Source of the DNA: an uncultured Ruminococcus sp.
GTDB lineage: Bacteria; Bacillota; Clostridia; Oscillospirales; Ruminococcaceae
Assembly: GCF_934476685.1 (NCBI RefSeq)
Contig: NZ_CAKSNX010000005.1
Location: forward strand, 23,116 to 87,115
Reading direction: 5' to 3'
Length of the DNA stretch: 64,000 nt
Shown: in pieces, positions 1-64,000 of the stretch
Position numbering within the stretch: the first letter of the stretch is position 1
Layout of the letters: each line of letters opens with the position of its first letter
Position numbers and translations under genes: made by a program
The notes under the pieces: model-generated
The model's input: only the letters and a program-made list of their open reading frames with translations
The model's database searches: none
What the model was told of the DNA's origin: nothing

Positions 1-515
1 TGAAGCGTGACAAAATAGCTGAACTTGCAAAGGTACTTAAGTTAAACCCCGTTTCTCTTATTACAGGAGAAGAGGAAGTTGATGATACATCTGATATTTT
101 TGATGACTTTGACAATATCAAGCCATTGCAACTCAAAAGATTTCCACTGCTGGGCGAAATAGCTTGCGGAAAACCTATTTTTGCCGACGAAGATCATGAA
201 AGCTATGTTATGGCTGATACAGATATCCATGCTGACTTCTGCCTTAAAGCTAAAGGCGACAGTATGATCAATGCAAGAATTTTCGATGGTGATGTTGTAT
301 TTATCCGCAAAATGCCTATGGTAGAGAACGGAGATATTGCAGCTGTTATCATTGACGATGAGGCTACGCTGAAAAGAGTATATTATTATCCTGAAAAGAA
401 TAAGCTTATACTTAATCCTGAGAATCCAGCTTATGAACCACTTGTTTATATCAATGAGGAACTAAACTCTATTCGCATTCTCGGAAAAGCTGTGTGCTTT
501 ATGAGTGAGCTATAA
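1..515 (+). CDS. CI/LexA-like repressor (XRE HTH + S24 peptidase), 5' partial
   Basis: The frame is open from position 3 (KRDKIAELAKVLKLNPVSLITGEE looks like the end of an XRE HTH). The C-terminal S24 core has GDSM (Ser) and LKRV (Lys) motifs. No upstream stop is present, so the start lies outside the window. Confidence 0.8.
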   Translation, partial: KRDKIAELAKVLKLNPVSLITGEEEVDDTSDIFDDFDNIKPLQLKRFPLLGEIACGKPIFADEDHESYVMADTDIHADFCLKAKGDSMINARIFDGDVVFIRKMPMVENGDIAAVIIDDEATLKRVYYYPEKNKLILNPENPAYEPLVYINEELNSIRILGKAVCFMSEL

Positions 516-677
516 AAAAATCCCCCTGCCGATACCGCTAATATCGACAAGGGGACAGCACACAAGATTTTCTCTCATGTGGTTACAAATATATTATATC
601 ACTAAATTATGACAATGTAAATATTTGCATAGAATGTTTACAAACGTCGAAAAATGTGACATTTAGGAGGAAATTGT

Positions 678-1748
678 ATGTTTTGTATGAGATGTGGTAA
701 AAATATCCCTGATTCAAGCAGGGTATGTCCGAACTGCGGCTTTCAGCTCCCTTCTATGGGTGCTGCTCCCAATATGCACAATAATCAAAATATTCCTAAC
801 GGGCAGAATATGTCCGGCTTTCAGCAGAACGGCAATATGAACAATATGAATGGCAGTTATCAGACTCCGCCAAACTATATCCCGAACGTTCCCCAGAATT
901 TTAAACCGCCAAAGAAAAAAAGCGGCTGTCTGTCATGGCTTTTGCTTATACTTATAATTATCGTAGTTGTGTTCGCAGGCTCTGCGATCTATGCCAGCCA
1001 TGAGGTCAACAAGGGAGATAACAGCGGAAATAAATCTGCGTTCACTCAGGAAGAATACAAAGAGCAATGTAACCCTATCTCATATGACGAAATGTCAAGA
1101 AACAGCAATGCATTCAAAGGAAAGTATTTCACCTGCTCCGGCGAGATCTCTCAGGAGATAGAAGAGGGACTTTACAGACTTACCCTCGATGATTCAAGAG
1201 AGTTCATCGTAATAGACTACCCAGGTCAAAGACTTCTTGAAGACGATCATGTGACTATATGGGGACAAAGTGTGGGATTTTTCAATGGAACGAACATACT
1301 TAACAGTAATATTAAGGTTCCGAAAATAGAAGTCGCATATCTTGAAAAATCCGAAAAGGTGATCCCGACCTTCAATATAGGGGAAACATGGACAGTTGAC
1401 GGCGAATGGAGCATAACCATAGATTCCGTAACCGTTACCGATGAGCGCAATGAATTTTCGGATAAAGACCCTGCTGCGGTCTATATAGTGAACTATACAT
1501 ATGAAAACCTCGGTGCAAAAGATGATCTGTATGTATCTTTCTATGACTGTGCAGTGGATAATCAGGGTACAATGGGTTACTCATATCCTATCAATATAAC
1601 ATCTCCTAAAATGACTCCAAAAGGCGCAAAATGCAGCGCACAGGCATGCATAGCCGTAGATAATGCAGGCAGCTTTACGATCAATTACTCCGACTATGAC
1701 AGTAACCTCAACGAACGTGAGGCTGTGTTTAATATTAATGTTGAATAA
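678..1748 (+). CDS. Zinc-ribbon membrane protein with a DUF4352-like extracytoplasmic beta domain
   Basis: AGGAGG RBS 7 nt upstream. N-terminal CxxC...CxxC (MRCGKNIP..CPNCG), an N/Q/P-rich linker, one TM segment (WLLLILIIIVVVFAG), and a C-terminal domain resembling DUF4352. Confidence 0.6.
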   Translation: MFCMRCGKNIPDSSRVCPNCGFQLPSMGAAPNMHNNQNIPNGQNMSGFQQNGNMNNMNGSYQTPPNYIPNVPQNFKPPKKKSGCLSWLLLILIIIVVVFAGSAIYASHEVNKGDNSGNKSAFTQEEYKEQCNPISYDEMSRNSNAFKGKYFTCSGEISQEIEEGLYRLTLDDSREFIVIDYPGQRLLEDDHVTIWGQSVGFFNGTNILNSNIKVPKIEVAYLEKSEKVIPTFNIGETWTVDGEWSITIDSVTVTDERNEFSDKDPAAVYIVNYTYENLGAKDDLYVSFYDCAVDNQGTMGYSYPINITSPKMTPKGAKCSAQACIAVDNAGSFTINYSDYDSNLNEREAVFNINVE

Positions 1749-1836
1749 AACAAAGTTAAATAGAAAAAATTACTGAACACTATGAATAAAATCTAGCAGA
1801 AGTGCATAAAAATATAATGCTGGTACAAAATAGCTG

Positions 1837-1864
1837 TTGACAAAATATTTTTTTGTGCTATAAT
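1837..1864 (+). promoter_or_regulatory. Sigma-70-type promoter upstream of the Abi gene
   Basis: TTGACA (1837-1842), a 16-nt spacer, then extended -10 TGcTATAAT (1856-1864). Confidence 0.55.
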
Positions 1865-1912
1865 ATGTATTAGTGATCGCGTTACGGTATCCTGCGGGAC
1901 CGTAACCATGAA

Positions 1913-1946
1913 AAGCCTTCTGCTTTATGCGGGAGGCTTTTATTTT
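1913..1946 (+). terminator. Leader hairpin plus U-tract that overlaps the Abi RBS (attenuator-like)
   Basis: An 11-bp stem pairs aagccttctgc (1913-1923) with gcgggaggctt (1929-1939), including two G-U pairs, and is followed by ttattttat. The GGAGG RBS (1932-1936) lies in the 3' arm. A second hairpin, gttacggt/accgtaac, lies at 1881-1906. Confidence 0.45.
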
Positions 1947-2882
1947 ATGCCTGAAGATAAAATTTTTGCAACATATGACGAACAGATCGCAATTTTAAGA
2001 GAAAAAGGACTTTCTGTTACAAATGAAGAAGCAACAATAAAATGGCTGAAAAAGATCAGCTATTATTCCCTTATTTCAGGATACAAAGATATCTTTAAAG
2101 AAAAACCGAACGGAAATTACATATCAGGTACTGAATTTGAACATATAGTATGTTTGTACTTATTTGATGAAAATTTGAGAAGCGTGTTTTTACAGTTTAT
2201 AATAAAGATCGAAAAAAATATAAAATCACTTTACTCATACAGCTTTTGCGAATCATATGGTGACAAACAAAATGATTATCTTAACGTTACGAATTATAAT
2301 TGCAATAAATACGAAGCAGAAATAAATGAGCTGATCTCAATTATAAAAGAAAATATAAATAAGTCTAAAAAATATCCTTATGTAAATCATTATGTCAAAA
2401 AACATAAAAAAGAAGTGCCATTGTGGGTAATTATGAATACTTTGACATTTGGCAATATTTCTAAAATGTTTTCATTCTCTCAGCAGTCCTTGCAAAGTAA
2501 GATAGCCCGCAATTTCAAAGATGTTAACGGCAAAAAATTATCAACTATGCTCAATGTTATCTCAAAATTCAGAAATGTGTGCGCTCATGGTGAGAGATTG
2601 TACAACTTTAAAACCAAAAGTGCTATTCCGGATCTGCCACTGCATAAAAAGATCAGAGGTTCTTACAACGTAGGTAAAAAGGATCTGTTTAACGTCTGTA
2701 TTGCATTCAGATACTTGCTTTCTAAATATGATTTTGAAATGTTTTTAGAAGAATTGAAAGAATTAATAGATATATACTTTGATCGTCTGAATGATTATTA
2801 CAGAAGTGAAATACTTGAAAAAATGGGTTTCCCCGACAACTGGGAAGAGTTATTAAAACTAGAACAGGAGGTCAAACCATGA
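1947..2882 (+). CDS. Abi_2 (AbiD/AbiF-like) abortive-infection family protein
   Basis: The N-terminus YDEQIAILREKGLSV..ISYYSLISGYKDIF...FEHIVCLYLFDENLRSVF matches the remembered Abi_2 family pattern. The track ORF starts at 1908, but its first 13 codons are encoded by the leader hairpin. The ATG at 1947 has the GGAGG RBS. Confidence 0.8.
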   Translation: MPEDKIFATYDEQIAILREKGLSVTNEEATIKWLKKISYYSLISGYKDIFKEKPNGNYISGTEFEHIVCLYLFDENLRSVFLQFIIKIEKNIKSLYSYSFCESYGDKQNDYLNVTNYNCNKYEAEINELISIIKENINKSKKYPYVNHYVKKHKKEVPLWVIMNTLTFGNISKMFSFSQQSLQSKIARNFKDVNGKKLSTMLNVISKFRNVCAHGERLYNFKTKSAIPDLPLHKKIRGSYNVGKKDLFNVCIAFRYLLSKYDFEMFLEELKELIDIYFDRLNDYYRSEILEKMGFPDNWEELLKLEQEVKP

Positions 2883-4348
2883 AGATCGCTGCAGCTTATA
2901 TCCGTGTGTCTACTGAGGAGCAGACCGAACTTTCACCCGATTCGCAGGTCAGACTTATCCGTGAGTACGCTAAGAAAAACGGCTATATTCTCCCCGATGA
3001 GTTCATCTTTCACGACGACGGCATTTCGGGCAGGACTACTGCAAAGCGCCCAGGCTTTAATCAGATGATAGGTACGGCAAAGCTCAAACCTAAGCCTTTC
3101 GACGCTATCCTGCTGTGGAAATTCTCCCGTTTCGCCCGAAACCGTGAGGACAGTATCGTTTACAAATCCATGCTCCGCAAGCTGGGTATCGACGTTATAT
3201 CTATCTCCGAGAACGTCGGCGACGATAAAATGTCTGTGCTTATCGAGGCTATGATAGAGGCTATGGACGAGTATTACAGCATAAATCTTGCCGAAGAGGT
3301 CAAGCGTGGTATGCTGGAAAAACTCAGCCGTGGAAAGGCTGTGAATGCTCCGCCTATCGGGTACACCATTAAAGACGGCACATATGTCCCCGACGCAAAT
3401 GCCGACCTCATCAAGCGGATATTCAGCGACTTCCTTGACGGCATAGGCTACCTCAACATCGCCCGCAGGCTAAATGACGAGGGGTACAGGACACTCAAGG
3501 GCAACAGGTTTGAAAACCGCACCATAGAGTACATTATCCGCAACCCCGTCTACGCAGGAAAGCTCCGCTGGACACCCGGCGGAGGCGGTTCACGCAGCCA
3601 TTATCACGGCTCACAGGAGGTTATGGTCACAGAGGGCAGCCACCAGCCTATTATCCCTCCCGACCTTTGGGAAAAGGCTCAGGAACGTGCCAACGAGCTG
3701 AAACAGCATTACGGGAAATTCGCAAGGGACAGCGCCGTCAAGAATGATTTTATGCTCCGTGGACTGCTGAGATGTTCCGACTGCGGCGCTGTGCTGGTCA
3801 ATTCGGGGGCAGGCTATCAGTGCCACAGGTATGCTCACGGGTTCTGCGAACATTCGCATTATATCTCAAAGGCAAAAGCAGACGAAGCGGTGCTGAAAGG
3901 TCTGCGTGAGGCTGCCGCCGATTCGGATATACATATAGAAACACGCTCCGCAAGGGAAAGGCAGACTGCCGCCGCAGAGAACACAGAGCTGCTGCTCCGA
4001 CGTGAGTACGAAAAGCTCCAGCGTGTCCGTGAAGCCTATGCCGCAGGGATAGATACTCTGGAGGAATACAAGGAAAACAAGCGCAGGCTCAATGAGGAGA
4101 TAGAAAGGCTCAAAGCCGTCAAGGCAAAGGCAGAGGAAAACAGACCGCCGATGACAAAGGAGCAGGCTCGCCGAACGCTTATGACCATGATAGATGATTT
4201 CCTTATCCTTGCCGCCGACCCCAACGTCACCCCCGCCGTCCTTAACAGCACACTGAGAACATTTGTGAGCAGTATCGTCTTTTCAAGATCCGACCGACCG
4301 AGGTCACGCAGAGAGGACGAGAAGGTCACGATTTTTTATTATGTATGA
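2879..4348 (+). CDS. Large serine recombinase (integrase/excisionase type)
   Basis: N-terminal resolvase catalytic domain (AAYIRVSTEEQ...SPDSQ), a recombinase domain, a Cys-rich zinc-ribbon (CSDCG...CHRYAHGFCEH) and a coiled-coil tail. ATGA overlap with the Abi stop. Confidence 0.9.
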   Translation: MKIAAAYIRVSTEEQTELSPDSQVRLIREYAKKNGYILPDEFIFHDDGISGRTTAKRPGFNQMIGTAKLKPKPFDAILLWKFSRFARNREDSIVYKSMLRKLGIDVISISENVGDDKMSVLIEAMIEAMDEYYSINLAEEVKRGMLEKLSRGKAVNAPPIGYTIKDGTYVPDANADLIKRIFSDFLDGIGYLNIARRLNDEGYRTLKGNRFENRTIEYIIRNPVYAGKLRWTPGGGGSRSHYHGSQEVMVTEGSHQPIIPPDLWEKAQERANELKQHYGKFARDSAVKNDFMLRGLLRCSDCGAVLVNSGAGYQCHRYAHGFCEHSHYISKAKADEAVLKGLREAAADSDIHIETRSARERQTAAAENTELLLRREYEKLQRVREAYAAGIDTLEEYKENKRRLNEEIERLKAVKAKAEENRPPMTKEQARRTLMTMIDDFLILAADPNVTPAVLNSTLRTFVSSIVFSRSDRPRSRREDEKVTIFYYV

Positions 4349-4462
4349 CTATCGGTTTTTGCAGTCTGCACCGCCAAGCTGACTTATAATGACCTTCGCC
4401 AGCGCAGGGTTCGGGTCCTTGATGTTTACAGGGTACTGTAATTTTTTCTCATACTGCCACAT
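4349..4462 (-). pseudogene. cotJC: cotJC 5' fragment (split gene): 33 conserved codons followed by CKNR-stop
   Basis: The minus strand from 4462 reads MWQYEKKLQYPVNIKDPNPALAKVIISQLGGAD|CKNR*. This matches the CotJC N-terminus (MW.YEKKLQYPV...NP.LAK..I.Q.GGADGEL). TGATG start/stop overlap with cotJB. Confidence 0.8.
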
Positions 4463-4725
4463 CAGCTCTCACCCCTTTCCCATGGAAAAGGCTCTGCTAC
4501 CCAGTCCCACTTCGTTTCTGCAAGGGACTGCCTTGCGGTTATCGGACCGTATTTTTTCGTGTATTCAGCCGCCGCCTTGTCGTATTCCTCTTTGTGCTTG
4601 CGGAAATACTCCAACCCCATTTTGCAGGTCGGGTGACTGTCAAGATACAGATTAGCCTCCACCAGCGCAAAACTGCATGACATCACCTTGCGCATCAGCC
4701 TCTGCTTTTCATTCAGCATGGGCAT
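4462..4725 (-). CDS. cotJB: Spore coat protein CotJB
   Basis: FALVEANLYLDSHP...YFRKH..Y..A...Y...YGPIT matches the CotJB family pattern. It lies between cotJA and the cotJC fragment. Confidence 0.85.
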   Translation of the reverse strand: MPMLNEKQRLMRKVMSCSFALVEANLYLDSHPTCKMGLEYFRKHKEEYDKAAAEYTKKYGPITARQSLAETKWDWVAEPFPWERGES

Positions 4726-4975
4726 TTCTTACAGCCTCCTCTCCGATAAACGGCTTATCAAGACTTGGGAAAATAGTTCCCCTCGCCAGCGCCACATCAC
4801 TCTCGTAAGGCGTTTCCCATTGCTGATACGGCACATATGCCATGGCAAGGGGCGTGCTTTTCGGGAATACCGAGTTCGGCAGAGGACAGCTCTCCACCCC
4901 GTCATCATTCTCCTTGGCAAACATTCTGCCCAGCAGCAGGCTCTCCGTTCTGCTAAGATCGTTCAATTTATCCAC
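4709..4975 (-). CDS. cotJA: Spore coat-associated protein CotJA
   Basis: LAMAYVPYQQWETPYESDVALARGTIFPSLDKPF matches the CotJA signature. The true start may be the TTG at 4966, which lies 8 nt after AAGGAG. Confidence 0.8.
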   Translation of the reverse strand: MDKLNDLSRTESLLLGRMFAKENDDGVESCPLPNSVFPKSTPLAMAYVPYQQWETPYESDVALARGTIFPSLDKPFIGEEAVRNAHAE

Positions 4976-5164
4976 TCCTTAAATCATTCATCTATTTTGT
5001 CGCTTTATGATCTTCATGATTTCTCCCGCCCTTTATACTATGCAGCCGACATAATTTGCGTGTGCCGTCTTGACGGAATTTTCGCACCGTGCTATACTTA
5101 TTAAGAAGCTCCCTGTTCTGCGGAGCATTTATTTTACCCGAAAATATGCAAAGGACGTTTTTTT

Positions 5165-5623
5165 ATGAATGAAATCCCCGTAAATACCGTAAATATCCCC
5201 GCCGATAAAAAAGCTTTCCGTGAGGATATAATTTCCTACTGCGCAGAAGTTTACAGCGTGTCCCCCGACTACCCTTGGGCAGACTCCCCCGATAACGCAG
5301 TGCTGCGCCATACCGATAATAAAAAATGGTTCGCCCTTATTATGAAAATATCCCCCGAAAAAATAGGCGCTGTCAGCAGCGAGGAGAAAATCTGGGTGAT
5401 GAATATAAAGTGCGACCCACTTATGACAGGCTCGCTCATACTGGACGAAGGAATTTTCCCCGCATACCATATGAATAAAAAAAGCTGGATAACTCTTGCG
5501 CTTGACGGCAGACTTGATATGTCAAAGGTCTGCGCCCTGCTTGATATGAGTTTTGAACTTACCGCACCGAAAATAAAAAAATCAAAAAAAGAAAAAAGCA
5601 CAAAACCCCATAATTTGAAATAA
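5165..5623 (+). CDS. MmcQ/YjbR family DNA-binding protein
   Basis: The pattern YPWADSPDNAVLRH..NKKWFALIM...NIKCDP...L is typical of YjbR/MmcQ. Confidence 0.7.
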   Translation: MNEIPVNTVNIPADKKAFREDIISYCAEVYSVSPDYPWADSPDNAVLRHTDNKKWFALIMKISPEKIGAVSSEEKIWVMNIKCDPLMTGSLILDEGIFPAYHMNKKSWITLALDGRLDMSKVCALLDMSFELTAPKIKKSKKEKSTKPHNLK

Positions 5624-5735
5624 AGCCAAATAAATACGCAAAAATTCAGAAATTAGCTTGAAATTTAACTTAATTAATGATATAATAAATTGTATAAGCA
5701 TACAGACCTTATGCAAAAGAAACGGAGATACCACT

Positions 5736-6578
5736 ATGGAAAAATTTAAGAATTATAAAAAGAAAAACAACATAAAACTTCGCTCTGCCGCTGCCCTTAC
5801 AGTAGCAGTCATACTCGCCTGCACAATGCTTGCAGGCTGCGGCTCTGATAAAAATTCATCGGACGCAAGCTCTTCCGCTAAAAATTCTTCCGCCGTAACA
5901 AGCTCAGCAGACAGCAGCCTTGCGGATAAGACGGAGGAAAGCAGCAGCACTGCCGACAGTGCAAAGTCTGACGATACCTCCACCGCCGACAGCACAGCCG
6001 ATCCCGCAGTGGAGGGAAAGCCTTCACCCGATAACTCCAACGTCATAGTCTATGAACCCGAAAAAAGCGAGGACGAGCTGACCGATGATGAAATTTCTGT
6101 GTTTGAGGGAAAAATACCCGAAAAATGGGCGGACGTAAAGGGTACATATGAGCAGATAGAAAATTCCGCAAGGGACGACAGCACTGTCCCCTCAGAAATA
6201 ACCAAAGATACCCTCAAAGAGCAGACCGATAAGCTCAGCGCAGATTACGAAAAAATTAAGGACGGCATAACCGACAGCAATAAGTCCGCCGCCGAGGACG
6301 CTTACGAAGCCGCAAGCAAGCTTGAATACTGGGGCGAAGAAAAGTACCCGTATGCAAAGGATTCGGAGATCGTAAGGCTCAGCAAAAATATGAAAAAGTT
6401 TATCAAGCACCTCTACGGCGAGGCTGAGGACGATTTCAACGTGCTGAAAAGCGATATAGAAATTTCTATCGACTCTGTAAATAACTATTCCGATGAGGAT
6501 TGGGCGGAGTCCGTCGAACTCTATATGTCCTACCTCTATCAGAATTTCGATGAGGACGCTGTCGACGAGGACGCTTAA
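5736..6578 (+). CDS. Acidic, Ser-rich lipoprotein of unknown function
   Basis: GGAG RBS before the ATG at 5736. Signal peptide with lipobox LAGC|GSD. The TTG-extended track ORF (5658) is unlikely to be the true start. Confidence 0.6.
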   Translation: MEKFKNYKKKNNIKLRSAAALTVAVILACTMLAGCGSDKNSSDASSSAKNSSAVTSSADSSLADKTEESSSTADSAKSDDTSTADSTADPAVEGKPSPDNSNVIVYEPEKSEDELTDDEISVFEGKIPEKWADVKGTYEQIENSARDDSTVPSEITKDTLKEQTDKLSADYEKIKDGITDSNKSAAEDAYEAASKLEYWGEEKYPYAKDSEIVRLSKNMKKFIKHLYGEAEDDFNVLKSDIEISIDSVNNYSDEDWAESVELYMSYLYQNFDEDAVDEDA

Positions 6579-6730
6579 AAGGCTATACTATTATAATGTA
6601 TAAAGGCTGCATCGCTCAAAGGCTTTGCAGTCTTTTTTTGATAAATTTAATTACATTTACTGTTGCAATTTCCAAAATACTGTGATATAATTAATAAAAA
6701 TAAAAAATATAATTAAAGGGGATAACTTAT

Positions 6731-7849
6731 ATGAGATCAGACTTCAGACGCTCAAAAATTATGTGCCTTTGCCTTTGTCTGACCTGTGGGCTGTGTTTTT
6801 CCTCCTGCGGAGAAACCGGCAGCGGCGCAGCACAAAAACGGCATAGTTCCGACAGCCAAACCACCACCACCGTCACAGTCTCCGCTCCAGCCGAAAACTC
6901 ACCCGAAAATGTGGGTACGCAGGCTGACCACCTTGGCATAAAGGACGATATCAGAGCCTTGTTCGGTCACGAACGAAAGTCCACCACCACTACCACGACT
7001 TTCACCACCACAACTACCAATGCAGCTGAGTATGAAAAAGAACTGCGCTCTATGTATACCCTCACCATGGACGATAACTTCGTCGTCACAAGGAGCGGCA
7101 GCATAGGCGATGACCTTATATGGAAAATAACCTTTAACGGTCAGACCGTCCTCGAACGCAATGCGGAGAGCGAACTTACTTTCAAGTACGACTGGTACGG
7201 CGCAGGGGATTATACCATTACCCTTACAAGCTTTATCAGCGGCGAGTACCGCCCTGTCAGCAATACAGTGGAGTACACCATCAGCTTGAAAGATACCCGT
7301 GTGTCACCAAACGAGGAGAGCATACTTAAACTGAAAAAGTCCCTTAAATCCATTTGCAGCAGGTCATATTCCTTCGACAGCGACGCCGATGATACTGTAT
7401 ACCTCGAAAAGCGTATGGGCGTAATATGCGACCCCAACCATGACGGATATATGGAGAGCATAGTTTTCTATGCAGGAACATCGAACAGCGGCAGCAATAT
7501 CCAGCAGGTCTACTGCTCCGACCGCGATATCTTCCTCCCCGATTCCTATGACGATTCCCTTACCTACTATGTGTGGTTCGATGCCGATACAAAGCAGGAT
7601 TACCTCTGCAAAGTGACAGTCAGCGGCTCTGAGACTACCGCCAAAGATGCCTTTACGGACGATATCCTGTGGTCAAAGTCCAATAAGAACGGCTGTACAC
7701 TCTTTGGAAAACAGGTTTCCGCCGAGGAGCTTGAAAATCTAGGATTTTATGAGAACGCACTGACCTTCAATACCGATACCGAACCCGATAACGACAATGT
7801 ATGGGTATCGAGGAATAATAAGCCTTCCTTTGAGGGAATGTATTCCTAA
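6731..7849 (+). CDS. Lipoprotein of unknown function (Thr-rich linkers)
   Basis: RBS AAAGGGG. Signal peptide with lipobox FSSC|GE. No family recognised. Confidence 0.6.
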   Translation: MRSDFRRSKIMCLCLCLTCGLCFSSCGETGSGAAQKRHSSDSQTTTTVTVSAPAENSPENVGTQADHLGIKDDIRALFGHERKSTTTTTTFTTTTTNAAEYEKELRSMYTLTMDDNFVVTRSGSIGDDLIWKITFNGQTVLERNAESELTFKYDWYGAGDYTITLTSFISGEYRPVSNTVEYTISLKDTRVSPNEESILKLKKSLKSICSRSYSFDSDADDTVYLEKRMGVICDPNHDGYMESIVFYAGTSNSGSNIQQVYCSDRDIFLPDSYDDSLTYYVWFDADTKQDYLCKVTVSGSETTAKDAFTDDILWSKSNKNGCTLFGKQVSAEELENLGFYENALTFNTDTEPDNDNVWVSRNNKPSFEGMYS

Positions 7850-7867
7850 TATAATAACAAATACTGC

Positions 7868-7897
7868 GGCGGCACTTTGATAAGTGCTGCCTTTTTT
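7868..7897 (+). terminator. Rho-independent terminator
   Basis: Stem ggcggcact/agtgctgcc followed by a T6 run. Confidence 0.6.
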
Positions 7898-8034
7898 GCC
7901 GAATAATTTTGTAAACAAACTGTTAAAAGTGCATTTTTATCATTGACTTGGAGTAAACTCAAAGTGCTATAATATCAAACATAAAAGAAAGACAAAAAAA
8001 GAAAAAAAGCAAAAAAAATAACGGAGGTAATATT

Positions 8035-9786
8035 ATGTACATTGAAAAGATCAACTCCCCAGCCGATGTAAAGGCGCTGAATATGACCGAACTTTCCGCC
8101 CTCGCAAGCGAAATGAGAACTGCGCTCATCAAAAAGCTCAGTATCCACGGCGGTCACTGCGGTCCGAATTTCGGTATGGTCGAAGCTATTATCGCACTCC
8201 ACTATGTTTTCGATTCCCCAACAGATAAGATAGTTTTTGACGTTTCACATCAAAGCTACTGCCATAAAATGCTCACAGGCAGAAAGGACGCTTTCCTCTA
8301 TGAGGATAAGTACGATGACGTTTCAGGCTACTCAAATCCGGAAGAAAGCGAGCATGACCACTTCACTATCGGTCATACCTCAACTTCCGTCAGCCTTGCC
8401 TCAGGTCTTGCCAAGGCGAGAGATCTTAACGGCGGCAAGGAAAATATAATCGCCGTTATCGGCGACGGCTCACTCAGCGGCGGCGAGGCTCTCGAAGGTC
8501 TTGACTTCGCAGGGGAGCAGGATACGAACTTCATCGTCGTTGTGAACGATAACGATATGTCTATCGCCGAAAACCACGGCGGTATGTATAAGAACCTCAG
8601 ACTTCTGAGAGAAACTGACGGTAAGACAGAATGTAACCTCTTCAAAGCAATGGGACTTGACTACATTTTCGTCAAGGACGGCAACGACCTCTCACAGCTT
8701 ATCGAGGCTTTCGGCAAGGTAAAGGATATTGACCACCCTGTCGTTGTCCATATCGTCACCGAAAAAGGCAAGGGTTATTCCTACGCTGAAAAGGATAAGG
8801 AATCATGGCATTGGCATATGCCTTTCGATATAGAAACAGGTGAAACTCCTGCGAACTATTTCGGCGGAGAAGATCTCGGCAGCATCACAGCAGAATATCT
8901 CCTCGACAAAATGAAAAAGGATAAGTCCGTCTGCGCCATAACCTCAGCAACCCCAACAGTTTTCGGCTTTACCCCCGATAAAAGAGCGGCTGCAGGCAAG
9001 CAGTTTGTTGATGTGGGTATCGCAGAGGAACACGCTGTTGCCCTTGCGTCAGGTATCGCAGCCAACGGCGGAAAGCCTTTCTACGGCGTTTACAGCACCT
9101 TTATCCAGAGAACATACGATCAGCTCTCGCAGGATATGTGCGTAAATTCAAGCGCCGTTACCATTGCGGTTTTCGCAGCGTCAGTCTACGGAATGAATGA
9201 CGTTACTCACCTCGGCATCTACGATATCCCTATGATGTCAAATATCCCGAACCTCGTCTATATCGCCCCGACCACAAAGGAAGAATACCTCGCCGTACTC
9301 GACTGGGCAATGGATCAGAACGAACACCCGGTGGCAGTAAGAGTACCTGCTGCCTGCGTTTCAAGCGGCAAGGAAGTTACAAAAGATTTCAGCGTCCTCA
9401 ATAAATACGAGGTAACTCAGCAGGGCAGCGGCACAGCGATAATCGCCCTCGGCTCATTCTACGATATGGGCGTTGAGGCTGCAAAGCTCATAGAGGAAAA
9501 GACAGGCGAAAAGCCCACTATCATCAACCCGTACTTCATCACAGGTATTGATGAAGAGCTGCTCTCATCTCTCAAAAAGGATCACAGCAAGGTCATCACC
9601 ATCGAGGACGGTATCCTTGACGGCGGTTTCGGCGAAAAGATAGCACGTTTCTACGGCTCATCAGATGTAAAAACGCTCTGCTTCGGTCTTAAAAAGGAGT
9701 TCCTTGACCGTTACGATCCTGCCGACGTGCTCAGAGAAAATCACCTTACCCCTGAGCAGATAGCAGAAGACACAGCAGCGCTTTAA
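8035..9786 (+). CDS. dxs: 1-deoxy-D-xylulose-5-phosphate synthase-like TPP enzyme (short DXS/transketolase family)
   Basis: N-terminus INSPADVKAL...GGH.GPNFG.VE...ALHYVFDSP.DK.VFDVSHQSY.HK.LTGR and TPP motif GDGSLSGGEALEGL. At 583 aa it is shorter than canonical Dxs. Confidence 0.7.
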   Translation: MYIEKINSPADVKALNMTELSALASEMRTALIKKLSIHGGHCGPNFGMVEAIIALHYVFDSPTDKIVFDVSHQSYCHKMLTGRKDAFLYEDKYDDVSGYSNPEESEHDHFTIGHTSTSVSLASGLAKARDLNGGKENIIAVIGDGSLSGGEALEGLDFAGEQDTNFIVVVNDNDMSIAENHGGMYKNLRLLRETDGKTECNLFKAMGLDYIFVKDGNDLSQLIEAFGKVKDIDHPVVVHIVTEKGKGYSYAEKDKESWHWHMPFDIETGETPANYFGGEDLGSITAEYLLDKMKKDKSVCAITSATPTVFGFTPDKRAAAGKQFVDVGIAEEHAVALASGIAANGGKPFYGVYSTFIQRTYDQLSQDMCVNSSAVTIAVFAASVYGMNDVTHLGIYDIPMMSNIPNLVYIAPTTKEEYLAVLDWAMDQNEHPVAVRVPAACVSSGKEVTKDFSVLNKYEVTQQGSGTAIIALGSFYDMGVEAAKLIEEKTGEKPTIINPYFITGIDEELLSSLKKDHSKVITIEDGILDGGFGEKIARFYGSSDVKTLCFGLKKEFLDRYDPADVLRENHLTPEQIAEDTAAL

Positions 9787-9827
9787 TAATAGTATTAATA
9801 GTATTTTATTTAACGGAGAAATGCAAA

Positions 9828-10211
9828 ATGGGCGAGCCAAACACAGGCTTTGCACAGTATTTCACAGGAAAGAGCTTCCTTAACCCTCTTACCGACCCTA
9901 AAAAGACCGTTTTCATCGCAAACGTTACCTTTGAGCCGTCATGCCGCAACAACTGGCATATCCACCACGCAAAGAGCGGCGGCGGGCAGCTCCTTATCTG
10001 CGTTGACGGCAGCGGCTGGTATCAGGAAGAGGGCAAGCCTGCACAGAGCCTTTCTGTCGGCGATGTAGTAACTATCCCCGCAGGCGTAAAGCACTGGCAC
10101 GGCGCAAAGTACGACAGCTGGTTCAGCCACCTTGCAGTAGAATGCCCTGGTGAGGAAACCTCCAACGAGTGGCTCGAACCTGTTTCCGATGAGGAATACA
10201 GCAAGCTGTAA
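9828..10211 (+). CDS. Cupin domain protein
   Basis: Cupin motifs NNWHIHH...GQLLICVDGSG and VVTIPAGVKHWHGA. Confidence 0.65.
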   Translation: MGEPNTGFAQYFTGKSFLNPLTDPKKTVFIANVTFEPSCRNNWHIHHAKSGGGQLLICVDGSGWYQEEGKPAQSLSVGDVVTIPAGVKHWHGAKYDSWFSHLAVECPGEETSNEWLEPVSDEEYSKL

Positions 10212-10253
10212 GATCTCACACGCATACATTTCTAATACCTCATTTTTATAAAA

Positions 10254-10296
10254 ACGCTCCCGATATCGTACCAACACGTCGGGAGCGTCCTTTTTT
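10254..10296 (+). terminator. Rho-independent terminator
   Basis: Stem acgctcccga/tcgggagcgt followed by cc + T6. Confidence 0.7.
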
Positions 10297-10362
10297 ACAC
10301 AAAAATTCCCGACACTCATTTAAAGCGTCGGGAGTTTATATGCTATAAATTTTTATCAGTTA

Positions 10363-11649
10363 TTAAAGATAAGCGCCGAATTCAACGTTCTCCTGATTGA
10401 TGCTCTCGATCTCATCATTTATACCGCTGACGATCTCTCCCGCCTTGTTCTTCTCGTCGATAAGTACAAGAAGCTGCGCCTGCATATCCTCGATCTGCTT
10501 CTTCATAGTTTCTACCTTTGTGTTGCAGTCGAATGCATTGTTCTCAGCGTCAACCTTCTTTGACTTAAGTTCTTCGATCTTCTGATTGTTGATTGCGATC
10601 TGCTCCTGAGCAAACTGCTTCATTTTTTCCATAGGGCTCATTCCCGAATCCTCCTTTGAATCGTCGGCGTCCGCCGCTAATTTATCGAATCCTATATCCG
10701 GAATATCATCCGTAACAGGATCTGGTGTTTTTCCAAGCTCCTTGTCCAGTGCGTCAAGGCTTATCGGGTCGATAGAAGGCATCTCAGGGATCTCCTCATC
10801 AGCGGCAGCCGCAGCCTTTGGTGCAGCAGGCTGTGCAGGTATCTCTGCGTCATCAGGAACAAGCTTAACTTCATGAGCAGGCTCTTCCTTTGCCGACTCG
10901 CCCACGAGATCAACGTGTGCCGCAGGCTCTTCCTTGTCGAAAAGTGAAACAGGCTTGCTGTCCTCCGCAAGTCCATAGCTTGCCGAAACAGGCTTAGGAT
11001 CGTCCCTCTTAGTATATGTCGGAGCGGCATATGCAGGCTTTACTGCTGCCGTATTATTTTCAAGTCCCGTAGCGAACTCGTTCGTCCTGCCGAATCCGTG
11101 CTTCTCAGGCTTTTCCGGCTCAGCCTTAGCCTCAGGCTCTTCCTGCTGCTTAGCGGCAAGCTCCTGACGGCGGAAATGTTCGTCCATTACCTCTGAAACC
11201 GCCTTTATCTCAGCCTTTTCACGGTTAAAGAACTCAGCCACGTCCGCAATAGATCTGCCCTTCTTGAGCATCTGTGCGATACCTGCAACAGATCTGTCCT
11301 CGAAACCGTTTTCATCCATATCAAGATTTATGCTCACCTTAGATGTATCAACGTGTTCCTCAGCCTTATCCTTCTTGCCCTTCTTGAAAAGGTCGCTGAC
11401 GTTCATATTGAGAACGCTCTTCTTCGATGCCTTTTCCTTCTCCTCATTATCAGCAGGCTGCTGTATATCAGGCTGCACATAGCTCTGATACTCAGGGAAA
11501 TATCTTTCGAGTATGCCTGCGATGTTTCCCTTCGGGATCTCCATTGTTCTCGCTATGGAGTCGATAGAGTATCCTTCCTTATATAAACGAACGATCTTTT
11601 CATTTGTGCTTTCGTCTTTTTTTCTTGCCAATGAAATCAGTCCTTCCAA
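10363..11649 (-). CDS. Hypothetical acidic protein with HTH-like N-terminal segments and a C-terminal coiled coil
   Basis: Long ORF. Two HTH-like stretches (EGYSIDSIARTMEIPKGNIAGIL and KGRSIADVAEFFNREKAEI), a long P/A/E/K-rich low-complexity middle, and a heptad-like C-terminus. No family recognised. Confidence 0.5.
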   Translation of the reverse strand: MEGLISLARKKDESTNEKIVRLYKEGYSIDSIARTMEIPKGNIAGILERYFPEYQSYVQPDIQQPADNEEKEKASKKSVLNMNVSDLFKKGKKDKAEEHVDTSKVSINLDMDENGFEDRSVAGIAQMLKKGRSIADVAEFFNREKAEIKAVSEVMDEHFRRQELAAKQQEEPEAKAEPEKPEKHGFGRTNEFATGLENNTAAVKPAYAAPTYTKRDDPKPVSASYGLAEDSKPVSLFDKEEPAAHVDLVGESAKEEPAHEVKLVPDDAEIPAQPAAPKAAAAADEEIPEMPSIDPISLDALDKELGKTPDPVTDDIPDIGFDKLAADADDSKEDSGMSPMEKMKQFAQEQIAINNQKIEELKSKKVDAENNAFDCNTKVETMKKQIEDMQAQLLVLIDEKNKAGEIVSGINDEIESINQENVEFGAYL

Positions 11650-11938
11650 CCAGAAATTGAAACTACGATATGTGCCTTTTATATATGCTAATATGCTCCA
11701 AGAAATTTATGTAAAACGATTTCGCTTACCCAAAGCGCACTTATGCCATAAACTGTAATAAAGAGCATATAAACAGCGTCACATTCGTAACTAAATATAT
11801 TATACAATATTTAATTTTAATTGTCAATATTAATAGTAGGATTCTCCAAAAAATATTATAAAAAAACTATTAATCGGTGTACGATTTATGACAAAATACT
11901 TATTTTTCACCAATAAATCAAATTTTCTAAAATTATTG

Positions 11939-12586
11939 TCATTTATCGGCAATTCTGACAAAGCGGCAGAAATCCCGTATTTTGTTGGGATCTTTGCCCG
12001 AACCTCCGTCAAATTCCACACCTGAGGACACATCTACGCCGTCAGGATGTACAATTTTCACAGCCTCTATAACGTTTTCAGGAGAAAGTCCCCCTGCCAG
12101 CAGGAACATTCTGCCCTTTGTATCTATATTTTCCAGCAGCGACCAGTCGAAAGTCTTTCCGCTGCCGTGATCCGCAGCGTCGAACACATATCCCGCTATC
12201 TTTTCACAGCCGTTCCATCGCCCTATCTCCCCCAGATCACTTACGTTGAAAGCCTTTAGTATCGGCAGCGGCGAATTTTCCATTACCTCCTCCGTCAGCT
12301 CACCGTGTATCTGAACGTAGTCGAAACCGATATCGGCTATCTTCCTCACCTGTTCAGCCGTCGGGGAAACCACCACAGCCGTCTTTTTAATGTCCGAGCC
12401 GTCCCCAAGCACCTTCACAAGCTCCTTCGCCGTTTCCTCATCAATGCATCGGCGGCTCTTCGGGAAAAACATCACCATTCCCGCAAAGTCAACACCGTTT
12501 TCTATAAGGTATCCGACCTCTTCCCTGTTTCTTATGCCGCATATTTTTATCAGCGTGCGCCCTCTATTTTCTGTCACGAACCTCAT
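11939..12586 (-). CDS. trpF: Phosphoribosylanthranilate isomerase
   Basis: IKICGI...D..GMVMF.PKS.R, QIHG and AGGL.PENV motifs. No other trp genes occur in the window. Confidence 0.8.
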   Translation of the reverse strand: MRFVTENRGRTLIKICGIRNREEVGYLIENGVDFAGMVMFFPKSRRCIDEETAKELVKVLGDGSDIKKTAVVVSPTAEQVRKIADIGFDYVQIHGELTEEVMENSPLPILKAFNVSDLGEIGRWNGCEKIAGYVFDAADHGSGKTFDWSLLENIDTKGRMFLLAGGLSPENVIEAVKIVHPDGVDVSSGVEFDGGSGKDPNKIRDFCRFVRIADK

Positions 12587-13023
12587 TCCCTTCCGTTTTC
12601 ATATTTCTCACAAAAATTATATCACTTCTCAGGCAAAATTTCAATATTTTTTTCTGTTGATCGCTATCTGAACGTCAATTTTCGACATTTGTGAACTTTA
12701 TATTAACCACATCAGCTTTATCTTCCCCAATATCATATTACTAAAACGTTTGATTGTTAATAACCATTGAGAAAATTAACATTTCATCATATTTAGTCCA
12801 CACTTTCGCAAACCTGCCTATTTTCCGCCTTTTCTATTTGTAAGATAAGTACAATAAACGTTTTCGTTAACCTGTTTATATGTGTAAACTTTAGAAAATT
12901 TAACTTAACTATTGATTTTTGCTAAAAGATATAATATAATGATAAATGTAAACGAAAGAACAAAACTCGGTGTCTATCCAATACCTAGGTCGACATTTTT
13001 CGCTGCTTGGGGGGCGACTTAAT

Positions 13024-14676
13024 ATGACTGAAAAAATCATCAATATCAAAACGGTCTGTGAACAGCTTATGGGGCTTGAAAGCTGCGATAAAAGGACTGT
13101 CAGCGAGGTTTTCTCGCCTGCCGCAGAACAGTACGGCATCGTCTGCGCTGCTGCTTTTCTTAACGACAAAAGGACGAATAAAGATCAGACGTTCTTTTTC
13201 TATTCCGATACTATCCCCGACGGCTTGCAGTCCGTCGAGTATTCACTTGATATAGACAATGAAAAAAATATGTGTGCAAAACTGTATCTTGACGAAAACG
13301 TTATATTAAATGAAAACGATGTCAGCGATATCAAATTTCTCTGCTGCACCTGCTGTTCGACTGCCATACGCTTTTATCTCGCCGATATGGTCGATCACTA
13401 TCACCATTACGACAAAGCAACAGGTCTGTATAATCTCAACGCACTTGAAAAGTTCTGCCATAGGATATCTGCCGCTGGAAAAGCTGACCAGTACACCGCA
13501 TTTTTTTTCAATATCATCAGCTTCAACTATGTGAACCGCAAAGCAGGCTATAAGTACGGCACAGAAATGCTCCGCCAGTACGGCTCAAAGCTTGTCGAAT
13601 TTGCAGGCAGCGACGGCATTATCGTAAGAATAGGCGGCGATAACTTCGGCGCATTTATCCCGAACGTAAAGGTGGACGAGTTCCTTAAAAGGCTCGACCG
13701 CACCGATATCACCGTCAACACCGAGGCAGGAAAGCTCACTTTCTCCCTCAGTGCCAGAGCAGGTATCTATCATATAGACGAGCCGAACAAGGATTTCGGT
13801 ATGATAATGAACTATATCTCTGCCACAGCCAACTACGCAAAGAACTTTTCACGCACTCCCCTTGTCACATACACCCCTCAGATCGAAGAAGAATTCATTG
13901 CGAGAAAGGAATATACCCAGCGTTTCGCAAGGTCACTTGAAAACGGCGACTTCTATGTGCTTTATCAGCCGAAAGTCTTTACGGACGGCAACAGTATCTA
14001 CGGCGGCGAGGCACTTGTAAGGTGGGTATATGACGGACAGACTATCTCCCCTGCGGAATTTGTTCCCGTGCTTGAAAAGGAACATCTTATCTGTGCGCTG
14101 GATTATTTCGTACTTGAAAAGACCTGTCAGACTATCCGTGAGTGGATAGATCAGGGAATCACTCCTGCAAAAATTTCCGTAAACTTCTCCAACGAGCATC
14201 TCTATGAAGATGACCTTGTGGAAAGGATAACCGAAATAACCGACAGATACGGCATAGATCATAAATATCTGGAAATGGAACTGACCGAAACAGTCGATCC
14301 CGAAAGTTCCTCACGTCTGAAAAAATACGTTGACGGACTCCACGCAAACGGCTTTACCGTAGCGCTGGACGATTTCGGCACAGGCTATTCCTCACTCCAG
14401 CTGCTCAACTTTGTGAACGTTGACGTGCTGAAAATAGATAAGTCCTTTGTAAACGAGCTTAGCGACGATACAAAGAACCGAGAGAACATCATTCTGCGCA
14501 ACATCATCAATATGGCAGTAGAACTTGGCATAGAGATAGTAGCCGAGGGCGTCGAGAACAACGAGCAGAAAGTAAACCTTGAAAATCTGCGGTGCAACCG
14601 CATACAGGGATATATATACGACAAACCCCTTGCAGCCAACGAATTTGCAAAAAGGCTGAAAGCGAAAATATACTGA
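13024..14676 (+). CDS. Degenerate-GGDEF / EAL domain protein (c-di-GMP phosphodiesterase type)
   Basis: RIGGDNFGAF is a degenerate GGDEF. EAL motifs are EALVRW, ELTET, DDFGTGYSSL, KIDKSF and EGVE. The ATG at 13024 follows a G-rich RBS. Confidence 0.8.
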   Translation: MTEKIINIKTVCEQLMGLESCDKRTVSEVFSPAAEQYGIVCAAAFLNDKRTNKDQTFFFYSDTIPDGLQSVEYSLDIDNEKNMCAKLYLDENVILNENDVSDIKFLCCTCCSTAIRFYLADMVDHYHHYDKATGLYNLNALEKFCHRISAAGKADQYTAFFFNIISFNYVNRKAGYKYGTEMLRQYGSKLVEFAGSDGIIVRIGGDNFGAFIPNVKVDEFLKRLDRTDITVNTEAGKLTFSLSARAGIYHIDEPNKDFGMIMNYISATANYAKNFSRTPLVTYTPQIEEEFIARKEYTQRFARSLENGDFYVLYQPKVFTDGNSIYGGEALVRWVYDGQTISPAEFVPVLEKEHLICALDYFVLEKTCQTIREWIDQGITPAKISVNFSNEHLYEDDLVERITEITDRYGIDHKYLEMELTETVDPESSSRLKKYVDGLHANGFTVALDDFGTGYSSLQLLNFVNVDVLKIDKSFVNELSDDTKNRENIILRNIINMAVELGIEIVAEGVENNEQKVNLENLRCNRIQGYIYDKPLAANEFAKRLKAKIY

Positions 14677-14684
14677 AAATAACA

Positions 14685-14724
14685 ATGCGGTGCAGAATTT
14701 CCCTCTGCACCGCATATTTTGTTT
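14685..14724 (+). terminator. Rho-independent terminator
   Basis: Stem atgcggtgcag/ctgcaccgcat followed by attttgttt. Confidence 0.7.
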
Positions 14725-14748
14725 GTGATTATGTGAAATTTCAGTCAA

Positions 14749-14797
14749 CTGACATAATGCGAGTTTGCAATTAGCTGACATTATGCGAATTTGCAAT
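14749..14797. repeat. Two copies of a 23-bp direct repeat, ctgacataatgcga(g/a)tttgcaat, with 26-bp period
   Basis: Units lie at 14749-14771 and 14775-14797 and differ at one base. They are flanked by tcaact on both sides and sit directly next to repeat copy A. Confidence 0.6.
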
Positions 14798-14800
14798 CAA

Positions 14801-14996
14801 CTGGCGACCACAGGTCGCCCCTACGCAAACGTTGAGAAAAAAAACACATAAGACCTCATCAAAGTCGGTTTCAGTAAAAGCCATATCTCTGTTTCTTCCG
14901 AGCGCAAAGTAACAGCCCCGACCGCCGACAGCGAGCTTGCCGAGCGTCCCGAATTACCCCGACCGGTGAGGTCGCCCGTCCGGCGAGGACCGAGGG
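14801..14996 (-). repeat. Modular intergenic repeat, copy A (REP-like hairpin + M1 body)
   Basis: ggcgaccacaggtcgcccctac (14803-14824) followed by the M1 body (..catcaaagtcggtttcagtaaaagccatatctc.gtttcttccgagcgcaaagtaa..cagcgagcttg.cgagcgtcccgaattacccc..). It aligns by eye with copies B-F and ends one base before the TAG stop of the GH13 gene. Confidence 0.85.
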
Positions 14997-16301
14997 CTAA
15001 AGTTTCCAGACTTCTACTGAGTATGGTTTGAGTTCGCTGCCGCCGCCAAAATCGTGCATCGTGCCTGTCAGCAGCTCCTCCGCCCTGCCGCATCTTGCGT
15101 CAAAATGCGCAGTGTATGGCTGATCGTCCGCATTTATCGCTACCATTATCCTCTCTCCGTCACAGCAGCGCTCAATTATGCACTGCTTGTTCGTGAGAAC
15201 AGGCACCGACAAACTTCCGTAGCAAAGTGCCTTGCTGTTCTTGTGTATCTCCGCAAGCTTGGATATAAGCTCAGTCAGCTCGTTCCACTCAGGCTTCTCA
15301 AAAGATACCCTCAGCGCAGGATCTCCCTCACTCTTGCTCGCCTTTGTTCCCCACTCCGAACCGTAGTATACGCAAGGCATACCCGGCATCGCAAAAAGCA
15401 GACCGTATATCAGCGGCAAATGCTTTTCATTTGTCAGCTGGCTCGCAATTCTCGAAACATCATGGTTATCCACAAAGCAAAGCAGGTGCTTTCCCCTGTA
15501 CCTGCACCAGTCCTCAGGTCCAAACTGATTTTTCAGCGAGTGACATATCTCGAACATATTCATCGAGTTAAAGCTGGAATAAAGTCCCTTGTAACATTCG
15601 TAGTTCGTGCATGAGTGCAGCATTTCATCATTTACCCAGCGACCGTAATCACCGTGAAGAAGTTCGCCGATAAGCACAAAATCTTCCTTTACCCAGTTTG
15701 CGTGCTGCCTTAAACGCTTTAGGAAATCAAAACTCAGACAGTATGCAACGTCAAGACGCAGACCGTCAATGTCAAACTCTCTCACCCACTTCGTCACATT
15801 TTCAAGTATGTGATCCACTACCGCAGGATTGTTCAGATTGAGCTTTACAAGATCATAGTGACCTTCCCAGCCCTCGTACCATAAACCGTCATTGTAGTCG
15901 CTGTTTCCGCCGAAATTGATGTTGAACCAGTCCTTGTAAGGCGAGTTCTCCCTGTTTTTCAGTACGTCCTGAAATGCCCAGAAACCTCTGCCCACATGGT
16001 TGAATACACCGTCAATGACCACCTTTATGCCCGCCTCGTGCAAAGCCTTTACGACCTCTGCAAAATCCTCGTTCGTGCCAAGACGGCAGTCTATCTTGCC
16101 GTAATCCCTCGTGTTGTATCCGTGCGTGTCCGATTCAAATACAGGCGAGAAGTATATCGCATTCGCACCCAACTTCTGAATGTGCGGTATCCACTCCTTG
16201 ACCTTCAGTATCCTGCTCTCCTGAACACCGTCATTCTCAAAAGGCGCACCGCAGAAACCTAATGGATATATCTGATAAAAAACGCTTTCGTAAGCCCACA
16301 T
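14997..16301 (-). CDS. GH13 alpha-amylase-family glycosidase (neopullulanase / alpha-glucosidase-like)
   Basis: GH13 conserved regions DGVFNHVG, GLRLDVAY, GELLH and FVDNHD. Confidence 0.85.
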   Translation of the reverse strand: MWAYESVFYQIYPLGFCGAPFENDGVQESRILKVKEWIPHIQKLGANAIYFSPVFESDTHGYNTRDYGKIDCRLGTNEDFAEVVKALHEAGIKVVIDGVFNHVGRGFWAFQDVLKNRENSPYKDWFNINFGGNSDYNDGLWYEGWEGHYDLVKLNLNNPAVVDHILENVTKWVREFDIDGLRLDVAYCLSFDFLKRLRQHANWVKEDFVLIGELLHGDYGRWVNDEMLHSCTNYECYKGLYSSFNSMNMFEICHSLKNQFGPEDWCRYRGKHLLCFVDNHDVSRIASQLTNEKHLPLIYGLLFAMPGMPCVYYGSEWGTKASKSEGDPALRVSFEKPEWNELTELISKLAEIHKNSKALCYGSLSVPVLTNKQCIIERCCDGERIMVAINADDQPYTAHFDARCGRAEELLTGTMHDFGGGSELKPYSVEVWKL

Positions 16302-16535
16302 GATAATTTATTCATCCTTTCCAAAACAAAAAACTGCGAAGTGACATTGGTATGTTCCGCAATACCGCAAAACAGCGGTGTTTCCGCCGCCGTTTTGCAA
16401 TATTCCTTATAAAACTTTCAATACCGTCTTCTGTCCACTTCAATACTGCCTTATTATTATATCAAATTTTCTTCTTATACTCAATTCTCATTTTAAATCA
16501 ATATTTCGCAAACTTTTGTGCATCTTGCACAACTA

Positions 16536-16564
16536 TTGACAAAAGCAAACTGTTGTGATATTAT
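16536..16564 (+). promoter_or_regulatory. Sigma-70-type promoter for the asparaginase-family gene
   Basis: TTGACA (16536-16541), a 17-nt spacer, then TGaTATTAT (16556-16564). Confidence 0.45.
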
Positions 16565-16657
16565 ATTTATAACAAATAAAATATGTTCGTAAAGGTATAT
16601 CATTCCACCATTGCGGCAATATTTATAATGTATCCAACTATGCAGGGAGGCGTATCT

Positions 16658-17725
16658 ATGGAAAAAAACATAAAAAATATAGAAAACCTAGAAAAACCAA
16701 CTAACAGCAGCACACCTTCAAAAAAAATACTCGTGCTTTTCACAGGCGGCACTATCGGCAGTACCCTCAGCAGTGACGGCATAATCAGCGTCGCAGGGGA
16801 CGGACGTTTCGAGCTTATCGCCGCCTACCGCAAAGCCTTCGGCAGCGATGTCAGCTTTGAGTGCAGACAGATACTTAATATCCTCAGCGAAAATATGCTC
16901 CCTGCCTGTTGGGAAAGAATTATCGAGATATTGTCAAACGTCGATACCTCCAACTATGCAGGCATTATCCTCACCCACGGCAGCGACACCCTCGCCTATA
17001 CCTCCGCCCTGCTGGGAATGTATTTCCGCCATATAGATATCCCTCTGTATATCATAGCCGCCAATAAACCCATCGGTTCAGCAGGCAGCAACGGACTTTA
17101 CAACTTCTCCTGCGCCGTAAAAAATATCCTTGAAAATAAGTACGCAGGCGTTTTCACCCTCTATGAAAAGGTCTATATCTCCACAAGACTTCTCCCCGCT
17201 GATACCTGCCTCGACAGGTTCACAGCCTACGGCGAAGACCCCCACGCAGACTTCACCGTCCATAAAGGCATAAACGAAAAATGGCTCAAACAGCCCAAAG
17301 AAAAACTCTTCCGCAACCCCCTGAAATTCGAGAAAAATATAATGAAAATAGACGGCTACCCGTCTATGGATTTTTCAAATTACAGCCTCGACGGAAAGCC
17401 TGCCGCAGTGCTTTTTTCCCCATACCACAGCGGCACAGCCTGCACCGAAACGAAATTCGGCGATAACTATTCGTTCTGCCGCTTTATCGAAAAATGCCTT
17501 GTCAACGATATAAGAGTCTATATCTGCGGCATAAAAAAAGACCGGCCTATGTACGATACCCTCAGCAAAATTATCAAAACAGGCTGTATACCAATGTATT
17601 CCATAAGCGACGTGGCAGCCTATATGAAACTTCTCATCGCATATAATCAAAAAGAATATTACCCCTCGGAGGTTTTGAAGAAAAATCTCTACTTTGAAAT
17701 AGTGGGCGAAAAAATATCACAATAA
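16658..17725 (+). CDS. Asparaginase-family protein
   Basis: VLFTGGTIGS (the threonine motif of L-asparaginases) and HGSDTLAYTS. The ATG at 16658 follows GGGAGG. Confidence 0.7.
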   Translation: MEKNIKNIENLEKPTNSSTPSKKILVLFTGGTIGSTLSSDGIISVAGDGRFELIAAYRKAFGSDVSFECRQILNILSENMLPACWERIIEILSNVDTSNYAGIILTHGSDTLAYTSALLGMYFRHIDIPLYIIAANKPIGSAGSNGLYNFSCAVKNILENKYAGVFTLYEKVYISTRLLPADTCLDRFTAYGEDPHADFTVHKGINEKWLKQPKEKLFRNPLKFEKNIMKIDGYPSMDFSNYSLDGKPAAVLFSPYHSGTACTETKFGDNYSFCRFIEKCLVNDIRVYICGIKKDRPMYDTLSKIIKTGCIPMYSISDVAAYMKLLIAYNQKEYYPSEVLKKNLYFEIVGEKISQ

Positions 17726-17747
17726 TACAAAAAAAGGAGCAATCACA

Positions 17748-19823
17748 ATGAAAAAATATCTTGACATATCCCTCTCAGCGCAGGAAAGAGCCGAGGCTCT
17801 TGTAAGCGAAATGACTATCGAGGAAGCCGCCTCACAGCTGAGATATGACGCACCGGCTGTCGAGCGTCTTTCCATTCCCGCATATAACTGGTGGAACGAG
17901 GGCATACACGGACTTGCCCGCAGCGGAACAGCCACAATGTTCCCGCAGGCTATCGGTCTTGCCGCAATGTTCGACACCGACCTTGTAAACAAAGCCGCAG
18001 AAGTCACCTCCACCGAGGCGAGAGCAAAATACAACGAGTATTCAAAGCGTGGCGACAGGGATATATACAAAGGCCTTACCCTATGGGCGCCAAATATAAA
18101 TATCTTCCGTGACCCACGCTGGGGCAGAGGTCATGAAACCTACGGCGAAGACCCCTACCTTACCTCAGAGTGCGGAAAAGCCTATGTAAAAGGACTTCAA
18201 GGCACATCATCGACCCTGAGAACAGCCGCCTGCGCAAAGCATTTTGCTGTACACAGCGGCCCCGAATCCCTCCGCCATGAGTTCAACGCCGAGGCAAGTC
18301 CCAAAGATCTGGAAGAAACCTACCTCTATGCCTTTGAAGAGCTTGTGAAGAACGCAAAGGTCGAAAGCGTTATGGGCGCATACAACCGTGTGAACGGCGA
18401 ACCCTCCTGCGCAAGCGAGTTTCTTATGAAAAAGCTGAAAGAGTGGGATTTTGACGGCTATTTCGTTTCCGACTGCTGGGCGATAAGGGATTTCCACGAG
18501 CATCATATGGTGACCTCCTCCCCCGTCGAGTCGGCGGCAATGGCGCTCAAAGCAGGCTGCGATGTGAACTGCGGCTGTACATATGTCCACCTGCTTTCCG
18601 CACTGGAAAAAGGTCTTGTGACCGAAGATGATATCCGCCGTGCCTGCGTTCATCTTATGCGAACACGCATAAGACTGGGTATGTTCGATAAGTCCACCGA
18701 GTATGACGCTGTCCCCTATACCGAGGTCTGCGCCCCACAAAATAAAGCGCTTTCCCTCGCCTGTGCGGAAAGGTCAATGGTCCTGCTCCAGAACAACGGC
18801 ATTCTCCCCCTCAACGAGAACAGCATAAAGACCCTCGCCGTCATAGGACCGAATGCAGACAGCCGAGCCGCCCTAGAGGGCAACTATAACGGCACAGCCG
18901 ACAGATATGTGACCTTCCTCGAAGGTATCGAGGACAGATTTAAGGGACGTGTCCTCTACGCAGAAGGCTGTCACCTCTACAAAGACAGAGTTTCGGGACT
19001 TGCGCAGGCAGGCGACCGCTATGCCGAAGCCGAAGCAGCCGCCGCAAACTCCGACGCAGTTATCCTCTGCGTGGGACTTGACGCAACTATCGAGGGCGAA
19101 GAGGGCGACACAGGCAACGAGTTTTCGTCGGGAGATAAAAACGGACTTCTTCTCCCCGAAAGCCAGCGCACCCTTATAAAGCGTGTAATGGCAGTGGGCA
19201 AACCTGTTGTCATAGTCTGCGCCGCAGGAAGTTCGATCAATACCGAATGTACCCCCGATGCACTCCTCCATGTGTGGTATGCAGGTGCAGAGGGCGGAAA
19301 GGCTCTTGCGGAAATACTTTTCGGCGATATCTCCCCCTCTGGCAAGCTCCCCGTTACATTCTATGAGAATACCGACCTTCTCCCCGACTTCACCGACTAT
19401 TCAATGAAAGACCGAACCTACCGATACACAGACCGCAATATCCTCTACCCATTCGGCTACGGTCTGACCTACGGCGCAGTCAAGGTCACAGATATCTCAT
19501 TCGCAAATGACAAGTTCTCCGTCACAGTCCATAACAGCGGCTCAGCCACCGAGGACGTTGTACAGCTGTACATAACGGATAATACCGAAAACTCCACACC
19601 GTTCCCAAGCCTCTGCGGTTTTAAACGTATCACCCTAGGCGAAAATGAGGAGCAGACCGTTGAAATACCTATCTCCCCGAAAGCCTTTACCTCCGTTTCC
19701 GAAACAGGTGAGCGCCGCAGATACAGCAGTGAATTTACCGTCTATGCCTCAACTCACCAGCCCGACCCCATCAGCTGTAAACTCAGCGGCTCAGATTTCG
19801 TTCAGCTGAATATCAAAATATAG
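17748..19823 (+). CDS. GH3 beta-glucosidase / beta-xylosidase
   Basis: GH3 motifs RDPRWGRGHETYGEDP, KHFAVHSGPE and VSDCWA (nucleophile Asp), plus a C-terminal fibronectin-like domain. Confidence 0.85.
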   Translation: MKKYLDISLSAQERAEALVSEMTIEEAASQLRYDAPAVERLSIPAYNWWNEGIHGLARSGTATMFPQAIGLAAMFDTDLVNKAAEVTSTEARAKYNEYSKRGDRDIYKGLTLWAPNINIFRDPRWGRGHETYGEDPYLTSECGKAYVKGLQGTSSTLRTAACAKHFAVHSGPESLRHEFNAEASPKDLEETYLYAFEELVKNAKVESVMGAYNRVNGEPSCASEFLMKKLKEWDFDGYFVSDCWAIRDFHEHHMVTSSPVESAAMALKAGCDVNCGCTYVHLLSALEKGLVTEDDIRRACVHLMRTRIRLGMFDKSTEYDAVPYTEVCAPQNKALSLACAERSMVLLQNNGILPLNENSIKTLAVIGPNADSRAALEGNYNGTADRYVTFLEGIEDRFKGRVLYAEGCHLYKDRVSGLAQAGDRYAEAEAAAANSDAVILCVGLDATIEGEEGDTGNEFSSGDKNGLLLPESQRTLIKRVMAVGKPVVIVCAAGSSINTECTPDALLHVWYAGAEGGKALAEILFGDISPSGKLPVTFYENTDLLPDFTDYSMKDRTYRYTDRNILYPFGYGLTYGAVKVTDISFANDKFSVTVHNSGSATEDVVQLYITDNTENSTPFPSLCGFKRITLGENEEQTVEIPISPKAFTSVSETGERRRYSSEFTVYASTHQPDPISCKLSGSDFVQLNIKI

Positions 19824-19841
19824 TACAGCGTACATCAACAC

Positions 19842-19880
19842 ACAAAGACCGCCTGCACACTCCATGCAGACGGTCTTTGT
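19842..19880. terminator. Bidirectional terminator hairpin between convergent genes
   Basis: Stem acaaagaccgcctgca/tgcagacggtctttgt. Confidence 0.65.
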
Positions 19881-19901
19881 TATATTCGCTTATTTTATCC
19901 T

Positions 19902-20762
19902 TTAATTTTCCTGCGAGCTTTCCGTGTCCGTATCCACAGCACTTTCCGCCGGAACTACGCTCGCCGTAAAGAACTCATCGTTCCTGTTCTCGCCGTAGGT
20001 GGACATATACACCTTGTCGAAAGTTATCTTTGACTTCGGCGTAAGATTTTCCGAGTTCACAACGTCCGCCGAGCATATCTCGTCATAAACGTCATAGCCG
20101 TCATATATCTGTCCGAAAATAGTGTACTGCTGAGCAAAATTTGGTATTCCGCCCTTTTCCTTAAAGGTTTCCACCAGCTCGTCATTTCCCCCTGCGGAAT
20201 CAAGTTCCTCCACAAATTCGTCCGTAAATTCCACAGTGTCCACGAAAAGCATTCTGCTTCCCGACATGACCTTCTGATTGAACACCGTTCCGCCCTTGTC
20301 GCCGTATGAGATGAGCGCACCTCTGAACGGCCAAAGGTCAGGCGTTATCTCAGGGTCGATAGTTTCCTTGTTTGTGTCGTCCGTGTCCGTTCCGTTCTCC
20401 GATTTCGAGCCGCCCATAAAGTAAACTCCGTCCTGCACAGCGAACACATATGTGCCGTCATAATATCCCGAATCCACAAGTTCTCTGAAATACTTTGCAG
20501 TTTTCGGCGCTTCGTCCTCGTAAATGACCGCCTTGAACGTTCCCTTTGAAGTTTCAAACACCGCTACCGCCGCATCGTCCGACGGCAGATCATACTGTAT
20601 AACCTTAACGTCCTCAGAATTTAGCTTTGCGGAATTTGACCTGCCTTGACAAGCGTAGAACAGCGCAAATACAAGAACAAAACATACAGCTATCATCGAA
20701 AACTGAAAATATGTGCGGAAACGCTTTCCCTTGTTCCTGTCGATATAATTCGTTTCTTTCAT
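19902..20762 (-). CDS. Membrane-anchored cyclophilin-type peptidyl-prolyl isomerase
   Basis: An N-terminal TM segment, then the cyclophilin pattern F.AVIYEDEAPKTAKYFRELV..GYYDG..F..V..G...MGG. Confidence 0.75.
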   Translation of the reverse strand: MKETNYIDRNKGKRFRTYFQFSMIAVCFVLVFALFYACQGRSNSAKLNSEDVKVIQYDLPSDDAAVAVFETSKGTFKAVIYEDEAPKTAKYFRELVDSGYYDGTYVFAVQDGVYFMGGSKSENGTDTDDTNKETIDPEITPDLWPFRGALISYGDKGGTVFNQKVMSGSRMLFVDTVEFTDEFVEELDSAGGNDELVETFKEKGGIPNFAQQYTIFGQIYDGYDVYDEICSADVVNSENLTPKSKITFDKVYMSTYGENRNDEFFTASVVPAESAVDTDTESSQEN

Positions 20763-20836
20763 TTTTACTATCTTTTTCCTCTCTATTGCAACAAAGCTGT
20801 ATTTATAACAAAGCTGTATTTACAGCAAAGTTATGT

Positions 20837-22258
20837 TTATAACTTTGTTATCTCCGTACCCTGTCTTGTTTCCTTTACGGAATATCCGAGAGCAGCTATC
20901 TCGTCACGCAGTCTGTCTGCCTCAGCGAAATCCTTTGCCTTTCTTGCCGCCTGTCTTTTCTCCACCAGAGCCGTTACCTCCGCAGGGATATCCGCCGCAT
21001 TCTTCTCTTCCTCCGCCGCAAGCGCCTCAGCCGACTTCACAAGATCAAGTGAAAGCACCCTGTCGAAATCATTGATGAGCGCAAGCTTAGTTGCCGCATT
21101 GACATCAGCCTTCAGCACGTCATAAAGAGCAGTTATAGCATTTGAAGTGTTTATATCCTCGTCCATAGCCGCAGTGAAAAGACCTTTCAGCCTGTCGAAC
21201 TCAGCCTGCTCAACTTCGCCCTTGTCAGCCGCCTTTACAAGCTGCGCTACCCTTGCCACAAGCTTGTCATAAGCCGTCTTTGCGTTGTCGAGATTTTCAT
21301 ATGTGAATACGAGCGACTTTCTGTAATGTGACTGCAAGCAGAAAAATCTGTAAACCAGCGGAGCATAATTCTTGCTCTCCAGCAGTGAGACCGTAAGGAA
21401 CTCGCCCTTTGACTTCGACATCTTTCCGCTGTTGGTGTTAAGATGATGAACGTGGAACCAGTAGTTGCACCACTTGTGTCCGAGGTAAGCCTCCGACTGC
21501 GCAATCTCGTTGGTGTGGTGCGGGAAAATGTTGTCCACACCGCCGCAGTGTATGTCAAGATACTCGCCGAGGTTCTTCATCGAAATGCATGAGCATTCAA
21601 TGTGCCAGCCCGGATAACCCACGCCCCAAGGCGACTCCCATTTAAGCTCCTGCGAATCAAACTTCGATTTTGTGAACCACAGTACAAAGTCCGCCTTGTT
21701 CCTCTTGTTTGAGTCCTCCTCAACGCCCTCACGAACGCCGACTTCAAGGTCCTCTTCATTGAAGTTGTGGAAAACATAGTAGTCCTCCAGTTTTGAAGTG
21801 TCGAAATAAATGTTTCCGCCTGCCTCATAAGCGTATCCCTTTTCGATAAGCGCAGAAATGACCTTGATGAAATCGTCTATGCACTCCGTCGCAGGCGCAA
21901 CCACGTCAGGACGCTTGATGTTGAGCTTTCTGCAGTCCTCAAAGAAAGCGTCAGTGTAGAACTTTGCTATCTCCATGACCGTCTTATGCTCACGCTTTGC
22001 ACCCTTTAACATCTTGTCGTCGCCCGTGTCGCCGTCGGAAGTAAGGTGTCCTACGTCCGTGATGTTCATTACTCTCTTCACATCATATCCCACATATCGG
22101 AGGTACTTTTCAAGCACGTCCTCCATTATATAACTTCTGAGGTTTCCGATGTGTGCAAAGTGATATACCGTCGGACCGCAGGTGTACATTGCCACCTTGC
22201 CCGCCTCGTTCGGCACAAATTCCTCGACCTTATGTGTGAGCGTATTGTAAATGTTCAT
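20837..22258 (-). CDS. cysS: Cysteine--tRNA ligase
   Basis: HIGN and KMSKS class-I motifs. Full-length similarity to the CysS pattern. Confidence 0.95.
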   Translation of the reverse strand: MNIYNTLTHKVEEFVPNEAGKVAMYTCGPTVYHFAHIGNLRSYIMEDVLEKYLRYVGYDVKRVMNITDVGHLTSDGDTGDDKMLKGAKREHKTVMEIAKFYTDAFFEDCRKLNIKRPDVVAPATECIDDFIKVISALIEKGYAYEAGGNIYFDTSKLEDYYVFHNFNEEDLEVGVREGVEEDSNKRNKADFVLWFTKSKFDSQELKWESPWGVGYPGWHIECSCISMKNLGEYLDIHCGGVDNIFPHHTNEIAQSEAYLGHKWCNYWFHVHHLNTNSGKMSKSKGEFLTVSLLESKNYAPLVYRFFCLQSHYRKSLVFTYENLDNAKTAYDKLVARVAQLVKAADKGEVEQAEFDRLKGLFTAAMDEDINTSNAITALYDVLKADVNAATKLALINDFDRVLSLDLVKSAEALAAEEEKNAADIPAEVTALVEKRQAARKAKDFAEADRLRDEIAALGYSVKETRQGTEITKL

Positions 22259-22283
22259 AGCTTTTTACCTCTTCTTTTTAAGT

Positions 22284-22973
22284 TTATTCCTCTGTATTTT
22301 CAACGTCTTGCAGTGGTTCGGGATCTGTCAGGCTCTCCAGCTTTTCCAGCTCCTCCACCCTCTTCTCCAGCTTTTCCAGCTTCATTCTCGTCTGGCAAAG
22401 CTCCTGCGCCACAGGGTCGGGTATGTGTATCTGATCCAGATCACAGGTGCGCTTTCCGTTCTGCTTGACTATCCTTGCAGGAACGCCTACCGCCGTTGAG
22501 TTCGCAGGCACAGGCTCAAGCACCACAGCGTTCGCCGCTATCTTTGCGTTGTCCCCTACCGTAAACGGACCCAGTACCTTTGCGCCGCAGCCGACCATAA
22601 CGTTGTTTCCGAGGGTAGGGTGTCTTTTGCCCTGATCCTTGCCCGTTCCGCCCAGCGTACAGCCCTGATACAGCAGACAGTAATCGCCTATCTCCGCAGT
22701 TTCTCCGATAACTACTCCCGAACCGTGGTCGATAAGCAGTCCCTTGCCTATCTTTGCGCCCGGGTGTATCTCTATGCCCGTAAGCATTCTTGCGAACTGA
22801 GATATGACTCTTGCGATGACCTTGTGATTTTTGGTGTAGAACCAGTGTGATACCCTGTAAAATGCCACAGCGTGAAGTCCCGAATATGTCAGTATCTCCA
22901 GTACGCTCGTCGCCGCAGGATCTCTGTCCTTTATTGTCTGTATATCATGCTTGATGTTTTCGATCAGATTCAT
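22284..22973 (-). CDS. cysE: Serine O-acetyltransferase
   Basis: Hexapeptide-repeat core IHPGAKIGKGLLIDHGSGVVIGETAEIG. A short coiled-coil C-terminal tail is present. Confidence 0.85.
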   Translation of the reverse strand: MNLIENIKHDIQTIKDRDPAATSVLEILTYSGLHAVAFYRVSHWFYTKNHKVIARVISQFARMLTGIEIHPGAKIGKGLLIDHGSGVVIGETAEIGDYCLLYQGCTLGGTGKDQGKRHPTLGNNVMVGCGAKVLGPFTVGDNAKIAANAVVLEPVPANSTAVGVPARIVKQNGKRTCDLDQIHIPDPVAQELCQTRMKLEKLEKRVEELEKLESLTDPEPLQDVENTEE

Positions 22974-24117
22974 TATCTGCCGTCCCCTTTCCGTTAATTA
23001 CGTTTCTCAGCCGACCGAAGTAAGGTATTACCACCCTGTCGTTGAGCAGCTTAAAAGGCTTGAATAAAATGTATTGTCTTGCCATGTCGATAGCCGTCCC
23101 CACAAGGAACACCGCCAGCACAAAGCCGATGCAGTAGGGTATGAATGACTTATCCCCCACCCGTTCGACCGCCGTGGAGATATCCTCCCACAGTATCCGC
23201 CGCACATATTCGTTGTCGTGAAAAAGATATACCCCGAAAACGCATGAGGCTATCATATTCACCGCAGGCTTATAGCTTATCTCGATATTTGCGAATATCA
23301 TGAACATCGCCACCGACCACAGCACTATGAAAAAATTGTTCTGCTCGAATGAAAAATTCTCCAGCTCATAGTGAAGTCCCATATATGCCCCGATAAATCC
23401 CCCTGCCGCCGCAGTAAACAGCACAGGCATACTTCTGAGTATCTTGTGCGGGTAGTGCCGCAGATACCCTCCGATAAGGTACATCGTGATAAACCTGAAC
23501 ACCGCTCCGCCGCCGCTCTCCCCGATAACAGGGTCGTTCCAGTTGTGGAACACTATCGGGAACTGCACCGACATGAACAGCATGAACCCTATCAGTCCCA
23601 GCAGCTTTTTCTCCGAGAAATTCTCAAAAATAAGATTTATCGCTCCCGAAAAAACATACAGGCATATGTATGTAACGCTGAACCAGTTCGCCCCCCTCAT
23701 AAAAGGGAAAAATACCGAGCCTGTTTCAAAGAACTCCTCGTCAAGCTCTCCCCTCTGATCCAGTATCACCTCCGTCACAAATGTGTAAAACCACATCTCC
23801 GCCAGCAGCCGCAGCACCTTCCTCACCGAAAACGTGCTTTTCACCGACATAAAATATCCCGTTATGAGCAGAAAGAGGTTCACCCCTACCTTTCCGCCTA
23901 TGGTCATTATCTGCTTCGCATAAAGATTTATCTGCGAAAACTTCTCATCATCGAACTCCGTGTGATACGCCAGATGATGAAAAATTATCATCACCATAGC
24001 GATTATCCTCAGCAGCTCGAAATTCGATCGTCTTTTGCTCTGTTCTATTTGGTTTTTTATCCTATCTCGCTTTTCTGTATCTATTATCTTTCCGATAGAT
24101 CCGGTCATTAATGTCAT
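22945..24117 (-). CDS. Acyltransferase family 3 membrane protein
   Basis: About 10 predicted TM segments. N-terminal FELLRIIAMVMIIFHHL is typical of acyltransferase_3 proteins. Confidence 0.7.
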   Translation of the reverse strand: MTLMTGSIGKIIDTEKRDRIKNQIEQSKRRSNFELLRIIAMVMIIFHHLAYHTEFDDEKFSQINLYAKQIMTIGGKVGVNLFLLITGYFMSVKSTFSVRKVLRLLAEMWFYTFVTEVILDQRGELDEEFFETGSVFFPFMRGANWFSVTYICLYVFSGAINLIFENFSEKKLLGLIGFMLFMSVQFPIVFHNWNDPVIGESGGGAVFRFITMYLIGGYLRHYPHKILRSMPVLFTAAAGGFIGAYMGLHYELENFSFEQNNFFIVLWSVAMFMIFANIEISYKPAVNMIASCVFGVYLFHDNEYVRRILWEDISTAVERVGDKSFIPYCIGFVLAVFLVGTAIDMARQYILFKPFKLLNDRVVIPYFGRLRNVINGKGTADNESDRKHQA

Positions 24118-24156
24118 CTCGTTTTATCCGCCAAATTTTTTTGCAGCACCGCCGGC

Positions 24157-24400
24157 AAAATAAAAGCTGCCTCCCATGCCAAAGCATTCAGGAGGCAGCT
24201 TCGCTGCGGTTCCACTCCGATCTTCCGTGCAGACCTCTCCGTCCGCATCGGCTCTGTATCTTTAACGCAGATCTGCGGGGAGGAATACTGAGCCTTTGAC
24301 CGTTCCTCTCTCCCTGCTGTCAGCCGCACTTCACACAAAATCCTTAAAGCCTCGCACCAAACGGCTTCTCTCTGAAAATTACATCTGCGCTACTTTTGCT
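24157..24400 (-). promoter_or_regulatory. T-box leader with Cys (UGC) specifier
   Basis: The minus strand shows AGAGA, GGUGCGAG, GAAG-UGC-GG (UGC at 24328-24326), the T-box sequence GGAGUGGAACCGCAGCG, and terminator gctgcctcc...ggaggcagc + UUUUAUUUU (24157-24200). Confidence 0.75.
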
Positions 24401-24460
24401 GATACGCATTTATATATCTATTGTATTATGTTTATATTATATGAAAATACCGCCCGTGGG

Positions 24461-25039
24461 TTACTTGCTTGAATCAATATACTTCCAGTAAGCCTTCAGA
24501 TAAATTCCGCCCGATATCACCGTCAGCACAACAGCCACCCATATGAGTACCTCGTTGATTATGAACATCGGCGAACCCCATGTAAGGTCAGGGCTTCCCT
24601 TTTCGCCTGGGAAGAATATCTGCAAAGCCATTATGGCAATAAGTGCGACCATAGTGAAAGCCGTCTTTAGCTTTCCCCATATTCCTGCCGCCACAACAAC
24701 GCCTTCGCCTGCTACCACAAGCCTTAGTCCCGTCACCATAAACTCTCTCGCAAGTATTATTATTACCGCCACAGGGTCTATCCAACGCTCAAAAGCAAAG
24801 CATATCAGCGCCGTCATTACCAGCAGCTTGTCTGCCAGAGGGTCAAGGAACTTTCCGAAAGTCGTCACAAGGTTATTCTTTCTCGCTATCTTTCCGTCAA
24901 GAAAATCCGTTATAGATGCAATAGCAAATACCACCAGTGCCCATACCATATGATAAGGTATCTTGAACAGCAGTATGAACAGCATAAAGAACGGTATCAG
25001 AATAACACGCATCACAGTCAGTTTATTAGGTAAATTCAT
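24461..25039 (-). CDS. pgsA: CDP-diacylglycerol--glycerol-3-phosphate 3-phosphatidyltransferase
   Basis: CDP-alcohol phosphatidyltransferase motif DFLDGKIAR...GKFLDPLADK. Confidence 0.85.
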   Translation of the reverse strand: MNLPNKLTVMRVILIPFFMLFILLFKIPYHMVWALVVFAIASITDFLDGKIARKNNLVTTFGKFLDPLADKLLVMTALICFAFERWIDPVAVIIILAREFMVTGLRLVVAGEGVVVAAGIWGKLKTAFTMVALIAIMALQIFFPGEKGSPDLTWGSPMFIINEVLIWVAVVLTVISGGIYLKAYWKYIDSSK

Positions 25040-25057
25040 CTTACTTTTCCTCCGCAG

Positions 25058-26389
25058 TTAATCTACTCTCGAACCGATAAGGTCATAATCAAGTGTGTCA
25101 TCAACAAGCACCTTGACATATTCGCCCGTTCTTAACTTCTTGTCGCTGTCGAAAAAGATCTTTCCGTCTATCTCAGGTGCGTCCGCTGCGCTTCTGCCGT
25201 AATAACATTCAGCGTATCTGTCAAATCCCTCGCAGACCACCTCAAAAGTCTTGCCCATGCATTTTTCATTGAGCCTGTCGGAAATTATCATCTGCTCTTC
25301 CATTATGATCTCCGCCCTGTGTTCTCTCGTCTTGAGATGTATCTGATCGGGCATATCATAAGCCTTTGTACCCTCCTCCGGTGAGAATGCAAAGCAGCCA
25401 AGTCTTTCAAACTGAATTTCCTTTACAAATTCGCAAAGCTCCTCAAACTGCTCCTCCGTTTCCCCTGGGAATCCCGCAATGAGAGTAGTTCTCAGTATAA
25501 CGTCCGGTATCTTCGCCCTTATCTTTGCGATAAGCTCCGTAAGATACTTTCTGTCGCCCTGCCTGTTCATCGCCTTCAGTATCTCGCCGTTGCAGTGCTG
25601 GATAGGCATATCCAGATACTTCACCAGCTTTTCCTCCGAAGCGATAGTATCTATAAGCTCGTCCGTTATCCTCTCAGGGTAACAGTAAAGCGTTCTTATC
25701 CACTTGAATCCGTCGATCTGACAAAGCTGTCTGAGCAGCTCCGGCAGCATGGACTTTCCGTAAATGTCCTCGCCGTATCGTGTTGTATCCTGCGCCACCA
25801 CAACAAGCTCCGTAACACCGTTTTCCGCAAGCCACCTGGCCTCCGAAACGATATCCTCCATCTTGCGGCTTCTGAACTTGCCTCTGATAGCAGGTATAGC
25901 GCAGTATGTGCAGCAGTTGGAGCAGCCCTCAGCTATCTTGATATAAGCGTAGAACGGCTCGGTAGAAATAATTCTTCCGCCCTCCATAGAAAGATCCGTC
26001 TTAGCACCGTAAGCGCAGACAGGCTTTCCGTCGCAGTATATCTGCCTTATGATATCCACCAGCTGATCGTTGGCACCAAGACCGATGACAGCGTCCAGCT
26101 CAGGTATCTCATTTTTCATTTCATCTCTGTAACGCTCAGCAAGACATCCCGTAGCGATAACAGCCTTTATCCTGCCCTCCTGTTTAAGGGTGCAGAATTC
26201 AAGAATGGTGTCGATAGCCTCCTGCTTAGCGGACTCAATAAAGCCGCAGGTGTTGACGATAACCACATCTGCCAGCGCAGCGTCCGAAACGATCTCAAAG
26301 CCTTCTTTTTTCAGGTTGAAGAGCATATGCTCAGCGTCCACCTGATTTTTCGGACATCCCAGCGATACCATTCCTACTCTTGTAGCCAT
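25058..26389 (-). CDS. rimO: Ribosomal protein S12 methylthiotransferase
   Basis: MTTase N-domain (VSLGCPKNQVD), a radical-SAM Cys cluster (CSNCCTYCAIP) and a TRAM C-terminus. Confidence 0.9.
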   Translation of the reverse strand: MATRVGMVSLGCPKNQVDAEHMLFNLKKEGFEIVSDAALADVVIVNTCGFIESAKQEAIDTILEFCTLKQEGRIKAVIATGCLAERYRDEMKNEIPELDAVIGLGANDQLVDIIRQIYCDGKPVCAYGAKTDLSMEGGRIISTEPFYAYIKIAEGCSNCCTYCAIPAIRGKFRSRKMEDIVSEARWLAENGVTELVVVAQDTTRYGEDIYGKSMLPELLRQLCQIDGFKWIRTLYCYPERITDELIDTIASEEKLVKYLDMPIQHCNGEILKAMNRQGDRKYLTELIAKIRAKIPDVILRTTLIAGFPGETEEQFEELCEFVKEIQFERLGCFAFSPEEGTKAYDMPDQIHLKTREHRAEIIMEEQMIISDRLNEKCMGKTFEVVCEGFDRYAECYYGRSAADAPEIDGKIFFDSDKKLRTGEYVKVLVDDTLDYDLIGSRVD

Positions 26390-26832
26390 ATAAAACTAAC
26401 TCCAATCAGACAATAAAAATTCAAATATCTTAATCCTAATTATTATCTCACTTTTCCCCCGATTTGTCAAGACCTTTCATAATATATTAAACTGACTTTT
26501 ATCAAATATCTAAAAAACAGCCGACCAAAGACTCTCCCCTTGTCATATCGACTATGAAACGTCAAAAAACGCCGTCCTCCCCGCAAAACGCAGCCAAATT
26601 GTCAAAAAATACACCTAAAGAGATCCCCCACACCTGCCCGTAAAACTCCCCCATTCCACCCTCACCACATTCCGCACATCAAAAAAGAGGCAGTCCAAAA
26701 CCACCTCTTTTACCGAGCAAATATAAAACTTATCCGAAACCTGCCATACCCTAAAGCCAGCCGCATTTCACACAATGCAAACCGCCCACCAAAACATCGA
26801 ACCGTGAAAAGCCGACCTAAAATTTTGCATTA

Positions 26833-27303
26833 CCCTACGGCCGCAAACATTGAGGGCAGTAGAAAGCCTTAACAAATTTTACATAAGCAAGCGACCGCAG
26901 GTCGCCCCTACGCAAACAATGAGATAAAAATTCACATTAGACCGCATCAAAGCGAAAAAAGCCGATATAAGGTCTTTACAAAGTGGTTTTCAGTAAAAGC
27001 GGGCGACCGCAGGTCGCCCCTACGGAAACATTGAGCCTTAAAAACCCAAAACAAGACCTAATCAAACCGAAAAGAACCAATACAAGACCTCATCAAATTT
27101 GGTTTTAGTAAAAGTTATATCTCAGTTTCTTCCGAGCGCAAATGAGAAGTTCGGACAGCAGACAGCGAGCTTGTCGAGTGTCCCGAATTACCCCGTCCGG
27201 GAGGACTCTTCCGAGCACGAAAGTAAAAGGCCCGACAGCAGACAGCGAGTTTACCGAGCGTCCCGAACCGAGCCGCCCGCCCGAGGGCGCCCGTCTGGGA
27301 AGA
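26833..27303 (-). repeat. Modular intergenic repeat, copy B (composite: one degenerate and two full REP-like hairpins plus a duplicated M1 body)
   Basis: Hairpins gcgaccgcaggtcgcccctac lie at 26891-26911 and 27001-27023, with a degenerate copy near 26833. The M1 tail is duplicated (27130-27205 and 27205-27300). The copy ends one base before the TAG stop of the SGNH gene. Confidence 0.85.
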
Positions 27304-28557
27304 CTAGGACGTATAGCCAAATGCTAATATTTGTCCCATGGTTTCTTCATCTCCGTCTGCCATGGAGATCTCTACCCTGTATTTCGTGTCCTCAGGCATC
27401 ATCGCAATGTTCTGCACCTGCGCATTTCCCCAACCGTTCGGACTTACCGCCTCGTATACACTGTCATCATATTCCTCTCCGTCTGCCGTCACCTTAACGT
27501 GCAGTCCACCGTATGATCCCGCCTGTACCTCCTTGTATATCATGTACAGGAACTTTGCCTCGATCTCAAATACTATCGGGTCATTTCCTGCGTCACGCTG
27601 ATGCGTCCAGCCGTTGGTGAACGTCGCTATGTCCGTTCCCTTCTCCCAGCTGCCCATCTCTATCGGCTCTATTCCGTCATTTTCCACCATGTGTGCGTCA
27701 ACTTCCCTCGGCGAGTATACGTCCTCCATCGGCATCACATATTCACCCTCAGGTTCAACGTCCATCACCGTGTCAAAGTAATAATCTACCATCGACGCAA
27801 CAAGCTTGTGTCCCTCAACGTTCGGGTGCGACTGATCGTCAGAAAAATCTTCCCACTTCATTCGTCCGTTGGCAAATAAATACCTCAGCGCATCACAGTA
27901 AGATATCATCGGTAAATTGTACCCCGTGCCTATCTCCTTCATGTAATCCTGCGCAGAGTGATCCTCCGCCGTCACAGAAAACAGCAGAACTACCGCTATG
28001 TTCTTCTCCAGCAACGTCTTTACAATAGATTCGTATGCGTTCTGATAGTCAGGCTCACTGCCGTCATTTACCGCAAATTCAATGAATACCACATCAGGAT
28101 CATATGCCAGCACATCTCTGTCAAGCCTTAAAATTCCAAGCTTTGACGGAGTTCCGCTCAGCCCCGCATTGTGATACTTTACATTGTCCCCCGTACCAAA
28201 CTTCTCCGCAAAATGCTCATACGTCAGCTTTGCGTAACAGTCATCAGGACCAGCCGAAATGCCCTCCGTTATCGAACCGCCTAAGTATGCAATGGTCACA
28301 TCTTCCCCTGCCTGCGCACGTTTTATAACGTCCTGCATCATCGAGGTGTTTCCATAGGATACCATAGCCTTGTCCAGCATAGCCTGATTCCATTCCTCAT
28401 CAGTTTCAGGGAGCTTCTCAGCCTCCGAGCTTTCCGCAGCAGAACTATCCGCCTTGCCCGAACTGCTCTCGCTCTCACTTCCCCCTGCACAGCCTGCCAT
28501 GCAGCAAATCGCCATAGCGCAGGCAGTCAGCATAGCCGCAAATCTTTTCATCTTCAT
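27304..28557 (-). CDS. SGNH/GDSL-family hydrolase lipoprotein (probable carbohydrate esterase)
   Basis: Lipobox MAGC|AGG. SGNH blocks AYLGGSITEG, GLSGT, FAVNDG and DQSHPN. Confidence 0.75.
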   Translation of the reverse strand: MKMKRFAAMLTACAMAICCMAGCAGGSESESSSGKADSSAAESSEAEKLPETDEEWNQAMLDKAMVSYGNTSMMQDVIKRAQAGEDVTIAYLGGSITEGISAGPDDCYAKLTYEHFAEKFGTGDNVKYHNAGLSGTPSKLGILRLDRDVLAYDPDVVFIEFAVNDGSEPDYQNAYESIVKTLLEKNIAVVLLFSVTAEDHSAQDYMKEIGTGYNLPMISYCDALRYLFANGRMKWEDFSDDQSHPNVEGHKLVASMVDYYFDTVMDVEPEGEYVMPMEDVYSPREVDAHMVENDGIEPIEMGSWEKGTDIATFTNGWTHQRDAGNDPIVFEIEAKFLYMIYKEVQAGSYGGLHVKVTADGEEYDDSVYEAVSPNGWGNAQVQNIAMMPEDTKYRVEISMADGDEETMGQILAFGYTS

Positions 28558-28619
28558 CTTAAATTTTCCTCTCTGTCATAACGTAAACGGTTTCAATTCC
28601 CGTAAAACACAAAAAGTAC

Positions 28620-28650
28620 GGTAAGAAACCGTACTTTTTGCTATGTGAAT
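28620..28650 (-). terminator. Rho-independent terminator (hairpin with A/T runs on both sides)
   Basis: Stem agtacggt/accgtact flanked by AAAA and TTTT. Confidence 0.65.
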
Positions 28651-28667
28651 ATAAATTTTTCCTAAAA

Positions 28668-29810
28668 TCAGTTGATAACAGCCTTCTCAGTTTCCTTGTC
28701 GAAGATGTGGATTCTGTTAGGATCAAGAGCAACCTGGATCTCATCCTGTGGACGAGCTGTTGATCTAGGTGAAACTCTAGCTGTAAGGTTGATACCCTCG
28801 CAAGTAAGATACAGATATGTTTCAGCACCCATCATTTCTGTTACTTCAACAGTAGCGTTGATAACGCCTGTCTTAGCAGCTGAAAGGAACATCTCCTCAT
28901 CGTGGATGCACTCCGGACGAACACCAAGAATAACTTCCTGATCTACCAGTGGCTCAAGAGCCTCAGCGTCAGCCTTAGCCTCAGGAACTTCAACCTGATA
29001 CTTAACGCCTCTTGAAGTCTTTGTATCCTCTGAACCGAACTCAACAACATACTTGCCGTCGATCTTGAGCAGCTTAGCGTCGATGAAGTTCATCTGAGGT
29101 GAACCGATGAATCCTGCAACGAACTGGTTAACAGGGTTCTGATAAAGGTTAGTAGGTGTGTCGATCTGCTGAATATAACCGTCCTTCATAACTACGATAC
29201 GGTCGCCCATTGTCATAGCTTCTGTCTGGTCATGTGTAACGTAAATAAATGTAGTACCGAGCTTCTTGTGGAGCTTTGAGATCTCAGTTCTCATCTGTGC
29301 TCTCAGCTTAGCGTCGAGGTTTGACAGAGGCTCGTCAAGAAGGAATACCTGTGGCTCACGAACGATAGCTCTACCCAGAGCAACACGCTGTCTCTGACCA
29401 CCTGAAAGAGCCTTAGGCTTTCTGTCGAGGAGGTGAGCGATGTCGAGGATTCTAGCAGCTTCCTCAACCTTTCTAGCAATCTCATCCTTAGGTACTTTTC
29501 TGAGCTTAAGACCAAATGCCATGTTCTCGAAAACTGTCATATGAGGATACAGAGCGTAGTTCTGGAATACCATTGCGATATCTCTGTCCTTAGGTGCAAT
29601 ATCATTAACGAGCTTGTCGCCGATGTAAAGCTCACCTTCACTGATTTCCTCAAGACCTGCGATCATTCTAAGTGTTGTAGACTTACCGCATCCGGAAGGG
29701 CCTACGAGAATGATGAATTCCTTATCCTTGATTTCGATGTTGAAGTCTGATACAGCGATAACACCGCCGGCATACTTCTTATAAATTTCTCTTAATGATA
29801 CACTTGCCAT
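28668..29810 (-). CDS. Sugar ABC transporter ATP-binding protein (MsmK/UgpC/MalK type)
   Basis: Walker [10 protein letters not shown], signature LSGGQRQR, Walker B FLLDEPLS and a MalK-like C-terminal domain. Confidence 0.85.
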
Positions 29811-29998
29811 TAAAAAGAACCTCCCTGTTGAAATTTTACTAATATAATATCTAACATCAAAATATCCATTAGCTACAATAATATAATAACAAATTTTACA
29901 GGTAACCGCAAGAGTTTTTTTAACTAAACTTTACTATATCTCATTATGTATATTGACGAAAAATAACTAAGCGTTACCATAAAAATACAATCTGGAAG

Positions 29999-30736
29999 CT
30001 ATCGTGCCAATAAATTTTCAACATCTTTGTGCATAATCTCCAAACACTCGCCCAGTGCCAAATTTGTGTCCAGCTGCATATCTCCGATAGCCGTCCGCTT
30101 GAGAAATATCACTTTATTGCCCAGCGTTCCAAACATTCTTTTGACCTGATGAAACTTTCCCTCGTGAAGAATAAGCGTGCATTCGTAAGGGTCACTGTCC
30201 GAGCCTTTGAACTCCGCCGGCAGACATTTTTCCCTGCCGTTGTCGCCGTCAATGGTCATTCCCTCAGCCATTATCTCGCCGTAGCTCTCCTCCCACGGCT
30301 TTTCCAGCCTTACAAAATAAGTCTTAGGCACATGGCTTTTTGGCGACAGCATTCTGTGTGAAAGCTCCCCGTCGTCAGTGATAAGCACAAAACCCTCCGT
30401 GTCCTTATCGAGCCTCCCCGCAGGGAAAAGCCCCTCACGCATAAGCTCCTGCGGCACAAGCTCCAGCACCGTTTTCGACTCTCCATCCTTCGTTGAGCAT
30501 ACCACGCCCTGCGGCTTGTTGAGCATTATGTAAACGTGTTCCCTGTAAACAAGCCTTTTTCCGTCTATAAATATCTCATCGTCAACGCTCACCTTAGCGT
30601 CCGAGCGAGCCATAAGCTTGCCGTTCACCATGACTTTTTTCTTTAAGCAGAGCTTTTTCACGTCCGCCCTCGAAATGCCGTATATCTGCGAAGAAACCAG
30701 CCTGTCAAGGCGCATCATACTGCCTTTTCCGCCCAT
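29999..30736 (-). CDS. RsuA/RluB-family pseudouridine synthase
   Basis: An S4 domain followed by the GRLDKDTEGFVLITDDG catalytic motif. The start may be the MMRLDRL methionine at 30718. Confidence 0.8.
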   Translation of the reverse strand: MGGKGSMMRLDRLVSSQIYGISRADVKKLCLKKKVMVNGKLMARSDAKVSVDDEIFIDGKRLVYREHVYIMLNKPQGVVCSTKDGESKTVLELVPQELMREGLFPAGRLDKDTEGFVLITDDGELSHRMLSPKSHVPKTYFVRLEKPWEESYGEIMAEGMTIDGDNGREKCLPAEFKGSDSDPYECTLILHEGKFHQVKRMFGTLGNKVIFLKRTAIGDMQLDTNLALGECLEIMHKDVENLLAR

Positions 30737-30737
30737 T

Positions 30738-32099
30738 TTACACGTCCTCCATGACCGATATCTCTTTTTTCTTTACATTAAGGAAGAATATGGTTCCAAG
30801 CGTTACAGAGCATATTTCCGCAATGATGAATGACCACCATACAGCGTCGATGTTGCCAGTTTTCGACAGCAGATAAGCCACAGGCAGCAGCACAACGAGC
30901 TGTCTTGCGAATGACATTATCATAGCGTAAACGCCGTGTCCAAGCGCCTGAAGAGATGATGAAAGAATGATTCCTGCGGACGCAATAACGAAGTGCAGAC
31001 TGATTATCCTCAGCGCAGGAACGCCTATTTCAAGCATTTTGCCGCTTGCCTCGAACATACCGAGGAGCTGTTTCGGGAATATCTGCATAACCAGCGTACC
31101 AACGAACATAATGAGCGCCGCAATAAGGAAAGCGTACTTCATCGTCGCCATTATACGGCGTTTCTTTCTCGCACCGTAGTTGTAAGCCATTATCGGTATA
31201 AGACCGTTGTTCAGACCGAAGATAGGCATAAAGATGAAACTCTGAAGCTTGAAGTATACACCGAACACCGCAACGGCAGTTTTCGAGAACTCAATAAGTA
31301 TCTTGTTGAAGCCGAAATTCATTATCGAGCTTATGGACTGCATGATTATCGACGGCAGACCCACCGCATATATCTTCTTTATGATAGACAAATTAGGACT
31401 ATATTGCTTTAAATTAATTGTTATCTCTTTGTTAAATTTTATGTTTAAAACCAGTCCAAGCACCGCCGCAGAGAACTGTCCGATAACGGTTGCGACCGCC
31501 GCACCTGTAACACCCATCTTAGGGAAAAATCCTACTCCGAAGATAAAGCAAGGGTCAAGAATGATGTTCACCACAGCACCCAATCCCTGAGTAAACATGG
31601 AGTAAACAGTCTTTCCCGTAGCCTGCAAAAGCTTTTCAAAGGTCATCTGCGAGAACAAACCAACGCCGAAAACAGTTATAACAGTAGTATATTCATCACC
31701 GTATTTGATTATTGCAGGGTCGCTTGTCTGCGCACGGTAAAACGTTTCAGTAAAGAATAGACCGAACACCATAAAGATGACGAAAGCCACCAGAATAAGA
31801 AAAATACCATTGTTTGCCGCCTGATTAGCACGTTTGAAATTCTTTTCGCCCAAAGATTTCGACAGCAGCGCATTGATACCAACACCCGTACCAGCACCGA
31901 TAGCGATCATCAGATTTTGGATAGGGAAAGCCATAGAAACCGCCGTAAGAGCGTCCTCGCTTATCTTCGCAACAAAGATGCTGTCAACGATGTTGTATAA
32001 AGCCTGTACCAGCATAGATATCATGATCGGTAAAGATATGCCGATCAGCAAACTGCCGACAGGCTGAGTACCCATTTTATTTTCTTTTGCCTGTTCCAT
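30738..32099 (-). CDS. MATE family efflux transporter
   Basis: 12-TM pattern with an N-terminal region (LIGISLPIMISMLVQALYNIVDSIFV) typical of MATE. Confidence 0.85.
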   Translation of the reverse strand: MEQAKENKMGTQPVGSLLIGISLPIMISMLVQALYNIVDSIFVAKISEDALTAVSMAFPIQNLMIAIGAGTGVGINALLSKSLGEKNFKRANQAANNGIFLILVAFVIFMVFGLFFTETFYRAQTSDPAIIKYGDEYTTVITVFGVGLFSQMTFEKLLQATGKTVYSMFTQGLGAVVNIILDPCFIFGVGFFPKMGVTGAAVATVIGQFSAAVLGLVLNIKFNKEITINLKQYSPNLSIIKKIYAVGLPSIIMQSISSIMNFGFNKILIEFSKTAVAVFGVYFKLQSFIFMPIFGLNNGLIPIMAYNYGARKKRRIMATMKYAFLIAALIMFVGTLVMQIFPKQLLGMFEASGKMLEIGVPALRIISLHFVIASAGIILSSSLQALGHGVYAMIMSFARQLVVLLPVAYLLSKTGNIDAVWWSFIIAEICSVTLGTIFFLNVKKKEISVMEDV

Positions 32100-32193
32100 A
32101 AATACATTTCCTCACTTATAGCTATAATTTTACTCTAACCTTTTTATTATAGCACACTCCGACACAATAATAGTTAAAAAACTATTAACTATT

Positions 32194-32490
32194 GTCTTCC
32201 CAGACGGGGTAATTCGCTACGCTCGACAAGCTCGCTGTCTGCTGTGCGGTCTGTTACTTTGCGCTCGGAAGAAACCGAGATATGGCTTTTACTGAAACCC
32301 ACTTTGATGAGGTCTTGTATCGGCTCTTTTCACTTTGATGCGGTCTAATGTGGATTTTCTCTCAACGTTTCCGTAGGGGCGACCTGCGGTCGCCCGCTTA
32401 TACCAATCCTAGCTTTCCTATACCTGCTGCAATTTTCAAATTACCTGCGGTCGCCCGCTTTCACTGAAACCCACTTTGCTAAAACCTATC
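32194..32490 (+). repeat. Modular intergenic repeat, copy C (M1 body + REP-like hairpin + half hairpin)
   Basis: gtcttcccagacggggtaattcgctacgctcgacaagctcgctgtctgc... ends in ccGTAGgggcgacctgcggtcgccc (32373-32395). A second half-site acctgcggtcgcccgc lies at 32443-32458. Confidence 0.85.
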
Positions 32491-32537
32491 GCTATCCCCA
32501 ATTACCTGCTATCACCACCCCCGCTCAAACTATCCGC

Positions 32538-33080
32538 CTATCCCATATCCTCTCCCCCAGCCAGCTTCTCCATCCAAACCATATCATATACCTTCCCGAA
32601 CTTCACTCCGCATTTGTGAAACCTGCCGCATATGCTGTACCCCATCTTCTCGTGAAAATGTACACTGCCCAACGTCAGATATTCGTCCTCTTCCACCGGG
32701 TATGCTATGCAGGCGTAAAAATTCGTTATCCCCTGCTGCGCCAAACGCCTCTCCAATTCGCAGTATAATGCCTTTCCTATGCCTAAACCATGCATACCAT
32801 CTTCTATGTAAATGCTCATCTCCGCACAGTGCGAGTATGCCGCCCTAGGGTGAAAACGTCCGCCGTATGCGTACCCCACTACCCTGCCGTCATATTCCGC
32901 CGCAATGTATGGGTATTCCCTCAAAGTCCCCTCTATCCGTCCGCTGAATTCCTCCACCGACGGTACATCATATTCAAAGGTTATCGCCGTCTTTTCCACA
33001 TAAGGCGCATATATCTCCAGAAAACGTCCTGCGTCCCCCACTGCTGCGTCCCTTATCTCTATTTTTCCCATAACTGTCAC
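32538..33080 (-). CDS. GNAT N-acetyltransferase (phosphinothricin-acetyltransferase-like)
   Basis: IR.A...D......IY..YV..T..TFE and the GNAT motif-A-like GLGIGKALY. Confidence 0.75.
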   Translation of the reverse strand: MTVMGKIEIRDAAVGDAGRFLEIYAPYVEKTAITFEYDVPSVEEFSGRIEGTLREYPYIAAEYDGRVVGYAYGGRFHPRAAYSHCAEMSIYIEDGMHGLGIGKALYCELERRLAQQGITNFYACIAYPVEEDEYLTLGSVHFHEKMGYSICGRFHKCGVKFGKVYDMVWMEKLAGGEDMG

Positions 33081-33160
33081 CCTTTTTCACCAAAATTTAC
33101 AACGCAAAAAAAATGTGCGGACTCCAAAGTTTCCCCCGAAGTGCCGCACATATTATCCTA

Positions 33161-34939
33161 TCAGTTTTCCTTAACGTCCTTTATGGCAATGGACAGCTCA
33201 TCAAGCTGCTTCTCGTCTACAACAGACGGACACTCGCTCATAAGTTCGCTTGCGTTCTGTACCTTCGGGAACGCTACTACATCTCTCAGCGACTCCGCTC
33301 CGCACATTATCATGGAAATTCTGTCCAGTCCTATTCCCATTCCGCCGTGAGGAGGCGCAGCATATCTGTATGCGTCCACAAGGAATCCGAACTTAGCCTC
33401 TATCTCCTCATCGCTCATTCCAAGCGACTCGAACATCTTCTGCTGAAGCTCATAATCTGTTATTCTCATTGAACCCGATGAAAGCTCCGTGCCGTTGAGT
33501 ACAAGGTCGAATGCCTTCGCCCTTACCTTTTCAGGTGCGCTGTCAAGATACTCTATGCACTCTTCCATAGGCATAGTGAACGGGTGATGAGCCGCAAGCC
33601 ATTCGCCTGTTTCATCGTCCTTCTCAAAGAACGGCATCTCTGTTATCCAAAGGAAGTTGTAACCCTCCTGTATCATTCCAAGACGCTTTCCGCAGATAAG
33701 TCTGAGCGCACCCAGTACGTTCAGCACTATCTTGTTCCTGTCTGCGCAGATAAGTACAAGATCTCCCTTTTCCGCACCAAGAGCAGCTGTTATCTTCTCC
33801 AGATCTCCCTCGCCTAAGAACTTCTTGAATGAGCAGTTCGGCTCGTCTGCCCAGCGAATGTATGCAAGACCTTTCGCACCGATACCCTTTGCGTGTTCGG
33901 TCAGCTTGTCTATCTCTTTTCTTGTGTATGTCTGTGCGCCGCCCTTTGCAACTATTGCACGAACAGAACCGCCGTTCTCGATAGCAGACTTGAATACAAC
34001 GAAATCAATGTCCTTTACCGTTTCTGTGATGTCCTGTATCTCCATGCCGAAACGTGTGTCAGGCTTGTCCGAACCGTATCTGTTCATAGCGTCCGCAAAA
34101 GTCATTCTCGGCAGCGGCAGCGGGATATCAACACCCAGTACGTCCTTGAAAAGTCTGTGTACAAGACCTTCGCCCATTTCAAGCAGATCATCAACGTCAA
34201 CAAATGACATTTCAAGGTCGATCTGTGTGAACTCAGGCTGTCTGTCCGCTCTCAGATCTTCATCTCTGAAACATCTTGCCAGCTGAACATATCTGTCATA
34301 ACCCGATATCATAAGCAGCTGCTTGTATATCTGCGGCGACTGCGGAAGAGCGTAGAACTTTCCCTTATGCACTCTCGACGGAACAAGATAATCTCTCGCT
34401 CCCTCAGGAGTTGACTTCATCATCATAGGTGTCTCTATCTCCAGAAAACCGTTCTCGTAGAAATAATCCCTCGCCGTCTTTGCGATCTTGTGTCTTGTGA
34501 TTATATTCTTCTGAAGCTTAGGATTTCTCAGATCAAGATAACGGTATTTCAGCTTTAGCTCATCATTTACCTTGTCAGAATTTGTTACCTCAAAAGGAGT
34601 AGTTTCCGCCTTTGAAAGTATTCTCAGCTCGCTTACCGCAACCTCTATCTTACCTGTTTTCAGCTTGTTGTTCACGCTCTCTCTGGGGCGTACCATACCC
34701 TTTGCCATAAGAACATATTCGCTCTTTACCAGCTGAGCCTTCTCAAATACCGCTCTGTCAGTTTCATCATTGAACGCAAGCTGAACAAGACCTGTCCTGT
34801 CACGCAGATTGATGAATATAAGGTTTCCCATATCTCTTACCCTGTCAGCAAAGCCGCATACAACGACCTCCTGCTCCGTTTCGGGTACTTCTCCGCAGTA
34901 ATGCGTCCTGCGCATACCTTTCATTGTGTCGAGTTTCAT
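33161..34939 (-). CDS. aspS: Aspartate--tRNA ligase
   Basis: OB-fold N-domain, class-II motifs (FRDEDLRADRQPEFTQID, GGMGIGLDR) and the bacterial insertion domain. Confidence 0.95.
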   Translation of the reverse strand: MKLDTMKGMRRTHYCGEVPETEQEVVVCGFADRVRDMGNLIFINLRDRTGLVQLAFNDETDRAVFEKAQLVKSEYVLMAKGMVRPRESVNNKLKTGKIEVAVSELRILSKAETTPFEVTNSDKVNDELKLKYRYLDLRNPKLQKNIITRHKIAKTARDYFYENGFLEIETPMMMKSTPEGARDYLVPSRVHKGKFYALPQSPQIYKQLLMISGYDRYVQLARCFRDEDLRADRQPEFTQIDLEMSFVDVDDLLEMGEGLVHRLFKDVLGVDIPLPLPRMTFADAMNRYGSDKPDTRFGMEIQDITETVKDIDFVVFKSAIENGGSVRAIVAKGGAQTYTRKEIDKLTEHAKGIGAKGLAYIRWADEPNCSFKKFLGEGDLEKITAALGAEKGDLVLICADRNKIVLNVLGALRLICGKRLGMIQEGYNFLWITEMPFFEKDDETGEWLAAHHPFTMPMEECIEYLDSAPEKVRAKAFDLVLNGTELSSGSMRITDYELQQKMFESLGMSDEEIEAKFGFLVDAYRYAAPPHGGMGIGLDRISMIMCGAESLRDVVAFPKVQNASELMSECPSVVDEKQLDELSIAIKDVKEN

Positions 34940-35003
34940 TTATTTGACCTTCCTTTCAAGCCTTGACCAAGCATTTTCCACGTCAGGCTTTTCATAATAA
35001 ACA

Positions 35004-35561
35004 TTATTTTGTATCGTCCCCACAGTCCGTGACCTCAGCGTCCCTTATCTCTTCCACGCCCCGATCACGTATCTCCGGCTCAGGAAATTCATCAAGATAT
35101 GCCCTGATGTACTTTTCGTTCCCGTCGCACAGCATAAGCAGAAATCCTGCCGCACCTATGCCGAGGAAAATATACGCTCCCTTCTGAGAACCTGCCGCAT
35201 ACGTTCCCACAGCGCAGAAAAGACATATGAGTACCCACAGCACAGCGATAACATACGCATATACAGGCTTTCTGAACCAGCCCTTTATGTGTGCGCCGCT
35301 CTCCGTCTTTGATACCCTGCCGTAAAATCCCGTAGAACCTCCGTCACGTCTTTTCATTCTGTGAAAATATACTTCAAAGCTGTCTGCGTCATGCCTGCCG
35401 TAATAAACGCTCTCCTGCCTGTGCATCTTCATGAACCTTGCGGTGGAAAGAATGTTTATGGTCGGCTTGTATTCCTGCAGATCGCCCTCTATCCTGCGCA
35501 TGACCTTTTTAGGAGTGAGCCTTGTGTCGAACTCATACTTTTTCGGAAAAATAACAAACAT
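35004..35561 (-). CDS. Hypothetical membrane protein (2 TM)
   Basis: ORF with ATGA overlap to the upstream gene. Two hydrophobic segments. No family recognised. Confidence 0.5.
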   Translation of the reverse strand: MFVIFPKKYEFDTRLTPKKVMRRIEGDLQEYKPTINILSTARFMKMHRQESVYYGRHDADSFEVYFHRMKRRDGGSTGFYGRVSKTESGAHIKGWFRKPVYAYVIAVLWVLICLFCAVGTYAAGSQKGAYIFLGIGAAGFLLMLCDGNEKYIRAYLDEFPEPEIRDRGVEEIRDAEVTDCGDDTK

Positions 35562-35902
35562 TATTTTTTCTCTCCAATATCTCCATTATCCGCCTTTTTC
35601 TCAACGTCAGGATACTGCGACGGATCAAATACCTTGTCGTTTATCTTTATCTGACCGCCCACCTTCGTGTTGAAAAGCATACCGTAGATCGTGCCGCATT
35701 TCGTGCATCTGAACTGGTGGAAGAACTTCTCCTTCACCCACTTGTTGTCCTTGTCCATAAGCTGATCTATGGGGCAGTTCTGATAAACTATCTCAGCGTC
35801 CCCCGAAAGCACCATTCTCGCCATAGAGCCTACGCAGAGTATATATTCCTGCGGTGTGTGTATATCCGTAACAGGCACCATTGAACACTGTTCACATCTC
35901 AT
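35561..35902 (-). CDS. Hypothetical small protein with two Cys pairs (possible zinc ribbon)
   Basis: CEQC...CTKCG. Sits 4 nt after the hisS stop. No family recognised. Confidence 0.5.
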   Translation of the reverse strand: MRCEQCSMVPVTDIHTPQEYILCVGSMARMVLSGDAEIVYQNCPIDQLMDKDNKWVKEKFFHQFRCTKCGTIYGMLFNTKVGGQIKINDKVFDPSQYPDVEKKADNGDIGEKK

Positions 35903-35906
35903 GATC

Positions 35907-37235
35907 TTACTCCTTTCCGCTGAACAGACTTACCATCTCATCATCAAGTCCCTTGAACATCTCTGCCACAAGAGCGTTTGAGAAATTGTCTGTAAAGCTG
36001 TCGTCAAGCTTTATGTCCGTCTGACTTCCGTCAGCCATATTCTTCAACCTTGCGTCACCCGTTTCGATCTCGTTGTCGCCCAGTACCATAACGAACTTTG
36101 CGCCGATCTTGTCCGCATATTTCATCTGCGGCTTGATGCCTCTCTCCACCAGATCGTATTCAACGAAAAATCCTTCGTCCCTCAGCTGCATGGTGAGCGC
36201 CATCGCCTTTGCCGCAGCAGCCTCACCCATCGAAGCGATGTACAGATCGCAGGTCTTTTCCTCCATAAAATCGCAGCCCTGATTTTTCATCGTGATGATA
36301 AGTCTTTCCAGACCCATGGCGAAACCAAGTGCAGGAGTTTTCGGACCGCCCAGCTGCTCGATAAGTCCGTCATATCTTCCTCCGCCGCATACAGTTCCCT
36401 GTGCGCCGATATCCGTCGTCACGAACTCAAATACCGTCCTTGTGTAGTAGTCCAGACCTCTTACTATCTTCGGATTTATCTTGTATTCTATCCCCATGAC
36501 CTGAAGATTTTTCTGCAGCTGCTCAAAGTGTTCTCTGCAGTCGTCACAAAGATAATCTATTATCAGCGGAGCGTCCTTTCCTATTTCCTGACATATCTCC
36601 GACTTGCAGTCAAGTATCCTCATCGGATTTTTTTCCAGTCTTTCTCCGCAGGTGTGGCAAAGCTCGTCCTTTCTCGCCGAGAAAAATTCCTTCAGCGCCT
36701 TGTGGTATTCCGCACGGCACTTCGGACAGCCTATTGAGTTGATGTTCAGCTCAATGTTCCTTACCCCCGCCCTGTCAAGTACGCTCTTCGCCAGCGAGAT
36801 GACCTCAGCGTCCGCCCTCGGCGACTCCGTTCCTACCATTTCGCAGCCGAACTGGTGGAACTCTCTCTGTCTGCCCTTCTGAACGTTCTCGTGTCTGAAA
36901 CATGAAAGGATATAGTATACCTTCTGCGGAAATCCCTCGTTGAGTATTCCGTTTTCCAAAACCGCTCTCATAGTGCCTGCCGTACCCTCTGGACGCAGAG
37001 TGAAGTTTGACTTTCCTCCTGCCGAAACAGTGTACATCTCCTTCTGTACCACGTCAGTAGTTTCGCCTACCGAACGTACAAAAAGTCCCGTATCCTCAAA
37101 AGTCGGTATCCTTATCTCTCTGAAACCATACTGTTCAGCCGTTTCAGAAACTATCTTCTCCACCGTGTGCCATCTGTAAGCCTCCGACGGAACAATATCA
37201 AACGTACCCTTAGGTCTTTTAGTTATCAATGCCAT
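35907..37235 (-). CDS. hisS: Histidine--tRNA ligase
   Basis: Pattern KGTFD...E..R.....YGF.EI.TP.FE, LRPEGT, and the GGGRYDGL motif. The ATG at 37235 lies 7 nt after GGAGG. Confidence 0.95.
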   Translation of the reverse strand: MALITKRPKGTFDIVPSEAYRWHTVEKIVSETAEQYGFREIRIPTFEDTGLFVRSVGETTDVVQKEMYTVSAGGKSNFTLRPEGTAGTMRAVLENGILNEGFPQKVYYILSCFRHENVQKGRQREFHQFGCEMVGTESPRADAEVISLAKSVLDRAGVRNIELNINSIGCPKCRAEYHKALKEFFSARKDELCHTCGERLEKNPMRILDCKSEICQEIGKDAPLIIDYLCDDCREHFEQLQKNLQVMGIEYKINPKIVRGLDYYTRTVFEFVTTDIGAQGTVCGGGRYDGLIEQLGGPKTPALGFAMGLERLIITMKNQGCDFMEEKTCDLYIASMGEAAAAKAMALTMQLRDEGFFVEYDLVERGIKPQMKYADKIGAKFVMVLGDNEIETGDARLKNMADGSQTDIKLDDSFTDNFSNALVAEMFKGLDDEMVSLFSGKE

Positions 37236-37252
37236 TTTTATTCCTCCATGTA

Positions 37253-37849
37253 TCAAATTTCAAAATCATCAATTAGTCCGTTTCTAATATAATAACCGAA
37301 TTTCAAGCATTCGTCAAGAGCTGTCATGCGACCTTTTTCGGTCTTGTACCAATTTCCCCTCTGCGTGCTGCCCCTGCCGGCAGGACAGGTTATTATCTCC
37401 TGCCTGAGAATTTTCTCTCCAAGCTTCTGCGCCCGCCGCATATGATAAGCCGTCGTCACAATAATAACGCTGCCGCATTGGGGATATTCCCTCTCTATTA
37501 TCTCTCTTGCGAACATAAGATTTTCCGCAGTAGTCTGCGACCTCGTTTCCGCATATATCCTCTCTCTGGGAATGCCGCACTTTTCCGCCGCCATAAGCAT
37601 AGCCTTGTACTCCGCCATTTCCCCCAGCATGGTCATCTGTACCTTTCCGCCGCAGAATATGAGCCTCGGCGCTTTCCCCTTATGAAAAAGCTCCGCCGCC
37701 AAAGGCACTCGATAATTGCAGGCAGTACGGCTGCCAAGAACGATAATTATATCTGCCGCCCTGCCGTCATATTCAAGCCCCTCGAACAGCAGCCTGTCAA
37801 CTATCTCATTGGATATATTATCTTTTGTGATCTCGCTGACCTTCATCAT
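37253..37849 (-). CDS. YdcF/DUF218 (ElyC/SanA-like) family protein
   Basis: DUF218 pattern IIVLG......R...A..L...G.AP.LIF.GG and VTTAYHM.RA. The ATG at 37849 follows AGGGG. Confidence 0.7.
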   Translation of the reverse strand: MMKVSEITKDNISNEIVDRLLFEGLEYDGRAADIIIVLGSRTACNYRVPLAAELFHKGKAPRLIFCGGKVQMTMLGEMAEYKAMLMAAEKCGIPRERIYAETRSQTTAENLMFAREIIEREYPQCGSVIIVTTAYHMRRAQKLGEKILRQEIITCPAGRGSTQRGNWYKTEKGRMTALDECLKFGYYIRNGLIDDFEI

Positions 37850-37885
37850 ACCGCCCCTGCCGCTTGATTTACGCAAATAAAAAAG

Positions 37886-38200
37886 CCGCCCCCATAAAAG
37901 GGACGACTAAAAAATCGTGATACCACCCTAATTACAAAGAATTCCCTAGTTCTCGAAACCTTATCGTTCTTGGAGTTTCTCAGTCCTTGGAACTTTCCAA
38001 CCCTTTAACCGAACGCCCATTAACAAAACGTCCCGAACAAAAGATCCTCTGTCACTCAAGATCCTTAACGCAGATGTACGTCCGCCCTTGAACAAGCGGA
38101 AGCTCCGAGGTGTCCTTCACCGCCATCGCCGCTGAGCCCTCTCACCGTATGGCTCTCGCTGAAAACAGCCGAAAACAGTTACTCTCCTCATCAAAGCCTG
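37886..38200 (-). promoter_or_regulatory. T-box leader with overlapping GAC (Asp) / CAC (His) in the specifier position
   Basis: The minus strand shows GAUGAGGAGAGUA, AGCGAGAG..GGUGAGAG, GUGAAG-GACAC-CUCGG (38114-38110), the T-box sequence AAUUAGGGUGGUAUCACG (37933-37916), and terminator gucguccc/ggggcggc + U6. Confidence 0.8.
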
Positions 38201-38244
38201 TTGCATTTTCACTTTGAACTTTTACTAATTTACCCCTGTGACCG

Positions 38245-38652
38245 TTACACTCTGGTCGGATTTACAATATCTCTCCAGTCAAGATCGCCTCTCTCCAGCG
38301 AGTGGATGAGCGCTTCCGCCGTAGCAATGTTTGTGGCAACAGGAATGTTGTGTACGTCGCATAATCTAAGCAGATTCATTTCGTTAGGCTCGTGCGGCTT
38401 AGCCGAAATAGGATCTCTGAAAAATAACAGCAGATCTATCTCATTGCATGATATCCTAGCAGCGATCTGCTGATCTCCGCCCTGTGAACCGCTGAGATAA
38501 CGCTGAATGGATAATCCTGTAGCCTCAGCCACCATTTTTCCTGTTGTACCCGTAGCGCAAAGTCTGTGCTTACTCAGTATGCCGCAGTATGCGATGCAAA
38601 ACTGCACCATAAGCTCTTTCTTAGTATCATGAGCAATAAGTGCTATGTTCAA
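38245..38652 (-). CDS. mgsA: Methylglyoxal synthase
   Basis: [13 protein letters not shown]...ATGTTG...SG..GGDQQI matches the family pattern. Confidence 0.9.
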
Positions 38653-38689
38653 TGACAGTACCCCCGATCAAAAATTATTAAGTTATTTT

Positions 38690-39427
38690 TTACATCTTTA
38701 TCGAAAGCGGGATATGTTCTCCCTTGATCCTTCTGGAAATAGCGGAGAATGCAAGGAATCCCATAGAGCTTGAAGAAAGCGGCGCACCCTTTCCTGTTGC
38801 AAGCGGTATAGCCGAATCCTCAGGGATAACGCCCAGCAGCTGTACGCCTACCGTGTCGATGATAGCGTCCAGATCGTCCATCTCGTCAAACTCAAATATT
38901 CTCTTGTTAGCCTTGTTGATAACAAGACGCTGCTTCTGATTTCCTCTCTTGTAGAACTCGTCCGACATCATCTGCGCATCTCTTACACAAACAGGGTCAG
39001 GAGTAGTAACGATGAGGATAAGGTCAGAATTTGTAACTATGTCAAATACAGAGCCGTTGATACCTGCGGAGGTGTCAATGATTATGTATTCAAAATACTT
39101 TCTCATTTCCTGAGTGATCTTTTCGATATCCTCAGCCTTCAGCTGTACGAACGGATCGGAAGGTGCGCAAAGTACGCTGAGGTTAGAAGCAAGCTTTACC
39201 GTAGTGGTAGCCTTGTAAACATCACAAGTACCCTCAAGAACGTCACCCAGATCGTAAGTTATATTTCCCTGCATACCAAGCATGATATCCATACATCTCA
39301 GACCGAAGTCCAGCTCAATTATAAGGGTTCTGTTACCCTGCTTTGCAAGCGCATATCCGAGGCAGGCGCTGATAGAAGATTTGCCTGTGCCGCCCTTGCC
39401 TGAAGTAACTGCAATAATTTTTGACAT
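38690..39427 (-). CDS. MinD/ParA-family P-loop ATPase
   Basis: Deviant Walker A SGKGGTGKS and MinD-like switch regions. No minC or minE is adjacent. Confidence 0.75.
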   Translation of the reverse strand: MSKIIAVTSGKGGTGKSSISACLGYALAKQGNRTLIIELDFGLRCMDIMLGMQGNITYDLGDVLEGTCDVYKATTTVKLASNLSVLCAPSDPFVQLKAEDIEKITQEMRKYFEYIIIDTSAGINGSVFDIVTNSDLILIVTTPDPVCVRDAQMMSDEFYKRGNQKQRLVINKANKRIFEFDEMDDLDAIIDTVGVQLLGVIPEDSAIPLATGKGAPLSSSSMGFLAFSAISRRIKGEHIPLSIKM

Positions 39428-39780
39428 AAACCCATTACTCCTTTCAAATATACATTCCGTCCGTCAAGTCTGAGCCATAAGAACAGACGGAACAAACGAA
39501 ACATGATAATTCAAAAATGATAAACACCCGCTTTTATAAAAAGCCGATCATACGCTTTCGTCATATGTTTTAACTTTCGTTCATAACTTCCCCATAGAGG
39601 AAGTTCAATTATTCAAAACTCAATATGGTGTTACCTAATATATATTTTACCACAGATTTTAAAATTGTCAAAGCAATTCTTTTAAAAAAGTTTAAAATCG
39701 TTAATTCATATTAATTCACTACAAATCTTTTGTTTATAATGCACAAGATACAGTTAATAAAAATCAACAGTTTACATTAA

Positions 39781-40206
39781 AGCCGGTTCCTCCGCCCGAA
39801 AACCTTTTAACAAAAAGCCATATATTAGTTTTCCCCACCGAGGTGAATATAGCGACCCGCCCGAGGACGTGCAGGGGGCAAGCCCTTGCAGGGGAATGAG
39901 CGAGGTAGGCAAGTAAGGGGCAGCCCTCTAGCGGCGGGCTGATCGACCGCTTTGCTTTGTGCGTTTGGTAGTTTGTGATTGCTTTTTGCTTTGTTTGGTG
40001 TTTATAGTTCGTGTGCAAACTTTTAAAGCCGAGATAAGACCTAATCAAACTGAAAAGAGCCAATACAAAATCTTATCAAAGTCGGTTTAAGTAAAAGCCA
40101 TATCTCGGTTTCTTCCGAGCACAAAAGTAAAAGACCGTACAGCAGACAGCAAGTTTACCGAGCGTCCCGAATTACCCCGTCCGGGAGGACCCGCCCGAGG
40201 GCAAGA
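39781..40206 (-). repeat. Modular intergenic repeat, copy D (degenerate M1 piece + internally deleted M2 in reverse + M1 body)
   Basis: cccgcccgaggac junction motifs lie near both ends (39856-39870 and 40188-40202). The M2 ends are present (gcaagcccttgcagggg...gtaaggggcagccctct | ctttgctttgtgcgtttgg), but the central hairpin chain is missing. Confidence 0.8.
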
Positions 40207-40267
40207 CATAATTAAAAAAGTTACACATATATATGTACAAACCTTATAAGGACAAGGAGGACATATT

Positions 40268-40732
40268 ATGTTTATTAAAACTATCAAGGTCAGAAAACCG
40301 AAAATTTTTGCAGCCATTCTTGCCGCCGCAGGCATTATCTGCGCCGTGCTGCTTGTCATCGCAGCTTGCCGACTGTCATCTAAAAACGATATCCGTGAGC
40401 TGAACAGCGAAACAAAACGTCAGAATTTCCTCACCGAAATGGGCTGGGAAGTTTCCGACGAGTACGACGAGTGCAAGGTCATCACTATCCCCGAAGACTT
40501 CAACGAGGTCTACCAAAATTATAACAAACTCCAGAAGGAGCAAGGCTTTGACCTCACGAAATTCAAAGGCAAGACCGCCGAAGTCTATACATATAAAATA
40601 AAGAACTACCCCAAGCACGAAAATGAGGAAGGCATCATCTGTAACCTCATCGTCTGCGAGGATCAGCTCATCGGCGGCGACGTGTGCAGTACCGCCCTCG
40701 ACGGCTTTATGCAGGGTCTCCGCAAAGGCTGA
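40268..40732 (+). CDS. DUF4830 domain protein (N-terminal membrane anchor)
   Basis: FL...GWEV......V.IPE.F.EVY..YN.LQ...GFDL.K.KGK....YTY...NYP matches the remembered DUF4830 pattern. Confidence 0.65.
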   Translation: MFIKTIKVRKPKIFAAILAAAGIICAVLLVIAACRLSSKNDIRELNSETKRQNFLTEMGWEVSDEYDECKVITIPEDFNEVYQNYNKLQKEQGFDLTKFKGKTAEVYTYKIKNYPKHENEEGIICNLIVCEDQLIGGDVCSTALDGFMQGLRKG

Positions 40733-40882
40733 CCCCCGACCGCAATAACGTACACCAAGCAATAAATTCTATTGACTTTTTTCAAACGTTATGGTAAAAT
40801 TAAAAGCAGTAAATTGTAAGATCTGTGTATGGACTAAAGGAATATAAAAACTTATAGGAATATGTATAAAGGGGATATTATA

Positions 40883-41866
40883 ATGAAAAAACTGCTTTTT
40901 GTTTTCAATCCCTATGCGGGAAAAGGTCAGATAAGAAATAACCTTTGCGACGTTGTGGATATCTTCACAAAAGGCGGCTACGATACCGTAGTCCACCCTA
41001 CCCAAGCACCCCGTGACGGCTATAATAAAATAGTCACCGAGGGCAGTCAGTACGACCTTATCTGCTGCTGCGGCGGCGACGGCACTCTCTCCGAGGCTGT
41101 AAAGGCTATGATGACCCTCAATAAAAAAATACCTCTGGGGTATATCCCCGCCGGCTCTACAAATGACGTTGCCCAGTCCCTGAGCATACCGAAAAAGATC
41201 ACCGACTGCGCAAGCTCTATTATGAACGGCACTTTTTTCGACTATGACGTGGGCTGCTTTAACGGCGAGTATTTCGTCTACGTCGCAGGATTCGGCGCAT
41301 TCACCGACGTTTCCTACGAAACCCCTCAGAACTATAAAAACATCTTCGGCCACGCAGCCTATGTCGCCGAAGGTCTTAAACGCATAAGCAAAATAAGAGG
41401 ACAGGAAGTCACCGTCGAGCATGACGGCGAAACCATAAGCGGCAACTTTATCCTCGGACTTATCTCCAACACCGTTTCTATCGGCGGAATGAAAAAGCTT
41501 ATTGCCGACGGAGTGTGCTTTGACGACGGACTCTTTGAAGTCTGCCTTGTGAAAACGCCGAAAAATATGCTGGAGCTTAACAGCCTGCTGACAGAAGCTG
41601 CGCTGAACAAGCTCACAAACAAGAATTTCGTCACCTTCAAGACCTCTAGGCTCACTATAAAGAGTAAGGAAAGCATAGCATGGACGCTTGACGGCGAGTC
41701 TGGCGGCAGCCATACAGAAGTCGAGATAATCAATATGAAACAGGCAGTAAGACTGAGAATGCAGTTCAGCGAAATAACCGCCGAGCAGGAATCCGTCAGA
41801 CAGTCCGCTATAACGGAGGAGTACCGCCCCGTAGTAATGGAAGATCAGTCTGATATCGAAACCTGA
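40883..41866 (+). CDS. Diacylglycerol/lipid kinase family protein (YegS/DagK-like)
   Basis: LLFVFNPYAGKG and GGDGTL motifs. The ATG at 40883 follows AGGGGA. Confidence 0.8.
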   Translation: MKKLLFVFNPYAGKGQIRNNLCDVVDIFTKGGYDTVVHPTQAPRDGYNKIVTEGSQYDLICCCGGDGTLSEAVKAMMTLNKKIPLGYIPAGSTNDVAQSLSIPKKITDCASSIMNGTFFDYDVGCFNGEYFVYVAGFGAFTDVSYETPQNYKNIFGHAAYVAEGLKRISKIRGQEVTVEHDGETISGNFILGLISNTVSIGGMKKLIADGVCFDDGLFEVCLVKTPKNMLELNSLLTEAALNKLTNKNFVTFKTSRLTIKSKESIAWTLDGESGGSHTEVEIINMKQAVRLRMQFSEITAEQESVRQSAITEEYRPVVMEDQSDIET

Positions 41867-41898
41867 AAAGACCAAAAGTGAAAAATAAAAAATGACCG

Positions 41899-41940
41899 AA
41901 AAAAAGCGGAACGATGCAATAAAACATCGTTCCGTTTTTT
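41899..41940. terminator. Bidirectional terminator shared by the lipid kinase gene and rnpB
   Basis: Stem cggaacgatg/catcgttccg with A7 upstream and T6 downstream. Confidence 0.75.
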
Positions 41941-42285
41941 GTGACCAGACCTGTAAGCCGAGTTTTGTCGAGTACGGTAATCTATCTACTCCGTGCGTCG
42001 CCGCACGGCTCTAGCCACCTATGATCTGCGGTCTGACGAGCAGCCATTGACCGTTAGACCACCATTGGTGTTGCATCGGATAAGGTTTACATGGCAGCGT
42101 CATCACTGACGCTCCGGTGAGCTCTTACCTCGCCTTTCCACCCTTACCGAAATAAATCGGCGGTATATCTCTGCTGCACTAGCTCGGAGGTCGCCCTCGG
42201 CTGACGTTATCAGCTATCCTGCTCTGTGATGCTCGGACTTTCCTCATAAACATAAAACGTTCACGCTACCGTACAGTCTGCTCAC
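41941..42285 (-). ncRNA. rnpB: RNase P RNA (bacterial type A)
   Basis: The minus strand carries GAGGAAAGUCCGAGC, GGUAAGGGUGGAAAGG.GAGGUAAGAGCUCACC, AGAUAGAUUACC and ACAAAACUCGGCUUACAG. A P1 helix pairs GUGAGCAGACUG with CAGGUCUGGUCAC. Length is about 345 nt. Confidence 0.9.
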
Positions 42286-42292
42286 AAAAAAG

Positions 42293-42321
42293 ATTATACC
42301 ACACCCAAAATCATTTGTCAA
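42293..42321 (-). promoter_or_regulatory. Consensus sigma-70 promoter of rnpB
   Basis: On the minus strand: TTGACA (42321-42316), a 17-nt spacer, TATAAT (42298-42293). The predicted RNA 5' end lies about 7-8 nt downstream. Confidence 0.7.
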
Positions 42322-42905
42322 CGGTCCTCTGTCCTCGGGCGGACGGCTCGGTTCGCTACGCTCGACAAGCTCGCTGTCTGCGGTCGGGGCTTTTACATAG
42401 CGCTCGGAAGAAACCAAGATATGTCTTTTACTGAAACACACTTTGATAAGGTCTTGTATCGGCACTTTTCAATTTGATGCGGTCTATTGTGGATTTCCTC
42501 TCAATGTTTCCGTAGGGGCGACCTGCGGTCGCCCGCTTATCCCAACTTCGCTAAACCAACTTCTTATCCCAACTTTGTCACAATCTTATCTCGGCTTTTC
42601 ACGCTCGCACACAAACCACCAAACGCACAAAGCAAGTTTTAGGATCAACCCCTTTTACAAAAGGGGTTGCAGGGGCTCAAAGGGGGCAGCGCCCCTTTGT
42701 CGCTCCCGCAGGAGCGAAATCCCCCACAGCGTGAGCTCCGCATAGGGTGAATTTGAAAATAGTCCAGCGGACTGTTTTCAAAGAGGGGCATGCCCTGCGA
42801 TAGAGGGCTGCCCCTTACTTGCCTACCGCACTCATTCCCCTGCAAGGGCTTGCCCCTTGCACGTTCTCGAGCGGACGGCTCGGTTAGGAACACTCGCCAA
42901 ACTCC
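42322..42905 (+). repeat. Modular intergenic repeat, copy E (M1 body + REP-like hairpin + spacer + complete M2 + restart of M1)
   Basis: GTAG hairpin at 42512-42534. The M2 hairpin chain spans about 42600-42870. The last about 35 bp (ctcgagcggacggctcggtt..) repeat the first bases of the element. Confidence 0.85.
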
Positions 42906-42915
42906 CCCAAAACAC

Positions 42916-42946
42916 AAAAAAGCCGCATTTTCACAGCGGCTCTTTT
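42916..42946 (-). terminator. Hairpin terminator downstream of the GNAT gene
   Basis: Stem agccgc/gcggct flanked by A5 and CTTTT. The stem is short. Confidence 0.5.
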
Positions 42947-42978
42947 ATGTTTGATTTTTAATTGTTAAAACGGTATCT

Positions 42979-43404
42979 CTACTTCTGTTGCCATGTCATC
43001 ACATAATCTTTTTCACCGGTAGCATTATCCAAGCCTTCGTCCTGAATTTCAAAACCCTCTCTCTGGTAAAAAGATATCGCCCGTGTGTTTTGCTTATATA
43101 CGTTTAATCGTAATTTAGGCTTTCTATCTTTTGCATGATCCAGCAAAAACTTGCCTATGCCCTGCGACTGCTTTTCGTCAGAAACAAAGATCCCTTCAAT
43201 ATATTCGCCGCTCAAGCCTATAAAACCGTGTATCTCTTTATCATCTTCATACACATAAACTTCTGCCTGCGATAGCATTTCTTTCACTAATTCAAAATTA
43301 CTTTTCCAGTATCGAGCAGGAATAAAATAATGTGCTTTTAAATTGGTGTCTAACCATATATCAGCGACCCTGTTTATATCTGTTTTCCTTAACTCTCTTA
43401 TCAT
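42979..43404 (-). CDS. GNAT N-acetyltransferase
   Basis: IRELRKTD...GFIGL....IEGIFV....QSQGIGK.LL (GNAT motif A). The ATG at 43404 is preferred over the longer track ORF. Confidence 0.7.
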   Translation of the reverse strand: MIRELRKTDINRVADIWLDTNLKAHYFIPARYWKSNFELVKEMLSQAEVYVYEDDKEIHGFIGLSGEYIEGIFVSDEKQSQGIGKFLLDHAKDRKPKLRLNVYKQNTRAISFYQREGFEIQDEGLDNATGEKDYVMTWQQK

Positions 43405-43441
43405 AACGTTCTCTCCGCAAAATCCCTGTTTACCCCTCACA

Positions 43442-44806
43442 TCACAAGAAAATATACTTCAGCACGAACAATACCGCCAGTACATACATCAAAGGCTTTA
43501 TCTCCTTTGACTTTCCGCAGATAAGATTTATCACAACGTATGAAATAACTCCAATGGATATGCCCTCCGAAATGCTGTAAAACAGCGGCATGGAAATTAT
43601 GCATAAGTATGCAGGTATCGCAGATGTGTAATCTTCGTCCGCAAAGCTTATGTCCGTTATCGAGGTTATCATAAGAAATCCTACCATTATAAGCGCAGGC
43701 GCCGTCGCAAATGACGGTACAGATGTGAATATCGGCGCAAAGAACATTGAGATAAGGAAAAGTACTCCCGTCGATATGGTCGAAAGTCCTGTCCTGCCTC
43801 CTGCCGCTACTCCTGCCGATGACTCAACAAATGTCGTTGTGGTGGAAGTTCCCAGTACAGCTCCCGCCGTCGTCGCAGCTGCGTCTGCAAGCAGCGCAGG
43901 CTTTATGTTCGGCAGCCTGCCCTCTTCATCAAGCATTCCCGCTTTGGAGCTTACTCCGATAAGTACCCCCAGCGTGTCAAAAAGGTCTACGAACAGGAAC
44001 GAGAATATGACTACTATAAAATTGAATATTCCCACACTGCCAAGATCAGCCTTGAAACATTGTCCGAAAGTTTCCCCAAGCTTTGAAAAATCCGTCATGT
44101 GCATTGACGGGAAAAGCGTGTAAAATCCTGCCTCAGCGTCAGGTACATATAACCCGATAAGCTGACATATCATTCCCAGCACCCATGTTCCCAGTATGCC
44201 TATGAGTATTGAGCCCTTTACATTCTTTATATAAAGTATCGCCGTCAGAAATACTCCTATGACCGCCAGTAAAGCGGATATTCCCGCCGTGTTGAAATTC
44301 TCCGTAAAGCTAGTCATAGCCACAAGCGTCCTGTCGCTGTTTGTGCATATGCCGCAGTTCTGTAATCCTATGAACGCAATGTATATTCCTATTCCCACCG
44401 ATACAGCCTTTTTCAGCTGCGCAGGTATAGCGTTGAATATAGCCTCACGCACATTCGTCAGCGAAAGTATTATGAATACTATTCCCTCTATGAATACCGC
44501 CAGCAGTGCTACCTGCCATGAGTATCCGTAGTTGTCTACTACCGTGTACGCAAAAAATGCGTTCAGTCCCATTCCCGCCGAAAGCGCAAAAGGCAGATTT
44601 GCCATAAATCCCATGCAGGCACAGCCTATCCCCGATGCTATGCAGGTCGCCAGCAGTACCGCCGTAGAGTCCATTCCCGTTGATGAAAGTATGCTCGGAT
44701 TTACCGCAAGAATGTATGCCATGGTCATAAACGTTGTTATGCCCGCCATTATCTCCGTCCTTACGTTAGTGCCGTTCTCTTTCAGCTTAAAGATCTTTTC
44801 AAACAT
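43442..44806 (-). CDS. NCS2-family purine permease (adenine / guanine-hypoxanthine type)
   Basis: N-terminus F.L.E.GT.VRTE..AG.TTF.TMAYI..VNP is characteristic of PbuG/PurP-type permeases. Multi-TM. Confidence 0.85.
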   Translation of the reverse strand: MFEKIFKLKENGTNVRTEIMAGITTFMTMAYILAVNPSILSSTGMDSTAVLLATCIASGIGCACMGFMANLPFALSAGMGLNAFFAYTVVDNYGYSWQVALLAVFIEGIVFIILSLTNVREAIFNAIPAQLKKAVSVGIGIYIAFIGLQNCGICTNSDRTLVAMTSFTENFNTAGISALLAVIGVFLTAILYIKNVKGSILIGILGTWVLGMICQLIGLYVPDAEAGFYTLFPSMHMTDFSKLGETFGQCFKADLGSVGIFNFIVVIFSFLFVDLFDTLGVLIGVSSKAGMLDEEGRLPNIKPALLADAAATTAGAVLGTSTTTTFVESSAGVAAGGRTGLSTISTGVLFLISMFFAPIFTSVPSFATAPALIMVGFLMITSITDISFADEDYTSAIPAYLCIISMPLFYSISEGISIGVISYVVINLICGKSKEIKPLMYVLAVLFVLKYIFL

Positions 44807-44841
44807 ATCTTGTATTTTTCTCCTTGATAAACTCCATAAAA

Positions 44842-45399
44842 TTACTTTTCAGCCTGTCCCTCAGGATCGTATTCAGCTATGTACGGCAGATTTCTGTACA
44901 TCTCTCCGCAGTCAAGTCCGTATCCGATAACAAAAAGATCAGGTATAGTGAAAAGCGAGCGGTCAGCCTTCAGATCCACAAGCCTCCTGTCAGGCTTGTC
45001 CAGCAGCGTTACCACCTTCAGCGAAAGAGGGTTTCTCGCCTTCAGCAGCTTTATAACGTCCGCCAGCGTCCTTCCCGTGTCAATAATGTCCTCTGCGATT
45101 ATAACGTGATACTTGCTTATGTCCTGCGCAAGATCCATAGTGATGTTTACTATTCCCGAAGATGACGTGCCGTTGTAATAGCTCTGAGCGCACATAAAAC
45201 CTATCTCGCAAGGTATGTCCACCGCCCTGCAAAGGTCCGCCATAAATACGAACGCACCCTTGAGAATGCTTACGATAAGCAGCGGCTTGCCCTCATATTC
45301 ACGGCTTATGTCCGCACCGACCTCAGCTATCTTGCTGTCGATCTCTTCCTTTGTTATCAATACTCTCTTGATCTTGCCTCTGTACTCTGTGCTGTTCAT
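44842..45399 (-). CDS. hpt: Hypoxanthine phosphoribosyltransferase
   Basis: LIVSILKGAFVFMADL and PRPP motif IIAEDIIDTGRTL. The ATG at 45399 (MNSTEY) is preferred. Confidence 0.9.
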   Translation of the reverse strand: MNSTEYRGKIKRVLITKEEIDSKIAEVGADISREYEGKPLLIVSILKGAFVFMADLCRAVDIPCEIGFMCAQSYYNGTSSSGIVNITMDLAQDISKYHVIIAEDIIDTGRTLADVIKLLKARNPLSLKVVTLLDKPDRRLVDLKADRSLFTIPDLFVIGYGLDCGEMYRNLPYIAEYDPEGQAEK

Positions 45400-45843
45400 A
45401 CTCCCAACCTCACTTGAAATTTTGATATGTAAATTATAAAAAATAAATGCTGCACAAAGCCACAATATTTCCCCCTGTGCAGACCGTTTAATATATTTTA
45501 CCCTACTTTTATCCTAAAGTCAATTATTTCAGTAAATTCCCATAAAATTTTCACTATGAGCAAAAACTTTGTTAATTTTCCATTGCCATTCTGTGTCAAA
45601 ATTGCTTACTTTCATCTTCCATACCCTTGAAAATTGTCCTATTCAGACAAAATATTTTTTAAATTTTCAAATCATATATACATTATGTAACATTCTGCCC
45701 CCAAACACAGCCGTAATTTACCAAAACCGCTTAAGATATTTTTAAGAAAAACCTATAAAAGAATTTAAGCAAATGATGATATAATACAACTCGTGTTAAA
45801 AATAAAGAATAAAAAGATATGAACAAAAAAGGAGATACAAAAA

Positions 45844-47346
45844 ATGAATGCCATAGGAAAACTGATAAACGGCGGCTTTACGCTGTTTTTCGGTCTGATA
45901 ATAATACTTGCGCTGGGCGGAGCAAGCTTTCATATAAGCGAAAGCCGCTTTGTTTCCGTAAGCCTTGTCCTGCTGCTCGCCATAGCCGCTTTCGGACTCT
46001 TCCTGCTTACAGGAAAGCTTGAAAAATATTTCGCCAATAAATTCGGCAGCGATAAAAAGAAATACCGTACCGCCTTTGTGATAATGACCCTCTTTCTCAT
46101 CGCCGTCCAGACCGCCGTCGCAGTCTTTACAGATTTCACCCCAAAGAATGACCTTTCCTATCTCTGTCAGGGCGCAGAAAACGTCCTGCGTAACGGCGCA
46201 GACCACCTCTATGACGGACTTCCCCAGCGCCACCAGCACTATTTCGCCGTCTATCCAAATAACCATATGCTCTATCTTATTATCCTTGCCCTTTATAAAA
46301 TAGAGTTTGCCCTCACAGGGAATATAACGAACTTCCTCCCCATAGCTGTAAACATCATCGGACTTGATATCTCCTATATCCTTATGTATAAGTCCGCCAA
46401 GCTTATCTATTCCCCCGAAAAGGCCCTCACCTGCGCAGTAAAAGGACTGCTGTTCACTCCCCTTTTCACCTATTCGCAGATATTCTATACCGACTCCATA
46501 TCCATGCCATGGCTTACCGCCGCAGTGTATGTCTACCTTAAATGGAGAAAGTCCTCCGACGCATATAACGCTCATAACTCAGAAGATAATATTAATAATA
46601 GTATAAATAATAAAGGAAGCAGAAGATCCTATATCCTCCGCTCCTGCCTCTATCTCCTCCTCTGCGGAATTTTCACCGCCATAGCATATAAGATAAAAGG
46701 CAGCAACGCTATCCTCCTCCCCGCAATTTTCCTCGACCTTATCTTCCGCAGAAAAGGCATAGTGAAAAAGTTTGCCCCCACCGCCACCATCGCAGCAGTT
46801 TTCTGCCTGTCCTGCCTGCTCCTCAGCACCCTCGTGAACAGCGTCCTAAAGATCGACAAAAACGAGCTTTATGACTATGAGTTCCCCCTTATCCATTGGG
46901 TAATGATGAGCGCCGACGGAAACGGCGGATATAACGTCAATGACTTCTACTATACCAAAAGCTATAAAGGCTACGACCATAAAGTCAGCGCCGATATCAC
47001 CCGTCTGAGCGATAAAATATCCGAACAGGGCGCAGGAGGCTTTGCCGCCCACCTCGCATATAAAGCCTCCTATACATGGAAAAACGGCGGCTATATGGCT
47101 GACTATTACCTTGACTCCGCTGTCTTTCATAATAAAGTCTTCTATATCATAACCGCCCTCTGCCATTTCACCCTGCTCTTCTCCGTCCTCAGCTCCTTCG
47201 CCGCAAAAGTCCGTTCAAAAACCGATGTCATAGCAGACAACTTTGTGCTTAAACTTATGTTCATCGGCATAACAGTTTTCCTGCTTATCTGGGAAGCACG
47301 CTGCCGCTACCTCGTCAGCTTCTTCATGCTCTTCCCGCTCCTCTAA
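45844..47346 (+). CDS. Polytopic membrane protein, possibly a GT-C-type (ArnT/PMT-like) glycosyltransferase
   Basis: A 500-aa ORF with more than 10 hydrophobic segments and a large loop. The family assignment is tentative. Confidence 0.55.
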   Translation: MNAIGKLINGGFTLFFGLIIILALGGASFHISESRFVSVSLVLLLAIAAFGLFLLTGKLEKYFANKFGSDKKKYRTAFVIMTLFLIAVQTAVAVFTDFTPKNDLSYLCQGAENVLRNGADHLYDGLPQRHQHYFAVYPNNHMLYLIILALYKIEFALTGNITNFLPIAVNIIGLDISYILMYKSAKLIYSPEKALTCAVKGLLFTPLFTYSQIFYTDSISMPWLTAAVYVYLKWRKSSDAYNAHNSEDNINNSINNKGSRRSYILRSCLYLLLCGIFTAIAYKIKGSNAILLPAIFLDLIFRRKGIVKKFAPTATIAAVFCLSCLLLSTLVNSVLKIDKNELYDYEFPLIHWVMMSADGNGGYNVNDFYYTKSYKGYDHKVSADITRLSDKISEQGAGGFAAHLAYKASYTWKNGGYMADYYLDSAVFHNKVFYIITALCHFTLLFSVLSSFAAKVRSKTDVIADNFVLKLMFIGITVFLLIWEARCRYLVSFFMLFPLL

Positions 47347-47357
47347 TTTAATAACAA

Positions 47358-47397
47358 AAGAAACAGCTGCATACTTGAGGGTATACAGCTGTTTCTT
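47358..47397. terminator. Bidirectional hairpin terminator
   Basis: Stem aagaaacagctg.ata/tatacagctgtttctt. Confidence 0.6.
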
Positions 47398-47439
47398 CGT
47401 AGTAATAGATATATAGATATAGTTATGCACTCGATCTCT

Positions 47440-47652
47440 TCACACCATGCGCTCCGCCTTTGAACAGACCGATACAGCGCTGGAAATTATCCTCCTCAGA
47501 TCCGTCGTCCTCTTCTCCGTGTCATATACAACACATCTCGCCCTGTACCTCTGATTGCTCTCGTGCAGGACAAAAAGCGCCTGCTCCACCGTCTGAGCCT
47601 CACCTATCTTGTATCCGCCCTTGCACATAGGCAAAAATATGCTGTACCTCAT
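47440..47652 (-). CDS. Hypothetical 70-aa protein
   Basis: A G-rich RBS (GGGGGG) lies about 8 nt upstream. No family recognised, so it may not be coding. Confidence 0.3.
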   Translation of the reverse strand: MRYSIFLPMCKGGYKIGEAQTVEQALFVLHESNQRYRARCVVYDTEKRTTDLRRIISSAVSVCSKAERMV

Positions 47653-47953
47653 TTTAAATCCCCCCGATTTTCATGTTCTCAATTTATCATTTTTTTGATA
47701 TATTATTTTGTCTTATTTTTTTCGGTTTAATTTATTTACATCATATCACCCTTTCACCGCAGTGTCAACGAAGATCTCCCACTTTTCCGCCGTCTCACCG
47801 CTTAAACGCAGAAAATTTTACAGCCGTTTTACATGATCCCCTCCCCACAGGCATAAATATTGTATCCGGCGAATATCCCCCTCCAAAGCCTTGTTTTCCG
47901 CCCTCCCACAACAAATATCCGCCCAATAGTGATTTTGCACAAACCCGAAAAAG

Positions 47954-48467
47954 CGAAAACGTTTGACAATAAAGGGTAAACCATTACATCACATATAAAA
48001 TCTTTTCTGTATATCGAAATAATTTCAGAAAATTGTACGGAATGTTTCATTTTTCGACATTTCATATCCCAAAGTGACTTGCCGCCCATCGAAAACGTTT
48101 AATTGTATTTTCTGGCATTTTTCAGCTTTCTTATTTGTGCAGTTTAAAATATAATTCAGTTAATGAATAAAATTTTATGTATGATTTGTACATCACCATA
48201 AAGATCGCCACAGAAACTTTCACCCGTTTTCGTGTCCCCCATTCCGAAAAATTATGTCCGTCATTATATTTTTGTAATATTTGTGATAATTATATGGTCA
48301 AATTGCATAAAAGGAGTGTTGAAAATTTATTCATTGCTACATAAATTATTACATTGGGCAAAAAATTGCGAAAAAACTCTTGAATTTTTTGATAAAGTAT
48401 TGTATATTCTTATTAACGGAAACGTTTGAAATATTTGAGTCGGTATGGAAACGGCTTAAACGTTTAA
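47954..48467. promoter_or_regulatory. Cluster of four AAACGTTT-core palindromes, candidate LacI-family operators
   Basis: Cores lie at 47956-47963, 48093-48100, 48420-48427 and 48458-48465. The last is a perfect 12-bp palindrome, ttaaacgtttaa. All are upstream of the LacI gene. Confidence 0.35.
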
Positions 48468-48493
48468 CTTGAAAAGAAAGGCGGAAATATCCG

Positions 48494-49504
48494 GTGGTTT
48501 CATTAAAAGACATTTCCGTACGCTGCGGCGTTTCAGTTGCCACGGTGAGCAAAGCGTTAAACGGCCATAAGGATGTAAGCGAGGCTACGAGAGAGCGCCT
48601 GATAAAAGCCGCCAAGGAAATGGGCTACTTCCCAAATTCTCAGGCAAGAGCGCTGAAAACTAACAGGACCTATAATCTGGGCGTTATGTTTTCCGATGAA
48701 GCAGGCAGCGGACTTACGCACGAGTTCTTCGCAAAAGTCCTTAACAGTTTCAAGATCGAGGCTGAGTCTTCCGGCTACGATATAACCTTTATAAATAAGG
48801 ATATCGGAAGACAGAAGATGTCTACCTACGAACACTGCAAATACCGCAACGTTGACGGAGTGATAATTGCCTGTACTGATTTTACTTCGCAGGATGTCTA
48901 TGAGATAATCAACGGCGATATACCCGTTGTCACTATCGACCATATATTTGACTGCCGCACAGCGGTCATGTCGAATAACGAAAAAGGCATAGAAGAGCTT
49001 GTGAATTATGTGACCGACCTCGGTCATAAGAAAATTGCCTATATACAGGGCAATAGATCAGCAGTAGCTGAAAGACGTCAGGCAGGTTTCTGTAAAGCGT
49101 GTATGAATAAGGGCGTTGAGATAAATCCCGAGTGGATGATCCCCGGCGACTATCATAACCCCGATAAAACATATGAGCTTACAAAGCTTCTCCTTGAAAA
49201 GGATGAAAGACCGACCTGTATATTTATGCCGGACGATTATTCGGCAATGGGCGGTTTCAATGCGATCAAGGATTCGGGACTTTCAGTTCCGGAGGATATC
49301 TCAGTAGTGGGATATGACGGCATAGCTTATTCACAGCTGCTGTCGCCAAAACTTACGACCTATCTTCAGGATACGGCAAAGATCGGCGAGGCTGCCGCAA
49401 AACAACTCATCTCGCTGATAGAAAATCCGCAGACGACTTTTACGGAAGTCATCACGGTTGACGGACGCATAATAAAAGGTGCGTCAGTCAGAGATATAAC
49501 ATAA
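48494..49504 (+). CDS. LacI-family transcriptional regulator
   Basis: HTH VSLKDISVRCGVSVATVSKALNG plus a periplasmic-binding-like sugar domain. GTG start. Confidence 0.9.
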   Translation: MVSLKDISVRCGVSVATVSKALNGHKDVSEATRERLIKAAKEMGYFPNSQARALKTNRTYNLGVMFSDEAGSGLTHEFFAKVLNSFKIEAESSGYDITFINKDIGRQKMSTYEHCKYRNVDGVIIACTDFTSQDVYEIINGDIPVVTIDHIFDCRTAVMSNNEKGIEELVNYVTDLGHKKIAYIQGNRSAVAERRQAGFCKACMNKGVEINPEWMIPGDYHNPDKTYELTKLLLEKDERPTCIFMPDDYSAMGGFNAIKDSGLSVPEDISVVGYDGIAYSQLLSPKLTTYLQDTAKIGEAAAKQLISLIENPQTTFTEVITVDGRIIKGASVRDIT

Positions 49505-49569
49505 GGCATTAATTAGCCGCACAGCGGTACAACAATCATAAATAATGCAAATTAAGGAGGAAAATTATT

Positions 49570-50991
49570 ATGACAAATCTTAAGAAAATGCTTGCCGGCG
49601 CTCTTTGTCTCTGCATGGCAGGTTCAATGCTCACAGCTTGCGGAAGCGATTCTGATTCATCTTCAAAGAAGTCCGGCGGCGACGCTGCTACTTCTGACAA
49701 CGGCGGTTCAGCTGACCTTTCCGGCAAGGATTCCAAGAAAGTCTACAACATCTACTGCTGGAACGACGAGTTCAAGAGCAGATTTGAAAAGTACTACTGG
49801 GATCAGAGAGATCAGGATCTTTGGGATGGCGTAGAAGTTAACTGGGTTATCAACGCTAACGAAGGTAACGTTTACCAGACAAAGCTCGACGAAGCTCTCA
49901 AGACTCAGACAACAGACGATATGAAGATCGATATGTTCCTCGTTGAGGCTGACTACGCTCTTAAGTATTGTAACTCAGACGCTACAATGAACATCGCTGA
50001 TATCGGACTTACAGATGACGATACAGCTAATATGTATCAGTACACAAAGGACGTTATGACAGCTTCTGACGGAAGCGTTAAGGGTGTTTCATGGCAGGCA
50101 ACACCAGGTCTGTTCATGTACAACGCTAAGTATGCAAGAGATGTCCTCGGCACAGATGATCCTGCTGAAGTTCAGGAATATGTTAAGGACTGGGATGCAT
50201 TCAAGGAAACAGCTCAGAAGATGAAGGATGCAGGTATCTACATGGTATCAGGTTTCGACGATACATACAGATGCTTCTCCAACACAGTATCTTCACCATG
50301 GGTCGACGCTGACGGCAAGATCACAGTAGACCCACAGATCAAGGCTTGGGTTGACCAGACTAAGGAATACACAGACGCCGGCTACAACAACAAGACTTCC
50401 CTCTGGGACGATGACTGGAAGGCTGGACAGAAGATCGACGGTAAGGTATTCGGTTACTTCTTCTCAACATGGGGCATTCCTTTCACACTTCTTCCAAACA
50501 CACTTGATACTGCAGTAGATGACGGCGGTAAGGAAGAAGTAGGTAACGGCGGTTACGGCGAGTGGAGAGCTACTGAAGGTCCTCAGTCATACTTCTGGGG
50601 CGGCACATGGCTCTGCGGATGCGCTACATCTGATAACGTAGAGATCACAAAGGATATCATGCTCAAGATGACTTGCGATACAGCTACAATGAAGGCTATC
50701 ACAGAGGGCGAGCAGGATTACACAAACAACAAGGCTGCTATTCAGGAGCTTATCGACGGCGGTTATACAAACCCATTCCTCGGCGGACAGGATCACCTCG
50801 CACTTCTTACAGAAGCTGCTGATAAGATCGACCTCTCCAACAAGCTTTCTGCTTATGACCAGGGCTGCAACGAGAAGTTCCAGGCTGCTATGAAGGACTA
50901 CTTCCTCGGCAACACAGCTTCTTATGACGATGCTCTCGCAGCATTCAAGACAGAGATCACAAACCTCTACGGAAACCTTACAATGGACTAA
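49570..50991 (+). CDS. ABC transporter extracellular solute-binding lipoprotein (carbohydrate type)
   Basis: Lipobox LTAC|GSDS. Size and context (followed by two sugar-type permeases). Confidence 0.8.
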   Translation: MTNLKKMLAGALCLCMAGSMLTACGSDSDSSSKKSGGDAATSDNGGSADLSGKDSKKVYNIYCWNDEFKSRFEKYYWDQRDQDLWDGVEVNWVINANEGNVYQTKLDEALKTQTTDDMKIDMFLVEADYALKYCNSDATMNIADIGLTDDDTANMYQYTKDVMTASDGSVKGVSWQATPGLFMYNAKYARDVLGTDDPAEVQEYVKDWDAFKETAQKMKDAGIYMVSGFDDTYRCFSNTVSSPWVDADGKITVDPQIKAWVDQTKEYTDAGYNNKTSLWDDDWKAGQKIDGKVFGYFFSTWGIPFTLLPNTLDTAVDDGGKEEVGNGGYGEWRATEGPQSYFWGGTWLCGCATSDNVEITKDIMLKMTCDTATMKAITEGEQDYTNNKAAIQELIDGGYTNPFLGGQDHLALLTEAADKIDLSNKLSAYDQGCNEKFQAAMKDYFLGNTASYDDALAAFKTEITNLYGNLTMD

Positions 50992-51135
50992 TCTGTGGCT
51001 AGTCGCATGATTACACATTGATCTGTCAACAAATATAAATCGGGGGGTGGGGAAATTCCCCTCCTCCCATTTTTATCTAAAAAGACAGGTCGGAAAGGAT
51101 TGCAATTAAACTCATACTTTGCAAAAGGTGGAAAT

Positions 51136-52083
51136 ATGAAAAAGAAAAGTATCAGCTATGCAAAATGGGGCTATATCTTCCTGCTCCCGTTTTTCATTAC
51201 ATACTGTGTTTTTTCTCTGACTCCATTGATTCAGACCTTCTATTACAGCGTCCTTGATTATAAAAAGGATACAGGTTCGATCTCAATTCTTAATCCAGAG
51301 GGAAACATAATCAACAACGGATTCTGCGGCCTTGAGAACTTCAAAGCAGTTCTCGGCGAAGGCGGCGAATTCTTCTCAACTCTCAAAAACACAACAATAA
51401 TCTGGCTCATCGGTTTCATACCGCAGATAGTTATCTCACTTATCCTCGCCGTATGGTTCACCGACCTCAGACTGAAGATCAAAGCACAGGGATTTTTCAA
51501 GACAGTTATCTATCTGCCAAACGTTATCATGGCGTCAGCAATATCACTTCTGTTCTACTCCCTCTTCACAAAGGGCGGCGCACTCTATACAGTTTTCGAT
51601 CACTTCACATCTACCGATGTTTCGCTCCTTAACAACGTCTGGGGCGCAAGAAGTATCGTAGGATTTATCAACTTTATGATGTGGTACGGAAATACCACCA
51701 TTATCCTTATGTCATCTATCATGGGTATCGACCCGTCACTCTATGAGTCATCACAGATCGACGGCGCAACAGCGTCACAGACTTTCTGGAAGATCACTAT
51801 CCCGCTTATTAAGCCACTTCTTTCATATGTGCTTATCACATCTATGATCGGTGGTATCCAGATGTACGACGTACCTCAGCTCCTCGCAGGAGATTCAGGT
51901 AACCCGTCAGGCGCAGTCAAGACCCTCGTAATGGTTATCCAGACAGGTAAGGATTCCAATATCGGTCAGACCGGTGCTATCAGCGTACTCATATTCATCA
52001 TCTCTGCAGTCCTCGGCCTGCTTGCATTCCACTTTATGAATGAGCAGCCTGGCGGCAAGAAGAAAAAGAAAAAATCTAAGTAA
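51136..52083 (+). CDS. Carbohydrate ABC transporter permease (MalF/UgpA-like)
   Basis: 6-TM pattern with EAA-like loop SSQIDGATASQTFWKITIPLIKP. The ATG at 51136 is preferred. The C-terminus is a poly-Lys tail. Confidence 0.85.
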   Translation: MKKKSISYAKWGYIFLLPFFITYCVFSLTPLIQTFYYSVLDYKKDTGSISILNPEGNIINNGFCGLENFKAVLGEGGEFFSTLKNTTIIWLIGFIPQIVISLILAVWFTDLRLKIKAQGFFKTVIYLPNVIMASAISLLFYSLFTKGGALYTVFDHFTSTDVSLLNNVWGARSIVGFINFMMWYGNTTIILMSSIMGIDPSLYESSQIDGATASQTFWKITIPLIKPLLSYVLITSMIGGIQMYDVPQLLAGDSGNPSGAVKTLVMVIQTGKDSNIGQTGAISVLIFIISAVLGLLAFHFMNEQPGGKKKKKKSK

Positions 52084-52098
52084 AGGAGGGAAAAGTAT

Positions 52099-52983
52099 AT
52101 GAGCAGAACACCTGACGTAGTAGGTCAGAAAACAAGCGGCACATCTCTTCTCATCAGAAGAATAGTTGCCTATGTAGTATTGATCTTATTAGTTTTCATT
52201 TCACTTTTCCCATTCTACCTTTTGATAATAAACGCTACAAGAGGTAAGATTCAGAACGGTATCGATTTTCTGCCAAGCGGAAATATGATGAACAACTTTA
52301 AGAAACTTTTCAGCGACGATTCCGCCGCTCGTTACGGAAATATCCTCCAGTCATTCCTGAACTCATTCATCATTTCAGGCGTAAGCTGCGTTATCTCCGT
52401 ATACTTCTCAGCTCTGACAGCATATGCTATCCACGTATATGACTTCAAGCTCAAGAAATTCGCATTCACATTCATTCTTCTCATCATGATGGTTCCAACA
52501 CAGGCATCTGCAATCGGTTTTTACAGAATGATGATCAGCTGGGGTCTTATCGATTCCTTCATTCCTCTCATCGTTCCGGCTATCGCAGCTCCTGCAGTAT
52601 TCTTCTTCATGAAGCAATATATGGATTCATCGCTCCCTCTGGAGATCGTGGAAGCCGCAAGAATAGACGGCTGCGGAGAGTTCAGAACATTCAACTCTAT
52701 CGTAACTCCTATCCTTAAGCCTGCTTTCGCAGTACAGGGTATCTTCCAGTTCGTAGCAAGCTGGAACAACTACTTCATGCCAAGAATGATCCTCCAGCAG
52801 AAGAAAACGATCCCTCTGGTTCTCCAGACAATGAAAGCCGAGATCCTCGGTAACCCACAGGTAGCACACGCCGGCGTAATGAGCCTTTATATGGTTCTTG
52901 CTATCCTCCCTGTTGTTATTGTTTACCTCTGCCTTTCAAAGTTCATTATCCGTGGTATCGCCCTCGGAAGCGTAAAGGGATAA
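52099..52983 (+). CDS. Carbohydrate ABC transporter permease (MalG/UgpE-like)
   Basis: EAA loop EAARIDGCGEFRTFNSIVTPILKP. Confidence 0.85.
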   Translation: MSRTPDVVGQKTSGTSLLIRRIVAYVVLILLVFISLFPFYLLIINATRGKIQNGIDFLPSGNMMNNFKKLFSDDSAARYGNILQSFLNSFIISGVSCVISVYFSALTAYAIHVYDFKLKKFAFTFILLIMMVPTQASAIGFYRMMISWGLIDSFIPLIVPAIAAPAVFFFMKQYMDSSLPLEIVEAARIDGCGEFRTFNSIVTPILKPAFAVQGIFQFVASWNNYFMPRMILQQKKTIPLVLQTMKAEILGNPQVAHAGVMSLYMVLAILPVVIVYLCLSKFIIRGIALGSVKG

Positions 52984-53019
52984 GATTTGTCAGTAAAATC
53001 AAAAAATATCACATATACG

Positions 53020-53057
53020 AAAAGAACCGACGCTCCTTTGTGTCGGTTCTTTTTTTG
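53020..53057. terminator. Bidirectional terminator between the ABC operon and the phage-derived cluster
   Basis: Stem agaaccgac/gtcggttct with T7 downstream and an A-rich 5' flank. Confidence 0.7.
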
Positions 53058-53064
53058 TTAATGT

Positions 53065-54012
53065 TTATCCCCTCTGTCCGTATCTGTCCGTGTAACAGCC
53101 TATCTGCGTGTATATGCCGCCCTTTGAGCCGCTTATCCTTATGCTGTTTATCCTCATCGCATTCATGTAACTCAGTCCGCTTACCTTGTCCATAAGCTCC
53201 TCGCCCCTGTATCCTGCATAAGTCACAAAACGTGTCCTTACCTGCCTTGCCGCATAACCTATCCTTGCGTCAAGTCCCTCATCAGTGGAGTAAAGCCACT
53301 GCATATCAAGTGGATCATACTTCTCTCTCACTATCCCGTATTCCCCCGCAAGTTCGTCCGACTTCTCATAGCTGTATCCGCCGTCTATGTCCGCCATGTG
53401 TACCCCCGATAAAAGGGAAGATGTCATTAGCCTTGTCCCCTGCTCTATAAGCTTCACCCCCGAAAAATCCCTCATCACACTGTCGTTCATGGTCACGCAT
53501 ACCGTGTTCGTCCTGCGTATGTACGGAAAATTCCCCGTCGCCTTCAGCGAATATGCCCTCACAGCGTCCCATATGTTCGACTTCTCCTTAACGTAAATGT
53601 ACCCCACCACAGGCGTCCCCGACTCGCATACTATCTCCGATATGTTCAGATTTTTCTTTATCAGCCCGTTCAGATCACAGTCCGAGTTTATCTTCGGATA
53701 AGGTTCGTTCTGCGCCAACAGTACAGTAAAACTCCGTGACGTAAAATCAATTATCCACCCCGACTTCTCCCTTTTGATCTCCACCGAATCCGCCAGCCCG
53801 TCAAAACTCAGCACATTGTTTACATAAAGCCTTATCCTCTTGATGTCAAATGCACTGAACGTGGGCGTTTTCGGCATATAAAATTTTCCCGTCGCATATG
53901 CAAAACAGTAGTATAACCTCTTTGATATGCTGAAACTTATGCAGTCGGAAATTTTTATAGATCCTCCGCCGCAAAGCTGTACCTCAAGATAACATCTCAT
54001 ATCTATCTCCAT
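53065..54012 (-). CDS. Phage-cluster protein of unknown role (315 aa)
   Basis: Last gene of the cluster; its start directly abuts the upstream gene's stop. No family recognised by eye. It could be a major tail or baseplate-type protein. Confidence 0.5.
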   Translation of the reverse strand: MEIDMRCYLEVQLCGGGSIKISDCISFSISKRLYYCFAYATGKFYMPKTPTFSAFDIKRIRLYVNNVLSFDGLADSVEIKREKSGWIIDFTSRSFTVLLAQNEPYPKINSDCDLNGLIKKNLNISEIVCESGTPVVGYIYVKEKSNIWDAVRAYSLKATGNFPYIRRTNTVCVTMNDSVMRDFSGVKLIEQGTRLMTSSLLSGVHMADIDGGYSYEKSDELAGEYGIVREKYDPLDMQWLYSTDEGLDARIGYAARQVRTRFVTYAGYRGEELMDKVSGLSYMNAMRINSIRISGSKGGIYTQIGCYTDRYGQRG

Positions 54013-54378
54013 TTAATCCCCTCCGAATCTGAATTCAAATTCACCAAGACGGCAGCCTGCCTTTATCTCCGCCGTCCCGGCTAGCATTACAGGCGACTTC
54101 TTTATCTCCTCACCGTCAATAATAAGCGCACCCGCCTCATCATTGAACCCCTCGATAAATTTCATAAAGTATCCCCTGTCCTCAGGTGAAAAATGCCCCC
54201 GCACAGTAACTTCACCCTCATGCGAGCCAACGTATCTTGAAAATATCCCGCTCCCCAGCGTGGCAGTTTCCGCCGTTGTCCCCTTTTTGGAATAGGATAT
54301 CTCATCAAAATATATCTTTACAGCCTCCGTCCCATTGCGTTCAAGCGTGTGCGCAGGCAAAGCATATTCCGCCCTCAT
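54013..54378 (-). CDS. Phage-cluster small protein (121 aa), connector/neck-sized
   Basis: 4-nt overlap with the upstream gene. Call rests on position after the capsid gene. Confidence 0.5.
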   Translation of the reverse strand: MRAEYALPAHTLERNGTEAVKIYFDEISYSKKGTTAETATLGSGIFSRYVGSHEGEVTVRGHFSPEDRGYFMKFIEGFNDEAGALIIDGEEIKKSPVMLAGTAEIKAGCRLGEFEFRFGGD

Positions 54379-54782
54379 TCATCTTCCTCCAAACATATCC
54401 TTGCGTTCAGCGTAAGCTCCCTGGTCAGCCTGTTCAGCGGAGATGAAAGATATATCTTCCCCAGCTTCATGCTGCGTATGAGCAAACCGCCGTCCACAAT
54501 GAATTTCCCGTACAGATCATCACATCTCGCCGTAAATTCCTCCACATCAGCGTGATCGCACGACTTCCCCATAAGCCTTATGCTCATACAGCAGTCAAGC
54601 TCCGCCGACAGCTTTTTAGAAGTACACCCCATAGCCGTCCCCACAAGCTGACAGTCCTTCAAAGCGTAAAAACCAATGTATTCGTCCTTGTGGATAAGAC
54701 TGTCCACCGCCGTAAATTCACCGAAAGCCGAAAATCCGCACTTCTCCAGTAACCCCGTTATCACATCAAAAAGTTCGTCCAT
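54375..54782 (-). CDS. Phage-cluster small protein (135 aa), connector/neck-sized
   Basis: 1-nt overlap with the upstream gene (ATG start shares its A with the upstream TAA stop). Call rests on position only. Confidence 0.5.
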   Translation of the reverse strand: MDELFDVITGLLEKCGFSAFGEFTAVDSLIHKDEYIGFYALKDCQLVGTAMGCTSKKLSAELDCCMSIRLMGKSCDHADVEEFTARCDDLYGKFIVDGGLLIRSMKLGKIYLSSPLNRLTRELTLNARICLEEDE

Positions 54783-55162
54783 TATGCCCCTCCCGTAGTT
54801 TCAAATAAAAATTCCTCGTCCTTGAATATCTCCCCAAGACCGCCTAAAGCAGATATCTTCAAACGCTGCGCCGCATCTATCCTCGAACTGAGATCTTCCG
54901 ACATACTAGCCTTGCCGTCAGCCGTGCAGATGAGCCGTTCTCTTGCCTGTAAAGCGCAAACATGATCGTAAACCGCACAGCAAGCCGCCGCATATTCACA
55001 TCGAGCAATAAGATCACCGCCGCCTGCTAAAAGCTTGTCCTCATCAATAAGAGCCGTAAGCCTGTCCGCAGCATTTTTGATAAGCGGCATCTGATCGTTC
55101 ATCTTCTCAACATCACAACCGCTCAACTGTTGAAAAATCAAAAGAATATTGTTAAAATCCAA
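54782..55162 (-). CDS. Phage-cluster small protein (126 aa), head-tail adaptor-like by position
   Basis: TTG start 7 nt after GGAGGGG. First gene after the capsid gene, but separated from it by repeat copy F. Confidence 0.5.
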   Translation of the reverse strand: MDFNNILLIFQQLSGCDVEKMNDQMPLIKNAADRLTALIDEDKLLAGGGDLIARCEYAAACCAVYDHVCALQARERLICTADGKASMSEDLSSRIDAAQRLKISALGGLGEIFKDEEFLFETTGGA

Positions 55163-55213
55163 TCTATCCCCTCCTAAGTAATAAAATCAAAATTGAAAAA
55201 ACAAAATAAAGAA

Positions 55214-55665
55214 AAAGCAATCACAAACTATCAAACGCACAAAGCAAGTTTTAGGCTAAAGCCCTTTTCCAAAAGGGCTTTCAGGGATTCAAAAGGGGCA
55301 GCGCCCCTTTGTCGCTCCCGCAGGAGCGAAATCCCCCACAGCGTGAGCTCCGCATAGGGTGAATTTGAAAATAGTCCAGCGGACTGTTTTCAAAGAGGGG
55401 CAAGCCCTGCGATAGAGGGCTGCCCCTTACTCGCCTCCCGCACAAACTCCCCCGCAAGGGCTTGTCCCTTGCGCTGTCCTCGGTCGGGTCTTCCCAGACG
55501 GGGTAATTCGCTACGCTCGGTAAGCTCGCTGTCTGCTGTGCGGTCTTTTACTTTTGTGCTCGGAAGAAACCGAGATATGTCTTTTACTAAAACCTACTTT
55601 GCTAATGTCTAATGTGGAATTTTTCTCAATGTTTCCGTAGGGGCGACCTGCGGTCGCCCGCTTAT
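55214..55665 (+). repeat. Modular intergenic repeat, copy F (complete M2 + M1 body + REP-like hairpin), located inside the phage-derived operon
   Basis: M2 spans about 55214-55480 and is near-identical to copy E. The M1 body spans 55490-55636. The GTAG hairpin is at 55637-55659. Confidence 0.85.
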
Positions 55666-55790
55666 ATCATTCCCACTAACCCCAAGTTTCCACCGTTCCC
55701 CAAATACCCACGATCGCTCCCCTAAAACTTTGCCAAACCCTTACACCACCTCACAAAACAATTCCCCACCCGCCACACCCCAAATTCATC

Positions 55791-56777
55791 TTACGCTAAA
55801 TTAGCAGCTGTGCAGTCGTAAACCTTTACCGCCGCATCAGACATTCTTGAAAAACCTGCAAGTATCGAGCAGGATATCTCCTCGCACTGCGCAGAAATAA
55901 GCTTGTCGTAGTCTACGATAACGTCCGTTCCAAGTATCATCTCCGCTGCGTAATCTGCGTCAACTCCAATAATAGTGTTGTCCCCTAAAGCAGAACACTT
56001 TATAATTGTTACCCCGTATGGAGTCTTTACCGCACCGTTCGCCATGTAATCACTTACTACGAACTTCATCTCATCAAGCGCAAGTATCTTCGCCATTACC
56101 GCAGGACTGCATATCATCGTGTTCATGTTGTAACTGTCCATAGATGCCCAGAATGCCGCAAGATCATCGTATGTCATCTTTGCTCCGCTGTTCTTCATAG
56201 CCGAAATGTCCCTCTTCAGTTCAGTAACAAGCGCACCATTCACCGCATTTCCAATGACCGCACCAAGATTTCTCAGCACTACCGCAAATGTGTCTATCCT
56301 CTGCTTTCTGATAGATTCGTATGAGCAGGAAAGTCTTCTCGCATACTTCACCAGCCTCTTTGACTCCGCCGCAAGCGTTACCCTTGTTTCAGGAAGTGCC
56401 GCACCCTCCGCACAGGTGTCGCTCGCCCCCGTCTTTACAATGGAAAGTCCCCTGTAATCTACTCCGTCTGTGTATGATACCGCTGCGCATACCTCTGCCG
56501 CTATGCTCGCCTCGTCCATTCCCTCCTTTATGCATCGTCTGATAAATTCAGGGAAAAGTACAGCCGACTCAGCCGAAATAAAGAACTTCTCCACCATGTC
56601 CGAACCCGCTCCGTTTATGCGTATGCCGAAACGCTTCAGCTGTCTTTCAAATGCGTCAAAGCCTTTCAGCTCCGTGTTCTCGTATCCCTCGTCAGGGTCA
56701 AGCTCCGTCAGAGCCTGTGTGAATGTCTTTCCTGTGATAGAATAAAGTGACTTGTCAAGTTTAATGTTGTTGTACAT
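55791..56777 (-). CDS. Phage major capsid protein (HK97-fold type, inferred)
   Basis: Call rests on position after the protease-scaffold gene, a size of about 330 aa, and general resemblance to the capsid family. The ATG at 56777 lies 11 nt after AAGGAG. Confidence 0.65.
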   Translation of the reverse strand: MYNNIKLDKSLYSITGKTFTQALTELDPDEGYENTELKGFDAFERQLKRFGIRINGAGSDMVEKFFISAESAVLFPEFIRRCIKEGMDEASIAAEVCAAVSYTDGVDYRGLSIVKTGASDTCAEGAALPETRVTLAAESKRLVKYARRLSCSYESIRKQRIDTFAVVLRNLGAVIGNAVNGALVTELKRDISAMKNSGAKMTYDDLAAFWASMDSYNMNTMICSPAVMAKILALDEMKFVVSDYMANGAVKTPYGVTIIKCSALGDNTIIGVDADYAAEMILGTDVIVDYDKLISAQCEEISCSILAGFSRMSDAAVKVYDCTAANLA

Positions 56778-56892
56778 AAATAAATTTCTCCTTTTCATTT
56801 TTAGTATTGTTTTTTATTTTCTCTCTTTTTTCTCTTTTCTTATTGTCCGTTTGCCGTCCCATAGTTTTTTATCCGGTAACCAACTTTTCCGC

Positions 56893-57789
56893 CTACTTCC
56901 CCCTGCGTGTCCTCTGCCTCATTCTGAATCCGCCGTCATCTTTCCCCTCCTTTTCATCTGCGTCCTCAGAGTATATCATCGCCCTGCATTCAAAGTCCTC
57001 GCTCTCAGCCGCCTGACGCTCCAAACGCTTTTTCAAAGCCATAAGCTCGTAAAAGTCCATCTCCTTCGTCCGCTCCGCCATAGCCTCCGCCGAAACAAAA
57101 GGCTTTGTGAAGTAGCTTAACCTCATTATCTCCTTTCTCATCTCTCCGCAGGCACTCTCAACTTTTTTCATAAGCTCTCCCTCAGAACTGCCGAAACCGC
57201 CGCAGGCGTACTTCTTCGCCACCCCTGCATTTCTCTGAGCAGGCACAGCCACAAAGCTCCATTCATATGCGTCCGCAGGTGATTCAAGAACGTGAAAACA
57301 AAGCCTTTCACCGTATCTCTTCCCCTTCATGTGCATACAAGGCTCTTTCATTACGTCCGCCCCGCATACAGAACATATCTTTCTCTCCACTGCACAGCTG
57401 ACGGAAACCTCTTTCTTTATCCCTCCGTCTATCTCCGCAATGAGCGAACGGTTGTCCTCCGTCCTCACCATGTATGCGTACCCCATAAGCGCAGTGTATT
57501 TCTCCCCGTCGCAGGTCAGCCTGTCAGTGTATTCCTTTACCTGCGTGTCGTATATCCTCGCCGTCTGATTTTCTCCCCTCGGATCATGGTCGAATATCCC
57601 CGTCCTGCCTATGTAAAGCTCCGCAAGCTTTTTCAGCGAATCCACCGAAAACTTCTCGTTGTCCCTGTCCACCTCGTTGTCGCAAAGCAGTACAGAAAAA
57701 CAGTATACGTCCTCCGCCTTCAGCTCCCCCACAGCGTGAACATTGATCTTTTCCATTACCTCGTCCGTTATCTCTATGGACTTGTCCAT
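56893..57789 (-). CDS. Prohead protease-like N-domain fused to a coiled-coil scaffold-like C-domain
   Basis: DRDNEKFSVDSLKKLAE...GIFDHD... and ..EWSFVAVPAQRNAGV resemble the S78/HK97 prohead protease pattern. The C-terminal third is charged and helical. Lies between portal and capsid. Confidence 0.55.
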   Translation of the reverse strand: MDKSIEITDEVMEKINVHAVGELKAEDVYCFSVLLCDNEVDRDNEKFSVDSLKKLAELYIGRTGIFDHDPRGENQTARIYDTQVKEYTDRLTCDGEKYTALMGYAYMVRTEDNRSLIAEIDGGIKKEVSVSCAVERKICSVCGADVMKEPCMHMKGKRYGERLCFHVLESPADAYEWSFVAVPAQRNAGVAKKYACGGFGSSEGELMKKVESACGEMRKEIMRLSYFTKPFVSAEAMAERTKEMDFYELMALKKRLERQAAESEDFECRAMIYSEDADEKEGKDDGGFRMRQRTRRGK

Positions 57790-57828
57790 TCTCTTTCCTC
57801 CCTCTCGTTACTTTTTATTCTCATAATT

Positions 57829-59016
57829 CTATTTATTTTCCTGAGCCTCAAGCCTTAACTCAATCTCCCTCGCCTGCGCATTGTAAAGACGTGACTTCGC
57901 CAAAGCCTCCTCGTCCTGAAGATTTATGTTCGCCCATTCTACCTGTGCCCTGCCGCCGCAGCCGCAAAGCCTTAAATGTGCCGAGCATACCTCCTCCAAC
58001 ACAGGTGTGAGCAGCCTGCGGTAATATTCTAGCTCACTTGTAAGAATATCCGCCTGTTGAGCCGACATCCTCTCCGTCGTTGACCAGTTGAGTCCCAGTA
58101 AAAACGGCGGTACAGAAAGCTTTGCCGCTATCTGCTCCAAAAGCTGCCTTACAGGTACTTCCGTGTCGATTATCTGATTTTCCGCTCCGATGACCTTTAC
58201 ATCAACGTCGCCAACTGCCACAAAATCCTTTACAATGCCATTCTTTGCACTCTGCATTCCGTCCGACCATGCCGCAGCGATCTCTTTCGCCCTCTCCTTT
58301 GCGAATATCCTGTCGCCGTCCGCCGTTGGCTTGTATGTCACAGCGTATCTGACGTTTCCTACCCTGTCAAAATTCTGCCCGATGCACTGATATATCCTCA
58401 TCAGCACCGAACTTATGGCAGGCAGTCCCCTCAGCAGCGATACTCCCTCCGGATGCTTCGGACTAGGGTTGAGCGCCGTGTAAAGCAGTCTTTCGGGATC
58501 TCTGACTTTCATCTTTGTCCCGTTCACTCCGCCGTTGTCGAAGTATACCTCCATATCCAGCGGACCTCTCCCCTGCTTGATGTGGTAAAGCGAACTGTCC
58601 GCCACCGCCAAGCCTTTTATCGAGCGTGACCTCTGATCTGCGATTATCATTCCCACAGCCTTTCCGTAGGTCAGCAGCGAGTCAAGGTACATATCCGCAA
58701 AAGTGTATATTGACTTTCCCGAAACGCCTACCCTTACCTCTCTGCAAAATCTGTCCAGCTCACGCTGAAAAGCCTCGTCCTCCGCCTTGACCGTGAAATC
58801 CCCCACCAGTCTTATTATCTTTCCGAAACAAGCGTCGATCATGGGAACTTCCGCCCTCAGCCTGTCATAAAGCCCGCTCTCCAGCATATCTGTACAGCAG
58901 GCAAGCCGAAACGGCGAAGCTATCGGCTGTGAACAGTAAACTGTCCTCTGCGCCGCCTGAGTTTTCAAAGCATTTTCCTTTGCCTTTCTTCTTCCGAATA
59001 CAGCCATTCCTTTCAC
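57829..59016 (-). CDS. Phage portal protein
   Basis: 395 aa, immediately downstream of TerL with an ATGA overlap. The assignment is mostly positional. Confidence 0.65.
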   Translation of the reverse strand: MKGMAVFGRRKAKENALKTQAAQRTVYCSQPIASPFRLACCTDMLESGLYDRLRAEVPMIDACFGKIIRLVGDFTVKAEDEAFQRELDRFCREVRVGVSGKSIYTFADMYLDSLLTYGKAVGMIIADQRSRSIKGLAVADSSLYHIKQGRGPLDMEVYFDNGGVNGTKMKVRDPERLLYTALNPSPKHPEGVSLLRGLPAISSVLMRIYQCIGQNFDRVGNVRYAVTYKPTADGDRIFAKERAKEIAAAWSDGMQSAKNGIVKDFVAVGDVDVKVIGAENQIIDTEVPVRQLLEQIAAKLSVPPFLLGLNWSTTERMSAQQADILTSELEYYRRLLTPVLEEVCSAHLRLCGCGGRAQVEWANINLQDEEALAKSRLYNAQAREIELRLEAQENK

Positions 59017-60350
59017 CCCCTCTCTGTCTGAATCGTTCTATCCAGCGATATCACCGAAAATCCATCGTCCCCGATGCCATTCAGCGACGTTACAAAATAC
59101 CTCATATCGTCCATTGCGTGGTCATGCTCCTTTACAGGACAGTCCCTTCCTGCATTTTCGTCCCAACGGTAAAGAGCGAACTCCCTCAGTGTATCTTCGC
59201 ACCTCTTGCTGAACATAAGCTTTCCCTGACGAATGTAGTCGGAAACCTTTCTTATCCCCGTAACAACATCATTGTCCGCCTGCCTTACACAGTATCGCCT
59301 GTGCCTCGTTATGCATTCGATAAATGAAGCCGCCGACGGATCGCATACGATGTAATCTATCTCCCTGCCGCCTATAAGACCGCATAAAGCCTCGTAATGC
59401 TCCTCGTCCGTCCGCCTTTTCCCCTCTTTCGCCGAGTCGAAATAGTATTCGTCTATCCTCAGCCACTTTTCTCCAAGCTTTCCCCAAAGCCCGAAGCTTG
59501 ACGGATTGACCGTCCCGTAATCACAGCTCACCACAAAACGCTCATAGTTATTTTCCGCCGCCTTTCTTCCGCCGATAATGTCGCCGTCATTAAATGTATG
59601 CTCAAGACTGCTGAACATAGGGTAAACCAACCCCTCCGCCGCAGCCCATCTGCCTAAAACGAACCTCTGATAAAACGTCCCCGTGTACAGCCTTGCATAT
59701 CTGTTTATCACCGACCTAGTAAGACTGGGATTGTCCTCCAATGAAAAATGCCTGTACAGCATATTCTTCTCCGCCGCCTTGTCTATCCATTCACGCTTGA
59801 ACCAGTGGAACGGATTGTCCGGATTGCAGTTGAACCATAGCTTTGACCCCGCCACCGAGCATCTCGCCACAGCCTGCTCCACAAAACTTCTCGGCATAAG
59901 CGCCGTTTCGTCCATAAGTATCCCCGCCAGCGTTATTCCCTGTATAAGCGAAGCCGAACCCTCGTCCTTTCCGCCGAATATGTAAAACCTGTTGCACCTT
60001 CCGCCGTATGAAATATCAAAATAATTCTTTGAAATGCTGTCCCGTACCGAACAGCCGAAACTCTCCAACTGACGCTGAAGATCCGTCACAAGATTTCTCC
60101 TCACCGAGCGGATAGTCTTGCCGCATATGCCGAAATTTTTACCGTCGAACAGACTCATCGCCCATATGCCGAAAGAAATGCCCATTGAAAAGGTCTTGCC
60201 CGACCTTACTGCCCCGTCGCAGATTATGCCGTCATACCGCCTGTATCTCCTGTTCGCCCACCAGCCAAGCACAAATGCCTGCTTGTCCGACAGCTTTAAA
60301 GGAGCTTTTTCTATTTTCTCTATTTTCTCTATTTTCTCTATTTTCCCCAC
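59013..60350 (-). CDS. Terminase large subunit (PBSX-type)
   Basis: Walker A GAVRSGKT, Walker B-like ILMDE, and a C-terminal nuclease domain with acidic motifs. GTG start. The N-terminus contains (EKI)x4. Confidence 0.85.
   Translation of the reverse strand: MGKIEKIEKIEKIEKAPLKLSDKQAFVLGWWANRRYRRYDGIICDGAVRSGKTFSMGISFGIWAMSLFDGKNFGICGKTIRSVRRNLVTDLQRQLESFGCSVRDSISKNYFDISYGGRCNRFYIFGGKDEGSASLIQGITLAGILMDETALMPRSFVEQAVARCSVAGSKLWFNCNPDNPFHWFKREWIDKAAEKNMLYRHFSLEDNPSLTRSVINRYARLYTGTFYQRFVLGRWAAAEGLVYPMFSSLEHTFNDGDIIGGRKAAENNYERFVVSCDYGTVNPSSFGLWGKLGEKWLRIDEYYFDSAKEGKRRTDEEHYEALCGLIGGREIDYIVCDPSAASFIECITRHRRYCVRQADNDVVTGIRKVSDYIRQGKLMFSKRCEDTLREFALYRWDENAGRDCPVKEHDHAMDDMRYFVTSLNGIGDDGFSVISLDRTIQTERG
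60311..60346 (-). repeat. 9-bp x 4 tandem repeat (ctattttct on the + strand) encoding (EKI)4 at the terL 5' end
   Basis: Direct reading of 60311-60346. The fourth unit has one substitution. Confidence 0.8.
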
Positions 60351-60353
60351 CGG

Positions 60354-60854
60354 CTAGTCCGCCTCCCTTTCGTCAGCGTCCTCTGCGCCGTCAATATCCT
60401 GCGCCTGCCTGTAAAAAGCCTCAAGAAAAGCCTCCGCCGCAGAAATCTCCCGCAGCTGCGGATCAAGCTCCACCAGCTTTTCCAAAGCCTTCTGACGGTC
60501 GAAAAACTTCATCTCTATACCGCCGCCCTTCGGACGCTTTATCTCCGCAACATTGAAAAGATCCGCCCTCATTATCCTCTCCGCCTCAGGCTCATCATCA
60601 AAAGCCAGCGCAACAGCGTCGTTGACCGCCCCGAAAGCAAGCCTTGAAAGCCCCGTCTTGACGTAGCATAAGCTCTGCTGATCTCCGCTGTCCAAACGCC
60701 TTATCTCATTCTGCACCGCCTGCCGTGACAGAAGATCAGCCTCCGCACGCCTTGCCTCATCAGGTCTTACCCCTAAACGCACCGCCGTTTCAGCGCCGTT
60801 CCTCGTCCTCACGAACATTCTCGCAAAATCCTTCATAGAAAATTTAAAATTCAT
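60354..60854 (-). CDS. Terminase small subunit (Terminase_2 / P27-like)
   Basis: NGAETAVRLGVRPDEARRAEADLLSRQAVQNEI and DRQKALEKLVEL match the small-terminase pattern. The ATG at 60854 lies 5 nt after GGAGGG. Confidence 0.75.
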   Translation of the reverse strand: MNFKFSMKDFARMFVRTRNGAETAVRLGVRPDEARRAEADLLSRQAVQNEIRRLDSGDQQSLCYVKTGLSRLAFGAVNDAVALAFDDEPEAERIMRADLFNVAEIKRPKGGGIEMKFFDRQKALEKLVELDPQLREISAAEAFLEAFYRQAQDIDGAEDADEREAD

Positions 60855-61185
60855 GTTTGCCCTCCGTTCTTTTTTTCGACCGCCGATCACTCAGCAAGTC
60901 CTTTCACTAACATCGAAAAACCGCCCGAAAGTTGCACTAAAACGTACAACAATTACTCAAATATATCTAAATTAAATTATTTATCATATACTTGCACAAT
61001 CTATTACACCATTTCCTGTGCATGACCCACAAACAGCCGCACACCATTCGTGAATTAGTATTAATTTCAAAACATTTGTGAAACTGCCACAAAATCACAG
61101 AGAAAATTTATCCATTAAAAAGTATTGACAAAATAAATATTTGTTGTAAAATATAAAATAGAAGTAAAAATAAGGGGGAAAACTT

Positions 61186-63093
61186 ATGAAAAAAATTTTA
61201 GCCACAGCGTTGGCGCTCACACTCACATTCGGTACATTCGCTCTGCCCGCAGCCGAAAGCGGCGTCTGCATAGCAGATAAATTTGCGGTTTCAGCGGGTG
61301 CAGAAAGCTACGATGACAATGATGATGAATATCGGTACGGTGAATTCGATTACGAGGACTTTCAGTATGATATCCTTGATGACGGAACGATCGAGATAAA
61401 AAAGTATACCGGAAGTAACGGAGCAGTCGATATTCCTAGCACTATTGACGGCAAAGCAGTTACAAGTATCGGCAAAAATACATTTTATTACAATAAAGCC
61501 GTTACAAGCGTAACCATACCGGAAAGTATTACAAACATTGGACAAGATGCGTTTTACCATTGTGATAATATCACCAGTATAACTGTCCCAAAGAATGTCG
61601 AAAGTATTGGTTTGTGTGCATTTTATAGCTTAGGTATTGAAAAAATAAGTGTTGATGTCAGAAATAAGTACTATGCATCAAAAGATGGTGTATTGTTCAA
61701 TAAGAAACAAACAGAACTATTAGCCTACCCTCTCGGTAGTAAAAGAACGGAATACACTGTTCCAAATAGTGTAACTAGTATTAATGAACGTTCCTTTACG
61801 TCCGCTGTAAATCTTAAAACTCTAACCATCCCTGACAGTGTTGCAAATATTGGATATTTGGCATTTTATCGCTGTAAAAAACTCGAAACTGTAAATTGGC
61901 CTAAAAATACCCCATGCATTGGGGACTCAGCATTTATGTATTGCGAAAGTTTAAAAAACATAACTCTTCCGGATACTTTAACAAGTATTGGTAGCTCCGT
62001 TTTTGATGGCTGTAAAAGTCTTACAAGCATAAGCATTCCATATGGTATAACGACCATTGATTATGAAACGTTTAGCGGTTGCAGCAGCCTTACAAATGTC
62101 ACCATTCCTAACAGCGTAACAGAAATCAAACCAGAAGCGTTCAAATTTTGTGACAGCTTGAAACACGTAATTATCCCTGACAGCATAACAGAAATTAAGG
62201 ATAGCGCATTTTATTCATGCGATGATTTGTCATGCCTTTTCCTCCCTAAAAGCGTAAAACTAATTGATCCGAAAGCGTTCGAGAATTGTGATAAATTAAC
62301 TGACATTTACTACGAAGGATCAGAAGAGGAATGGAACAAAATAACCTTTTATTCTAATAATAATCAAACCATAAACTTTAAGAATGCCACTAAAAACTAC
62401 AATTTCACATTTGATCCAAGTACAGCAAAATATGCTTTCTCATGTGACGTATCGCTCCCACCAGTAACCCAATATTTCAGAGGTACAAGAATCAAGCCGA
62501 TAGTTACCGTAAAAGATGGTGACAAGGTACTGAAATGCGGAACAGATTATACCGCAATATATAAAGATAACCTTGTTGCAGGTAAAGCCTCCGTCATTAT
62601 AAAAGGCAAGGGCGACTACATAGGAACAACTGTCGAAAATTACATGATAGTTCAGCGTTCTGTTGCAAACTGCGATGTCAAACTGGATTCTGACAGCTAT
62701 TACTATAACGGAACAGAGGTATTTCCTTCTGTAAAGTTATTCGCCAACGGAAAAGAGCTGTATGACGGAAACTATACCCTTTCTTACAGCAATAACCTTT
62801 CCGCAGGCACAGCTACGGTCATTATCAAGGGTCAGAAAAGTCTTAAAGGCACATTCAGAAAGTCCTTCAAGATAAAGCCGAGAGCCCTTGCTGAATGCAC
62901 AGTTGAGCTGACAAAAAATTCAGATAACGAATATCAGCCAACAGCAGCCGTAAAGATAGACTCAAACACTATCGACAGCGAAAACTACACTGTAAAGTAC
63001 ACTACCTCAGCCGACAATAAGACTGTTAATGTCACACTCACAGGCAAGAAGAACCTTACAGGCTCGGTAACAAAAACTTACACAGTTCAATAG
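61186..63093 (+). CDS. Secreted leucine-rich-repeat (BspA-like) surface protein with C-terminal Ig-like repeats
   Basis: Signal peptide. About 12 repeats of roughly 23 aa of the form IP.SVT.IG..AF..C..L. Three C-terminal repeats of about 70 aa (Y.GT...P.V.V......L..G.DYT..Y.NN...G.A.V.I.G.G.Y.G). Confidence 0.8.
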   Translation: MKKILATALALTLTFGTFALPAAESGVCIADKFAVSAGAESYDDNDDEYRYGEFDYEDFQYDILDDGTIEIKKYTGSNGAVDIPSTIDGKAVTSIGKNTFYYNKAVTSVTIPESITNIGQDAFYHCDNITSITVPKNVESIGLCAFYSLGIEKISVDVRNKYYASKDGVLFNKKQTELLAYPLGSKRTEYTVPNSVTSINERSFTSAVNLKTLTIPDSVANIGYLAFYRCKKLETVNWPKNTPCIGDSAFMYCESLKNITLPDTLTSIGSSVFDGCKSLTSISIPYGITTIDYETFSGCSSLTNVTIPNSVTEIKPEAFKFCDSLKHVIIPDSITEIKDSAFYSCDDLSCLFLPKSVKLIDPKAFENCDKLTDIYYEGSEEEWNKITFYSNNNQTINFKNATKNYNFTFDPSTAKYAFSCDVSLPPVTQYFRGTRIKPIVTVKDGDKVLKCGTDYTAIYKDNLVAGKASVIIKGKGDYIGTTVENYMIVQRSVANCDVKLDSDSYYYNGTEVFPSVKLFANGKELYDGNYTLSYSNNLSAGTATVIIKGQKSLKGTFRKSFKIKPRALAECTVELTKNSDNEYQPTAAVKIDSNTIDSENYTVKYTTSADNKTVNVTLTGKKNLTGSVTKTYTVQ

Positions 63094-63548
63094 TTCCTCC
63101 AAAATATAATATTGACTACGATCCCTCTGTCGCTTTTTCTGCGGCAGGGGGATCAAAATTGTGCATTGTGTCCGTCCGCCGCCTGCTGCGCTATGTCAAT
63201 TTAAACAAATGTATCTATTGACATTTAGCTATAAATACCATATAATTATAAAAGGTGCAGTTGTATTCAGAAAGTTCAAATTTATAATGACATAATTAAA
63301 AATTTGTTCTAAAACAACTCCGCCCATATCTGCCATTCTGAAAAATTTGCTTGGTTTTTCTGTTCTTTAAATTCCACGTTTTCCATATCTGAGCGCATAA
63401 TTTACCGAAAATTTATAGATACTGCTTTTTTCTTCTTGAAAAAAGTTCGGGAATATGGTATAATTTATAGGACGATTTGTAAATTAATATTTTTGAAAAA
63501 CTGAGTTTTATTTTTTTACAAAAAGCGAAGAATTAGGAGGAATGTATA

Positions 63549-64000
63549 ATGTCAAAGGCAATCGAGAAAACGATCTCCAAAGAGGACCTTAAAAATCAGT
63601 TTGTGGACATTCTCCATAACGATTTTCAGACTACTCCTGAAGAGGCTGACGACCGTCAGGTCTATGAGGCACTCTCTAAGATCGTGGTAAATATTCTCAA
63701 AGCTAAGAGAAGAAAATTTACAGTAAAAACACAGTCCGAAGGCAAGAAGAAGATCTACTATCTTTCAATGGAATTCCTTATGGGACGTTCCTTGAAAACA
63801 TCACTCTATAACCTCGAAATGGTTAAGCAGGCTACTTCTGTCCTCAAGGATTTCGGCATCTCTATCAACGGTATCTACGAGCAGGAGCCTGACGCAGGTC
63901 TTGGAAACGGCGGTCTTGGAAGACTTGCTGCCTGCTATCTTGACGCACTCGCTGCTGACGGCTATCACGCAACAGGCTATTCAATCTGCTATGAGTACGG
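63549..64000 (+). CDS. glgP: Glycogen/starch phosphorylase, 3' partial
   Basis: My own translation from the ATG at 63549 (AGGAGG RBS) gives MSKAIEKT...YYLSMEFLMGRSL...EQEPDAGLGNGGLGRLAACYLDALA. The frame is open to the end of the window, and it is absent from the ORF track because no stop is present. Confidence 0.9.
   Translation, partial: MSKAIEKTISKEDLKNQFVDILHNDFQTTPEEADDRQVYEALSKIVVNILKAKRRKFTVKTQSEGKKKIYYLSMEFLMGRSLKTSLYNLEMVKQATSVLKDFGISINGIYEQEPDAGLGNGGLGRLAACYLDALAADGYHATGYSICYEY

What the first reader, a model, noticed from the sequence alone, without database searches (positions are those of the whole stretch)
2879..4975. The spore-coat gene cotJC is split by a mobile element carrying a large serine recombinase (skin/SPbeta-like layout)
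Reading the minus strand from 4462, with a TGATG overlap to cotJB, gives MWQYEKKLQYPVNIKDPNPALAKVIISQLGGAD. This matches the conserved CotJC N-terminus (Mn-catalase-like, normally about 190 aa, continuing GGADGEL...). Similarity stops after the Asp codon (4364-4366), and the frame ends four codons later (CKNR, stop at 4349-4351). About 16 bp further left is the stop codon (4346-4348) of a convergent 489-aa large serine recombinase. That gene is preceded by an Abi gene, a zinc-ribbon membrane protein and an S24 CI/LexA-type repressor. Together these look like the lysogeny end of a temperate element that runs off the left edge of the window. A recombinase gene hard against the junction inside a mother-cell sporulation gene is the architecture of B. 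subtilis skin (sigK/SpoIVCA) and SPbeta (spsM/SprA), where excision in the mother cell rebuilds the gene. The alternative is an active-lysogeny switch, or a simple knockout of cotJC. I cannot say from memory whether cotJC has been reported as such a target.
Basis: partly seen in the sequence, partly recalled or inferred. Interest (0 to 1): 0.85.

Follow-up and report, generated by a model that had tools for sequence, protein, structure and literature searches.

The report
Prophage splits spore-coat gene cotJC
A temperate phage of a gut Ruminococcus has inserted, through its large serine recombinase, into the spore-coat catalase gene cotJC at a 12-bp site that a whole clade of related phages also uses; this is a new example of the known SPbeta/skin-type layout, and whether the phage is cut out again during sporulation is untested.

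Summary
Window 4349-4462(-) is a 37-aa cotJC stub behind cotJA and cotJB. It is convergent with a 489-aa large serine recombinase (LSR, 2879-4348), which follows Abi_2, a zinc-ribbon membrane protein and an HTH+S24 repressor.

The window holds no cotJC 3' half. Public contigs of the same species (identical CotJB) carry either an intact 198-aa cotJC or the same junction. The missing half (codons 31-198, 98-100% identical, no frameshift) lies beside a phage lysis end.

attL, attR and attB share the core TCAGCTTGGCGG (window 4371-4382). The rebuilt attP is an imperfect palindrome centred on the last GG. That GG is positions 1-2 of the invariant Gly31 codon, so excision would restore cotJC exactly.

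LSRs 39-59% identical to this one are inserted at the same codon (20 IMG/VR loci) or carry the same type of attP (17 loci). Other elements hit cotJC near codons 61-69.

A consensus sigma-A promoter drives Abi-LSR. No recombination directionality factor (RDF) or sporulation promoter was found in the phage DNA available.

Verdict: a genuine temperate prophage in cotJC with an SPbeta-like layout. Mother-cell excision is plausible (about 0.4) but unshown. cotJC has already been listed as such a target, so this is a new member of a known kind.

The parts
1..515 (+). 3' part of the prophage CI-type repressor gene (HTH + peptidase S24). Its first ~126 nt lie left of the window.
   Evidence: Pfam Peptidase_S24, E=2.6e-26. 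The full 213-aa gene is at L001 6996-7637: HTH_3 + S24, phrog_4 transcriptional repressor, E=1e-40. It is divergent from a 70-aa Cro-like repressor.
678..1748 (+). Prophage cargo gene: zinc-ribbon membrane protein (356 aa).
   Evidence: Pfam Zn_Ribbon_1, E=3.7e-7. Conserved next to the LSR in all same-species prophage variants.
1837..1864 (+). Consensus sigma-A promoter (TTGACA-16-TGcTATAAT) upstream of the Abi_2-LSR bicistron.
   Evidence: 12 of 12 match with an extended -10 TG. Function is inferred, not shown.
1947..2882 (+). Abi_2 (AbiD/F-like abortive-infection) gene. Its stop overlaps the LSR start (ATGA).
   Evidence: Pfam Abi_2, E=6.2e-49. phrog_2158, E=1.4e-77. Called as 311 aa in L001; the longest ORF starts at 1908.
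2879..4348 (+). Large serine recombinase (phage integrase), 489 aa.
   Evidence: Resolvase E=3e-28, Recombinase E=6.5e-23, Zn_ribbon_recom E=2.5e-6. The N-terminal domain matches the TP901-1 integrase catalytic domain in the PDB. 145 IMG/VR relatives.
4349..4370 (-). P' arm of attR: the phage half-site TGCAGACTGCAAAAACCGATAG in cotJ sense. It encodes the stub's tail (A)DCKNR*.
   Evidence: Diverges from attB immediately after the core. It is the inverted-repeat partner of the phage arm in attL (15 of 22 dyad matches).
4371..4382 (-). 12-bp common core TCAGCTTGGCGG (cotJ sense), shared by attL, attR and attB. The predicted crossover dinucleotide GG is at 4371-4372, positions 1-2 of the Gly31 codon.
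   Evidence: coordinates. The dyad centre is the same in 17 real attP sites of related phages. GG is invariant in 16 host cotJC genes.
4349..4462 (-). cotJC 5' stub ORF (37 aa). Host-derived DNA is 4371-4462 (codons 1-30 plus GG of codon 31).
4462..4725 (-). cotJB (87 aa).
   Evidence: Pfam CotJB, E=1.5e-27. The identical protein occurs in same-species contigs with and without the prophage.
4709..4975 (-). cotJA (85-88 aa).
   Evidence: Pfam CotJA, E=1.7e-19.
5034..5061 (-). SigK-type promoter-like motif (AC-N17-CATAgtaTA) upstream of cotJA.
   Evidence: It is one of only 2 matches in 12.4 kb (about 1.1 expected by chance) and the only intergenic one. Weak evidence, post hoc.

Best explanation
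**What it is.** The left 4.4 kb of the window is the lysogeny end of a temperate tailed phage. The phage integrated into the mother-cell spore-coat gene cotJC of a Ruminococcus species closely related to R. albus.

**Shown from sequence comparison.**
- The phage's large serine recombinase gene ends 22 bp from a 12-bp core, TCAGCTTGGCGG.
- That core is common to attL, attR and the empty attB.
- The rebuilt attP is a ~46-bp imperfect palindrome whose dyad centre is the final GG of the core.
- This GG is positions 1-2 of the invariant Gly31 codon in the QLGG(P/A)DGE motif of CotJC.
- Integration leaves a 31-codon stub. From what is known of Mn catalases, this should lack every metal ligand.
- Integration also leaves a 3' half without a promoter at the far end of the prophage. 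Recombination of attL with attR at GG would restore cotJC to the base.

**Inferred.**
- The LSR is made constitutively, together with Abi_2, from a consensus sigma-A promoter.
- Direction is therefore set by a phage RDF that has not been identified, as in SPbeta (SprA/SprB).
- Excision follows autocleavage of the S24 repressor after DNA damage.
- cotJC is a safe landing pad because it is silent in growing cells, and because its Gly-Gly codons cannot drift.

**Open.** Whether the RDF is also switched on in the mother cell, so that cotJC is rebuilt during sporulation. I put this at about 0.4.
For: **The parts are real.** Stub, cotJB, cotJA, LSR, Abi_2 and the repressor are confirmed.

**The element is a phage.**
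- CI/Cro switch, RecT, SSB and Lin1244 genes lie left of the window in L001.
- Amidase_2 endolysin and DUF4760 genes lie at the attL end.

**The insertion is polymorphic within one species.** Among contigs with identical CotJB, about 7 carry an intact 198-aa cotJC and about 11 carry the same junction. The occupied ones have mosaic immunity regions.

**The other end exists.**
- The attL fragment P0121 is 98% identical to the intact gene. P0239 in L118 is 100% identical.
- It is followed by the same PBECR / 224-aa / MetH genes as the empty site.

**Core and centre.**
- Dyad symmetry of the rebuilt attP is 15 of 22, against 5 of 22 for attB.
- The centre is the same GG as in 17 genuine attP sites of related IMG/VR phages and in the circular genome PQ006094.1.

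**The clade shares the target.** 20 IMG/VR proviruses with LSRs 39-59% identical abut cotJC fragments that break at residues 28-31. L010 (LSR 69% identical) and L009 carry the same stub.

**Promoter.** A consensus sigma-A promoter lies at 1837-1864.
Against: - attL and attR were not seen on one molecule. The full prophage was not recovered, so it could be defective in this strain.
- No exact attP of this phage was found in IMG/VR or JGI contigs, so there is no direct evidence that this particular phage excises.
- No RDF and no intergenic sigE/sigK-type motif were found in the 10 kb of phage DNA available.
- The promoter is a consensus match only.
- Mother-cell expression of cotJ in Ruminococcus is inferred from B. 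subtilis and from one weak sigK-like motif.
Confidence: 0.85

Rival explanations
1. SPbeta/skin-like developmental switch. The prophage is excised specifically in the mother cell, by LSR plus an RDF under sigE/sigK control. cotJC is rebuilt for coat assembly, while the forespore keeps the prophage.
For: - The layout matches: an LSR at the junction of a coat gene, intact halves and exact restoration.
- The LSR appears constitutive, as SprA is.
- Elements of this kind that have been examined experimentally excise during sporulation: skin, SPbeta, phi3T/kamA, vfbin, vrin, gin and yin (PMC4191935, PMC6957869, PMC5595907, PMC10747680).
- cotJC is hit at several sites by unrelated LSR elements, and a deep LSR clade is dedicated to it. 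That fits selection for mother-cell genes.
- The 3' halves in lysogens show no decay.
- About 60% of same-species contigs are occupied.
Against: - No sporulation-type promoter or RDF was found in the phage DNA available.
- Intact halves are also expected after recent integration.
- The variants look like active, mosaic phages rather than domesticated remnants.
- From memory, B. subtilis cotJ mutants have only mild coat phenotypes, so rescue may not be needed.
Confidence: 0.4
2. Plain tolerated knockout. cotJC is merely a conserved, dispensable attB. Lysogens make CotJC-less spores, and the gene returns only when the phage is induced or lost.
For: - Standard SOS-type switch: HTH+S24 repressor and Cro.
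- Free attP genomes of relatives show an ordinary phage life cycle.
- No sporulation signals were found.
- C. difficile cotJC paralogue mutants lose catalase activity but not coat formation (PMC11222575).
Against: - cotJC is strongly conserved in these species: 93-99% among R. albus strains.
- Lysogeny at the site is common, so a real loss of function would be costly.
- Precedent from other mother-cell gene insertions.
Confidence: 0.45
3. Old deletion remnant or pseudogene. The stub is a decayed leftover, unrelated to the neighbouring recombinase.
For: Only that the window itself holds no 3' half.
Against: - The breakpoint is exact and identical in at least 8 assemblies and in two other species.
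- The matching attL with an intact 3' half exists.
- The empty site differs only by the absence of the element.
Confidence: 0.01
4. Assembly chimera that joined phage and host contigs at a short repeat.
For: Metagenome contigs often break inside this prophage.
Against: - The same junction occurs in independent ENA, Logan and GTDB assemblies from different studies.
- The junction has the expected LSR att architecture.
Confidence: 0.01

Closest known systems
SPbeta prophage in spsM of Bacillus subtilis (SprA integrase, SprB RDF); phi3T in kamA
   Same: - An apparently active temperate phage inside the coding region of a mother-cell sporulation gene.
- An LSR next to an att site, apparently made constitutively.
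- A short common core, with exact restoration on excision.
- A stress-inducible repressor.
   Different: - Different host class (Clostridia, gut Ruminococcus) and target gene.
- The LSR is under 30% identical to any cultured-phage integrase in INPHARED.
- No sprB-like gene lies next to the LSR; an Abi_2 gene does instead.
- Sporulation-linked excision is shown for SPbeta (PMC4191935) and not here.
skin in sigK (SpoIVCA/Skr in B. subtilis; CD1231/CD1234 in C. difficile)
   Same: An LSR-bearing element splits a mother-cell gene, with the recombinase near the junction.
   Different: - skin is a defective remnant, and its excision is obligatory for sporulation.
- Here the element looks like a full, mosaic, population-polymorphic phage.
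- The target is a probably non-essential coat enzyme.
Previously listed cotJC insertions (Abe et al. 2013 survey, as cited in bioRxiv 10.1101/2021.11.22.469490; skin-like element in cotJC of Laceyella sacchari, bioRxiv 10.1101/2022.02.25.481979)
   Same: The same target gene, interrupted by a phage- or skin-like element.
   Different: - Those are one-line survey entries in Bacilli-type hosts.
- The passages I read give no att sites, integrase clade or population data.
- Here the site, core, attP architecture and a dedicated LSR clade in gut Clostridia are defined.
vfbin/spoVFB, vrin/spoVR, gin/gerE, yin/yabG intervening elements
   Same: Site-specific recombinase elements inside mother-cell sporulation genes.
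   Different: Different genes and recombinases. Excision of those during sporulation or growth phase is shown experimentally (PMC5595907, PMC10747680).
Characterised LSR integrases (phiC31, Bxb1, TP901-1, A118)
   Same: - Domain architecture.
- An attP of about 45-50 bp that is an imperfect palindrome.
- A less symmetric attB.
- A non-palindromic central dinucleotide that sets polarity.
- The integrase gene lies beside attP.
   Different: - Only the catalytic domain is detectably similar to solved structures.
- The 12-bp shared core is longer than in most of these (from memory).
- Within this clade the orientation of attP relative to the LSR gene flips.

Membership tests
Large serine recombinase (phage integrase) system | N-terminal resolvase catalytic domain with a serine nucleophile | tested here: met
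   PF00239, E=3e-28, residues 4-153. The motif AAYIRVSTEEQ has Ser11. Matches the TP901-1 integrase catalytic domain 3bvp.
Large serine recombinase (phage integrase) system | Recombinase domain plus zinc-ribbon domain in a C-terminal extension of more than 300 aa | tested here: met
   PF07508, E=6.5e-23 (residues 174-272). PF13408, E=2.5e-6 (residues 292-343), above the gathering score. The coiled-coil insert was not tested formally.
Large serine recombinase (phage integrase) system | attP is an imperfect palindrome; attB and attP share a central dinucleotide; no target duplication beyond the shared core | tested here: met
   The rebuilt attP has 15 of 22 dyad matches centred on GG. 17 related attP sites share that centre. 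attL, attR and attB share only the 12-bp core.
Large serine recombinase (phage integrase) system | A separate recombination directionality factor controls excision | tested here: inconclusive
   No recognisable RDF among the small early ORFs of L001. RDFs have no common family, and most of the prophage was not available.
Sporulation-gene intervening element (skin/SPbeta type) | Insertion inside the coding region of a mother-cell-specific sporulation gene | tested here: met
   The target is cotJC within a cotJABC operon. Mother-cell expression is inferred from B. subtilis sigE control (from memory) and a weak sigK-like motif.
Sporulation-gene intervening element (skin/SPbeta type) | An element-encoded site-specific recombinase, with both gene halves intact so that excision rebuilds the ORF | tested here: met
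   The LSR ends 22 bp from the core. The 5' part is identical to intact alleles. The 3' part is 98-100% identical without frameshift. The in-silico joint equals attB.
Sporulation-gene intervening element (skin/SPbeta type) | Excision occurs during sporulation, confined to the mother cell | not testable with these tools
   Needs culture DNA or RNA. Exact attP searches in IMG/VR and JGI contigs found nothing.
Sporulation-gene intervening element (skin/SPbeta type) | Recombinase or RDF under a sigE/sigK promoter | tested here: inconclusive
   The LSR sits behind a consensus sigma-A promoter. The only sigE/sigK-like matches in 11 kb of phage DNA lie inside genes. The motifs carry little information, and the rest of the phage is unseen.
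CotJC / Mn-catalase family (PF05067) | N-terminal MW.YEKKLQYPV...GG.DGE motif and cotJA-cotJB-cotJC synteny | tested here: met
   Pfam E=6.4e-8 for the stub. 94% identity to residues 1-33 of intact Ruminococcus CotJC. Synteny.

The most novel reading that the evidence does not exclude
A deep clade of gut-Clostridia phages has specialised on one invariant Gly-Gly site of cotJC. It uses the site as a developmental switch. The prophage leaves the mother-cell chromosome during sporulation and rebuilds the coat catalase, while the spore keeps the prophage. Lysogeny, present in about 60% of sampled contigs of this species, then travels with spores at no cost. Alternatively it toggles the oxidative resistance of spores, and so host-to-host transmission, across the population. 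Together with the other LSR elements at codons 61-69, this would make cotJC a main 'phage dock' of sporulating gut anaerobes, a counterpart of sigK/spsM in Bacilli.
Probability: 0.3. Interest if true: 0.7.

Novelty: new member of a known kind. Interest (0 to 1): 0.45.

Why it matters
- Prophage or LSR elements that split mother-cell sporulation genes are an established class, studied mainly in Bacillus and a few Clostridium/Clostridioides species.
- This case extends the class to abundant gut Ruminococcus/Oscillospiraceae, and it comes with fully defined attB, attP, attL and attR sites.
- It points to a large, uncharacterised LSR clade (39-100% identity) with one conserved 12-bp-core target. 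The crossover dinucleotide sits in codon positions that synonymous change cannot alter.
- That gives a clean system for asking whether sporulation-coupled excision exists in gut anaerobes, and whether lysogeny changes spore-coat catalase and spore transmission.
- It also offers a set of natural LSR/att pairs that could be useful as integration tools.
- For annotation: short 'Mn catalase' ORFs of 37-83 aa in these genomes are insertion stubs, not small genes.

Tried and rejected
- **Stub as query:** a 33-aa stub is too short for the protein search.
- **3' half in the window:** looked for and not found; only residues 1-33 hit.
- **Genome-contig scan with CotJB:** the species is not among the representatives found (best 77% identity). 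The scan did give intact R. albus cotJC and two more species with the same stub.
- **Exact attP searches for this phage:** IMG/VR twice and JGI metagenomes once, 0 hits each. The attL pattern in JGI gave one contig, L118.
- **Full prophage:** not recovered. Contigs break inside it, and look-ups are limited to window proteins or search hits, so walking left beyond about 10 kb was not possible.
- **sigE/sigK consensus scan of L001:** only matches inside genes within the phage, plus one upstream of cotJA. Too little information to decide.
- **PHROGs scan of small early ORFs for an excisionase or RDF:** none found.
- **Cultured relatives:** the best cultured-phage LSRs are 29-30% identical (Faecalibacterium phages). 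The best overall, at 46.5%, is a metagenomic genome.
- **Rejected:** deletion remnant and assembly chimera (see rival explanations).
- **Rejected:** the idea that about 70-83 aa is the normal CotJC length in this clade. Those are stubs of other insertions.
Full report
**1. Observation**

The minus-strand ORF at 4349-4462 reads MWQYEKKLQYPVNIKDPNPALAKVIISQLGGADCKNR. It overlaps the stop of an 87-aa ORF (4462-4725), which in turn overlaps an 88-aa ORF (4709-4975).

Pfam assigns these three to Mn_catalase (stub residues 1-33 to profile positions 1-33, E=6.4e-8), CotJB (E=1.5e-27) and CotJA (E=1.7e-19).

The convergent 489-aa ORF at 2879-4348 has the Resolvase, Recombinase and Zn_ribbon_recom domains. 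The ORFs before it are Abi_2, a zinc-ribbon protein and a peptidase-S24 fragment. Every element of the finding is therefore present.

Two small corrections apply. The two stop codons are directly adjacent (4346-4348 and 4349-4351). And the host/phage DNA boundary lies at 4370/4371, not after the Asp codon (section 3).

**2. What lies around it**

An exact-protein look-up of the recombinase found the same arrangement on 8 public contigs. The 10 kb to the left (L001) holds:
- a full 213-aa HTH+S24 repressor, divergent from a Cro-like gene;
- small early genes;
- an SMC-like ATPase, RecT, a metallo-beta-lactamase-fold protein, SSB and a Lin1244-type replication gene.

This is the lysogeny/early region of a temperate phage.

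tblastn with an intact CotJC found only residues 1-33 in the window, so the 3' half is not within these 64 kb.

The rest of the window is ordinary chromosome: DXS, GGDEF/EAL, glycosidases, CysS, AspS/HisS behind a T-box, and RNase P RNA. A separate phage head-gene cluster lies at 53-61 kb.

**3. Empty site, other end, and the att sites**

*Empty and occupied sites.* Looking up the window's exact CotJB sequence returned contigs of the same species in two states.
- L024-L028 carry an intact 198-aa cotJC followed by PBECR-type genes, a 224/237-aa gene, metH and addBA. L026 is NCBI assembly GCA_964315445.1.
- L023 and L029-L032 carry the window's junction. The LSR, Abi_2 and zinc-ribbon module is the same, but the immunity regions differ (S24 repressor, or HTH + M78 ImmA, or others).
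- Counting the places not shown, about 11 contigs are occupied and 7 are empty.

*The boundary.* DNA alignment shows identity between empty and occupied sites up to ...CAGCTTGGCGG and none after it.

*The other end.* A search with the C-terminal 167 residues of the same-species CotJC returned many N-terminally replaced fragments. Among them is P0121 (182 aa, 98% identical, MYHYYLYYLFF + QLGGPDGEL...). Its contigs, L033-L037, show this order:
1. phage endolysin (Amidase_2), DUF4760 and a small ORF;
2. the junction;
3. cotJC codons 28-198;
4. the same PBECR / 224-aa / MetH genes as in the empty site.

A JGI contig (L118) has the same attL arm with different phage cargo and a 100% identical cotJC 3' part.

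*The three sites*, written in cotJ sense:

| Site | Sequence |
|---|---|
| attL | ...TATCTGTTTTT-TCAGCTTGGCGG-ACCCGATGG... |
| attR | ...ATTATAAG-TCAGCTTGGCGG-TGCAGACTGCAAAAACCGATAG... |
| attB | ...ATTATAAG-TCAGCTTGGCGG-ACCCGATGG... |

The common core is 12 bp, at window 4371-4382.

*The rebuilt attP.* Joining the two phage arms gives an attP with 15 of 22 dyad-symmetric positions, against 5 of 22 for attB. Its centre is the last GG of the core. Because the two arms mirror each other, they very probably come from one attP, even though attL and attR were not seen on one contig.

*Position in the gene.* The GG is positions 1-2 of the Gly31 codon and is preceded by Gly30. It is invariant in all 16 intact or otherwise-interrupted host genes examined. 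attP and attB agree at 25 of 50 positions.

Residues A32 and D33 of the stub are therefore phage-encoded mimicry of the host P/A-D. Recombination at GG would rebuild ...QLGGPDGEL... exactly.

**4. A dedicated recombinase clade**

A scan of IMG/VR with the LSR gave 145 relatives; the best 80 were examined.

*Integrated forms.*
- In 20 loci, whose LSRs are 39-59% identical to the window's, the DNA just beyond the LSR gene is a cotJC fragment that breaks at residues 28-31.
- In 18 of these the LSR is co-directional with the 3' fragment, the opposite arrangement to the window.
- In 2 (L058, L100) it is convergent with a 1-31 stub, as in the window.

*Free attP forms.*
- In 17 further loci the DNA after the LSR gene is an uninterrupted imperfect palindrome.
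- It has the form ...TTTTnnAGTnTGG(C/T)-GG-nnC...AAAA..., centred on the same GG. These are true attP sites of non-integrated genomes.
- The circular 32-kb GenBank genome PQ006094.1 (LSR 46.5% identical) has the same attP type.

*Orientation.* The orientation of attP relative to the LSR gene flips among lineages.

*Other species.* Two other Ruminococcus species in GTDB carry the same stub. These are L009 and L010; in L010 the convergent LSR is 69% identical.

*Cultured relatives.* No cultured phage has a close relative of this LSR. The best are Faecalibacterium phages at 29-30%.

**5. Other insertion sites in cotJC**

The N-terminal search returned more than 100 protein clusters of 46-83 aa. 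All diverge from CotJC around ...LTDIG|TEELAH (codons 61-69), with several different tails. Examples:
- An element with a 564-aa LSR (29% identical to the window's), a PemK toxin, ABC transporters and a two-component system (L004-L006).
- A prophage in R. albus SY3 (L007), which breaks after codon 67.
- P0177, which breaks after GELG.

Intact cotJC (198-199 aa) exists in R. albus 8, AR67, KH2T6 and others. cotJC is therefore a multi-site target for unrelated LSR elements in this group.

**6. Regulation: what can and cannot be said**

*Promoter for the LSR.* A 12-of-12 sigma-A consensus with an extended -10 (TTGACA-16-TGcTATAAT, 1837-1864) precedes Abi_2. The Abi_2 stop overlaps the LSR start. 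This suggests constitutive co-expression of Abi and integrase in the lysogen, as for SprA of SPbeta (PMC4191935, PMC6957869). Direction would then depend on an RDF.

*No RDF or sporulation promoter found.* None is recognisable among the early small ORFs. sigE/sigK-type motifs in the 11 kb of phage DNA available occur only inside genes. The one intergenic sigK-like match lies upstream of cotJA (window 5061-5034). These motifs carry too little information to settle anything, and about three quarters of the prophage was not available.

**7. Mechanism**

- *Shown:* a site-specific, polymorphic, exactly reversible insertion of a temperate phage at a defined core in cotJC. A clade-wide shared target and attP architecture.
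- *Inferred from the LSR family:* cleavage and exchange at the central GG. Integration by the LSR alone. Excision needing an RDF.
- *Inferred from the S24 repressor:* induction by DNA damage.
- *Open:* whether excision is also programmed in the mother cell.

For programmed excision: the precedents (skin, SPbeta, phi3T, vfbin, vrin, gin, yin); the repeated choice of cotJC by unrelated elements; strong conservation of cotJC despite frequent lysogeny; and undecayed halves.

Against: the elements look like ordinary active phages; no sporulation signal was found; and CotJC-type catalases appear dispensable for coat formation (PMC11222575, and B. subtilis work from memory).

I put programmed mother-cell excision at about 0.4 and a plain tolerated knockout at about 0.45.

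**8. Comparison with what is known, and novelty**

The layout is that of SPbeta/spsM and phi3T/kamA (an active phage with an LSR in a mother-cell gene) rather than skin (a remnant in an essential gene).

cotJC has been named as such a target before:
[quoted passage not shown] Full-text searches found no description of the att sites, of a cotJC-dedicated LSR clade, or of the phenomenon in Ruminococcus or gut Clostridia.

I therefore file it as a new member of a known kind. It is of moderate interest, mostly for the clade-wide target specificity and as a route to testing sporulation-coupled excision in gut anaerobes.

Noticed in passing
window 53065-60890 (- strand): A compact phage head/packaging cluster: large terminase 59013-60350, portal 57829-59016, phrog_16951 56893-57789, major head protein 55791-56798, and small ORFs 54013-55162. 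It sits between host ABC-permease genes and a BspA-type LRR protein. No tail, lysis or integrase genes were recognised in about 8 kb. It could be a remnant, a GTA-like cluster or a capsid-forming island.
   Followed up: partly
L004-L007, and proteins P0001-P0120 (related loci): cotJC of Ruminococcus relatives is also interrupted around codons 61-69 (DIG|TEELAH) by unrelated elements. One is a 564-aa-LSR element with PemK, ABC-transporter and two-component cargo. Another is a prophage in R. albus SY3. More than 100 clusters of 46-83-aa 'Mn catalase' ORFs are such stubs. P0177 indicates a further site after GELG.
   Followed up: partly
L009 13181-13936 (+), uncultured Ruminococcus MAG CALCRR010000113.1: The element at the same cotJC site in this species is not obviously a phage at this end. 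It encodes a secreted protein whose N-terminal domain looks very like eukaryotic ubiquitin by eye ([70 protein letters not shown]). It is flanked by two ORFs, 12239-13126 and 13967-14962, that share a C-terminal domain with each other, and by an ORF that may be an HUH-type Rep.
   Followed up: no
window 1871-1946 (+): The leader between the sigma-A promoter and the Abi_2 start holds two strong hairpins: GTTACGGT...ACCGTAAC at ~1880-1907 and AAAAGCCTTC...GGAGGCTTTT at 1911-1941. The second is terminator-like and buries the GGAGG Shine-Dalgarno of the 1947 start. This may be attenuation or translational control of Abi and the LSR.
   Followed up: no
L024-L028 and L033, ~11000-13500 (downstream of cotJC): The stretch between cotJC and metH varies among strains of the species. 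It holds 0-2 PBECR2/PBECR3 (barnase/EndoU/RelE-like nuclease) genes and small ORFs, suggesting a toxin/immunity islet next to the att site.
   Followed up: no
IMG/VR loci L038-L117: Within one LSR clade, attP lies immediately downstream of the LSR gene but in either orientation. Prophages therefore sit in cotJC with the LSR either convergent with the 5' stub (window, L010, L058, L100) or co-directional and upstream of the 3' fragment (L039-L048, L056, L063 and others).
   Followed up: partly
protein P0126: This 176-aa 'CotJC' starts with MCIRDR. From memory, that is the translation of the Nextera transposase adapter, so it is a contig-end artefact in the protein database and not an insertion junction.
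   Followed up: no
literature, PMC11222575: In C. difficile R20291 the phi027 prophage lies directly next to a CotJC-like Mn-catalase gene (CDR20291_1465). Whether its attB is related to the sites seen here was not checked.
   Followed up: no
window 41938-42284 (-) and 37896-38203 (-): RNase P RNA (class A, 254 bits), and a T-box leader upstream of the DUF218-hisS-aspS operon. Both are ordinary. No tRNA genes occur in the window.
   Followed up: yes

Follow-up and report, generated by a model that had tools for sequence, protein, structure and literature searches.

The 64,000-nucleotide stretch of DNA from an uncultured human-gut Ruminococcus analysed here (the window) carries six copies of a modular repeat family that is organized around H, a GTAG-type REP. 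With moderate confidence, we regard it as a BIME-like, non-autonomous and non-coding mosaic family that has been spread via H by a RayT transposase acting in trans and reshuffled by recombination. It belongs to the REP/BIME kind of selfish bacterial DNA and does not constitute a new kind of system. The initial annotation had likened the copies to elements of the BOX/RUP or REP/BIME type. The second comparison holds, given the GTAG REP, the link to RayT genes and the head-to-tail joining of modules, whereas a BOX/RUP mechanism does not apply because terminal inverted repeats are lacking.

Window-wide repeat finding resolved six loci as multi-copy direct and inverted families with 74–96% identity. 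The M1 21-mer GCTCGGAAGAAACNRAGATAT matches once per copy (at 14883, 27117 and 40100 on the minus strand and at 32263, 42402 and 55558 on the plus strand), and the H 22-mer matches six times (twice in B, once each in A, C, E and F, and not in D), with no match to either in shuffled sequences. Motifs T (ACTTTGATRAGGTCT) and J (GTCCTCGGGCGG) are confined to the same six loci, bar one chance match with two mismatches at 7874. Repeat finding and module matches well above shuffles thus place the six copies where they had been annotated, on the strands given there (A, B and D minus; C, E and F plus). Decayed units of copies C and F run past the annotated limits, to ~32537 and ~55790. All six H matches (6/6) lie between ORFs. 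The short ORFs within the copies had been taken for the repeat read in various frames, and this interpretation stands: a 90-amino-acid ORF across M2 has only four other matching ORFs, unnamed and without Pfam domains, each of which lies on a further repeat copy.

Copy A (14802..14996, minus strand) consists of M1 (~14879–14996), T (~14825–14878) and the H REP (14802–14824), and its 5′ end adjoins the TAG stop (14997–14999) of an amylase-family gene (14997–16301). Copy B (26833..27304, minus strand) opens with tandem M1 5′ units (27207–27304 and ~27103–27206), followed by a T block, H (27001–27023), a second T block, a second H (26890–26911) and a decayed third T/H unit (26833–26889); its first G at 27304 is the final base of the TAG stop of a GDSL-lipase gene (27304–28557). 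The variation in module copy number ascribed to B takes the form of a duplicated M1 5′ unit and of three H, two of which are intact and lie 112 bp from each other on one strand, the third being decayed. Copy C (32194..32537, plus strand) contains M1 (32194–32297), two T units (32298–32372), H (32373–32395) and a decayed tail, in which the 3′ half of an H (~32443–32460) precedes more decayed units.

Copy D (39781..40207, minus strand) consists of M1 (~40086–40207), T units (~40005–40085), X (~39941–40004), an M2 remnant (39869–39939) and an internally deleted M1 restart (39781–39868), and has no H. Its M2 centre, correctly described as missing, is deleted between two direct TAGAGGGCT repeats. 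Copy E (42331..42904, plus strand) comprises M1 (42331–42436), T units (42437–42511), H (42512–42534), a post-H T unit with the A/C-rich X tract (42535–42645), the M2 hairpin chain (42646–42862) and, as had been noted, a renewed beginning of M1 (42863–42904). The RNase P RNA gene promoter flanks it on one side and the terminator of a gene at 42979–43440 on the other. Copy F (55214..55659, plus strand) lies within a phage-like head-gene cluster and runs through X (55214–55258), M2 (55259–55472), a J remnant (55473–55487), M1 (55488–55592), T (55593–55636) and H (55637–55659), followed by its decayed C/A-rich tail. A seventh copy, G, follows thiC ~6 kb outside the window and shows the layout M1-H-X-M2-M1-H with two direct H. 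Over the ~74 kb of non-prophage sequence that was examined, the family has a density of ~1 copy per 10 kb.

REPs are units of 20–40 bp that occur in multiple copies, are mostly extragenic and have a cognate RAYT gene that carries or is flanked by the REP. H (GTAGGGGCGACCTGYGGTCGCC) is a 22-mer in which an unpaired GTAG head precedes a hairpin with a G+C stem of 8 bp (GGGCGACC/GGTCGCCC) and a loop of 3 nt, and its DNA fold has a dG of −10 kcal/mol (z = −3.6). GTAG starts all six window H (6/6) and likewise all 163 occurrences in the loci examined plus the window. H is a genuine GTAG-tagged REP, since it shows all features listed by Di Nocera 2013 (PMC3733652), namely unpaired GTAG at the end of the palindrome, a G+C stem of 6–13 bp and a short loop. 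Pairwise identity is 97% within H, compared with 72% in its 5′ flank and 55% in its 3′ flank. Among metagenome contigs, at least 120 contain the exact 22-mer, as do 9 viral contigs; its flanks there are unrelated, and H often forms inverted doublets and often lies beside sibling hairpins. The 5′ flank CTCAAYGTTTSC is common to all six window H copies, and H is therefore not moving alone here; it marks the 3′ boundary of a basic M1-T-H element.

The non-REP modules are the 106-nt M1 unit, 31-nt T units, the X tract and M2, a chain of hairpin cassettes of ~220 nt. T-H and M1-T-H units follow one another head to tail, their number varies, and H keeps a direct orientation. M1 itself occurs in tandem, with four 106-bp units in metagenome locus L036 and two each in B and L133. 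M2 has a mosaic structure: its hairpin cassettes are interchangeable and assort independently. We also considered M2 as a remnant of a CRISPR repeat on account of GTCGCTCCCGCAGGAGCG, which resembles type I-C CRISPR repeats; the sequence occurs once per element and in no array, and this candidate was rejected.

The outer 5′ ends of the elements overlap the TAG stop of a co-oriented ORF (221–436 amino acids) in 7 of 14 instances, and these comprise all seven cases with a co-oriented upstream gene. The amylase gene of relatives ends in ...WKMER*, and the window gene ends in ...WKL* with copy A directly next, so that copy A appears to have replaced the last three codons. In the relative, the gene end is intact and the downstream gene order is also different; therefore, neither a target nor a duplication can be read at copy A. 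Left flanks vary, with TA in 7/14; none of the 14 outer 5′ ends has a repeated flank that would point to target-site duplication, although no clean empty site was recovered to compare them with. That neither a clean filled-versus-empty site pair nor a conserved target sequence was found counts against spread by RayT. The six window copies and G show no orientation bias relative to transcription (three sense, three antisense and D between diverging genes). IS200/IS605-type enzymes that insert single-stranded DNA at replication forks should leave copies biased towards one strand; the copies here, three minus and four plus on a single replichore with steady negative GC skew, speak against RayT on this point as well.

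E. coli REPs can serve as 3′-UTR stabilisers or attenuators. We consider it very unlikely that the elements are functional RNAs acting in this manner right after stop codons, or that M2 is a structured small RNA gene. Such a role would fit the seven elements that begin exactly at the stop of a co-oriented gene and must be co-transcribed there, the stable hairpins of H and M2, and two M2 positions at which a hairpin is swapped for an unrelated hairpin between unchanged flanks, together with a few pairs altered on both sides. These swaps between near-identical flanks, however, resemble recombination rather than slow compensatory evolution, half of the copies are antisense to surrounding transcription, and the two strands of M2 fold equally well (−86.7 and −87.3 kcal/mol). 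The family had further been called hairpin-rich, which is true of H and M2 but not of the 106-nt M1 unit, since the latter folds at the level of shuffled sequence (z = +0.70). M1 was thus rejected as a structured RNA, its sole candidate stem, CTCGG/CCGAG, being poorly kept, with one position that is hypervariable and often mismatched. Rfam searches of the whole window at gathering scores returned only RNase P and a T-box and none of the repeats, and at E ≤ 10 on positions 39400–43000 there was no match on D or E; the repeats thus have no counterpart in Rfam. The elements carry no promoter or intrinsic terminator, and the perfect promoter beside E, considered as the element's own, is located outside it and is that of the RNase P RNA gene.

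The copies are small, locally dense and intergenic, as would be expected of a classical MITE or IS deletion derivative moved by a DDE transposase via terminal inverted repeats in the manner of RUP/Correia elements. This origin is extremely unlikely: the ends align at random level (first 45 nt against the reverse complement of the last 45 nt, scores 5–10; random window mean 6.1, maximum 12), the 14 outer 5′ ends show no visible target-site duplication, a BLASTN search with copy E found no match among plasmid and phage records, and similarity to RayT coding sequence stops at H.

A transposase that accounts for the spread had been reported as missing from the window. This is confirmed, as no Y1/RAYT gene was found there and the only recombinase is a prophage-type serine recombinase (2879–4348). 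All-against-all ORF clustering revealed RayT-like genes with H inside the ORF at five H-bearing loci; a phmmer search of all ORFs of the H-bearing loci with an approximate IS200 TnpA query gave no match. Source databases name this H-carrying gene family 'REP element-mobilizing transposase RayT', its H-type members include proteins from Flavonifractor plautii (e.g. WP_087358283.1) and Oscillospiraceae (the host order is Oscillospirales), and we verified the H DNA hairpins within the RayT genes of loci L139 and L145. In Oscillospirales, a subfamily of RayT-type HUH/Y1 transposase genes thus carries the H 22-mer as its hairpin. In this subfamily, the REP pair is inverted and located within the ORF, and the gene lies between uvrB and uvrA in two organisms. 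Dispersed H is absent from the 20 kb surrounding the gene in two RayT-bearing organisms, so that the presence of this RayT alone need not mean spread. Derivation of M1, T or M2 from RayT coding sequence was rejected, as blastx matches comprise the H-encoded peptide plus 1–3 residues only. A literature text search with the hairpin and its peptides yielded nothing beyond primer or eukaryotic matches of no relevance.

Beyond the window, related copies lie beside other genes in gut metagenomes (L008, L036, L079, L133 and L135, of which L008 is a viral contig). Confinement to this region, the outcome that had been set against a dispersed family, is contradicted by copy G and by these copies in unrelated gene contexts, which argue for dispersal and not local duplication. 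The family is missing from two related Ruminococcus lineages at the loci sampled: neither H, M1 nor M2 was found in 53 kb from three loci around the orthologous amylase gene of relatives with 87% and 80% amino acid identity. Searching 185,579 species-representative genomes for the M1 21-mer gave one chance match in an Actinomycetota MAG, without the M1 flanks. Within the genomes and loci searched, M1 and M2, together with T and X, appear to be lineage-specific. Copies also coincide with gene-order differences between strains, as in L152, where the left side of G is joined to the right side of E inside M2; the strain-level joins in L137 and L152 come from short-read metagenome assemblies and may be mis-joins.

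Much of this variability would also arise if the repeats were passive, that is, if the mosaic had arisen once and had spread and diversified through nothing more than slippage, gene conversion and homologous or illegitimate recombination between intergenic regions, with H captured once and hitch-hiking. This explanation is tenable but less likely. It is favoured by the extensive cassette shuffling with alternative junctions, the deletion in D between 9-nt direct repeats, the often varying unit number in tandems, the shared 5′ flank of the six window H, and the failure to find target-site duplications, terminal inverted repeats or a conserved target. H, moreover, is missing from copy D and from several copies at other loci that keep M1, X and M2; this counts against RayT and indicates that these modules can persist, and perhaps spread, without H. 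Passive exchange leaves unexplained, however, (i) the arrival at many unrelated intergenic sites, in the phage-like cluster of F and on a viral contig, (ii) the sharp 5′ boundary at stop codons and (iii) the far higher identity of H than of its flanks.

For spread by RayT in trans, which we favour, the following sequence of events can be proposed. A cognate RayT, assumed to be encoded elsewhere in the same genome, would bind H in its single-stranded form and cut it. Modules delimited by H could then be multiplied in tandem, and new intergenic sites seeded, through strand transfer and rolling-circle-like copying at H; rolling-circle-like copying at REPs is the model put forward for BIME formation (Nunvar 2010, PMC2817692). 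Homologous recombination and slippage between copies would shuffle cassettes, delete segments as in copy D and rearrange the chromosome. Elements landing on extreme gene 3′ ends would survive because the TA|G junction gives an immediate in-frame stop. The lack of a RayT gene in the window weighs against this scheme, as does the presence of direct or single REPs where REPIN and BIME models rely on inverted ones.

A bolder version, which we consider unlikely, is that the family is an undescribed RayT passenger: a long composite moved via a single 3′-terminal REP, landing on gene ends where the junction creates a stop, and driven by the housekeeping-like RayT between uvrB and uvrA, whose ORF would hold the master REP as a co-evolving inverted pair, one member on either side of the HUH catalytic motif. 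If true, the transposase gene would contain the template of the sequence that is spread and might itself be a substrate for the enzyme it encodes.

To our knowledge, nearly all REP/RAYT systems described so far are proteobacterial. The REP-based family reported here has expanded in a gut commensal of the class Clostridia and is missing from the next related species in the loci compared. Because the copies rewrite gene 3′ ends, invade phage-like regions and coincide with gene-order differences among strains of different human populations, they can serve as practical markers for telling strains apart. They probably also account for contig breaks and mis-joins when genomes of the species are assembled. 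The tie between the hairpin and a very large RayT family with a REP pair in its own coding sequence suggests a testable origin of REPs.

Among known systems, BOX elements of Streptococcus pneumoniae (boxA-boxB(n)-boxC) are similar in being modular and non-coding, with variable internal unit number and module loss; this comparison is architectural only. BOX differs in lacking a REP or GTAG hairpin and any known connection to RayT, and its host is of another genus. PATEs of the IS200/IS605 type are likewise non-coding, presumed to be moved by HUH/Y1 enzymes via a DNA hairpin, and devoid of terminal inverted repeats or target duplication. They carry subterminal hairpins at both ends, a fixed left target of 4–5 nt and a strand bias, whereas the elements described here have one hairpin at the 3′ end only, varying left flanks, an unstructured 5′ part of M1 and no strand bias. 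REPINs share the proposed non-autonomous, RayT-dependent and lineage-specific character; their two inverted REPs forming a long hairpin are absent from the window copies, but inverted H doublets exist in other metagenomes and inside RayT genes. GTAG REP/RAYT systems (Nunvar 2010, PMC2817692; Di Nocera 2013, PMC3733652; Bertels 2017, PMC5581495) have the same unpaired GTAG, 6–13 bp G+C stem and 2–3 nt loop, and the same multi-copy, extragenic occurrence of an identical hairpin tied to RayT-family genes. The present family differs in its host, a Clostridia-class gut bacterium (the REP surveys consulted include no Firmicutes families), in the position of H, which here is never found alone or as an inverted doublet but always forms the 3′ tip of a longer, conserved element, and in the cognate RayT subfamily, whose REP pair lies in the ORF instead of flanking the gene. 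It is not a textbook BIME because its REPs are direct and not alternating: BIMEs of E. coli and Stenotrophomonas have regularly spaced alternating REPs and linker motifs far shorter than the 106-nt M1 or the ~220-nt M2, whereas here one or two direct REPs occur per element (two in B and G, one or none in the others). With BIMEs, whose modules are joined head to tail (Nunvar 2010, PMC2817692), the family nevertheless shares REPs with conserved inter-REP motifs, head-to-tail modules in variable number, length polymorphism between strains and an intergenic location.

Repeat finding across the whole window grouped six loci (copies A–F) as direct and inverted families with 74–96% identity, which bears out the modular intergenic repeat family proposed in the initial annotation. 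We found one match of the M1 21-mer GCTCGGAAGAAACNRAGATAT in each of copies A–F and six window matches of the 22-mer GTAGGGGCGACCTGYGGTCGCC of H, the GTAG-headed hairpin (A 1, B 2, C 1, E 1, F 1 and D 0), with zero matches of either in shuffles. The T and J motifs, the latter marking junctions between modules, were restricted to these six loci within the window. The orientations assigned to the copies hold. Copy B does have surplus H and M1 units, copy D does lack H and has M2 deleted, and copy E does end by starting M1 anew; the ends proposed for copies C and F needed extension, as decayed units run past both. Proteins encoded in the window match RefSeq proteins of an 'uncultured Ruminococcus sp.' exactly. 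Human-gut assemblies (Hadza, Nepal and other cohorts) carry the same sequence on contigs of up to 640 kb. GC skew is steadily negative across the window, and its genes are mostly minus-strand.

The modules are described here with GTAG on top; M1-T-H is the basic element. The 106-nt M1 unit starts with GTCCTCGGGCGG, for which GTCYTCCCRGACGG is an alternative allele, includes CTCGGAAGAAAC and finishes with CTTTTACTKAA; two tandem units are present in copy B and in the comparison locus L133, and four in L036. The longest M1 array seen, L036:4257-4575, runs as four 106-bp units in perfect-register tandem, then a single T-H. T consists of 1–3 copies of a ~31-nt unit, ACTTTGATRAGGTCTTGTATYGGCTYTTTTC; CTCAAYGTTTSC lies between the last of them and H. 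Because inter-copy similarity stops at the final base of H (GGTCGCC/AG.., /TG.., /CGCTT..), H marks the 3′ boundary. Longer copies continue past H with a further T unit, the A/C-rich tract X, a ~220-nt M2 and M1 again, and the module order is cyclic: copy E reads M1-T-H-X-M2-M1′, copy F X-M2-M1-T-H and copy G, a seventh copy located after thiC ~6 kb right of the window, M1-T-H-X-M2-M1-T-H. T-H units also repeat alone, with an H-H spacing of 112 bp in copy B and a half-H in copy C. Directly beyond H in copy A, at 14749-14797, a 23-nt motif, CTGACATWATGCGARTTTGCAAT, occurs twice in direct orientation; it lies outside the repeat family.

The description of the family as hairpin-rich applies to M2, a chain of stable hairpins (z = −3.9 for a DNA fold of the whole of copy E), and fails for M1, where shuffles fold at least as well as the 106-nt unit (z = +0.70). 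One rival explanation is a functional RNA, either cis-acting or a small RNA. M2 folds equally well on either strand. Comparison of eight M2 copies revealed alternative cassettes at four positions, and for hp2 and hp4 both alternatives are good hairpins (z between −2.5 and −6.7). Between near-identical flanks the cassettes assort independently, a pattern that looks like recombinational cassette exchange and not slow compensatory change.

H belongs to the GTAG REPs: its anatomy is the one that defines the GTAG-tagged REP superfamily (PMC3733652). At least 120 metagenome contigs and 9 viral contigs carry the exact 22-mer. They derive from peat, termite and human gut and further sources, and their flanks are unrelated; H frequently forms inverted doublets in them and stands beside sibling hairpins that retain GTAGGGGCG...CGCCC with an altered inner stem. 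Clustering the ORFs of H-bearing loci identified, in five of them, a family resembling RayT, the REP-associated Y1 (HUH) transposase. H lies in frame inside these genes, where it is read as VGATCGRP (forward) or GRPQVAPT (reverse). Against NCBIfam REP_Tyr_transpos they score ~E = 1e-15, below the family cut-off; of the 5,623 relatives returned by a protein search, many bear the name 'REP element-mobilizing transposase RayT'. Family members with H-type peptides include proteins of Flavonifractor plautii and Oscillospiraceae, of the same order as Ruminococcus. An intragenic REP occurs at L129:8887-8908, where the H 22-mer is in frame in the coding region of an apparent iron-sulfur protein (...AAAVGATCGRLTTDE...).

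We performed a RayT profile search over 1.84 billion representative proteins; with a threshold of E ≤ 1e-10, it found relatives in 19,756 representative clusters. Among the best 150 of these, 33 contain both VGAxxxRP and, directly after the HUH motif, GRxxxAPT; in 17 of the 33 the first site, read as its reverse complement, would encode exactly the second peptide. Shuffled peptide pairings average 1.6 such cases and never exceed 6. The internal hairpins were confirmed in DNA at five loci, as an inverted REP pair inside the RayT-family ORF (L139:9946-10310, L145:10130-10330, L129:9778-10170, L090 and L070). The two sites occupy conserved positions flanking the HUH motif (~residues 39 and 95), and their stems co-vary across lineages; the literature searched yielded no description of such a pair. 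Two different organisms, with GC of 0.495 and 0.419, each have a single-copy rayT between uvrB and uvrA (L139:7942-13316 and L145:8032-13316), with no dispersed H in the surrounding 20 kb at either locus.

The amylase gene ends ...VEVWKMER* in relatives and ...VEVWKL* in the window, continuous with copy A. Seven of 14 outer 5′ ends overlap the TAG stop (TA/GTCCTC...) of a co-oriented ORF of 221–436 aa, and the overlap is found in all seven cases with a co-oriented upstream gene, thiC among them. The simplest reading would be insertion beside TA, with survival solely where an in-frame stop arises. The genes neighbouring M1 and/or M2 are quite different in L008 (a viral contig), L036, L079, L133 and L134/L135. 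In relatives (87% and 80% protein identity; Ruminococcus sp. FC2018 included), 53 kb surrounding the orthologous amylase gene at three loci lack H, M1 and M2, the M1 21-mer has no true match in 185,579 species-representative genomes, and the prophage left of the window holds no repeat copy. The window begins in the edge of this prophage (window 1-4348; L149:1-13671), which encodes RecT, SSB, a repressor, Abi_2 and a large serine recombinase (2879-4348).

Copy F occupies a 629-bp gap between two genes of a phage-like head cluster (capsid, portal, terminase small subunit; window 53065-60890, L151:1880-9669). The viral contig L008 carries M1-H copies, and in L005 H stands alone between terminase and portal genes. 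On the minus strand, a class A RNase P RNA gene (41938-42284) has a perfect sigma-70 promoter, TTGACA-17-TATAAT (42321-42293); 10 bp separate the −35 box of this promoter from copy E at its 5′ end. A T-box leader (37896-38203, minus strand) precedes a DUF218 gene and a histidyl-tRNA synthetase gene.

Joins between copies bear on another rival, spread through recombination only. In L152, from another sample's assembly, the left side of G is joined within M2 to the right side and flank of E, two copies in direct orientation 26 kb apart (L152:13061-13800 versus window 42863-43000 and L151:17181-17800). L137 combines the right flank of E with a different left side, and L134 and L135 have M2 in common and differ upstream. 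Because these are short-read assemblies, all four may contain mis-joins; set against this reading, E and G have only ~40 identical bases in common at the L152 junction. The L152 contig starts in copy F, and its far end, past the fetched DNA, is predicted from length to reach F again; an excised circle, a tandem duplication or mis-assembly would each account for this structure.

The best-supported account of the family is a BIME-like, non-autonomous element. The REP (H) would nucleate the element, a presumed RayT acting on single-stranded H would amplify it and seed copies, and recombination would then reshuffle the modules; head-to-tail module formation is described by the rolling-circle model (PMC2817692). 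Several observations stand against the BIME-like account: (i) the 64-kb window holds no RayT-like gene, and a RayT in this genome is presumed; (ii) the REPs are direct, not inverted; (iii) H is missing from some copies; (iv) the copies show no strand bias (3 minus and 4 plus on one replichore); and (v) no clean empty site was found. A further rival, a classical MITE, is rejected because terminal inverted repeats are absent.

In the REP surveys consulted, REP families from Firmicutes or Clostridia are not listed, and Group 1 RAYTs are the only ones noted in Clostridia. The composite is neither a REPIN nor a MITE nor a PATE. Although it lacks the alternating orientation by which a BIME is defined, it works like one.
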